The notes beneath the pieces were generated by a model. It was not told the origin of the DNA, made no database searches, and saw only the letters and a list, made by a program, of their open reading frames with translations. Made by a program: the position numbers and the translations under genes. Positions 1 to 45,971 of a stretch of 45,971 nt of DNA are shown piece after piece; the first letter of the stretch is position 1; the number at the start of each line of letters is the position of its first letter. The DNA comes from Stramenopiles sp. TOSAG23-2 (Eukaryota): contig LT649285.1 of NCBI GenBank assembly GCA_900128395.1, positions 1 through 45,971 of the forward strand. Direction: 5' to 3'.

Positions 1-377
1 TCATAAACTTTGTCAAATTCAGTTAATAGTTTTGGAACGTTACCATCAAACTTCGGAGAGGTTTTTTCCTTTACTTTATCATCCATGAATTTATTGATAC
101 TTTCTTCCTTTGTATTGAAACGACTCCAGAATACTGGTACAGACTCGTTTGGATCTTCACGGCGTGCTTTCTCTGCTTTTTTTGCGGCTCTTTTCTCTTC
201 CCTCAATTTAAATTTAGCTTGCATCTTCGCATCCATACGTGCTTTAGCATTTTCCTGTAAATTTTTCAAATCTACTGAAACATTATCATCAATATCATAA
301 TGTGTTGTATTACCTTGCGTTGTCTCATTGGATACAGACATGGTTTGATTTGGATTCTTCGGTATGAAGGATGCCAT
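1..377 (-). CDS. 5' part of a probable tubulin-specific chaperone C (TBCC-like) gene; runs off the window edge
   Basis: Hand translation from ATG at 377 is open to position 1: MASFIPKNPNQ...KFKLREEKRAAKKAEKARREDPNESVPVFWSRFNTKEESI...LLTEFDKVY. The charged helix followed by E-S-x-x-x-F-W-x-x-F resembles the TBCC N-terminal domain. Not in the ORF track because there is no stop in the window. Confidence 0.55.
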   Translation of the reverse strand, partial: MASFIPKNPNQTMSVSNETTQGNTTHYDIDDNVSVDLKNLQENAKARMDAKMQAKFKLREEKRAAKKAEKARREDPNESVPVFWSRFNTKEESINKFMDDKVKEKTSPKFDGNVPKLLTEFDKVY

Positions 378-2174
378 TTTGTCTGCTTTAGTTGTGTTTG
401 TCCAAATGTTTGAATAAGTGAATATGGAATGGGTGGGTATGGATTGATTGGATGATACTTCTATCTACTAAGTACATATACAGTATGTATTTTGTAAATA
501 TATATCAAACTAACTGTTTTCAAATAAAAATGATTGATCTCCCGATCGTCGTGTTTCAAAATCCCGTGGTAATGCTGTGGCCATAGTAGAACCTTTAAGT
601 GGTAGTATAGAAATAGCATTAGATAATAACCCTGTTAGGAACATGAAATAATAGCTACCACTGCTGGTGGTACAGTTACAGTAGAGCTACTTAGCAATAC
701 ACCATTTCAACATTTCATTCATGAGGGTACTACGAAATCTCCAGAATTTTCAAGCCACAAAGTATGTCTTGAAATTAAAGGAACTTCAAATCACCTCACA
801 TTTTTAATGACAGTAAACGAAGTTTACCACAAGCTTAAATTAATATCAACAATTGGATTTTGGATGTTAATTGATATTTTTAATGGTTTTAATAAAGCAT
901 TTCTCAGACAAGCAGCAACTGCAGCACAAGCAAGCAATTTAATTGCAACAAAATTACGAACATACGATTTCTTTTTAGTTAAATCGAGTTCCACAATAGA
1001 AAAGGAAGATTCATTGAATAAATCCTTAACACTAAATTTAAGTTTCTACTACGAAACAGCAAGTAACAAATATGTATATTGCATCGCATGGTTTTTCATC
1101 AAATTTTTGATTTTCCATTCAATGCAAATCAATTTAAATAGTATATCTCAGACGTGTATTTTAAACACTGCACCAGTACCTACTTACAATTATCCCTTGT
1201 GGATAATCCTTGTACAACTTGTTTATCTTGGATAAAATAAATGTACCGTAAGATATTAAATTATCTAAATGCGTGTTCGGGGACGAAGGCTCTAAAGTCA
1301 AGGTTGGAGCTGTTTTTATTCATTTAATCATTGAATATTTTAGGTTTGATCATAGAGGATTATCAAAATTGGAAGTAACAAACCAATTTAAGATAATTTT
1401 TATGGGAGAATGTTATTTAATGAATAAATGGAGGCGAGATCCGGAGTAGGGAATTTAGAATACAGTACAGATAGGGAAGAGAGTAAAAATTTTAAATTAT
1501 CTAGGACATACTATTTAAAAAAAAAAAAAAATAATTTATCCTGAAGTTACTGCAGAGTTCAGCAAACTCATCAAAACAGAATTATTAAAACTGCCTGCTA
1601 CATTCAAAGACCAATTCCAACAATTAACTAAACTTCATTACATGTAGCAGCATATGATCACCAAACGAATATTGAGTTGATTAACTAAACTTCGCGGCGG
1701 ACAATTCTTATTGCACCAACTTCATGCAAATATCCCAGATATTTTGATGAATGCTATACCTAATTTAGCAATGCTATCTTTAATGCAAATGATATATATC
1801 TTTTTTATTTTATTATCTTGGGAGTTGTTCAGGTGCAGATTTCCAATAAATGGTTCATTTTTCAATACTGTGTAGTTTTATTTTGTAGTACATGCTGTGT
1901 CCATTCTAAATCCAAGACATAACCAAAAAAACGTGATGGAATCCGGATCATATATATTTAGCTTAAGGTAATGAATGCCAGAAGAATGAAATGCGTTAGC
2001 GTTAGTCTGCGTCGTCAGTAGAAATGCGTGCAAATTAAAATGAATAACAAATTAATATAACATACAATAAAAATAGAAAAACACATGTAATAGACAAAAA
2101 AAGACAAACACAAACATTTCAATGCATCAACAACAACAATACTCATCCATCCAACAACAAGAATCACAATTAAC

Positions 2175-3761
2175 ATGTCCTCCTACTCATCAACATCAAA
2201 AGTACGTGTTGAAGTACAACCATCTTCCTCAGTTGTAAGGCCTATTATAAGTAAAACAATATCCTTGTCACCACAATTAATTAAAGTGAATAATAGTAGT
2301 CTTACTGTAAAGCTTCCAACAATGGAGGAACTACGTCGACAAAAAGCAAAACTAGAAGAACAAATCAAAAAAGCAAAAATTGCAAGGAATAATATTATTA
2401 GACCCTCCCTCACTGCATTGATAAATCGTGGAGAGAAAATTGTAGAGGAATGCCGTGATGAAAAAGATGTAATAAAAGATGAAGAAAAGCGGGAACGAGT
2501 TACAAAACAATTATTATTATGGTGTCGTGATTTTCGTACAGAATTAGTTTTAAGTGGTTTAGCTATGACAATACGTTCTGGTGCAAAGGGTACGATAACG
2601 GCTGGATCGAATGGTGGGCATGAATTGGATTATTTAGTATATCAAGTATTATCGATTATTGATTCTCATGGACAAAGACGGTCAAATCAAGGTCAAAATT
2701 CAAAAATCGCTGCAGTTGTTGCAGCAAATGTCTCAGAAGTTGTTCCATTAAAACCTGGTCCAGAACCAAAAAAAGCACAACATCAAAATGCTAATGAACA
2801 ACGTGAAAGGTTACGTTGGATTTTATCATTTGTATATCATAAGTGTAAAGGCACGCAGCCTAGTGAAGTACTTAGGTTGCAACATAATTTAAGTCTCATA
2901 TTAAGAAGATGGTTAGATGAATCAAAAGATTTAAGAGAAAATATTTTATTTTTTCAAACATCTCCTTTGCATAAATTTGAAGCAGAAGAACAATATTTCA
3001 GAAAGATTTTAACAAAATTGAAATCTATAGTAATGCGTACGGGCACTGAACAAGATAAACATAATGTAAATTGTTTTGAAAGCGATGGTATTTCTTGTCA
3101 TCTTTTGAAATTAGAATGTCATTTTGATTTATGCCAAGCTGTTGAGGAAGAGGAACGTAAATTATTTATTAGTCTCGTGGCACGTTTAAATAAATTAGAA
3201 AAATGTTATAATGCTTTATGTAAAGAAAATATTGAACGGTGGAGACAAGTAGCACAAGAAAATGTTGTTTTTGCTGATGGCAGCGTATTGCATAAAAATA
3301 GCTTACGAACTGAAGCAAGGTTGCAACAACGTGTCATGGCAGAGCTTTGTAATATGGCATTTGTAATTTTCAGCACCATGTATAGTATTGCATTGGGTGG
3401 ACATGTCAATACATGGTTTGATAATAGTTATGGTGGTGAAGTATATATACCTTTTTGGTGGCCAAGCATTTGGATGACCCATTCCATATTAATTTTAGCC
3501 CTTTTATCAGCATTTGGTTGGAATTATTTTGAAAGTATACCAGGGTACAGTGAAATTACAGAAAAAATGAATTTATTTCATAAAAAAAGTTCTTTGAATG
3601 GTGGAATTTTTAGTGTATATTATTACAAATGGACAAATGCAATGGGTTTTACAAAACATTTTGCAGCAATGATTTTATTAGTTGGAATTGCATGTTTTGC
3701 CACTGTATTAATCACCGCTGCAAGTTTACGAGGTATTGCAGCTGCCAGTTTGTTGTTTTAA
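2175..3761 (+). CDS. Hypothetical protein with N-terminal coiled coil and about 3 C-terminal transmembrane segments
   Basis: 528-aa intronless ORF. Hydrophobic stretches MAFVIFSTMYSIALGG, WMTHSILILALLSAFGW and FAAMILLVGIACFATVLITAASL. No family recognised. Confidence 0.8.
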   Translation: MSSYSSTSKVRVEVQPSSSVVRPIISKTISLSPQLIKVNNSSLTVKLPTMEELRRQKAKLEEQIKKAKIARNNIIRPSLTALINRGEKIVEECRDEKDVIKDEEKRERVTKQLLLWCRDFRTELVLSGLAMTIRSGAKGTITAGSNGGHELDYLVYQVLSIIDSHGQRRSNQGQNSKIAAVVAANVSEVVPLKPGPEPKKAQHQNANEQRERLRWILSFVYHKCKGTQPSEVLRLQHNLSLILRRWLDESKDLRENILFFQTSPLHKFEAEEQYFRKILTKLKSIVMRTGTEQDKHNVNCFESDGISCHLLKLECHFDLCQAVEEEERKLFISLVARLNKLEKCYNALCKENIERWRQVAQENVVFADGSVLHKNSLRTEARLQQRVMAELCNMAFVIFSTMYSIALGGHVNTWFDNSYGGEVYIPFWWPSIWMTHSILILALLSAFGWNYFESIPGYSEITEKMNLFHKKSSLNGGIFSVYYYKWTNAMGFTKHFAAMILLVGIACFATVLITAASLRGIAAASLLF

Positions 3762-4442
3762 AAAATAAAAAAAAAAAGAGTATCATAAGAGTGAAAAACA
3801 GAAAAAATGTCGGTATGATGATATTTTTTAAAAACACACAAAGAGAGGATCAAACACGAAATTACTATATGCGGTATATAAAAATATATATAATGAACCG
3901 CATACTAGATATTTTAAATATTTTTGTATAATCGATATGATATAATACAGCGCAGTAAATAATTATACCAGGGTACAAAAAGATACGTATTATTGTCTCA
4001 GTTATTGTATTTTTTCTGGGGAGTAAAAAGGAATTAATATCATTTGAGTAAATTAAAAAATAAGTTAAAATATATGTACATATTAATTATACTATATATA
4101 CAAAAAAGAAAAACAAACACACACCCCTCTCTCTCATTTAATATTTAATCTCCTTCTCTCCTAACACCGCTAGGATTTAATACACTTCTTCATCTTCGCA
4201 AGAGATGTGACTAACATCATGTTTTTTTCCTGCCTAGAACGAAATAGGAACCTGGAGTGCCTGGAGTGCTATTTACCTGTTAATTTTATGTAATAATCGT
4301 CGTTACAACTGATGATCCACATCACATTTTATGAAGCGCCATATGACAAATGTGTCAATATATATATCTTGTAATGAATTTGCTGATATATATATTATAA
4401 ACTGAAAAACAGATAAATATAAAGAGGAAAACGACAACAATC

Positions 4443-5606
4443 ATGAGCCTAAGAAAAGGCTCATTCCACTCGCCACGTATAAAAAATGTAAAAAGATATA
4501 AAACATTGCAAAAACAAAATCGTTATAAAAAATCTAAATTTAGTGAAAATGTACGTTATTGTTCTTGGAAAGGTAAAAATGGCATGTATGCCGCTGATGT
4601 AGTTGTAAGTGGCAATGGTACATCAAGAAGAAAAACCATTGGCTATTATGAAAAAGAAACCGAAGCATTAGAAGCGAGGGTTCAGTATTATAAAAATCTA
4701 GAGGAACGTAAATTGCATTTACAACATCTTAAAGAGTTTCCTGAGCTATATATTAGTAATAATAACAACAAGAGTATGAAAAGAAACAATAACAATGGGA
4801 AAAAAAATGACAATAATAATAATTTCGATGAAAAATCAGATGATACGCCAATTCCAACATCACCTCGTGCACTATTAAGAATGGGTATAAGTCCCAGAGG
4901 TAATAATACGAATAAATATAATTATAATATGAAAAACAAAAGACGAGATTCGCATATGATGATTGGACTACCACAAGGATATCGTGATTCTACACATAGT
5001 AAAAAAGATTTAGAAAATTTAAGTTTCAAACGTTTTCATCGAAAACGTCATGATAATAATATCATACCTGATATGATGAAAGCACAATTACATCGTGATA
5101 CTAGAAAAAAATGGTTAAAACAAAATAATGAGGAACACGAAGCAGTACCATATTATCCATTATATCGAAAAGAAACAAATAATATTAATATGCATTTATT
5201 GGAAAAACATCAAAAATTGTTAAGAGAGCGTACGATTACAAAAACTTATAATAATGTCTTTAGACGGCAACATGCATGGCATCCATATACATTCAAAATG
5301 AGAGAGCGACATGAAAGACATCATGGGCATGAAGGTGAAATAGATGATAAAAGTGTTCCATCCAAACATAAAAATTACGTACGAAACCATTCGCATGTAA
5401 ATATATTTCAACCAAATGAAATGCAAGATCATGAAATTTATCATGAAAATTTAATTAGAAAAATGAAAGGTAAAAAACTCAAACTTGGGGATACTCGAGT
5501 AATCCATCCACATGATCCTCGTGGATGTACTCCACCAACTGCTTGGCCAAATGGTAGTAATCGATCAGGTAGACTTGATTATGAAAAATTAAAGGGGTAC
5601 AATTAA
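4443..5606 (+). CDS. AP2/ERF-like DNA-binding domain protein
   Basis: 387-aa ORF. RYCSWKGKNGMYAADVVV...RRKTIGYYEKETEALEAR matches the AP2 pattern (GVxW...W/Y-x-A...LGxF/Y-x-x-E-x-E-A). The rest is N/K/H-rich low complexity. Confidence 0.65.
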   Translation: MSLRKGSFHSPRIKNVKRYKTLQKQNRYKKSKFSENVRYCSWKGKNGMYAADVVVSGNGTSRRKTIGYYEKETEALEARVQYYKNLEERKLHLQHLKEFPELYISNNNNKSMKRNNNNGKKNDNNNNFDEKSDDTPIPTSPRALLRMGISPRGNNTNKYNYNMKNKRRDSHMMIGLPQGYRDSTHSKKDLENLSFKRFHRKRHDNNIIPDMMKAQLHRDTRKKWLKQNNEEHEAVPYYPLYRKETNNINMHLLEKHQKLLRERTITKTYNNVFRRQHAWHPYTFKMRERHERHHGHEGEIDDKSVPSKHKNYVRNHSHVNIFQPNEMQDHEIYHENLIRKMKGKKLKLGDTRVIHPHDPRGCTPPTAWPNGSNRSGRLDYEKLKGYN

Positions 5607-5652
5607 AAAGTTTCGGTGTGTCGTAGTAGTAGTTGTAGTGTACGTACTTTTT

Positions 5653-7083
5653 TTATCTTCGTCTCAAAAAATAGAATGCAGCAATACCAACAGCAGCAAC
5701 AACAACTGCAATAGTGATACTGGTTAAAACACCACCATCATCATCATTGCTATTATCCTTATCACTATTTTTTTTCCCTTTCTTATAGCTTTTACTTCCC
5801 ATATCGACACTGTCAGTATCTGAGGCATCCAATATTACGTTTGCATCAGCTTCTAACTCTGAATTTTGGCTTCGATGAGATGAACTAATAACACTAGAAT
5901 TATCATCATCATTAAATTTTAGTGATTTTGGTTCAATCGATAATCTCCTGGTTAATTCCTCTTTGGCTAATTTTTTTGCTGATTTAATACTTGATCGACG
6001 AATTTTGGCACCTTCTTCACGCGCATCTGCATGTTCCGATATTCTTCGTTCCCGTTCCATTTCCTCTGCTTTTAAGACCTCATTCCGTACACGCTCTCGT
6101 TCCAAGCGTTCCTCCTCTTTGGTCAATTCGTGTTGTTGAATTCGTGAAGCCTGCTCCACATCTGCAAGTCTTTTTGCTAAATCAATACTTTGTCGTCTCT
6201 CCTTTTGATGAATTTCAACTAGAGAACGTTGTTCCGAATTCATTTCCTTTGTACGGCGTTCTTGTTCTTCATCTGCTAGCAGTTGCGCGCGTTTGGTATT
6301 TTCGATACGCTCATTTTTATGCTTAGCTTCATGAGAAGCATGTTCCAAATTTCTTCGATTTTGCTCTTCATCCATTAATTGTTTAGCTAAATCAATACTT
6401 TTTCGTCTTTCTTTCTTTTGATGTTGCAAATGATCAATATGTTCATTAATTCTTCGTTCTTGTTCTTCATTTGCCATTGCAACTGCATGAGCGGTCATCT
6501 TCAAATTTTTGTTATTCTGCTCCTCTTCTTCTACTTCTTTTTTAACTTCCGTTGTCTCCTTTTTCTTATTATTCTTTTTCTTATTGCCAGCAGTATTTTT
6601 GTTATTGGATGGTGATTTTTTTGTACTATTCTTTCCTTTTCGCCGTGGTGTTTTTTGTCTTGATTTCTTTTTACCACCAGTACCACTTTTGCCATCGTTG
6701 TTAGATTTATCTTTCTTCGACTTGTCGCTATTTTTTTTATCAGTATTGCCATTCGTATTTTTTATCCGATTTGATGGTGAAGATGAAGTTGATTTTTTAC
6801 TATTTTTATTATTGTTATTATTATCTTTTACATCAATAAATTTCTCAGAAGCTTTTTTACCTAACCTTTTTTCCTCTTTTGTTACTCGTATTGAACTGGC
6901 GCTATGTAAACTTGGAAATCCACCTGTAGAATCTCGTCGACCACCTTTTGTTAATTTTGTGTTTACTTTTTTTCTCGATGTTGGAGAGGCACCTGTCTTA
7001 GAAGCAGTAGCACCTTTCTTCTTATACTTATTTTTCCGTCTTGGCCTGTTCGTAACGTCTCCACTAGATCTTTCTTCACTCAT
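5653..7083 (-). CDS. Tail-anchored coiled-coil protein with internal ~33-aa repeats
   Basis: 476-aa ORF with a K/N-rich N-terminus, repeated ERRxSIDLAKxL...EEQxRR units and a C-terminal anchor ITIAVVVAAVGIAAFYFLRRR. Confidence 0.85.
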   Translation of the reverse strand: MSEERSSGDVTNRPRRKNKYKKKGATASKTGASPTSRKKVNTKLTKGGRRDSTGGFPSLHSASSIRVTKEEKRLGKKASEKFIDVKDNNNNNKNSKKSTSSSPSNRIKNTNGNTDKKNSDKSKKDKSNNDGKSGTGGKKKSRQKTPRRKGKNSTKKSPSNNKNTAGNKKKNNKKKETTEVKKEVEEEEQNNKNLKMTAHAVAMANEEQERRINEHIDHLQHQKKERRKSIDLAKQLMDEEQNRRNLEHASHEAKHKNERIENTKRAQLLADEEQERRTKEMNSEQRSLVEIHQKERRQSIDLAKRLADVEQASRIQQHELTKEEERLERERVRNEVLKAEEMERERRISEHADAREEGAKIRRSSIKSAKKLAKEELTRRLSIEPKSLKFNDDDNSSVISSSHRSQNSELEADANVILDASDTDSVDMGSKSYKKGKKNSDKDNSNDDDGGVLTSITIAVVVAAVGIAAFYFLRRR

Positions 7084-7224
7084 AATTCTTTATAAAATTA
7101 ATATAAACTAAAGGAAAAAAATAAATATATATTATAATATATTTTAAATAAATAAATCTGCTTAAAATAATGCAATTCTTTTCACTACTTTTACCAACAA
7201 TAACAACACAATATATATATATAT

Positions 7225-7486
7225 ATATATATAATTCAATTGGAATATGTTTATCGATTGATGAAAATCATTTTGTTTTATCACCACACACACACACACA
7301 CAGACACACATTTATTATAATACTACTACAGTATCTTTTCATTCAATATATTGGATATATATAATTCAATTGGAATATGTTTATCGATTGATGAAAATCA
7401 TTTTGTTTTATCACCACACACACACACACACAGACACACATTTATTATAATACTACTACAGTATCTTTTCATTCAATATATTGGAT
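7225..7486. repeat. Tandem duplication, period 130 bp
   Basis: ataattcaattggaatatg...caatatattggat present twice head-to-tail (7231 and 7361). Confidence 0.95.
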
Positions 7487-7719
7487 TTAACATCATCTTT
7501 TATTTTTTTCTCAGTCCCTTTTTGATGATGATCGAGTCCTTCGCAATAGAAGGTCTCCAATGCTATTTATATGTTAAATACCTTAAAATACAAAATATAT
7601 GTGTTCTCTCTGGTGTTTTCGCTCTTTTTTTTTATTTCAATTTACTATTGTTAGAATTGTAGTGCATTACGAAGTTTTTTTTATATATATAAAAGTAAAA
7701 GTATAAAAGCAATGATTTC

Positions 7720-7871
7720 TATGCATAGAACTATAGTCGTCTAATATACAATTGTTACATCTCGCTTACTCCTCAAAATTATCTTTTTTATTTATTATGC
7801 ATAGAACTATAGTCGTCTAATATACAATTGTTACATCTCGCTTACTCCTCAAAATTATCTTTTTTATTTAT
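7720..7871. repeat. Tandem duplication, period 76 bp
   Basis: atgcatagaactatagtcg... at 7721 and 7797. Confidence 0.95.
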
Positions 7872-7926
7872 ACTAAAGGATTTTTCTATTTTTCCCAGGA
7901 CATACAGACACCTATATACACAGTTT

Positions 7927-8610
7927 TTAGTTTTGCATGTGCATTACATTGGTATTTAAATATACTTGATGCTGACAATTAGGCATAACACATATGAAGA
8001 AATTCACGTTATTGACTAGAAAATGTTGATACCTATGGTATTTGCAATGAGTGTTTCCATCATCATTATCAATCTCCATCGTTTGCGATTGCTCCCGGAT
8101 TCGCTTTTTCAGTAAGCATGCTGTTCTATATTTATGGTAACATTTGCTTCGAAGCAACTGGTTTCGTGATATATGCACATCGATAATACCCCTTTTATAC
8201 CCGGTAAATTTACAACGAAAGTATGGTTGCCCAGTTTCTTTATGGATATAGCCAGGTTCGATGGATTGAATTTCAAGATGATTTTCCATAATGTGTTTGT
8301 GCAATTTTTGTTTTTGTTTTGTTGAGTAACCGCAACGTAAACAATTGTGTCCTTGTCTTTCGTATTGAATAAGATCGTTGTCTTCATATGAATTTCCTGA
8401 TGGAATCATCTGATGTTCTTTGTGACTGTGACGCCTATTACGATTTTGACGTCTATAATTTGGTTTTGAATGTTGCTTAAACACTTGATGTTGGTGTCCA
8501 AAATGATTGTAATTACATCCTCGATTGTTATGTCCTTGATTGTTATTACGTCCTTGGTTATTACGTCCTCGATTGTTGCGTCCTCGATTATTACGATATC
8601 TGTGTTTCAT
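7927..8610 (-). CDS. C2H2 zinc-finger protein with NNRGR repeats
   Basis: CLRCGYSTKQKQKLHKHIMENH is C-x2-C-x12-H-x4-H. N-terminal RNNRG repeats and a second Cys/His cluster near the C-terminus. Start set at MKHRY (8610) because the upstream ORF extension is (AT)n-rich. Confidence 0.6.
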   Translation of the reverse strand: MKHRYRNNRGRNNRGRNNQGRNNNQGHNNRGCNYNHFGHQHQVFKQHSKPNYRRQNRNRRHSHKEHQMIPSGNSYEDNDLIQYERQGHNCLRCGYSTKQKQKLHKHIMENHLEIQSIEPGYIHKETGQPYFRCKFTGYKRGIIDVHISRNQLLRSKCYHKYRTACLLKKRIREQSQTMEIDNDDGNTHCKYHRYQHFLVNNVNFFICVMPNCQHQVYLNTNVMHMQN

Positions 8611-9023
8611 AATTAATTCTTTTTTTCTCTTATATATTTTACTTAAACGCTTAACTTTTCTTTTATAAAAATTGTATATATATATGTATATGTGTATATA
8701 TCTCTCTTGCTTTTTTTCTTTATCCATATGAATATATATACTACTATATTATACACGGAATGAAACCAAAGTTGCGCAACCGGAATTTGTTGATATTATA
8801 GGTCTAATGGTAAATGAACTCTAAAAGTAGCCCTTAAATGACGTCCCTATGCACATAACCTTAAACTTGCTTTGTACACTCGAATAGGCCTCCCAGGGGC
8901 CTCAAGTACCTCCAATTTTGTGCAACTTGCGTCTGGGTCTGCTTATATGTTTGTGCAACCCAAATACCATTAGATAGCAAAAACAGTATCCTCTAACAAG
9001 TATAATCCTGTAATATCACGGAA

Positions 9024-9262
9024 TGGGTTGCAGAAATCCGTAGTATTGACATGTTTTTATATGTTGCCAATCGGGTATACTTAAATTTAGTATTATTTTA
9101 ACAATATTTTATCTATCTACCGTGATATCTACATGTATATATGCAACTCATCGGTTGCGCTTAAAGTTGCGCATATTACAGATTTGTGCAACCATGCTTG
9201 TCGTATACTAGATGATAGGCAACGTTTAAAAACATGTCAATACTACGGATTTCTGCAACCCA
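9024..9262. mobile_element. MITE-like element with 36-bp perfect terminal inverted repeats
   Basis: tgggttgcagaaatccgtagtattgacatgttttta (9024-9059) is the exact reverse complement of 9227-9262, and the match extends imperfectly about 13 bp inward. No coding capacity. Confidence 0.75.
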
Positions 9263-9515
9263 CTGGGTTAGAGTTAGGGTTCGGTGAAATTCACACCTTA
9301 ACATGAAAGTATTAATCTATTTATGTATAGGAAGCTGGTTCCGAATATTCTAGATCAGAATCCAAGTTAGGTTTCAAATGCATAACAACGTTAGTACCAA
9401 AAAAAAATACAAAAATAAAATAATAGATAAGAGATTAAATATTAGATATAAACAATATTATTTGTAAATGTACAATATTGCATAACAATATATGATAAAT
9501 AGATAATAGATATAA

Positions 9516-10219
9516 TTAACGTAACTTGTAAATATACCGTATTACTTTTGGGGGTATGACTAACGAAAGTAATAATATTAATAATGGTGAAAATAATAGT
9601 GATGATGAACCTACAGTAGTAACAAGAAGTTCATCATCAGCATTATCTTTTCGAGTTCCTGTACACCGTATACGCAAATTGTCTTTCCCTCTGTTACTAA
9701 TGACACCACCATCAGTGCGTACAGTCGAATATCGTGGTCGATGGAAATGCAACAAAAATAGTTATTATTTCAATGATTGAATATTCAGTAATTGTTTGTA
9801 CAATTTGCTGTCGTGGAGCTCATGTTGTGAGGCATAATGTTTGTTTTGTTCTGATAGTTGTTGTAGAATTTGATGCAAAAAGATGGATTGAGATTTTGTA
9901 TCCAAAAAGAATCGTATATGTATAATACATCAGCAGTAGGAACAATTGAGGGTTTGTTGTTGTATTTTGTTCAAAAAATGATGTAAAATGCACATTTTTT
10001 GTCGTTTGAGTGTATATATTGTACAAATTATGTTTTTAAATGAATTATATTATAATAAGTTTTATCATCTACTTGTGTATTTTTTAACTTGTTGTGCTCA
10101 AATTTCAATAATTTCATTTCGTGTTTTAAGGGATTCTCCGGAAGCATCTTCTTATCGACGCCGAAGGCGGCGGTAAGAAGTGCTGTATACATGCTAAGTG
10201 CTATTCGCATGCTACTCAT
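9516..10219 (-). pseudogene. Possible fragmented or decayed gene
   Basis: Begins with a signal-peptide-like ORF (MSSMRIALSMYTALLTAAFG..., 10219-10028), followed by short protein-like pieces in different frames separated by stops. No family recognised. Confidence 0.3.
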
Positions 10220-10497
10220 AATTGTTGCGGTGGTTGTTGCGTTTGTTTAGTATATTTGTATAATATATCAAAATTCTTCAATCAATATACCCAACTAGAT
10301 TAAAAATACTAATCCTTATGTGCTTATATATATATATATATATTTACAATCTACACCATCACATCCCATGGGAAGAATATAGAAATATACCACAACCAAT
10401 GATTATCATTGATTTGTTACATCACAGCAGCATCAAAACAAATTAGTATTTCACGTGTTGACTAATACATATATCAACGCTCACTCCTCCTGTACAA

Positions 10498-12453
10498 ATG
10501 CGATATTACATAAATGTATCATTTCAAATATTATTATCACTATTAATAGTATTAATAAATCTACTATTATTCATTCAAGCTATTGAATATGAAAGCAACG
10601 TTAAAGTAAAATTTTCTTACCCATTATCAGGTTCAACTTTAGCCAAAGGCACTATCTATTTTAATGTTTTCCATCCATTGCAAAAATTACCAGAATTTTT
10701 GAAAAGTTCTGAAAAGCCAGGTGGCAATGAAAAATTAAGATATTTAATTCAACTTATATCAAATGAAGGTGAAAGTTTACGTTCTTTTGTATCTCCAATT
10801 TTTAATATTAATTTTGAAATGGAAGGGTCATATTTTATTGATATATGTGTATATGATGTAAATAAACAAGACTGTCTGAAGACGACATTGTCTACGGTGG
10901 CACTTGATATTTTGCCTGATCCGTATGAAATTTCTCAATTTCATTTGGATTTTTATGGAAAAAAAGAAATATGGGAAAAGCAACATCCAAGTTTGAAAAA
11001 TACATTTGATGATACCTCATTATTACCATATACAGATGATATTGCAACGTATATGATGAAGGGACAAAAAAATAATAAAATGAAAGGGCCTATTCGCGTG
11101 GTTCATATTTCTGATTTAAGGCATATAGATGGTTATAAATTACATGTTTTACGGCAATTGACCGGTATACCAAAAAATAAAGTCTACCAAGAAATTATTG
11201 ATTTAACATGTGATAATTTAAAGCCAATACCACCAGATCGTCCATTTAAAAAATTATTAGAAGAAAATAACATACCAATTACTGAATTATGTTTGCAAAT
11301 ACCTAGAAGTGAAAGATGGAAATCCATGCCAGATTGGGTAAAAGATTTAGAAACCATGGCAAATGCCGATACAATGGATGATGTGCATCCTGAAGTATTT
11401 GTTGTTTTGAAAGATTTTATTGAGATGTTGAAAAAATTCCATGTATTAATTATTACCAATGGTGCAATAGAACAAGATACTTACCTCGCAGAACTTGCTA
11501 GATTAATAGGTTTAAAAGCTACGATACTTGATTTAGGTCCAAAAGGACCAAAATTGTTACCATACAGCTTTCGTGGGGTAACAGCATTTGTTGGACAATC
11601 ATCTTATGTAACAGAGTATACATTGGTAAAGAACAGTAAAGTTAGGAGTTTTCTGTTACCACCTGTTGTACATGAAGATATTTATTCAATTGAATATGCA
11701 AGAGAAAATTGTAAAACATTTCATGATCCAATACGAACCAGCAAAACATATCTAAATGGCATTCTCAGCGATCATCAAGGTAGTAGCAATAAGCCAGGAC
11801 ATTTAATACGTGTAACATATATTGGTCGAGTCTCTCCACAAAAAGGTTTTGGTATATTTATATGGGCAATTAAATATTTCGTAGACCATATTTTAAGTAT
11901 AAAAAATAAAGAACATCCATTATATAATGAAAAACGCAATAATGTTAGGTTTGAAATTGTTGGCACGGGTAAAATATTACCAAAAGTAAAAGCGTTAGTG
12001 GAAGAATTAGGCTTATCAAAAATTGTATTTTTCTTAGGATTTATACCAAATAAGGATATACCATGTTTATTACGAAGTACGTCTATTTTTGTATTTCCAT
12101 CACTTTTCCCAGAAAGTTTTGGTATGGTAAATGTAGAAGCAATGTTTATGAAACTTCCAATTATTTCCTTTGGTGTTGGTGGAACACCAGATTTTCTTAT
12201 TGATGGATATAATGGTGATATTGTTACAGATAGATCTGCAAAAGGTCTTGCAACAGCTATTGACAAGCTTGTTTTAGATGAAACACGACGTAAACTATAT
12301 GGAGAGAATGGTTTTAAATTAGCGAAAAAAAGATTTTCTCAAGATTTATTGTTGAAACGATATATAGCAATGTATGAATTAATTTGTGCTGAAAATGGAT
12401 GTTATGATGATAAGAACGAAATCCGTAATAGTAGGAGAGATGATGAGTTGTGA
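10498..12453 (+). CDS. GT-B/GT4-family glycosyltransferase with signal peptide and C-terminal DDEL
   Basis: N-terminal hydrophobic signal. YIGRVSPQKG and FVFPSLFPESFGMVNVEAM (E-x7-E) motifs of Glycos_transf_1. Ends RRDDEL*. Confidence 0.9.
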   Translation: MRYYINVSFQILLSLLIVLINLLLFIQAIEYESNVKVKFSYPLSGSTLAKGTIYFNVFHPLQKLPEFLKSSEKPGGNEKLRYLIQLISNEGESLRSFVSPIFNINFEMEGSYFIDICVYDVNKQDCLKTTLSTVALDILPDPYEISQFHLDFYGKKEIWEKQHPSLKNTFDDTSLLPYTDDIATYMMKGQKNNKMKGPIRVVHISDLRHIDGYKLHVLRQLTGIPKNKVYQEIIDLTCDNLKPIPPDRPFKKLLEENNIPITELCLQIPRSERWKSMPDWVKDLETMANADTMDDVHPEVFVVLKDFIEMLKKFHVLIITNGAIEQDTYLAELARLIGLKATILDLGPKGPKLLPYSFRGVTAFVGQSSYVTEYTLVKNSKVRSFLLPPVVHEDIYSIEYARENCKTFHDPIRTSKTYLNGILSDHQGSSNKPGHLIRVTYIGRVSPQKGFGIFIWAIKYFVDHILSIKNKEHPLYNEKRNNVRFEIVGTGKILPKVKALVEELGLSKIVFFLGFIPNKDIPCLLRSTSIFVFPSLFPESFGMVNVEAMFMKLPIISFGVGGTPDFLIDGYNGDIVTDRSAKGLATAIDKLVLDETRRKLYGENGFKLAKKRFSQDLLLKRYIAMYELICAENGCYDDKNEIRNSRRDDEL

Positions 12454-12640
12454 GGAGGAGAGAGAGATATTATATTTGGTATAATATTTTTTTATTTTAA
12501 TGGTGTGGTATTTATATCATAAAAAAATATGCTCTCGTAAAATTTATATTTAAATACACTTCGGTAATGGCATATATACATACGAACGCGCGTATTAAAT
12601 AATTAAATGTACACATATTTTACTTTTATTTTTGAAACAT

Positions 12641-13403
12641 TCAATCTAAGCTTCTTGTATTTGAAATTGAACCATCTCTACCAATTTTCCCCAAGCCAGT
12701 TTTTGGACGTTCAAGTAAATATTCTTTTACACCATTCAAGTTTTCCATTCTTTTTTTCCATTCAAATAATCCTTTTAATTCATCAAAATCCGAAATTTTT
12801 GGTATAAATCCTAAGTAAATATTCTTTTACACCATTCAAGTTTTCCATTCTTTTTTTCCATTCAAATAATCCTTTTAATTCATCAATATCCGAAATTTTT
12901 GGTTTTAATGTATGTTGCAAATCCAGAATGTGGAAATAAAAAAAATCTCCTAGCCCGACATTTTCTCCACCAAGAAAAACTTTTTCACCAAGCAAATCAT
13001 TGAATTTTTTGGCAGTTGGTAGAGCTACAGTTTCAAAATATTCTTCAATTTTTTTATCCGACTCTTCCGCAGTAAACCAGTTAAATATTGGGTTAATCAT
13101 GGATAAAGGACGATCCCTACATTCTTCTGCAATTTTAATTTGTTCTTCGTTCACAACTATTTTACCGTTCGTTTGTTTTGCTAAGAAAATACCAATGTCA
13201 ACACTTTCAGGCATCAATTTTTCATCTTCTCCATACTTTAATACCGGCAGTTGTTTTTTTGGCATGGCTTCTTTGATACCAGACATCCATTGAGGAAATG
13301 TAATGAGTTCGTCTACGACTTTTAGGTTACCAAAACGTGCAATGAATCTTAAAGCTTCGCCTCTTGCTCTAAGCGAGAAATACATTAACGTTTGAGCAGC
13401 CAT
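12641..13403 (-). CDS. Glutathione S-transferase (sigma-like), interrupted in this assembly by a 100-bp duplication
   Basis: LMYFSLRARGEALR, QLPVL, ESVDI and GLGD motifs. Removing one 100-bp copy (12713-12812) restores a 663-nt frame ending EYLLERPKTGLGKIGRDGSISNTRSLD* (TGA at 12643-12641), with the typical YL-x-x-RP motif. Confidence 0.9.
12713..12910. repeat. Tandem duplication, period 100 bp, inside the GST 3' end
   Basis: aagtaaatattcttttacacc... at 12713 and 12813. Mismatches cluster at one end of the first copy. Confidence 0.95.
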
Positions 13404-13548
13404 TATTCTATGAAGATAGATTATTGATAGAAGACTTTTAGGTTACCAAAACGTGCAATGAATCTTAAAGCTTCGCCTCTTGCTCTAAGCGAGAAATACA
13501 TTAACGTTTGAGCAGCCATTATTCTATGAAGATAGATTATTGATAGAA
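13317..13548. repeat. Tandem duplication, period 116 bp, over the GST start codon
   Basis: gacttttaggttaccaaaacg... at 13317 and 13433. Confidence 0.95.
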
Positions 13549-14023
13549 TATATAGGATTGGATGGGTTAATTGTTCCTTTCTAACAACGTTATAGATTGA
13601 TGATTGGGTAAGTGAACATTGTTTGTGGATATATTTTGATACCATAAATGCACGCTACATATTTGGTGCTATTATTATTATTTGCATGCACTTCTTAAAA
13701 ACTGAAATTAGCATGGCGCACGCCTGATATTGTTAGACATACTGTAGGGTTAAAACGAGAGTGATTTTGGTTGTGTAAAAAGGGCTTATTTGGAATTATT
13801 TGAACCATAGTGTGTCCTCTATTTATTATCGATAGACGACTACGGCCAACTTCTTGTGTCTAACTTATTATATTATTATCTAGATTAGACGATTATTAGA
13901 TAGACATAATTCTATTTATTATTATTTATTTTGATTACTGCCGTTAAATAATATAAAAAGACTGTAAATATACATTTAAGACTTGATTTACTTGATAAAG
14001 TAAAGTTGTTATATATACGACGG

Positions 14024-14247
14024 TAAATAATGAGCGATATTGAAGAGGTACCAGAATGTTTGCATTTGAAAAAATGTCCAACCTCAGGCCCTGCGTTAAG
14101 AATGCATATGGTAAATGCACACATGAATGGACCAATAAATAATGAGCGATATTGAAGAGGTACCAGAATGTTTGCATTTGAAAAAATGTCCAACCTCAGG
14201 CCCTGCGTTAAGAATGCATATGGTAAATGCACACATGAATGGACCAA
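14024..14247. repeat. Tandem duplication, period 112 bp, over the Rieske gene start codon
   Basis: taaataatgagcgatattg... at 14024 and 14136. Confidence 0.95.
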
Positions 14248-15873
14248 GGAAAAAATGTGGAGTATGCCCACATAACACTGCAGGCAATATGGGAGCGGTA
14301 GGGGGAAGGAGGAATATCCAAAGTTCGGATAGTAGAACAAAGGCTTTTGAAGATGCAACAGAATTTCCGATTATTAATCCGTATGGAGAATTATTGGAAG
14401 TTGAGATGCTAGCAGAGATAAGAAAAGATCCAGTCGAGCAGCAACAGAAGTTTATAGCGGTAATTGCTGAAGATAAACTCCCAAACGTACCAGCAAGATT
14501 ACGATATGCATTTGCGAATAAGAAAACCGACGGTGCTGATTATTTAGCTGGGATTCCACCTCCAAGCCCACTCCTCCAGAACAATGAAAAGGCTAATAAA
14601 ATAATGAGACCAATCATTGAAAAGTTTGTACAAATGATTCAAAATGAAACTACAGATATGAAATATGATCCAATGGTGTCTAATGGTAAGTTAATTCTAT
14701 TCCTCGCAACCTATAAATGATATTTTCTCTAACACATACTTCTTTCATACGCTACGCTCCACAGGTTGGGAGACATATATCAACCCGGAGAGATTTAAGA
14801 AAGAGGTTGATTATATGAAAACAAATTTCTTATTTTGTGGTATTTCTAATGATGTCGAGACAGCAAATGCTTTTGCTAGGGTGGAAATGAATGGCAAATC
14901 AATTTTGTTGACGCGAGATGAAAATATGAAATTTCACGCATTTGAAAATGTTTGTAGGCATCGAGGTATGGAAGTTGTAACAAAAGAAAAACCTCGTGGA
15001 AAATCACAAGTCCATGTATGCCCATATCATAGTTGGGCTTATGGAAGCAATGGAGAGTTGTTGAATGTACCGTTTGAAAAAGGATTTGAGGGCAATGCAA
15101 AAGTCGATTTGGAGAATCGTAATTTGATTCCATTACCAAGTGCTGAAATTGCAGGGACACTGTGGGTTGTAAGTCATCCTGATGAGACAAAAAATTATAA
15201 TGAGATGGCAAAGGATATTTTAAATCAAAAATTGCAAGAAGAATTATCAGCATTTAATGTTGGAAAAAACTTCGCAGTCGTTTCTCAAGAGATGCGTCTT
15301 AATGCAAACTGGAAACTGCCGATTGATACGTTTGGAGAAGCATATCATTTTAAAACTTTGCATCCGTTTTTACGACAAGTATTCATGAGGAATCGTATGT
15401 TGTTCAATGGTTATGATGATTCAAATGGGAATGAGAAAAATTCATGTATGGTTCTAGGAGCGAATACTTTACAATTGATGGCAGATGGAGATATCCCAAA
15501 AGAAAAATGGTTTGACACTTCACCATTTAGCCATGCAACGCCTACATACATGTTTTCTCCTAACACAAGTTTTATTGTAAATGCCAATGGATTAAGCGTT
15601 ACACAAGTATTTCCAACTGATAAAGTAGATGAATGTATTGTAAGAATGACCCAGTATGCTGGTTCAAATCCTTCCAAATTTTCAACTCAACAAAGAAAAA
15701 GTATTGCTCAAAACTTTGGAGGCTTCTTGGATATTGTAGCTACGGAGGATTTTGAAATTTTAGCAAAAATGAACCGTAGCTTTAAAGAATCACCTCATGC
15801 AGAAACTATTTTTGGGCGAAATGAACCTGCTTTAACATATAGGCATAAAATGTTTTTAAATATGTTAAAATAA
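14142..15873 (+). CDS. Rieske non-heme iron oxygenase alpha subunit (aromatic-ring-hydroxylating/choline monooxygenase-like); exons 14142-14685 and 14765-15873
   Basis: Rieske motif NVCRHRG...CPYHSW and mononuclear iron ligands EAYHFKTLH...ED. Splicing 14686-14764 joins the two ORFs in frame (...VSNG-WETYINPERFKKE...). Confidence 0.9.
14686..14764 (+). other. GT-AG intron, 79 nt (subfamily A)
   Basis: gtaagttaattctattcc...atattttctctaacac...ccacag. Restores the frame; phase 1, G|GT. Confidence 0.9.
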
Positions 15874-16147
15874 AATCATATGCCAAAAAAATGATACAAT
15901 ATTATATATATATATATACGCCTCATTTTGACAAGGATTCTTGTCGATCGATACGAGAATTGCTCAGATTGGATATATAGAGTATATAGTCACATCTAAA
16001 ATGTTTTTAAATATGTTAAAATAAAATCATATGCCAAAAAAATGATACAATATTATATATATATATATACGCCTCATTTTGACAAGGATTCTTGTCGATC
16101 GATACGAGAATTGCTCAGATTGGATATATAGAGTATATAGTCACATC
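15846..16147. repeat. Tandem duplication, period 151 bp, over the Rieske gene stop codon
   Basis: taaaatgtttttaaatatg... at 15846 and 15997. Confidence 0.95.
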
Positions 16148-16196
16148 GTGTCATCGTGTGTCGTCTGTTTTTTTTTTTTCAATCCAGTAGCAATAG

Positions 16197-16500
16197 AAAT
16201 ACATCCAGGGAATTTGCTTTTTTGCAATCTGGCAATCCTGTTGCCTGACAGAGAGGTCTCTGCCCCTGGTTGTGTCATCTGGGATTCCTAAAGATTTTAC
16301 GAATTATGTTTTTTTAAATATGCATACATAAAAAATAAAAATTATTTAAAATACATCCAGGGAATTTGCTTTTTTGCAATCTGGCAATCCTGTTGCCTGA
16401 CAGAGAGGTCTCTGCCCCTGGTTGTGTCATCTGGGATTCCTAAAGATTTTACGAATTATGTTTTTTTAAATATGCATACATAAAAAATAAAAATTATTTA
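16197..16500. repeat. Tandem duplication, period 152 bp
   Basis: aaatacatccagggaatttgc... at 16197 and 16349. Confidence 0.95.
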
Positions 16501-16665
16501 ATTTTGAATATCATACGAAGTTCATAAAAAAGAATTATCATGAGCAAATTGAACCAAAATAAATCATGTGTGCGTGTGTGTAAAATATTAAAAAATTAAA
16601 TTAATAATACGAATATTCGTGTATGACTTTTATTATACTCGTAAATATATTCTCGCTCACCAACT

Positions 16666-17387
16666 TTAACGTGGGTCATCCCATGTCCAAGAACCATCAG
16701 GTGCTTGGAAACACCAACGCTCTCCTCGTTTCTCTTTATTCCACCCTGGAGGTAAGTAGCCACCTTCTGCCATAATTTTCTTTTCTTTCTCTCGTTGTTT
16801 CATTGCAAGCAATGCACGTTTCTTTTCCAAACGTTGTTTCGCCATTTCTTTTTTTTTTGCTTGTTTTATTTTCTCTTGCTTAAGTTTTAATTCTTCTTTT
16901 TTTCTCTCCATTTTCTTTTTTCTCAATCTACGTTTAGCAAATATCATTCTTATTCGCGTTTGTACTTTAATTGCAGCTTCTGATTGTTTTCTAAATTCTC
17001 TTTCGTCTTCTCTTTGTTTCAATTCTTTACGTGCTTTGTATCTTCTAAATGCCATTTGTAAAATTAATGCGTTTTGATAACCAGTACAAGAGTAGTAGAC
17101 ATTTTGCCAGCTATTTAAGCGTTCGTAATGATCAATATTATGCTTTCCAAGCTCTGTTATACAAATGAAATGTACCCATCAGCTTCTATCCTCATATCTC
17201 TAACTTGTTGTATTGAATCTAAATTATATACATGAACTAGTTGAGCATCAATTTTATCTTGTTTTAACTTTCTCGATGCTTCCAATTCCTCTGTAGAAAC
17301 ACCATGATCATTCTTATTATTACTAGCACTTTTACTAGCTTTGGGTTTTTCAACTTTTACTCTTTTCTTTCTACGTTTACGTACCAT
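16666..17387 (-). CDS. IQ-motif and WW-domain protein, with a frameshift near 17160-17180
   Basis: IQ motifs ALILQMAFRRYKARK and AAIKVQTRIRMIFAKRR, and C-terminal WW domain LPPGW...WTWDDPR. The 17387 and 17055 ORFs overlap briefly in different frames. Confidence 0.7.
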
Positions 17388-18034
17388 TATTTTTATTAAT
17401 GATTATAAAATTAAATTATTTACGGATTCTTTGTATGTGCGGGAGTGTTTTATTGATAATTCAATATATTATGTATCAACTACTCTCTCCCTCTCTCTCT
17501 CTCTCTATATATATATATATGTATGTATGATTTCCCAATATCGCTTCACTATATAGATGTGCAACGCCGCGTGCATGTCTTGTTATTATAATAAAATGCA
17601 AGTTTTTGTTTTTTGTCATAAAATATAAAATAATCTATGTGCCTATATTTTATTTTTTAACGTGCTGCTGTCGTGTGGTGCTGTCCAGGCTGCATATCTG
17701 AAGAAACTGTTTTTTGTTGCACACAGGTAGTGCGGTAGTGCTGTGTCTATAATATTATAAAATTGCAAATATCATTGTGCATCCTCCATCTCAGCCGTTA
17801 TTATTATTCTGTGAAAACATCATAATTTTTTACTGGTACTAGCTATTATTAGTTGTGTTTTGAAAAAACATAAACACCATATCATACATGTCATATACCC
17901 CCGAGTACGATGTATGGTATGAATACGATATATGTATACTCGATCGATCGATATAGATTTATATACCCTTAGAAATTACATTTATTTATAATATATATAT
18001 ATATGCATATACAAGAACACTATTAATTAACAAA

Positions 18035-21000
18035 ATGCCATATGATATAGGAAGTATTGTAAATTATTCAGATAGTCAAGATAATAGTGTGAAAAGAGCA
18101 AAAGTTATAAGTGTTGAGAAGAATGGTGCTAAACATAAAATAGAATATACGACAATTGAAGGTTCAGTAAAGATCGAAGTTGTCGATACATCTCAATTGA
18201 ATTTACCAAAAGATATACATTTCCAAGCTCCTGTTATACATGAAGGTCAAAAACAAGGTAGAAGAGGTAGTGTACAAATTTATGCACGGCCCGTTACAAT
18301 AAATGGGAGAAAACAAAGTTTGGAACAAAAAGTAAAGGAAACTCCAGCACAACGTCAGCGTAGAAAAAATAAAAGAAATAAATACAACAGTAGAGGACGA
18401 CATTACGAAGGAAAAACCCATGGCCATGTAGCACGTGCAAATAGCAGAGAAATAGAAACTCATCAAGTGACTAAAGCAGCAATTACAATACATTCATGGG
18501 CACGTAGACATCTTGTAAGAAAACATTTAAGAGAAAAGCATAACGCTTCTATAATCATTCAAAAGTACACCCGGAGATACGCAGCTGAATATCAGCAAGC
18601 CTTGCGCGCCGCAAGGGATGGGAGAATTAGGTATTTAATGTTTATCAGCAAGCATATTAAATTAGACCATCTAAAAGATAGAAATAATAAAACAATTTTA
18701 CATGTTATTTGTGATGTAGACCATGTTACGTCGAAAACGTTTAATCAACGTTTCAAAAGTGCATCTTGGGTGAAAAAAAAGTATCCTAGCCTGTTAGAAA
18801 AAAAAGATAAATCTGGCCATACTGGCTCCTGGGCATTGCAGGTTTACGCTGCGTGCGTTATTCAAACCATTCATCGCTCTGTTCGAAGTCGTATGAATGT
18901 AATGTTCGAAAGCGCGCGCCGTGGAAAGTTAGGGGCATTGAAAGTTCTTCTTAAATATTCAAACGCATCAGATAAGTTATATCCTGATTCACACGGATCG
19001 ACATTGTTACATTTAGCAGCTACATGTAAACATAGAGAAAATGCTTCTGAATGTATAAAATATATTTCGAAAAAATATAAACGAATGGTAGCTACGAAGG
19101 ATAAAGATGGTCGTTTACCTTCACATATTGCATCTTTTTATTGTTCTGGAAACAATAATAAATGCGATGAAGTTATTAAAACATTTTTAACGATTGATGA
19201 GGATAAATCATTTTTGACGAAGGATAAATATAATCAAGAACCAATTGATTATATATCAAAAGCTGGAGATTTAGCAACAATACTTTTTTTAATCGAAAAA
19301 TCTTCTCAAATATATAGCAAGTTTGTCACTGAAGATAAGATGAAAAAAATGATCTCATCCTATGCATCATGGTCTTCATATACTGATCTGGTAAAAAATC
19401 GTAGTAATCGTGTAAACGTGGATTTTAATAGCGATAGTAGCACTAATTTTACATTTGATTTAAATAGCAGCGTTACAAGCTCGATGATGAAACATGTAGA
19501 AAATTATGAAGGTATGGTCAGCTTTCCACTTTTTAAACGATTTCTTTCTTTTGAAAGCGATAATGTATATTTCTTTACCAGTCCTGTAGAATGGAATGCA
19601 CCACGGCATAATAAAATATCTAATTCGCATATAAAAAAACCAAAATTTTGTCCCTCTAAATATTTTCTTTACTTCGAGATGTGTTTGCATGGATTTTTAG
19701 GAGAAACATTTGATTTAAAAGTTGGATTTACAAATGACGCGGAATGGAAACCACTGACTGACAGCGCGTTGATAAATGAACTTGCATACGAAGAAGATTT
19801 AGAAGAAGTATTAAAACATTGGAATACAAATACGAATAATATGGATACTCATCCTGTTGAAAAAGAATCAAATTTCTTCAATGTTAACATATCCAATTTA
19901 TGCAAAACACATAAGGTACATAATGTTTCGAGAACCTCCAATGTTGTTGGCTGTGGCTGGGATCCAAACGATAGTAAATTATTTTTATGCATCAACGGTA
20001 AATTGATCAATGAAAAAGAATTGCAAATGCCGTCTACTTGTTCTTTACGCCCTGGATTTAGTTTCAACAAAGAGTCTTTTAAAAACGTACTTCGAGCGAT
20101 GGGTGGAGATGCATGTAAGATTGAAATCAATTTTGGTAGAAAGCCTTTTGTTTACGTACCAGCATGGAAAGAAAAACTTGAACGAGTCCAAATGTTGAAT
20201 ATAAATCCTCATTTAAAAAATCAATTAGGATTTTCATTGGAACGAAGACCAGGTATAAGTGGCAATAGTTGGAGTTGTAACAATATTGTGTATCAATGGT
20301 GCTCTGCAATACATAAATCAAACTCGTATGGCACATTGAAACAAAATAGAATGAAATTATTCACAGTATATCCGTTAATTCATGATATAGTAAATAGCAA
20401 TTTAAGCCGAGTACAGGAAATTATGGGTGCAAGTGAAAATAAATATTTTGATGAAATGGATCTTCGCTCAACAAACCATTTAATTAATATCAGCAATGAG
20501 ACTGATGCTCGTAGTTTGGCTAATCAACAAGATGGTTACTGCCTTTCAACATGGCCAGTAGAGCCAACAAATAGGAGTATTTTACATATTGCAAGTACAG
20601 TAACTTCGAGCACAGAAATTCTCGAGTTTCTCCTTGCTATTCGACCTGATGATGATGTAATGTCAAAAGTAGATATTGATGGATGTACTCCATTGCATAT
20701 TGCTGCACGTATGGGCAACACCCCAGCATTAGAGCGCCTGTGCAAGACTTTGGTGGCTAAAATTTCATCCGCTAAGGACTCCCAATATGCATTGAAGAAA
20801 ATCATGCAATTGAAATCTAATGGTGGTATGAATATGTTACACCACGCTGTCATATCTGGTAATATAGATACAATCGATTATGTCTTAAGTAAAAACGAAA
20901 AGATATATCGACATTTAAGCAACGATCATAATCAAATTTACGAGGTGGAAGAGAATGGCAAATTAAGTTGGTCTATGTTGAAGTCAGCTCCGATACATTA

Positions 21001-23140
21001 TGCAGTATTCATAGGGTGTGGCATTTTGCCAGCTGGAAGCTGCTATTTAAATATATCATCGTATGAACGAATGAAAAGAGGCAACAATGAGGATAGGCTC
21101 GAAACTTCGATTGAACTATTTAGAAAATTTTCCTCTATCAGTGAAAAAGTGCTACATCAAACTGATTTAAAAGACCGTGATGCAAAAAAACTTGCGAAGG
21201 ATTTGAAAAATGCGGTTGGTCTTTCAATCGGGACAATAGCTTGTAGTGAAGGTATGGCTATAGTTACAAGGGACAACAACCACGCGTTTAAAAAATTCAA
21301 TCGCATAGGCGATCAAGTGATAATAGCAGCTTGTCACAAGTCAATAAATGGAGAATATACAATAAGCGGTTCTATGAGTAAGAGTATAGAATTAAAAACG
21401 CATTTTGATGAACGGTTTGAACATACGTACCATGGCGGTCTCTTAACTTCAAAAGATATTTCAGCGACTAGTGTAGGACCTTTAATTATACCAAGTTTAA
21501 TTGGTGGAGATTTGTCTCAAATTAAAAATAATTGTAATCGTATGACAAGTGTCTTATCTGACATTCTAAACAATGCAATAGATTCAATGTGGAGAAAGAC
21601 ATTCCAAAAGGAGAAGAAGGAAATTGCATATGGCGCTGAAGACAATGCAAATCGCATGGAAGAAGAGGAAATTGAAATGATAAATCAGAAAATTTTACGG
21701 GCAAAAAAAGAAAAAGAAGCTCGTTTAGAGGCAGCTCGTTTGCGGGAAATAGAATTTCTAGCAGAAAGGAATCGTTTAGCTAAAGAGCGTAAAAAAATAG
21801 AAATGGAAATTTTAGAAGAGAAAAAGTTGATTAAATCTATTAAAAAAACTACCGCTGCAAAGCAGAAAGTAATTGCAGAAAAAATTAATAATGATGACAA
21901 TGCTAACAAGCAAAGCAAGGAGAAAATTGTTAGCACAAAACCAACAAAAGAGCCCCCATTGAAGAAAAAAAATAAGAAGAAAAATAAGAAAATCAAAAAG
22001 AAAGGTACAGGCAAGTTGAAAATAAAGAAGGATTCGGATGTAGAAATTTTTTTAGCAACTGCAACACCAAAGGATAAACCAATGGAAGTAGTACTTGAAA
22101 ACAAGGAAAATGCAAGCAAGATGAAAGGTGACAACAATACAGCTAATGAGGAAGAACAAGACGAAGCGGAGAACGATGATTTTCAATTTGACGTTTCAGG
22201 TGGGGATGAATCAGCACCACCACCACCACCAATAAATAACAAGGACTCTATAAATGTAAAAATATTACCTAAAAATACAAAAGGGAACAATAATATTCAG
22301 AAATCTCCTCAACAAAAACTAATGGAAACGTCTGATTTTGAAGTCAATAATGTTGATGAAAATAATTTAACTCTCTTAGCCAGAACAGCGAAAGGGTCAA
22401 CTCCAAAAAATAATAAACCAACAAACAACTACGATGAAACAGAAGAAAAAACGCTAGAAGATTCTCTTGAACAGAAATCGTTAGAAGAGTTACGAAGAAT
22501 GTTAAAGCGTGCTCTTTATAATGAATCTATCGTACGGCAAGCAAATCATCTAGTAAAAACATTGCGAGAAACTGGGCTACAAAACTTTGGAATGACAGTA
22601 GATGCACTAGATCAAGCAAGCGAAGCTTTTGTTGATTCAAATGCGCTTCCAACTATGTATTTAGATAACAAGCCAATTCAAGCATGGTCATGGTCTGGTG
22701 TATATGAGGATATCGTACGTATCGACGAGGATTTATTTAAAGATGAGAATGACAAAATTGAAGAAATAGAAAAAGAAAATAAAGTAAGAAATGCCAAACT
22801 TGAACGTACACTAGACAAGTTTGAACTTGAGACCCAAAAAGCAACTAGAGCAATGAATAAATATGCAGAAAAGCAAAAGAAAATACATCGCAATAAAGAT
22901 TTATTTTCCTACTCCTTTGATAATAATAAACCTGCACCAAAACAACCAGCAAAACCAATATCAATCACCTTGACAAATAGTGACCTAACACCAAAAGAAT
23001 CTAGAGTTGTAAAAAGTTCATTGACTAAAACAAAAGGAATGCAAAATTGGGCGAACAGAATTAAATCAATGAGAAGTAACAAAAGTGAAAATCCGTGGGT
23101 ATCAGAAGATGACAAAAAAAAAAGGAACAAGGAAAAGTAA
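18035..23140 (+). CDS. Large ankyrin-repeat / IQ-motif / SPRY-like protein
   Basis: 1701-aa intronless ORF. Ankyrin motifs (GSTLLHLAA, GCTPLHIAA, GMNMLHHAV), IQ-like motifs (AAITIHSWARRH, ASIIIQKYTRRY), SPRY-like segment (YFEM...VVGCGWD...LFLCING...INFGRKPF) and a charged C-terminus. Confidence 0.9.
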   Translation: MPYDIGSIVNYSDSQDNSVKRAKVISVEKNGAKHKIEYTTIEGSVKIEVVDTSQLNLPKDIHFQAPVIHEGQKQGRRGSVQIYARPVTINGRKQSLEQKVKETPAQRQRRKNKRNKYNSRGRHYEGKTHGHVARANSREIETHQVTKAAITIHSWARRHLVRKHLREKHNASIIIQKYTRRYAAEYQQALRAARDGRIRYLMFISKHIKLDHLKDRNNKTILHVICDVDHVTSKTFNQRFKSASWVKKKYPSLLEKKDKSGHTGSWALQVYAACVIQTIHRSVRSRMNVMFESARRGKLGALKVLLKYSNASDKLYPDSHGSTLLHLAATCKHRENASECIKYISKKYKRMVATKDKDGRLPSHIASFYCSGNNNKCDEVIKTFLTIDEDKSFLTKDKYNQEPIDYISKAGDLATILFLIEKSSQIYSKFVTEDKMKKMISSYASWSSYTDLVKNRSNRVNVDFNSDSSTNFTFDLNSSVTSSMMKHVENYEGMVSFPLFKRFLSFESDNVYFFTSPVEWNAPRHNKISNSHIKKPKFCPSKYFLYFEMCLHGFLGETFDLKVGFTNDAEWKPLTDSALINELAYEEDLEEVLKHWNTNTNNMDTHPVEKESNFFNVNISNLCKTHKVHNVSRTSNVVGCGWDPNDSKLFLCINGKLINEKELQMPSTCSLRPGFSFNKESFKNVLRAMGGDACKIEINFGRKPFVYVPAWKEKLERVQMLNINPHLKNQLGFSLERRPGISGNSWSCNNIVYQWCSAIHKSNSYGTLKQNRMKLFTVYPLIHDIVNSNLSRVQEIMGASENKYFDEMDLRSTNHLINISNETDARSLANQQDGYCLSTWPVEPTNRSILHIASTVTSSTEILEFLLAIRPDDDVMSKVDIDGCTPLHIAARMGNTPALERLCKTLVAKISSAKDSQYALKKIMQLKSNGGMNMLHHAVISGNIDTIDYVLSKNEKIYRHLSNDHNQIYEVEENGKLSWSMLKSAPIHYAVFIGCGILPAGSCYLNISSYERMKRGNNEDRLETSIELFRKFSSISEKVLHQTDLKDRDAKKLAKDLKNAVGLSIGTIACSEGMAIVTRDNNHAFKKFNRIGDQVIIAACHKSINGEYTISGSMSKSIELKTHFDERFEHTYHGGLLTSKDISATSVGPLIIPSLIGGDLSQIKNNCNRMTSVLSDILNNAIDSMWRKTFQKEKKEIAYGAEDNANRMEEEEIEMINQKILRAKKEKEARLEAARLREIEFLAERNRLAKERKKIEMEILEEKKLIKSIKKTTAAKQKVIAEKINNDDNANKQSKEKIVSTKPTKEPPLKKKNKKKNKKIKKKGTGKLKIKKDSDVEIFLATATPKDKPMEVVLENKENASKMKGDNNTANEEEQDEAENDDFQFDVSGGDESAPPPPPINNKDSINVKILPKNTKGNNNIQKSPQQKLMETSDFEVNNVDENNLTLLARTAKGSTPKNNKPTNNYDETEEKTLEDSLEQKSLEELRRMLKRALYNESIVRQANHLVKTLRETGLQNFGMTVDALDQASEAFVDSNALPTMYLDNKPIQAWSWSGVYEDIVRIDEDLFKDENDKIEEIEKENKVRNAKLERTLDKFELETQKATRAMNKYAEKQKKIHRNKDLFSYSFDNNKPAPKQPAKPISITLTNSDLTPKESRVVKSSLTKTKGMQNWANRIKSMRSNKSENPWVSEDDKKKRNKEK

Positions 23141-23548
23141 TTGTGCTATAAATTTTAAATATTTGTGCCTTAGTGCTTGTAGAAGTGTTTACCATTAATA
23201 TTTTTTTATTTGAGAAATCTAATCATAGATATCCTCTTCTTCAAAAAAATTATTACCTCCTTGGTATTAATACTTGGTACTATTATTTTTCGTAAAACAC
23301 GTGATATAATACCTGTATTATAATAGGAAGATACATTTGGTATTAATACTAATACACTGTACTAATTTTTATACGGTGTTATTATGGTTGTTAATAATAT
23401 ATATTGAATATTATTTATTATTTATTCTGGTACTCATCAAATATATATGTGCATATTAAATAGATATATATATATGTAAACATATACATATCATAGAAAA
23501 CATAGAAATAGATTTATACACATAAATAATCCAAATAATAACCAAACA

Positions 23549-25693
23549 ATGAGTGAATTAGCCGCCATTTTAGCTCGTCGAAGGCGAATATCGGATGGGA
23601 ATTTTCTAAGACAAGACAAACCAGTAGAGAGGGATGAAGGGGATAACGTACGTAATAATGATAATAATGACAATAAAAATGATGATAGAAACAATAATAA
23701 AGAGGAAGAAACTATAATTTTTCCACCACCAACGCCTCCGCCAACGCCTCCACCAATTGTACAAATTGAATTAGACAACAACGATTTAAATTCCATCGAT
23801 GATCTTAGGAAACTTGCTGCTGAAACAGATAATATGGCAGCAGAGGTCCTAGAGAAAGACAATACAGATGATAAAAGTACTATTGATAATAATTCAACTA
23901 AAAATATTTTAAGATCACCTGCCTGGCAACCTGGGGATGACAAAGCAGCGTTTGAAGACTCTATAAAGTCCACTGGTGGATTTATCACATCATCTGTGGT
24001 TGAAGTGAACCAGTTGAAAAATAATTTACAAGAAAAGTCAAATAAATTAGAGGATGCAATGAAAACAATAGGGATGCTAGATAAAAATATGAATTCGCAA
24101 CGAGATATAATCAAGTCTTTATTAACCATCTTGGAAGGAACGACTTTAAGTGAAGTACAGAACGAAGAGGTTAAAAAAATGGAAAAACAGTTTCAGCAAA
24201 TTACAAAAGCTACAAGCCTTACACCTCGACGTGTACATACTCGTCAATTTTCAAATGAATCATTTAAAGCTTTTGATGTTGAGGAAGAGGATGATGATGA
24301 TGTAGATAATAATAATAATAATAACACTGGATTTAGATTTGATAATGATGCTAGTGGTAATACAAAAAAAAGTAGTAAGAAAAAAAGAAATACGATGGAT
24401 TTGCCAAATGATGACATGGCATGGCTAGATGATAAGTATGTTGCAGCTCCAAAATCATCAAATGAGGAAGATGGCGCTAAACAGCGGCCTTCGCGTGGGG
24501 CACCAGGTAGAAAAACAACATTGGCTATGATGTTGGATGATAATAACAGTTCGCCAAATGTAATGTCATCGTTATTTGCAAGTATTGATGATGAAAATGA
24601 AAAACAACGGTTATTACGAATTGAAGAGGCGAAAATGATGAAGGAAAATGGTATGGAACCTGTAAGTGACGACGAGGAAGAAGATGAAGATAATGTAAAC
24701 GGCAATGGCTCACGGAATACAAAAACTGGCGACGGGGAATATACAGAGAACAACAACGTCACAGAAGTTTATTCCTCTACTACTACTTTATTTCATAGTA
24801 CTGATGCACAGCGTAATCGTGGCTATCGGATTTTCTTAGATCGTTTAAGAGAACCAGATGCAGCGCCATTATTAAATGATATTAAACGATTTTTAATGTC
24901 TGTATTGATGCCAAACGAAGTTGGGGATGTCTATGAAAATGGAATGATGGATTCCCCATTGGAAGAACGCGCTAGACTTTGGTTTGAATATATGGAAAAG
25001 CGTTTTAGCGAAGATTCATTGTGGAGCAAAGAAAGTAATACTGTGTTGAAAATGGCAAACGAAGGGTTGGAAAAATACGTTATGACGAAGTTGTTTAAAA
25101 TAGCATTTACAGAAATATCAACCCGCACTGCGGAAGATGATACGCTATTTTCAAGACGACGCAAAATTTTAAGATTATTTTTATCACCTGATCATTTAGA
25201 AGTACATAAAGCATGTCGTAGTCAAATGACTGTCAGTTTGGCTAGTGGTGAATTAAATAAATTAAATTCATATCGTGCACCAGCAGATAAATTACAATGC
25301 ATTGTGCGATGTTGCAGTTTTCTATTCAATCAATTATCTGTTAGTAGGGGAAATGACGGATCCAGGCCTGGCGCAGATGATTTCTTACCTGTTTTAATTT
25401 ATGTTTTGTTAAATAGTGAAAATGTCCCGCAAATAAATGCAAACTTGGAATACATCCAAGCTTATCGTAACAAGCAAGAATTGATGTCAAAAGCAGGCTA
25501 CTGTTTAGTCAATTTGCAGAGTTCTGTTGCATTTTTAACCAATGTAAATGGCGAGAGTGGCTTGAAAGGAATGGATAAGGAAGAATTTGATACCAAATTT
25601 GCAATTGCAGAGAAAGCAGTAGAAACTGGTAATTACGACGAAGTGGAGAAATGGAATGTGGGGTTAGATGATTCTTTGTTGGATGATGATTAA
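23549..25693 (+). CDS. VPS9-domain Rab5 guanine-nucleotide exchange factor
   Basis: EGLEKYVMTKLF, YRAPADKLQCI, GADDFLPVLIYV and GYCLVNLQSSVAFL motifs of the VPS9 domain. Confidence 0.92.
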   Translation: MSELAAILARRRRISDGNFLRQDKPVERDEGDNVRNNDNNDNKNDDRNNNKEEETIIFPPPTPPPTPPPIVQIELDNNDLNSIDDLRKLAAETDNMAAEVLEKDNTDDKSTIDNNSTKNILRSPAWQPGDDKAAFEDSIKSTGGFITSSVVEVNQLKNNLQEKSNKLEDAMKTIGMLDKNMNSQRDIIKSLLTILEGTTLSEVQNEEVKKMEKQFQQITKATSLTPRRVHTRQFSNESFKAFDVEEEDDDDVDNNNNNNTGFRFDNDASGNTKKSSKKKRNTMDLPNDDMAWLDDKYVAAPKSSNEEDGAKQRPSRGAPGRKTTLAMMLDDNNSSPNVMSSLFASIDDENEKQRLLRIEEAKMMKENGMEPVSDDEEEDEDNVNGNGSRNTKTGDGEYTENNNVTEVYSSTTTLFHSTDAQRNRGYRIFLDRLREPDAAPLLNDIKRFLMSVLMPNEVGDVYENGMMDSPLEERARLWFEYMEKRFSEDSLWSKESNTVLKMANEGLEKYVMTKLFKIAFTEISTRTAEDDTLFSRRRKILRLFLSPDHLEVHKACRSQMTVSLASGELNKLNSYRAPADKLQCIVRCCSFLFNQLSVSRGNDGSRPGADDFLPVLIYVLLNSENVPQINANLEYIQAYRNKQELMSKAGYCLVNLQSSVAFLTNVNGESGLKGMDKEEFDTKFAIAEKAVETGNYDEVEKWNVGLDDSLLDDD

Positions 25694-26386
25694 GAAAACT
25701 CATTTTTGTACTCTATATACATAAACACGATGTGTGTTATTTAAAAACATCTCTCTATGAGACTCTAGAGAAATATTTACCAGTACCTTTTTAAACTAGA
25801 TTAATTTTTTATATATTATATTTAATTTTAAAAAATAAAAAGAAATAATGCTATGGTGGTATCGGGCATAAGTTGCCCGGATACTTGACGTATTCTACGG
25901 CCTCTATCTAAAATATTGACCATTAATTTTATACTGTTTGTACTCTTATTTACCTATGAAAAACTGTGTAATGGATGAGCGATCACACTTTTTCACAAAT
26001 AATTGGTCTATTTCAGGTCCTCCAATGCTTTGTTATAATCTCCGAACCTAGAAGGATCTAGGAGCTGACCTTCGACCCCGGAAATCGACTTATCTCACTT
26101 TATTGGGCCGGACCATTTCCAGATCGAAAAATTGAAAATAAAAATGTTTTTACATGCCTTGGTTTTGAAAAAAATAAAAAAAAATAAATAATTGCTTCAT
26201 GTTTGGTCAATAACGTGTATCTCTGCAAGTTATTGGCCAATATTAAATCTAAATATATGTGCTAGAAGGTGTATATGTGGCCTACCCAATACAAAAATAT
26301 GTTGCTATAATGGAATAGTCATCGTTTTTATATAGATGTGTATAGTTTAATATATTATAACAAACGAATATTTTTTGATGATGGTC

Positions 26387-26580
26387 CATTTTAGCATATA
26401 AAAGGCATATTTTTGCGCTTTTTTTAGATGAAATGTTCATAAAGTGAGAGACACGATCGCGTCAGCGATAGTTAGTGATAATGCATTTTAGCATATAAAA
26501 GGCATATTTTTGCGCTTTTTTTAGATGAAATGTTCATAAAGTGAGAGACACGATCGCGTCATCGATAGTTAGTGATAATG
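26387..26580. repeat. Tandem duplication, period 97 bp
   Basis: cattttagcatataaaaggc... at 26387 and 26484, one mismatch. Confidence 0.95.
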
Positions 26581-26901
26581 TAAAAGTAGCAACGGAAATG
26601 AATAATAAATATAATAATTGATGATCATCCTTGAGATGGTGGTCAATGAAGCATTTTTAAAAAAGTTATGGGTAATTAAAGTATTGAAAAGTTGTGTTGA
26701 GAGTGTGAGATAAAAATATTAACTTCAATAATGCATTATTTTTATTAAATTCCATGAACATCTGAACGTCTCTCTGATATAAATTAAGGTATTTGTAAAT
26801 TAATATGAACACAGCATAACGATATTTCAGTGGACTACACACATATCCATTTGACATATATATGTGAAAATATATATATATCTATGCATTTTCAGCAGGA
26901 A

Positions 26902-27129
26902 CAGAGGAAATTACACCCATATACAACGAGAAATTCAAAATTTAAAATAAAAACTTTAAAATAGGTTAAATAGACCAAGTTTAATCTATCTTAGATGTAT
27001 GTGAAGTTTTTACACCAGAGGAAATTACACCCATATACAACGAGAAATTCAAAATTTAAAATAAAAACTTTAAAATAGGTTAAATAGACCAAGTTTAATC
27101 TATCTTAGATGTATGTGAAGTTTTTACAC
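26902..27129. repeat. Tandem duplication, period 114 bp
   Basis: cagaggaaattacaccc... at 26902 and 27016. Confidence 0.95.
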
Positions 27130-27771
27130 TCATATCTCATCTAGATCTTTTTTTATTTAAAATCGTTTCTGGGCAACTTATGCCCGATACCACCATACGT
27201 ATTTTATTGTCCATTTAAGCTCAGAACAGTGAAGGATATTTTCATATTTGGTTTTATGTAGTGTTGTATATGATCTATATATATGAGAAATATACAATGT
27301 ACAATATGAGTGTATTAATGTATATATATATATATATATTGTACATTGGACATATGTATGATGGTTACACATGTACTTATTAATATTTGTTTTATGATGT
27401 ATTCTGTACACACATTTGTTGTTGTTTGTTCGAAGTAGTTTTTTACAACAACATGTATATTATTTCATCGTGTTCGTGTGTGCACGTGTGTTTCGTGTAG
27501 CTAGTGGTGTTGCATGCTGGCGGGCCCAGCTGGCATGGCTCTGTCGCTCTGTCGTTGATCTCGCAGCAGCAGCATTGTGCTATACCTTCCACAACAAATT
27601 AAAACTATTCACTATGGGGAAAATTTATAGTAAAATACAACTACACAGTATATAGCGTACTCTAGCTACCAATTAGTCTACACGTATGCTCAGTGCTACG
27701 CGAGGAGGAGGAATTAGAATTAAGATAATAAATGGATAATATACTGGATACCACTTGAACTTATAATTTCA

Positions 27772-27983
27772 ATAATTAATCTCGAGACTAGATAGATAGA
27801 TAGATATAATAGATAGATTGATCGACAGTTATAAATAGTGGTACAACGAAATATAAAAGGTACATCCAAGTAAAATTATAATTAATCTCGAGACTAGATA
27901 GATAGATAGATATAATAGATAGATTGATCGACAGTTATAAATAGTGGTACAACGAAATATAAAAGGTACATCCAAGTAAAATT
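27772..27983. repeat. Tandem duplication, period 106 bp
   Basis: ataattaatctcgagactag... at 27772 and 27878. Confidence 0.95.
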
Positions 27984-28161
27984 GCTTAGTAACGGTCGTT
28001 GTAATATTTCTACTTTTTGTAAGCACTAGTAACTTTCGCTACAAGAAATTGTTGTAACTTTTTCATTGAAACAGTATCTGTCATCATTATACATCATCTA
28101 AAAACCATATACGTATTTGTAATATTTATTTATACAATTATTGAAAATACAAGAAGAAGCT

Positions 28162-30703
28162 ATGGCTACAGTAACTGATGAACGAGTTTCCTCAACGGAG
28201 GTGGAAACCAAATCTATAGGGATGGATGGTGGCTCAGGTTAGTAAATTCTATTCCCCTAAACCTAAAAAAGATATCCTCTCTAACACATCATCCACAGGT
28301 CATTCCAACTGTATGAAGTGCAGGTTCGCGTGCCATACATTTGGGCCAATCAGCACAGCATATTTTGTAATTGGAGTATCAGGTTTGTATGTAGGTAATT
28401 TAAGAGCAGATGCAAATTACATTGTGCCATTTTCACTTGTTGTTCGATTTTATCTAATTTTCTTATCTTTATTCCTCGGATGGTTTCAAGATGCTGAGGT
28501 TATGAGGCCATGCTTTGAAAAAGTTGGTTGCAAAAGATCAAAATGGGGGCGGCGAGCACCACATGCAACTTATGCTTTGGCTTGCCTATTCATCTTGAGC
28601 TTTTTTACTTATAGGCCATCGAAATGGGCTGATATGGCTACAGAAGTCAAATCAACAAGAACGTTAAATGGACTAGATATAAGTAGAATTCGCGTCTATA
28701 GCGAGAGTAATAATTATGGCGAAAGTGACGTATGGGAAGATTTTGATTTCTCTAAGCCATACACTGATTGTTCAAAAAAAATGGATGTAACATCTAGTGC
28801 AACAAATGGAACAATCTATCACTTCAATGAAACACGTACGACAGCAAATGGTATAGAAGTAAGTAGATAAATTCTAGTCTTACCTATTTCTACATCCCGT
28901 TTTAAATCCCCCCAGTTAAAAAAAACACATTCGTTCATGAATATAATCTATATTCCGATTCCTCTTCATCCGATTCTGATTCTGATTCAAGCGATAACGG
29001 TGTTTCAAATAAATTCTATCTTACCTAAATCTAAGAAGAATATCCTCTCATCTAACACATCACTCTTTCATATATGTTACACTATATAGTTGCCAATATT
29101 TGGAAATCGAATTTGTGAAGCATTAGTTGCAAAAAATTCCGTTTGCTGGCCTGGACCAACTGGATCAAGTAAAGTAGGTGATGGCGGGCCACGACGTTGT
29201 GCTTTTATAGCTAGTGAGGTGATGGGAATTCATTTTTTCTTCATGGCAATTTTAGGATATTATTTTTGTGAGACTTGTTGGCAAAGTGGCACTGCTGCAA
29301 CATATGAAGTATATCCATGGAAAGAAGAACGAACACAATTGAAAACATTTCATGGCCCAATATTCAGTTTGGGGCTACTTCAATATTTTATTGCATTTGC
29401 ATTTGTGACAACACAATCAGAATTAGGAGCTCGGCCGAATGGTGCAATAGGATTACGTAATACGATTGCAATTTTCGTTGCTGTTGTAAATCTTCCAAGT
29501 TTCATGTCAATTGAGATGCTGAAAGATGCAAGGCAATCTCATGAAAAAGATATGAAGGCAAAAAATCCAATTCCGGAATATAAGGATATTTTAACTGGCC
29601 CATCAACACGGCCAATGAGATTTATTTATTTGAATACTTTTTTTAGCAATGTAGGCGGGAGTATAACCAATGGCACATTTTGGTTCCTGTGTTATTATGT
29701 GTGGGCCATCCCAAGAGAAAGTGCTGGATTCATTCTATTTGCCTTTGCAATCTCTGGATGGATCGTTCAAGTTGTTTTTTCTATTATATGGGGACATTTA
29801 GTATTTGGTGTGAAGTCAAAAAAAGGAAGAGAACATTCAATTGATCCAAGAAAGTACACATTAATTTGTGAGGCGTTACGAATTGTTGTCAACATTGGCC
29901 TTTGGTTCACGTTGTTGGCACCTATGCCTTATGAGGACATGGTGAATGGAAAAAAATCTACTGGTAAGTAAAACCATCCCCGTGTAAACTTATAGTAGAA
30001 AAAATCATATTCCCTAACATTTTATAACCTGATTATACTATGTTTCACAGGTATACCTTTCATATTGACAGCTTGGATTGGCGGACCTTTTGCATCAATG
30101 TTACCATTTTGGGAAGCAGCAGCATGGGGATGGGGCATGGATTATGATACTCAACATCACATTGCAGCTGGTACACGGAAAAGAAGAGAAGCATATCTGC
30201 GATCGGTCTCAGCTGGAATTCGCGGAGTTGGTAATTTTATCGGAATCGCAATAGTGAATTCTTTAACATTAGGTGCTGCACCAGTGTGTGATACTACATT
30301 AGACACAGAAACGCAGACGAGAGACTGTCAATCTTCTTTATATGCAATGGCATTTGCAGGATCAATTGTGTTAATGACATGTCGTTGGTTTGTTATATTC
30401 TTCTATCCTCTAACAGGGGAACCGTTAAAAAACTTATATTTGAAACAAGGAGAAGTTCATCTTGCCCATAAAGACACCGCATCCTGGAAAACGGTGGTAG
30501 ATCCGTCGACTGTCAATGCTGCTATAGTTGTTTCTCAAAAGCCAGTTGCTCAAGTGATGGAAGTTACATTACCAGAAGGTGCTACTCCAGGTATGGAATT
30601 GGAATATCCTTTAAGCAATGGAACAAAAGTAAAAGTAGTTGTTCAAGAAGGGCAAAAGGCTGGTGATAAGGTGACCATAAGTATGAATGGCAATGTTGCA
30701 TAA
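28162..30703 (+). CDS. GPH/MFS_2-family (MelB/MFSD2-like) transporter; exons 28162-28237, 28299-28858, 29090-29963, 30051-30703
   Basis: Multiple TM helices and family-like motifs RSKWGRRAP, EVYPWKEERTQL and GTRKRREAY. Three GT-AG introns join the ORF-track pieces in frame. C-terminal VTLPEGATPG...VQEGQKAG module. Confidence 0.8.
28238..28298 (+). other. GT-AG intron, 61 nt (subfamily A)
   Basis: gttagtaaattctattcc...gatatcctctctaacac...ccacag. Phase 1, AG|GT...AG|GT. Confidence 0.85.
28859..29089 (+). other. GT-AG intron, 231 nt (subfamily A with internal insertion)
   Basis: gtaagtagataaattcta...ataaattctatc...aatatcctctcatctaacac...tatag. Phase 0, frame preserved. Confidence 0.85.
29964..30050 (+). 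other. GT-AG intron, 87 nt (diverged subfamily A)
   Basis: gtaagtaaaaccatcc...atattccctaaca...tcacag. Phase 1, G|GT. Confidence 0.88.
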
Positions 30704-30707
30704 AATA

Positions 30708-33110
30708 TCAATACAGCGCAGATATATAATTTCCTTTCGAGTTAAATTCAAGATGTAGATCGCCCGCTCGTTTCATAGAATTAACAACAGCACATTGGCA
30801 TAAATTATATAAGTCAGCACCTGTAAAATTCGAGGTCATTTTTGACAAACGCATTGCCATGTCAGTTAAATCAATATCTTCTTCTACATTCATATTTGAT
30901 ATGTATAGCTTCAAAATACTTTCTCTATCGGATTGACTTGGCAGCCCTACGTGAACTACGGTTTCAAAACGACCTGGTCGCAACAAAGATGGATCCATTA
31001 AATCAATTCTATTTGTTGCAGCAAGTACAACAATTCCATTATTTTTTACATTCAAATTATCCATTTCCATCATTAATTGTGCAATCATGCTAGTTCCTAA
31101 TCTACCAGAATTTTCACGATTACCAAATATAGCTTGTATTTCATCTAAAAACACAACGCAAGGGCTTTTTTGCCGTGCGACACGAAAAAGCTCCGCTACT
31201 TTTGCTTCACTACTACCTACATCGCCTTTCATTATATCCGTTATAGAAGCGGATATGAATGCAACGCCACTATATCCAGCTACTGCTTTTGCTAATAATG
31301 TCTTTCCAGTTCCTGGTGGGCCATATAATAATACACCATTCGACGATGATATGTTTAACCTTTGAAATTCTTCCGGATATAAATATGGCCAAACGACATG
31401 TTCTTCCAATACACGTTTTGCTTTTTCCAAGCCACCAACTGATTGCCATGACGGCAAATCATCTTTCGCTTCCATTCCAGAATAATCAATATTGTTTTGT
31501 CGAACCACTCCCATTTTACGCTTGGATGACAACGATGCCAATCCAATAGACAAAGCTTCATTCCACAATGAATATATATTAAATGACGGGGCATTTAAAT
31601 TTATTTTGCGTTCATGGCAAATTAATTTCATTTGTCCAAATACTATTTTTATGTCACTACGAGTGAAACCATTGCATTGCTTGACCATTTTTTCTATCCA
31701 TTTGTTTTCACTTTGGTTTTTATTGTCATCATCATTATACAACAATATGTTTTTTAAAATATTTAAATAATATGATATTATATTAAAGTAATCCCGTGCG
31801 GTAGATGTACCCATATCAATATGAATATCAAATTTTTCTTGCAATTTGGCATCTAAATGACTAATAGACGATACTGTGCATCCAATTCGTAACGGCAACA
31901 TACCTGTACCATCATAGTTACGTTGAAATTGATTTATTTCTTCCATGATAGTAAGAATTTCATTTTTAGCTAGGATTCTATCTGCGGAGCTAGGATTATT
32001 TGAGGAGCTATCGAAATCAAAATGATTTTTTATCATTTTTGGCAAAATTAAATCTAAATCTTCTAAAATAATTAGACATCCATTTTGTTTATCTTGATTA
32101 TTGATGTTGTTGGATATTGCTTTCACTGCTTTGGTAAATGTATCTTTTATGGCCCATGATGTATCTCCATCATATTGCTTATTTGATATTAACATCATAT
32201 TGATGAACCAAACGTTTACATTCCGCTCCTTTGATATTCTTTTTATTAATTGTTTTTTCCCACTTCCTGGTATACCTGAAAGCATGAATGACGTAGTAGA
32301 CGGTGTTTTTTTGTATGTAATAACGTTATTATTATTTCGGACACTAAAAGCTGTATCAAACCAATTTTCAAGCTCTGCAATGGAATTTTTATTAAATGAC
32401 ATTTTCCATGAAAACAATTTAAGATTATTTTGATTTTGATGATTCCTTGCATCAGTTAACAAGCTCCTTGTACCAGCAGAATCATTTGAAACAATATCAA
32501 TTATACTGTTTAATAAAACTACTCCACCTTTCATATTATTTTCATCGTCCACATTTTCATAATTATTTTGAACAGAATTACAGGAAATTTTTAATACATT
32601 TGAAAAATTCCAAGTTGCATTTAAGTTGACATATTTATTTTTCAATTTATCTAACATATATTGATTTATATCAAGAGTTTTTTCTACTTTCCGTTTCATT
32701 GCTGCATCCATTGAAAGGCGCATGTGTATAATGGAAGGTAATGTATTGGTAAATATTTTTTCAACTTTGACTTTAAAATTGTTTACATCTATGTTTTCTT
32801 TAATAACCGTCGTTTCCCCAATATATAATGCACATGTATTAATAAGCAATTTAAAGTCTAATGACATACGGGCAACAAATTTATATTTCAATGTTTCAAA
32901 TTGATCGTTGATATTATCACAAGTTAATATATAAATAGTTACAAATTGATTATGTTCAAGTTCTAAGTTTTTCGCATTATATACATTTATTTTAATTGCC
33001 GGTTCTATTATTTTTGCATTTGATGATAATTTAAATTCTGTACATGTAAAAAGATGATGTTCATAGTTTTTATTGTTCTTGTTGTTGTTGGTGATATAAT
33101 TATTGCTCAT
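30708..33110 (-). CDS. CDC48/AFG2(SPATA5)-family double AAA+ ATPase
   Basis: Degenerate D1 (GIPGSGKK, IILEDLD) and intact D2 (VGGLE...GVLLYGPPGTGKT, VFLDE, AATNRIDLMDPSLLRPGRF). Confidence 0.88.
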   Translation of the reverse strand: MSNNYITNNNKNNKNYEHHLFTCTEFKLSSNAKIIEPAIKINVYNAKNLELEHNQFVTIYILTCDNINDQFETLKYKFVARMSLDFKLLINTCALYIGETTVIKENIDVNNFKVKVEKIFTNTLPSIIHMRLSMDAAMKRKVEKTLDINQYMLDKLKNKYVNLNATWNFSNVLKISCNSVQNNYENVDDENNMKGGVVLLNSIIDIVSNDSAGTRSLLTDARNHQNQNNLKLFSWKMSFNKNSIAELENWFDTAFSVRNNNNVITYKKTPSTTSFMLSGIPGSGKKQLIKRISKERNVNVWFINMMLISNKQYDGDTSWAIKDTFTKAVKAISNNINNQDKQNGCLIILEDLDLILPKMIKNHFDFDSSSNNPSSADRILAKNEILTIMEEINQFQRNYDGTGMLPLRIGCTVSSISHLDAKLQEKFDIHIDMGTSTARDYFNIISYYLNILKNILLYNDDDNKNQSENKWIEKMVKQCNGFTRSDIKIVFGQMKLICHERKINLNAPSFNIYSLWNEALSIGLASLSSKRKMGVVRQNNIDYSGMEAKDDLPSWQSVGGLEKAKRVLEEHVVWPYLYPEEFQRLNISSSNGVLLYGPPGTGKTLLAKAVAGYSGVAFISASITDIMKGDVGSSEAKVAELFRVARQKSPCVVFLDEIQAIFGNRENSGRLGTSMIAQLMMEMDNLNVKNNGIVVLAATNRIDLMDPSLLRPGRFETVVHVGLPSQSDRESILKLYISNMNVEEDIDLTDMAMRLSKMTSNFTGADLYNLCQCAVVNSMKRAGDLHLEFNSKGNYISALY

Positions 33111-33564
33111 ATTGATATAGCGAAATGGATCTGAAAGGATTGGATAGAAGATAATGAAATCTATTTATCTGTTTATATATATAATTATTTATATAATGTA
33201 TAGTGAGTATGTATTGATGATGATGTATATTTATTTGTTTTTAATCATCAATAGTAAGTAAGTAGAGAGATATAATACTGTACAAAAACATACAACAAAC
33301 TAAAGCACACTAAAACTAAAAAAACACTAAAACATAATAAAATAAAATTAATAAAGCTTATAATAAATATTATTAGCTTTATTAAATTATTGGAATTATA
33401 GTGGTGCTATATACCTCTCCTATTTTATCGAACAACAACTAATTACAATAAATATATATTATTTAAAAATAATAATACATATACATATATACATCACTTT
33501 CAATTTTCAAAACTACAAGAAAAAAATAATATTAATAGTTATACGAAAGTTAAATAGCGATATA

Positions 33565-34778
33565 ATGGAGGCATCAAAACAAGGACAACAACAAAACATT
33601 GGTGATCCACAACCTTGGTATGAAATAGATATAGTAATAACAAACTTATTTCAACATTTCAATGGAAAAGAAATATTAGCATGTCACTTAGTTAACAAAA
33701 CTTGGGCGAGACTATTATTTAATGTGAATAATGATAAAATACAACGTTGGAAATGGAAAATGTTACTAAAAGAAACATGGCCACAATTCAATGTCAATGT
33801 AAATGAAACGTATACAGGGAAAACGCTTCGTCAAGCATATGAACTTAGGCGATTACTTGAAGATAAAATCTTACGTGAACTATGGACTCCGAAATATGCT
33901 GATAGTTTTAAATTTGGAAAATATTCACGTTGGGTTGTCCCATACAAAGATGGAAAATTTATTCTGGATGTAGCGTATATTGTACAAATTTTGGCAACAT
34001 TTGCTCCAAAAGATTATTTAATTTTAGATGGTGCGGATAAAATTGAATATAACCCAGAACATAGTACATCGAGTGGACCATGGCCTGGATGGACGTTGCA
34101 CCGTCAAACAGATTTAATGAAAGATATTCAAGAGAATAATTCATTGAAAATAGACCAAGATGCATATGCTGCCATGATTATTTGCCAGAGTATATGTACA
34201 CATCGTTGGTATCGAACTGATAATGTTGAATATGAAACTATCTTTCATAATCAAGTTATGGATATTGCTCAACAGTGGAGCGAAGAAACAAAGAAAAATA
34301 GACTCGATTTTTTTGCAAAGTATCCACTTGATCGTAAGAAAAGGCATATGAATATTTCTTCAGTAAGTATATATATATATATAGATAAATTTCTAAATTT
34401 TATTTTTCACCTTCCTAACAAATATATACACAGATGGTTGTAGCTAGTTGTGGATGGTTGAAAGATAATATAAATAATAGCAATAAGAATCGCAATATAA
34501 ATGATGCAATAGATATCGTACGAAATACAAAAATACTAGCATTTTTATTGCAAAATAGAGATTCATTGAATGCTGTATTCTGGGATATCGACTCGATAAC
34601 TTGTCGCGGGATAGATTGCCTTGCAATTGGTAGATTTCGTCGATGGAATAATAAAGCTTATAGCCATCAACGTATGTCACCCCGACAATATCCACCCATG
34701 TTTAATATGAAGAAATTGGTGCATCATATTGATGTAAATTTCGATTGGAATGATATTTTTTCAATGTTTGGAAAATAA
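33565..34778 (+). CDS. F-box-like protein; exons 33565-34362 and 34434-34778
   Basis: N-terminal DIVITNLFQHFNGKEILACHLVNKTWARL fits an F-box. A phase-0 intron joins the two ORFs. Confidence 0.7.
34363..34433 (+). other. GT-AG intron, 71 nt (subfamily B)
   Basis: gtaagtat...ataaatttctaaattttatttttcaccttcctaacaaatatatacacag. Confidence 0.85.
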
Positions 34779-35196
34779 AAATAAATTTTTTTCTAAAATT
34801 TAATAAAATTTGAATAATATTTTTAAGAATATTGATCTGCTATAACAACAAGTTTGTCAATTTAGAATCATTTCGGAACTAAATTAGAATTTCTTTTAAT
34901 AGCAATTTTTTGTGCTTTTAAAGCTACAAATTGTCACCAAAAATAAAATGGATGAAAAGAGTAATATTTTTTTATTATATTCTTTGTTAATTTTGAACAT
35001 GCTATGCTTATGTTAAATTAAAACTCGAAAATTTCTTAATTGTGGGCTGTAAGGTAGCAGGTGAAGAGTAAGGGGATCGAGTAGCTACGCAAGCCGGGCA
35101 AGCACAATGGTGCAATAATGGTGCAATGGCCATAATTACCAATAATAGTGACTTTAATGGAATTATAACATTGGCCATTTTCCAGTATTGTTGTAC

Positions 35197-35555
35197 ATTG
35201 CTATTCCATTTTGAAGCAAGACTTTGAGTGTTGAAGATTTGACCTTAAAAAAGTCTCCGGGAAAAAAAAAAGTGTCCGAATTTTAAAAAAGTGATATAGG
35301 AATATTAAACTGTTTATACTTAGTAGAATAACACAATTATTTTTCTTTTCTTATATATTTAGGTTAGGCTTTAGCTTAGTAGTAGTTATGATAAAATATA
35401 TTAGTAAAGAAAATAATTGTGTTATTCTACTAAGTATAAACAGTTTAATATTCCTATATCACTTTTTTAAAATTCGGACACTTTTTTTTTTCCCGGAGAC
35501 TTTTTAAGGTCAAATCTTCAACACTCAATGTCTTGCTTCAAAATGGAATAGCAAT
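35197..35555. repeat. Long foldback inverted repeat (arms about 150-165 bp, short spacer)
   Basis: 35197-~35348 is the near-perfect reverse complement of ~35406-35555. Confidence 0.9.
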
Positions 35556-35585
35556 ATAATGCTAATCCTGGTAATGCGTTGCTAA

Positions 35586-35982
35586 CCTATAGGGGTGCAA
35601 AAACCTGGGCCATCGTATTCACCTGCTATAGTGGTATATACACTACATAGCATTATAATGGTATTACTATATTATATTTATTTAATAGGTACATACCATT
35701 GGCTACTGTCATTAATTTTATCAGTCCATTTTCGCAATTTGATGCTTATAACATAAATTATTAGATATTGATATATGGTTTTTGGCTATAATACAAAAGT
35801 TGCGAAAATCTCCTGCATTCCAATTCTTGGTTCTTGCCGTGAATCACTTCGTACTTATGGCTATACTAAATACCTGTAATATATCTATCAAACATTTACA
35901 ATGGTATGTCTATCTTGTATGCTATATCCATTGTATATATAGCAGCTGAATACGATGGACCAGGTTTTTGCACCCCTATAGG
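35586..35982. mobile_element. MITE with 45-bp TIRs, possibly piggyBac-type
   Basis: cctataggggtgcaaaaacctgggccatcgtattcacctgctata (35586-35630) matches the reverse complement of 35938-35982 with 2 mismatches. Flanks are CTAA and ATAA. Confidence 0.78.
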
Positions 35983-36114
35983 ATAATTGAAAAAAAAAAG
36001 ATTTTTTATATATTTATTTAAAATATCTCGGGATGATATATAAAATAATATACAAACGTAAACAATATATATATATATATTGTTAAAAGAAAACGTACAA
36101 AATCCTATTTCTCC

Positions 36115-36386
36115 TTTTTTGTTCTTCTTCTACAATCATTAACAAAATGATCCATATTAACCTTTTGACAACATCTGACACATATAATGATTTACAAGCG
36201 ATGAATCTATTTCAAACAATTGAAAATAAATATAATCATCACTTAAAAATTTTTTTGTTCTTCTTCTACAATCATTAACAAAATGATCCATATTAACCTT
36301 TTGACAACATCTGACACATATAATGATTTACAAGCGATGAATCTATTTCAAACAATTGAAAATAAATATAATCATCACTTAAAAAT
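36115..36386. repeat. Tandem duplication, period 136 bp, over the dehydrogenase start codon
   Basis: gttcttcttctacaatcattaacaaaatg... at 36121 and 36257. Confidence 0.95.
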
Positions 36387-37517
36387 TCACAAATATTTGA
36401 TAAATCCAACATCTCCAATGCCAAACGCAGAAATATTGGAGTCTTTGGACTGTATCGTTTTTGCATATGGTGAAGCTAGGCCTGTTTTGCCGGCTTTATT
36501 CCAATCCATAAATAAGGCGCCTAATTTGAAATTTATTAATGTTGGTATGTAATGCTCTATTCCACTAGACTTTGTAAATATCCTCTCTAACACTTTCCTC
36601 TTTCACGCTTTCAGGTTGGACAGGGACTGATGGAGTTAGGTGGAAAGATGCACGAAAACGCAACGTTGTTATAAAAAATAGTCCTGGAGTCAGTGCCATA
36701 CCCATAGCCCATTCGTCAATTGGTGCCGTGTTAATGTTAAGTAGAGGTTTTTTAAATTGGAGACGGTCTCAACGCTTGAAGGAATGGAAACCCTTACCTG
36801 GACACATTAGGGTTGTAGGAGATAATGTGTATGAAGATAGAAAAGTGGAAGTACGTATATGTATATCATAATAAATTCTAAATTTTATTATTTTTCACCT
36901 TCCTAACATATATATAAATGCCTCAAATTCATCCATGTATACATACATGATGATACACACAGTTAGTCGGCCAAAAAATGGTCATATTTGGATATGGTAG
37001 TATTGGGAGAGAAATTGCAAAGATAGCAAATGTATTAGGAATTCGTGTCATTGCAGTGCATCGAAACATTGAAAAAAGTTTAAATGATCCGTTTGTTGAA
37101 AAATCTGTTACTCCAAGTCAATTGAAAAGTGTTGTTTCCTCATGTGATTTCTTAATGAATTGTGCACCATTAAATGATGACACAAAGTATTTTATATCTG
37201 ACAATATTTTAGCATCGATGCCTCGAGGTTCATTTGTTCTCAATGTTGGAAGAGGGAAAACAATTGAAGAAGCTGCATTGATTAGACATTTACAAAGTCA
37301 ACATATAGCTGGTGCCTATTTAGATGTAGTTGATCAGGAGCCATTGGATGCAAATAGTGTTTTATGGGATATGGAAAATGTTATAATTTCACCACATAAT
37401 TCCCATCGCAGCGAGAAAACACGTGGGCGGAGTTTAAATTTGCTTCGTTCCAATTTATCCGAGTGGATTGAAGAGCAATATGGCGAAGAACTGGATAAAT
37501 TACGTATATATGTATAA
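36283..37517 (+). CDS. D-isomer-specific 2-hydroxyacid dehydrogenase; exons 36283-36544, 36615-36850, 36963-37517
   Basis: Spliced protein FINVGWTGTDGV...KNSPG...ELVGQKMVIFGYGSIG...NVGRG...AYLDV...EPL...ISPHNS carries the NAD-binding and catalytic R/E/H motifs. Confidence 0.92.
36545..36614 (+). other. GT-AG intron, 70 nt (subfamily A)
   Basis: gtatgtaatgctctattcc...aatatcctctctaacac...tttcag. Phase 1, G|GT. Confidence 0.9.
36851..36962 (+). other. GT-AG intron, 112 nt (subfamily B)
   Basis: gtacgtat...ataaattctaaattttattatttttcaccttcctaacatatatata...cacag. Phase 0. Confidence 0.9.
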
Positions 37518-37569
37518 AATTACACCTGTACAGGTGTATACCTATTTAAAATCAAAAATTACTGTGTAT

Positions 37570-40500
37570 TTACTTGTCAGCAGTTTTACTACTTTCAGCT
37601 ATTACCGAGTTTTCTTTTGATTTTCTCTTTGTACACGATGATACACAAGGATTATGGCATTTGCTAACACACTCAGTTGTTTTTGCTTCCTTATCGTTGG
37701 CACATTTTGTCATACATTTATCTACGCATTTATCTACACATTCCTCAGTGGTAAATTTATCTACTACTGCTTTAGGAGCAGCTTTTGGTTTCATACTAAT
37801 ACTACAGTTTAATCCACGCCATCCGTCGAAGCAGACGCACAGGCCGTTTGCACAAAGGCCGTTGTTACTACATTGATTTGGGCATAACTTAATTTCACAT
37901 GCTTTTCCAGCGAATCCTGGTTTACAACGGCATTTTCCAGTCGTGGTGTGGCAAACACCATTATGGTTACAGTCTTCTGGGCAGGTTTGAACGTCACATG
38001 CTGGGCCAGTCCATGCTTGGCTACATGATTTGCATGCTTTACAATCACATTTACCGGTCATTGTATTGCATGTACCGTGTCCACTGCAATCGCGTGGGCA
38101 TTTTCTATGGCCACAATCAGAACCGAAGAAGCCATCGTGGCAAGTACAGGTTCCGTTCAAGCATAAACCTTGACCAGAGCACATTTTCTTTAAATCATTA
38201 GTTGGGCAGCCGCGTTGACTGCAGTCTTTACCAGTGTAACCTTCGGAGCAAGTACATTCAGCTGCTTCACAAACACCATGTCCAGAACATCCATTTGGGC
38301 AATCTTTCTTTTCGCAAGCTTCACCGTGGTATCCAACGGAACATTTACAGATTCCATTGCCTTTATCATCAGTGTCGCAAGTACCGTGGTCGTTACAGTT
38401 GTTGACGCAACCAGTCTTGTCGCATTTCTCGCCTATGAAACCTTTGTTGCATACGCATTTACCTTCCATTTTTTCCACACCATCAGTGCTGTTCTTTACA
38501 GACACAGTAGTGCATACACCGTTAACACAACCATTGCATGCTTTTGACATACAGTCAGCACCGGTCCAGCCATCTTCGCAGATACACTTGGAAACTTTCT
38601 CTCCTTCTTGTGAGGTAGTTAGTTTACAACTTCCATGTTGAGCATTACAGTCATTTGGGCATTTTTTCCAACCACAATCTTCACCAGTGAAACCATCACC
38701 GCATTTACATTTGTAATCTTCTTTATCCATGCATTCTCCATGTCCGGAGCAAGCATTTGGGCATTGTCTTACAGAGCAATCATCGCCTTTGAATTTAGGG
38801 TCGCATTTACATTTGTCCCCAATGCACATACCGTGTCCACTGCATGAATTTGGGCAAGTTGGGAATTTACAACTTTCACCGGTCCACATGTTTTGGCACA
38901 AGCATACACCATCGGATTGGCATTGGCCATGGCCATTACAATCTTCTGGGCATGCTTTTTTGCTGCAGTCATCACCAGTCCATCCTTTTTTGCACGTGCA
39001 TTCGAATGTTTCCGAGTTACATGAACCTTGCGCTTTGCTGGTACATTGATTTGGGCATTCTTGTTTTTGGCATGCTTTACCACCCCATCCAGGTTTGCAT
39101 TTACATGCACCGGATAAGCATTCACCGCGAGAGTTACATGCATCAGGGCAGTCTGGTTTGCTACATCCTTCACCGGTCCATCCTGGCGCGCAGTGACATT
39201 CACCTAGAACACATTCTCCATGGTTGGAGCATTTCATTGGGCATTGTTTTGTTTCACAACCAGCACCTTCAAAACCAGGTTCACATACGCAACGTGAGTT
39301 ATCAACGCAACTTCCATGTCCGTTACAGTTTTTAGGACAGTATTGTAAACTACAATCAGCATCAGTGTAACCAGGATCGCATTTACATACACCTTGGCGA
39401 CATAAACCGTGATCGCTACATTCATTTGGACATGCTTTTACTTCACATGCTGCGCCTGTCCATTCTCTGTGGCAAAAGCAAGTACCATTGTGGCACATAC
39501 CTCTTCCGGTACAGTTACGTGGACATGCTTTGGTTGCACAGTCAGCACCCATGAAGCCTTCGTTACATTTACATGTCAAGTCGATTGAACAAACACCATT
39601 TCCTGAACATTTCTTTGGGCAGATTCTGCGAGAGCAATCTTCACCTTCATGATCATCGTCACATTCACAGATACCTTCGTTACAACGTCCATTGTACGAA
39701 CATTCGTTTAAGCAAGCTTTGCGTGCGCATGATGCACCAGTGAATCCTGGAGCACAGTTACATTTAGCATCTTCACAAGTACCATGTCCACCACATTTGT
39801 TTGGGCAGCATTTCAATGGAGCTACGCCTTTAGCTGGGCATGATTCTTTGGAGCAATCATCACCTTCCCAACCTGAAGCACATTCGCAGCATTTTTTTGG
39901 ACCACATTTACCATGTCCGGAGCAACCATTTGGGCATACTTTCACAGCACATGTTTTGCCAGTGTAACCAGCGTCACATTTGCAGGTTCTGTCTTTCATG
40001 CAACGACCGTGGAAACTGCACATGTCTTTGCATCTTGGAACGGAACAATCGATACCGGCGAACATTTCGCTACATTGGCATGTACCATCCTCTGCTTTAC
40101 ATTTACCATTTTCGGTTTTGGAGTTACAGTCATCTTTACAAGTTTTTGCAACACAACCAACACCTGCAAATTTTTGTCCATGGAATGCTGGGTTAACGTC
40201 AACTAAGTTACAAACGCAAGTAGAGTTGATGCATACACCGTTGCCATTACAGTTATTTGGGCAGTATTTCTCGGTACAATCGCGACCGCGGAATCCTGGA
40301 TCACATTTGCATTTACCATCGTTCATGCAACGTCCGTTGAATCCACATTCTTTGTCACATGCAGTAACGCCACAGTTTGGACCAGTCCAGCCTTCTTCAC
40401 ATTGGCATGAACCTTCAACACATGAACCTTTTGAACTACAGTCATCTGGGCAACTTTTAGTCGCGCAATCATCACCAGTCCACATTTGACCTTCGAAAGC

Positions 40501-42459
40501 TGCGATTGATTTTTTAACTGGATGGCATTTGCATTTACCACTTTTGATATCACATTCACCATGTTCTACGTAACGGATGGAGCACAATTTACCTTTGTAA
40601 CCTTTATCGCAAATACATTTGCCTTCTTTACAGTGACCGTGATCCCAACAGTTATTTGGGCATGCTTTGTGCTGGCAACCTTTACCAGTCCAGTGTGCGT
40701 TACATAAGCAAGTACCATTGATACATTGACCTTGTCTTTTCTCTTCGTTACAGTTCAATGGACATTTCTCGTCTTTACAATCAATACCCATGTATAATTT
40801 GAAGCATTTTACAGTGCCATCATCCAAAACCAAACCATGGCCTGGAACTACGTACCTGGTGTTACATGCAGGACCATCCCAACCTCTGTCGCATTTACAT
40901 GCGACTTTCAATGAGCCTTTCTTTTCTGGTCCACAGATACCATTACCGGAGCAAGTTGCAGATGGTTGACATACTGGCGTTTGGCAATCAGCATCACCCC
41001 ATCCTTGAGCACAGAAACAAGTTCCGTTGAAACAATGTCCATGTGCAATACCTTCTTTGTTTTTGCAATCTTTTGGGCAATTGATGAAATCACATGCTTT
41101 GCCGGAGAAACCAACATCGCATACGCATGTACCATTACCGTCACAAGTGCCATGTCCACTGCAGCCTTTTGGGCATTGTTTAAAACCACAATCTCTATGG
41201 GTGTAACCTGCATCGCAAGTACATACACCGGAAGGAGAACATTTACCATGTTTACTACAAGCATTTGGGCATGTTTTCATAGCACAGTTCAAACCACGGT
41301 AACCTTCAGCACATTCACATACACCATCGGTACATTTACCACGGCCGGAACAGTCGTCTGGGCAAGCTTTGATGGAGCAATCAGCGCCAATGAACGGGTT
41401 TTCACATACACATTTGAAGTTAGCACAGGTACCGTGTCCACTACAATCTTTTGGGCAGATCATTTTTTGGCACGCAACACCTTTCCATCCTTGTCTACAG
41501 ATACAAGTTCCATTGTCACAGTAACCATGTTCCGCACATGCATCTGCGCACAATCTGATGGAGCAATCAGCGCCTCTCCATCCTGGGTTACAGAAGCATT
41601 TGTTTGGTTCTTTTGCACCGCAAATACCATGTCTGCTACAGTCGTTTTCACATACCATAATGGAACAGTCACTACCTTTCCATCCTGGCATACATTTACA
41701 GGTTCCGGATTTACATACACCATTTCCTGCGCACATACTTCCATCTTTCATTGGGCATGTTGGGATATCACATGCTTTACCGGTGTAATCGGAGTTACAG
41801 GTACATAATCCGTTCATTTCGCATTTTCCGTTACCAGAGCAATCTTTTGGACAACGTGGTAACGCACAGTCAACACCTCTCCATCTTGGATCACAAGTAC
41901 AGTTTCCTTTACGGCAAGTACCGTGGTCGGAGCAATCTTTTGGGCATGCACGTTCGGAACAATCCTCACCTGCAAAGCCATGGTAACAGTAGCAAGTACC
42001 GTTCCAGCATTCACCTTGTGCGGAGCAACCGTTTAAACATGCGCGCACGGAACAGTCATTGCTTGACCATCCATCTGCACAACGGCATTCACCTCCCATA
42101 CAATCACCATGTCCACTACAGTCGTTTGCGCATTGTTTTGCGATAGCTTCTGCATCACCACCTTCAGTTGGTGCTTGGCGATCTTGTTGTTGTTGATTGC
42201 GATCTTGTTGTTGATTTAAATCTTGTTCTACGTCATCACGTTTATTTGCTTTATTTTGAGTTGTTAATTCATCCATAACTTGTTTTGCATTTGCATCACC
42301 ATCGTTGCTACCAGTTGCAGCCATACGTGTCTTTTGAATAGTATTACTACCAGTTCCTGGTAACATAATGTTATCTTTTGCAGTGGAGTGTATTGCATTA
42401 GTTGTTGCTAATGCTGCCACTAGAAAAGTAATGAATATTAAAAGTTTATTCATATTCAA
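37570..42459 (-). CDS. Secreted tenascin-type EGF-repeat protein
   Basis: 1629 aa with a signal peptide and roughly 45 (estimated from length) CPxxCSxHGxCxxGxCxCxxG(W/F/Y)xGxxC repeats. C-terminal CxxxC array and no TM segment. Confidence 0.93.
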   Translation of the reverse strand: MNMNKLLIFITFLVAALATTNAIHSTAKDNIMLPGTGSNTIQKTRMAATGSNDGDANAKQVMDELTTQNKANKRDDVEQDLNQQQDRNQQQQDRQAPTEGGDAEAIAKQCANDCSGHGDCMGGECRCADGWSSNDCSVRACLNGCSAQGECWNGTCYCYHGFAGEDCSERACPKDCSDHGTCRKGNCTCDPRWRGVDCALPRCPKDCSGNGKCEMNGLCTCNSDYTGKACDIPTCPMKDGSMCAGNGVCKSGTCKCMPGWKGSDCSIMVCENDCSRHGICGAKEPNKCFCNPGWRGADCSIRLCADACAEHGYCDNGTCICRQGWKGVACQKMICPKDCSGHGTCANFKCVCENPFIGADCSIKACPDDCSGRGKCTDGVCECAEGYRGLNCAMKTCPNACSKHGKCSPSGVCTCDAGYTHRDCGFKQCPKGCSGHGTCDGNGTCVCDVGFSGKACDFINCPKDCKNKEGIAHGHCFNGTCFCAQGWGDADCQTPVCQPSATCSGNGICGPEKKGSLKVACKCDRGWDGPACNTRYVVPGHGLVLDDGTVKCFKLYMGIDCKDEKCPLNCNEEKRQGQCINGTCLCNAHWTGKGCQHKACPNNCWDHGHCKEGKCICDKGYKGKLCSIRYVEHGECDIKSGKCKCHPVKKSIAAFEGQMWTGDDCATKSCPDDCSSKGSCVEGSCQCEEGWTGPNCGVTACDKECGFNGRCMNDGKCKCDPGFRGRDCTEKYCPNNCNGNGVCINSTCVCNLVDVNPAFHGQKFAGVGCVAKTCKDDCNSKTENGKCKAEDGTCQCSEMFAGIDCSVPRCKDMCSFHGRCMKDRTCKCDAGYTGKTCAVKVCPNGCSGHGKCGPKKCCECASGWEGDDCSKESCPAKGVAPLKCCPNKCGGHGTCEDAKCNCAPGFTGASCARKACLNECSYNGRCNEGICECDDDHEGEDCSRRICPKKCSGNGVCSIDLTCKCNEGFMGADCATKACPRNCTGRGMCHNGTCFCHREWTGAACEVKACPNECSDHGLCRQGVCKCDPGYTDADCSLQYCPKNCNGHGSCVDNSRCVCEPGFEGAGCETKQCPMKCSNHGECVLGECHCAPGWTGEGCSKPDCPDACNSRGECLSGACKCKPGWGGKACQKQECPNQCTSKAQGSCNSETFECTCKKGWTGDDCSKKACPEDCNGHGQCQSDGVCLCQNMWTGESCKFPTCPNSCSGHGMCIGDKCKCDPKFKGDDCSVRQCPNACSGHGECMDKEDYKCKCGDGFTGEDCGWKKCPNDCNAQHGSCKLTTSQEGEKVSKCICEDGWTGADCMSKACNGCVNGVCTTVSVKNSTDGVEKMEGKCVCNKGFIGEKCDKTGCVNNCNDHGTCDTDDKGNGICKCSVGYHGEACEKKDCPNGCSGHGVCEAAECTCSEGYTGKDCSQRGCPTNDLKKMCSGQGLCLNGTCTCHDGFFGSDCGHRKCPRDCSGHGTCNTMTGKCDCKACKSCSQAWTGPACDVQTCPEDCNHNGVCHTTTGKCRCKPGFAGKACEIKLCPNQCSNNGLCANGLCVCFDGWRGLNCSISMKPKAAPKAVVDKFTTEECVDKCVDKCMTKCANDKEAKTTECVSKCHNPCVSSCTKRKSKENSVIAESSKTADK

Positions 42460-42647
42460 ATTATTTTCCTGATCTATTAAAATTAATCGTCTCTTGATCT
42501 GTTCACTATAGTTTATACAATTATTATCTAATAATTATATAATATATATATATATATATATCTTTCACTGATATCTTCTATTATTGTTTCTTGTTGTTAC
42601 ATCTTTGTTATCTATATTTTTATCTATTCTCTATATTTAATTGTAAG

Positions 42648-43199
42648 TCAATGCTAATTAATGCTAATTTTAATATCAGGCTTTATCACCTCCCTCCTTT
42701 TTTTATAAATTTCTTTTACGAAATGAAGTGAAGGCACTTCGTAATGTTTATGCCTTTGAATACTAGATATTGTACTTGGAATGAGAAAAAGTACCTATCA
42801 AATTATTTTTCACCTCATTATTATATTCAATGCTAATTAATGCTAATTTTAATATCAGGCTTTATCACCTCCCTCCTTTTTTTATAAATTTCTTTTACGA
42901 AATGAAGTGAAGGCACTTCGTAATGTTTATGCCTTTGAATACTAGATATTGTACTTGGAATGAGAAAAAGTACCTATCAAATTATTTTTCACCTCATTAT
43001 TATATTTTACATGGAAATACCTACTCGATAATCTTTCGCTGATAAAAGTGAGGACGATTTTTAAACCTTAAAATATAGAAGGTGAATAGCATTACGTCAT
43101 TTAGGCCGTAATAGCACTACGAAGGTACATTAGATTTTTATATTCAATGCTAATTAATGCTAATTTTAATATCAGGCTTTATCACCTCCCTCCTTTTTT
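42648..43199. repeat. Tandem duplication, period 179 bp, plus a third 56-bp partial copy
   Basis: tcaatgctaattaatgctaattttaatatcaggc... at 42648, 42827 and 43144. Confidence 0.93.
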
Positions 43200-43771
43200 G
43201 AGAGGTGCAAGAGTGTGCGAGTTTTCATCTTCGTTCTATTTTTTGGCCGATTAACTATACTTGTGCACTTATTGGTATTACTCCAGTTTCTATCCAATCC
43301 TATATGATGATAAACTACCATCACCACATCATTGATTCTATCTATCCTAGGACCTAGGACCAACATTGAAAATAGAAAATTAGAAAAATAGCACAATAGG
43401 TAATAACAAAATAGCTACAACATCATTTAATAATACAGTAGCTAGTAATTAGCACCTATAACTAAGTAATACACAATAATAGGTGCATACTGTATTATAG
43501 TGTGCAATCCAGGCAATGTGCATGCCAATAATAATATAAACACACAACAATAATAATAATAATAAATTCAATAAACAAACATATTCTTCAATATATTTTA
43601 GATGATATATCAATTACAAACAAGTAGAACAAGTAGAACAAGTGCATGCAAGTAAAAAAGTAGAACTATAACTACAAACAACAAACAACTTTATATATAC
43701 CACATATACTACCTACCTGCAAATACACACACACACACACATATATATACACCATTCATGGTAATAAAAAG

Positions 43772-45787
43772 ATGGGAAAGTTTTATCATAATCACAACCG
43801 AAGTTGGAAACGAAACATACGACTATTCATAACGACATTATTCAATATAATAATAATACTCATTTCAATAAACAGCCGTTATTCTTTTTCCAATAATAAA
43901 AATAACAAGAATGCTATTATGGTTTTAGTTCGTGCTGATATAATTGAATTTGATGTTGATGAATATGATAGTAATTATGAAACACTCGATTCGCTGCCGC
44001 CATCTTTTCCAACATCAGAACCATCAAATGCACCACCAACAAAAGCAGAATATGTAGAAACTGCATCTTCAAAAATTGAAATTGTAACTACAAAAGAAAC
44101 AACCAATAATGTAGTAACAACTGTAATAACGAAAGCAACTAGATTGATCATTTTTATAGGTATTCTATGTTTTATTTTATATTTGCACATGAACAATATG
44201 CAATTTCATAAAGAAAAAAAAGAAAAAAAGTTTGAGAAAGGCATTGAAAATGCATTTACTGCAAATGTAAAGTACAACGATAAAATAAAAGCAATAAAAA
44301 CATTATTGGAACCTGAAATTATACCGAAAAAATATCATAATACATCATTGTTAGAGGATGGTTTATATTTATTAAATATACTAAAACAATGTAAATATGT
44401 AGATGATACATTGATATCAATTAACAATATAAACAATGATGTGAAACAAGAACAAGATTGTAACGAAGCAAAAATTGCTATTTTAAATGATAGTAATATA
44501 CTTCACAATGAATGTAAAAATATGTACGAAACTTTGAAAAATAATAATAAAACAAATACAAAAACAATTATCACATCTTATTATACGCATTATTCCAACG
44601 AATTTATACAAAAATATGAAGATATAAAATCAATGAAAAACATATTAGAAAATTATATTATAAACAATAATCGAAAAGATGACGAACAAAAAGTAGATGG
44701 TGATGTAATGTATTTAAACAGTAGTGATCATAACAATAACAACAACAACAACAACGCAATGACCGCCATCGTTGGCTCACCAATGATACATACTAATATT
44801 AATAATAGTAATACTGCTATTACATTAAATTCACCATCTGTAGAAGAAATGAAAAGTCAAATGAAATTAGCTTTCCCATTAATTAAAGCAGAAAAAATTG
44901 AATCAATGGTTGCAGATAAAATGTTAGATTACAAGATGAAACAGAAATTAGAAATGGATCGACAAAAATTTGAGATAAACAAGACAATAGCGATTGAACA
45001 GAAGAAAGATGAAAGGCATAAAGAAAATAAAAAAGAAAAGGAAAAAGCAAATGAAAAAGCATTTAAATTAAAAGAACAAGAAATAAAATTAAATGAACGA
45101 CAACACAAGGAAAATCTCGACCAACAAAAAAACATTGCAAATAGTCAAGCGAGACAGAAACAACAAGAATTTGATCAAAAAGAAATGGAAAAACAGGAAA
45201 AATTGAAATATGAGTACATGTATATGTCACTTACTTTAGGGGTTTGGATTTTTTGTATTGTATTATGTATGAAATTTAGGCTTAGTTTAATTGAAAAATT
45301 TAATGGCGAAGCTGCCTCAAATTCAATATTTGAAACAATGTTTTACAATGTTATGCCAACTTGGTTTTCCGTTGAATATTTTGAATTGCTTTTATGTTTC
45401 CTTGGATCAGCGTTATTAATGGTGTATTCAAATATGTTATTTGCTATGCTGCCACCTATGGGTCTTGTATATAGTTGGTTTGGTGAGGACATATATGACA
45501 TCCTCGAAAGAGGTAAAGGATATGCTTTATGGTACATTTTACTCGTTGTATTTTGTTATCAAATGATCCCATATATATTTTTTTCTTCCAGAGGGTGGGA
45601 TGTTCATATATTTGGTGTTGATATTTTACCTTTCTTGATTAAATTATTTTTCCCATTTGTCTTTGTATGTGTAGCATATTATTGTTCATTAAACATTATT
45701 TGTGGAGCAGAAGATACTACTTGTAGAGACATGATATGGGAAAATGTATGGAATGTTGTTGCATTTATTATTGGAGATTTGTTTTAA
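43772..45787 (+). CDS. Hypothetical multi-pass membrane protein with central coiled coil
   Basis: 671-aa intronless ORF with N-terminal hydrophobic segments, a K/E/Q-rich coil and several C-terminal TM segments. Confidence 0.82.
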   Translation: MGKFYHNHNRSWKRNIRLFITTLFNIIIILISINSRYSFSNNKNNKNAIMVLVRADIIEFDVDEYDSNYETLDSLPPSFPTSEPSNAPPTKAEYVETASSKIEIVTTKETTNNVVTTVITKATRLIIFIGILCFILYLHMNNMQFHKEKKEKKFEKGIENAFTANVKYNDKIKAIKTLLEPEIIPKKYHNTSLLEDGLYLLNILKQCKYVDDTLISINNINNDVKQEQDCNEAKIAILNDSNILHNECKNMYETLKNNNKTNTKTIITSYYTHYSNEFIQKYEDIKSMKNILENYIINNNRKDDEQKVDGDVMYLNSSDHNNNNNNNNAMTAIVGSPMIHTNINNSNTAITLNSPSVEEMKSQMKLAFPLIKAEKIESMVADKMLDYKMKQKLEMDRQKFEINKTIAIEQKKDERHKENKKEKEKANEKAFKLKEQEIKLNERQHKENLDQQKNIANSQARQKQQEFDQKEMEKQEKLKYEYMYMSLTLGVWIFCIVLCMKFRLSLIEKFNGEAASNSIFETMFYNVMPTWFSVEYFELLLCFLGSALLMVYSNMLFAMLPPMGLVYSWFGEDIYDILERGKGYALWYILLVVFCYQMIPYIFFSSRGWDVHIFGVDILPFLIKLFFPFVFVCVAYYCSLNIICGAEDTTCRDMIWENVWNVVAFIIGDLF

Positions 45788-45971
45788 AAATAAAAAATAA
45801 AAATATTTATATACCATATATATATGATATATATAAAAAATTCTCTTATATTAAATATATTTTAATAATCTTTTTTTAAAAATACGAAATACTTCGTACG
45901 GCTGCGTAATATTTTATTTTTTTTTACACAATAAACCTGCTTTTACCTCTTCCTCCCCGACCTCTACCTCT

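Follow-up and report, generated by a model that had tools for sequence, protein, structure and literature searches.

An introner candidate of about 79 nt recurs in unrelated protein-coding genes of an uncultured marine stramenopile

One intron type, typically about 79 nt long, is found in many unrelated protein-coding genes in an uncultured marine eukaryote whose genome is AT-rich and poor in introns. We conclude with high confidence that these introns—family A—constitute an introner, that is, an intron copied from gene to gene. Family A accounts for four of the seven introns in the window, the whole 45,971-nt contig analyzed here, which serves as an unbiased 46-kb sample; a further 38 insertion sites lie in other genes. 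The homologue search brought up environmental relatives only, at 99% and 56%, and the nearest named protein was 35% identical; a protein atlas yielded no taxonomic placement of use. Scanning the window for Rfam families and tRNAs found nothing.

All seven window segments have GT..AG ends, and their removal restores long open frames (Table 1); for I1, removal connects 182 open codons on the 5′ side with 368 on the 3′ side. Pfam families were found on exon 2 of the I1 host gene, and a Pfam match on exon 3 of the gene that hosts I6 and I7. The longest genes had been described as intronless, and the ORFs of 1701, 1629, 800, 714, 671, and 651 aa do run without interruption.

Table 1. Introns of the window and non-A introns of the fetched metagenome loci
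Intron	Position	Strand	Length (nt)	Phase	Assignment	Host gene
I1	14686-14764	+	79	1	full-length family A copy	14142-15873, Rieske/ring-hydroxylating oxygenase
I2	28238-28298	+	61	1	family A, shortened tail	28162-30703, membrane protein (first intron)
I3	28859-29089	+	231		rearranged family A copy	
I4	29964-30050	+	87	1	ordinary intron (GTAAGT, CCTAAC, CAG), no detectable family	
I5	34363-34433	+	71	0	family B copy	33565-34779, unknown family
I6	36545-36614	+	70	1	degenerate family A	36283-37517, D-2-hydroxyacid dehydrogenase
I7	36851-36962	+	112	0	family B copy	same gene as I6
Non-A	L036/L048		118			
Non-A	L038, at 4778		96			
Non-A	L046, at 1569		110			
Non-A	L047, at 656		340			
Non-A	L049, at 473		143			

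Pairwise similarity among the seven introns was compared with 500 shuffles per pair, keeping the 5′ site, CTAAC, and the last 3 nt fixed. No shuffle attained the real score for I1–I2, I2–I3, I2–I6, I3–I6, or I5–I7; the scores of I1–I3 and I1–I6 were attained by four and six of 500, respectively. Pairs involving I4 (65 to 412 of 500 shuffles) and pairs between families A and B (30 to 469 of 500) were not above chance. The introns therefore form two families, of four and two members, plus one unrelated intron, rather than a single family of seven. The preliminary description, in which all seven shared internal sequence, thus stands for I1, I2, I3, and I6 (family A) and separately for I5 and I7 (family B), but not for I4 or for a link between the families; the only sequence common to A and B, a 9-nt box, is below significance. 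Its subfamily B is upheld by the I5–I7 score and an exact shared 18-mer. Its subfamily A keeps I1, I2, I3, and, weakly, I6, and loses I4, which it had taken for a more diverged copy and which scores no better than shuffles.

The family A HMM aligned to I1 over positions 1–79 (E 8.7e-18), to I2 over positions 1–58 (E 1.9e-14), and to I3 at 29010-29073 (E 3.1e-07), and matched I6 weakly (E 0.011); I4 gave no match at E up to 10. A pre-branch 16-mer occurs three times in the window at ≤3 mismatches (expected 0.35), and I6 carries the exact 16-mer of I2 before its branch point. The family B 18-mer has three occurrences (expected 0.09); one of them, on the minus strand at 633-650, was read and is not an intron. 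I3 consists of a 5′ site and box (28859-28892) and a second box-to-3′-site copy (~29006-29089), and the derived variant CTTACCTA common to both halves marks this as an internal duplication or insertion inside one intron. Orthologous loci were present for I1 (L030, 99% identical) and, in L023, for I2, I3 (95.8% identical), and I4, whose own ortholog is its sole BLAST match.

The spread of family A was followed by a single metagenome scan with a stringent two-block pattern requiring intact blocks and the branch box, plus the HMM. The pattern matched 55 times, in 50 loci totalling 230,338 nt; 52 of these matches are family copies and three are chance-like. Together with two window matches, 49 of 57 resolve to frame-restoring GT..AG junctions at 34 distinct sites. 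L050, the L052 group, four more copies, I3, and I6 came from the HMM and from manual inspection, which brings the total to 42 sites across loci that may stem from several related species; this total is not a per-genome copy number. All 42 are sense-oriented with open frames on both sides. Contigs of the DNA run X3 join the I2 5′ block to the I3 tail with 12–14 other letters between, and we take them as further family A copies in the sea. The family A pattern had no match in viral contigs, and its tail 21-mer none in genome contigs; all 15 matches of the 16-mer in viral contigs were chance hits in unrelated contexts.

Family A copies are G-poor and 61–93 nt long, and in most of them the HMM alignment spans positions 1–79, i.e., from splice site to splice site. 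Gozashti et al. 2022 (PMC9860276) define introners by a resemblance between introns that extends to both splice boundaries, and family A shows similarity of this kind. Conservation of the 5′-half blocks is partly forced by the search pattern. The pattern did not include the 30-nt tail that follows the branch box, yet this tail averages 89% identity to the consensus, with at least 24 of 30 positions matching at 29 of 34 sites. Median pairwise identity is 81%, and some copies are nearly or fully identical (L037/L041, 100%; L019/L065, 98.8%). The flanks of four near-identical pairs show no similarity outside the intron by blastn or tblastx, so these are several copies in unrelated genes. Among the 34 sites, 5′ sites are GTAAGT (27), GTACGT (4), GTTAGT (2), and GTGCGT (1), and the three intron phases are represented by 13, 10, and 11 sites. 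Full-length similarity, unrelated flanks, and 42 sense, frame-restoring sites bear out, for family A, the earlier suggestion of a spreading intron.

RNA contigs give direct evidence of splicing for two family A copies. The I2 exon joint (28237/28299) is present in RNA contigs of runs X15 and X18, from two studies, and the I3 joint (28858/29090) in an RNA contig of run X18; neither joint was seen in DNA run X3. Joints across I4, I6, and I7 were absent among the RNA matches listed, and I5 was crossed by no RNA contig; the splicing assumed in the preliminary description is thus seen exactly for I2 and I3. One X18 contig covers precisely 36614-36850 and has unaligned sequence on either side, which is compatible with splicing of I6 and I7, and RNA contig ends at 29966 and 30050 are likewise compatible with splicing of I4. 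Removal as a spliceosomal intron is therefore read from RNA joints at I2 and I3 and from frame restoration only at the remaining 40 of 42 sites.

We propose that copying acts on the intron as such, GT through AG. Each copy comes with a GTAAGT 5′ site, a TCTAAC branch box, and a CACAG 3′ site of its own, and the ordinary spliceosome would therefore excise each insertion and leave the host frame intact. The excised intron would then be reverse-spliced into a transcript or R-loop DNA and copied into DNA. On this reading, I1 is an intact copy, I2 a short-tailed one, I3 an internally duplicated one, and I6 a decayed one; I5 and I7 form a second, two-member family, and I4 is an unrelated or fully decayed intron.

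The main competing account is that the same introner family spread as DNA: a non-autonomous transposon that lacks the usual hallmarks or whose hallmarks escaped detection, such as a type without inverted ends that leaves no target-site duplication, with selection purging unspliced antisense copies. We regard this as a serious possibility, if not the probable one. Most introner families carry DNA-transposon signatures, signature-less families exist outside fungi, and gene enrichment is common in DNA-type families (PMC9860276), while helitron- and crypton-derived introners lack such signatures (Gozashti et al. 2025, PMC12130899). Inverted-repeat elements also exist in the same genome, and insertion is biased: of the 34 sites, 21 have A at −4, 18 have G at −1, and 12 have an ATG ending at −1 or −2 (against a background of 6.8%). 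Against transposition as DNA stand the junctions themselves. Junction repeats average 1.32 compared with 1.33 in the permuted control (34 sites), and the suffix of the upstream exon equals the prefix of the downstream exon at only two of 34 sites (2 and 3 nt), which together indicate no target-site duplication. The consensus ends pair at only 6 of 25 positions, hence without terminal inverted repeats, and the conserved unit stops exactly at GT and AG. None of 42 copies is intergenic or antisense in the 276 kb searched, although 20–28% of that DNA lies outside ORFs of at least 100 codons; because the pattern favors intact copies, requiring intact blocks and the branch box, decayed intergenic copies could be missed.

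The lack of target-site duplications, inverted ends, and intergenic or antisense copies favors RNA-mediated transposition, a route that we infer from negative findings only. Toward the joint claim—that family A is an introner and was copied through RNA—we lean only slightly. Overlapping loci, all chosen because they carry a copy, contained no intron-sized gaps and no presence/absence difference. Six family A copies have predicted folding energies of 0 to −4.3 kcal/mol (z −0.92 to +1.68) and are essentially unstructured. A stronger version, in which family A is an active, purely RNA-propagated introner outside fungi that inserts preferentially after ATG(G) and supplies about half of the lineage's introns, strikes us as rather unlikely in full; if true, it would make family A a natural system for testing spliceosomal retrohoming.

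Alternatively, the shared blocks could be signals that splicing demands of every intron in this lineage, the TAAATTCTA box together with an extended branch site, rather than inherited sequence. Extended splicing signals are common in intron-poor lineages, a version of the box occurs in six of the seven window introns, and every intron seen of this lineage has a strong YCTAAC branch box. However, no fewer than five introns of the fetched loci (Table 1), all of them frame-restoring, lack both the TAAATTCTA box and the extended pre-branch block; they carry just GTAAGT, GTATGT, or GTGTGT, then CTAAC as the branch box (within TCTAAC in all but one), and YAG. The TAAATTCTA box is also missing from I4 and I6, and it is therefore not needed for splicing, contrary to the earlier proposal of a required element. 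Family A similarity moreover extends through the spacers and into the 30-nt tail, neither of which any signal needs, and the pre-branch block differs between subfamilies (21 ATATCC-type, 9 GAGAC-type, and 4 other among 34 sites). Splicing signals are thus a very improbable explanation, already largely refuted: the TAAATTCTA and TCCTCTCTAAC blocks are inherited element parts. U12-type introns show ATATCC or GTATCC as their 5′ splice site, with TCCTTAAC as the branch site 10–15 nt from the 3′ site; a U12-type identity of family A was rejected because its 5′ sites are GTAAGT-like and its ATATCC block is internal. That paralogous genes, gene conversion, or assembly artefacts produced the similarity is scarcely credible. 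Perfect, possibly artefactual tandem duplications in the window and the placement of I5 and I7 in neighboring genes could suggest it, but for family A it is already refuted by near-identical copies with unrelated flanks, by copies in many independent metagenome assemblies, and by RNA contigs of two studies in which copies are spliced out.

Family B is a two-member family seen only in the window. Its pattern had no match in viral or genome contigs, and comparison of family B and I4 with 230 kb of loci returned TA-repeat matches and orthologues only. I5 and I7 lie 2.4 kb apart.

As a source of new introns in eukaryotes, introners are the leading candidate, and the movement of families without transposon hallmarks is still debated. 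Family A is short, bounded by splice sites, sense-only, genic, and unstructured, includes copies 100% identical between unrelated genes, and provides four of seven window introns; it thereby offers a clean test case for RNA- versus DNA-based intron gain. Its spread would make much of the lineage's sparse intron set recent. For annotation, the family A model picks out introns in this organism's fragmentary contigs from marine metagenomes.

Introner-like elements were reportedly described in fungi by van der Burgt et al. in 2012, and introner elements in Micromonas by Worden et al. in 2009. Introners are a known phenomenon, and family A is apparently a new family relative to the published descriptions considered here. 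DNA-transposon signatures mark most described families and are absent from family A; the case made in PMC9860276 is that DNA transposons account for most introners and that genic bias does not discriminate between mechanisms. Median family lengths range from 30 to 654 nt, and some families are described without target-site duplications and inverted ends (PMC9860276, PMC12130899).

The fungal elements resemble family A in being near-identical introns in unrelated genes that carry all splicing signals and decay into ordinary-looking introns (Collemare et al. 2013, PMC3609843). A link to reverse splicing or to retrohoming has been drawn for them (PMC3609843), and they are described as being without target-site duplications and inverted ends (PMC9860276). 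Their hosts are fungi rather than a marine protist, and their predicted structure is stable, with free energy below that of regular introns (PMC3609843), whereas family A is unstructured. They are also longer than regular introns (PMC3609843), while family A (61–93 nt) is not clearly longer than other introns here, in a small sample of five non-A locus introns (96–340 nt) and I4, I5, and I7 (71–112 nt).

Relative to Micromonas, the differences are that a stem-loop has been proposed for its elements (Simmons et al. 2015, PMC4540971), with none predicted in family A; that some of its families have target-site duplications and inverted ends (PMC9860276), and family A neither; and that the family A host genome is AT-rich and intron-poor. 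The likeness is in the descriptions: Micromonas elements are sense-only and lie inside transcription units, as do all 42 family A sites between their open frames; some members are identical; the host is a marine picoeukaryote; and reverse-splicing models have been put forward (PMC4540971). More broadly, introners are common in aquatic unicellular eukaryotes (PMC9860276, PMC12130899), and the family A host is a marine protist.

The seven introns of the window (I1–I7) are real. Once their 3′ ends are corrected, each of the seven GT..AG segments brings back a long reading frame; the four host genes, all on the plus strand, encode a Rieske oxygenase, a membrane protein, a protein of unknown family, and a D-2-hydroxyacid dehydrogenase (Pfam). 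RNA contigs were checked over window 17601-37600, a stretch with I1 outside it. They joined 28237 to 28299 across I2 in two RNA runs from different studies and 28858 to 29090 across I3 in one RNA run; neither exon joint was seen in the DNA run X3. One RNA contig covered the exon between I6 and I7 exactly, with loose letters at both ends, and two contig ends, at 29966 and 30050, agree with the boundaries of I4. I5 was crossed by no contig on this stretch.

Similarity among these introns was compared with 500 shuffles in which the 5′ site, CTAAC, and the last three bases were held fixed. None of the 500 reached the I1–I2, I2–I3, I2–I6, I3–I6, or I5–I7 scores; four reached that of I1–I3 and six that of I1–I6. 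I4 against every other intron, and every pair drawn from I1, I2, I3, or I6 on one side and I5 or I7 on the other, scored no higher than chance in as many shuffles. The outcomes therefore define a family A (I1, I2, I3, and I6), a pair B (I5 and I7), and one unrelated intron (I4). The preliminary description had treated all seven as related beyond their splice signals: This stands within A and within B, and is not supported for I4 or for kinship between A and B.

I5 and I7, whose host genes are neighbors, have in common a ~38-nt core that includes an exact 18-mer. No further copy of family B was present in 230 kb of loci or in two contig collections, and for now B counts just these two members. 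A and B have the 9-nt box TAAATTCTA in common; their overall similarity is not significant, and the box may reflect a distant common origin. I4 may be a fully decayed family copy, a reading that no test run supports. I3 is read as a single family A copy with an internal duplication or insertion of ~150 nt; both halves carry an identical derived variant of the box region, which disfavors two independent insertions. Its interior holds 84 nt open in the gene's frame, between CAG at 28915 and GTGTTT at 29000. This segment might serve as a cassette exon flanked by half introns that both derive from A; the whole 231 nt of I3 is skipped in the only RNA contig seen there, and a 28-codon open frame is not unlikely by chance.

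In viral contigs a single 16-mer gave chance matches only, so a two-block pattern was chosen for the one metagenome scan, which returned 55 matches in 50 loci (L016–L065; 230,338 nt in total). Three matches (L020, L029, and L051) were rejected as chance, close to the number estimated, and the remaining 52 are ~80-nt introns with differing exon flanks. With the window's two, the scan matches make 57, and frame-restoring junctions were resolved for 49 of them, in many cases with the frame open for hundreds of codons to either side. Counting the same locus in several assemblies once reduced these 49 to 34 distinct sites, from which we built an HMM that found copies missed by the pattern (see table). 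Family A totals 42 sites, four in the window, and all are in sense orientation. At L052 471-562 (also L054, L056, and L063) the GT is lost (GGAGTA) and a GT 15–21 nt upstream is seemingly used; this copy and the GC-AG copy of L017 show decay with spliceability kept.

Two readings had been offered: a spreading introner-like intron, or TAAATTCTA as a splicing signal required in this lineage. The retrieved loci also contain at least five frame-restoring introns without family A similarity (see table); their signals are limited to GTAAGT/GTATGT/GTGTGT, YAG, and a CTAAC branch box that reads TCTAAC in four of the five listed. Beyond the branch box of family A, a 30-nt tail that lay outside the search pattern matches the family consensus at a mean of 89%, with at least 24 of 30 positions matching in 29 of 34 sites; I1 has the tail too. 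Across the same sites the pre-branch block falls into subtypes (21 ATATCC-type, 9 GAGAC-type, and 4 other). The L037 and L041 copies are 100% identical and those of L019 and L065 98.8%, and blastn and tblastx found nothing else in common between the loci of either pair. The non-A introns, the conserved tail, the subtypes, and the near-identical copies therefore assign to the element both the TAAATTCTA box and the long block before the branch point; the signals general to the lineage are a 5′ site resembling GTAAGT and a YCTAAC branch box like that of yeast. Family A is thus a family by descent, not a signal. The required-signal reading is rejected on the introns that lack family A similarity, and the introner reading is supported for four of the seven window introns, plus the two of B.

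The family A consensus is 79 nt long (28 A, 24 C, 21 T, 6 G), copies range from 61 to 93 nt, and the RNA is predicted to be essentially unstructured. Junction repeats at family A sites equaled the permuted control—the exon flanks carry no duplication—and a comparison of the two ends as inverted repeats gave matches at no more than 6 of 25 positions. Intron phases were split 13, 10, and 11. The upstream exon end is biased, with A at −4 in 21 and G at −1 in 18 of 34 sites; G stands at +1 in 15 of 34. In 12 of 34 sites the 5′ site comes immediately after ATG or ATGG (ATG ending at −1 or −2), vs. a background of 6.8%, a bias that could reflect target preference, selection for splicing, or, speculatively, pairing with CATTCAT of the intron tail. 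No copy among the 42 sites lies in intergenic DNA or antisense to a gene, in searched DNA of which 20–28% is outside long ORFs.

The window (32% G+C) consists of closely packed eukaryotic genes, including those for a VPS9 protein, an ankyrin protein, a glycosyltransferase, a PEX1-like AAA ATPase, and a teneurin-type EGF protein; tRNA and Rfam scans of it gave no match. One segment, at 44–45% G+C, holds an uninterrupted 1629-aa ORF. The public runs containing the window comprise seawater and marine metagenomes together with small runs from coded organisms. A homologue search with the PEX1-like AAA protein returned environmental relatives at 99% and 56% identity, and the closest protein with a named source was only 35% identical; we therefore call the host just an uncultured marine eukaryote, as our own working label.

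Other repeats were also observed. Two inverted-repeat elements lie between genes: one is a ~365-nt palindrome with perfect 96-nt arms, and the other, of ~400 nt, has 48-nt ends that are 94% complementary and a MITE-like look. X3 has 32 other letters in place of 34950-36017, and its depth reaches 575 over 35610-36276 vs. ~17 for single-copy contigs; part of this region is therefore a high-copy repeat. Four tandem duplications are perfect or near-perfect. The 136-nt one, which repeats the beginning of the dehydrogenase gene, start codon included, is missing from an X3 contig (joint 36113 to 36250); it may reflect variation between strains or an artefact of assembly or amplification. In a 99%-identical strain, the two convergent genes are separated by an additional 700 nt. 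An intergenic stretch is 89–94% identical to part of L055, and in X3 its depth is about threefold that of single-copy DNA; because the match lies in an otherwise unrelated contig and depth is raised, this points to another dispersed repeat.

Coordinates of introns, additional family A copies, and other features (window positions unless a locus is named)
Feature	Location	Strand	Remark
I1	14686-14764	+	family A
I2	28238-28298	+	family A
I3	28859-29089	+	family A; added by HMM
I3 open interior	28916-28999	+	
I4	29964-30050	+	
I5	34363-34433	+	family B
I6	36545-36614	+	family A; added by HMM, weakly (E 0.011)
I7	36851-36962	+	family B
HMM-added copy	L022 at 893		
HMM-added copy	L017 10914-10995		GC-AG, 5′ site GCAAGT
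HMM-added copy	L033 at 3896		minus-strand reading
HMM-added copy	L038 at 5169		minus-strand reading
Family A copies	L050; L052 group		between open frames; original GT lost in L052 group
Non-A intron	L036/L048		
Non-A intron	L038 at 4778		
Non-A intron	L046 at 1569		
Non-A intron	L047 at 656		
Non-A intron	L049 at 473		
1629-aa ORF	37570-42459	-	teneurin/tenascin-type EGF repeats
Inverted-repeat element	35194-35558		
Inverted-repeat element	35583-35985		
Tandem duplication	36115-36386		136 nt
Tandem duplication	26902-27129		114 nt
Tandem duplication	27772-27983		106 nt
Tandem duplication	26379-26580		~105 nt
Extra 700 nt in strain	30728/30729		L023 750-1449
Putative dispersed repeat	26003-26926		L055 8186-9005

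Introners are an established kind: PMC12130899 gives 1,093 families in 201 species, and PMC9860276 gives introners in 17% of aquatic species, with 520 partial aquatic genomes screened too. Family A may already be present in the supplementary tables of these papers. The features of family A match those of elements that PMC4540971 and PMC3609843 propose to move by reverse splicing or spliceosomal retrohoming, and do not match those of the transposon-type introners that have duplications and inverted ends. However, PMC9860276 cautions that mechanisms cannot be told apart by a bias toward genes and that the majority of families seem to be DNA-based, and PMC12130899 includes transposon types that lack these hallmarks. 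An RNA route (reverse splicing or spliceosomal retrohoming) for family A is therefore our preferred inference rather than a result.
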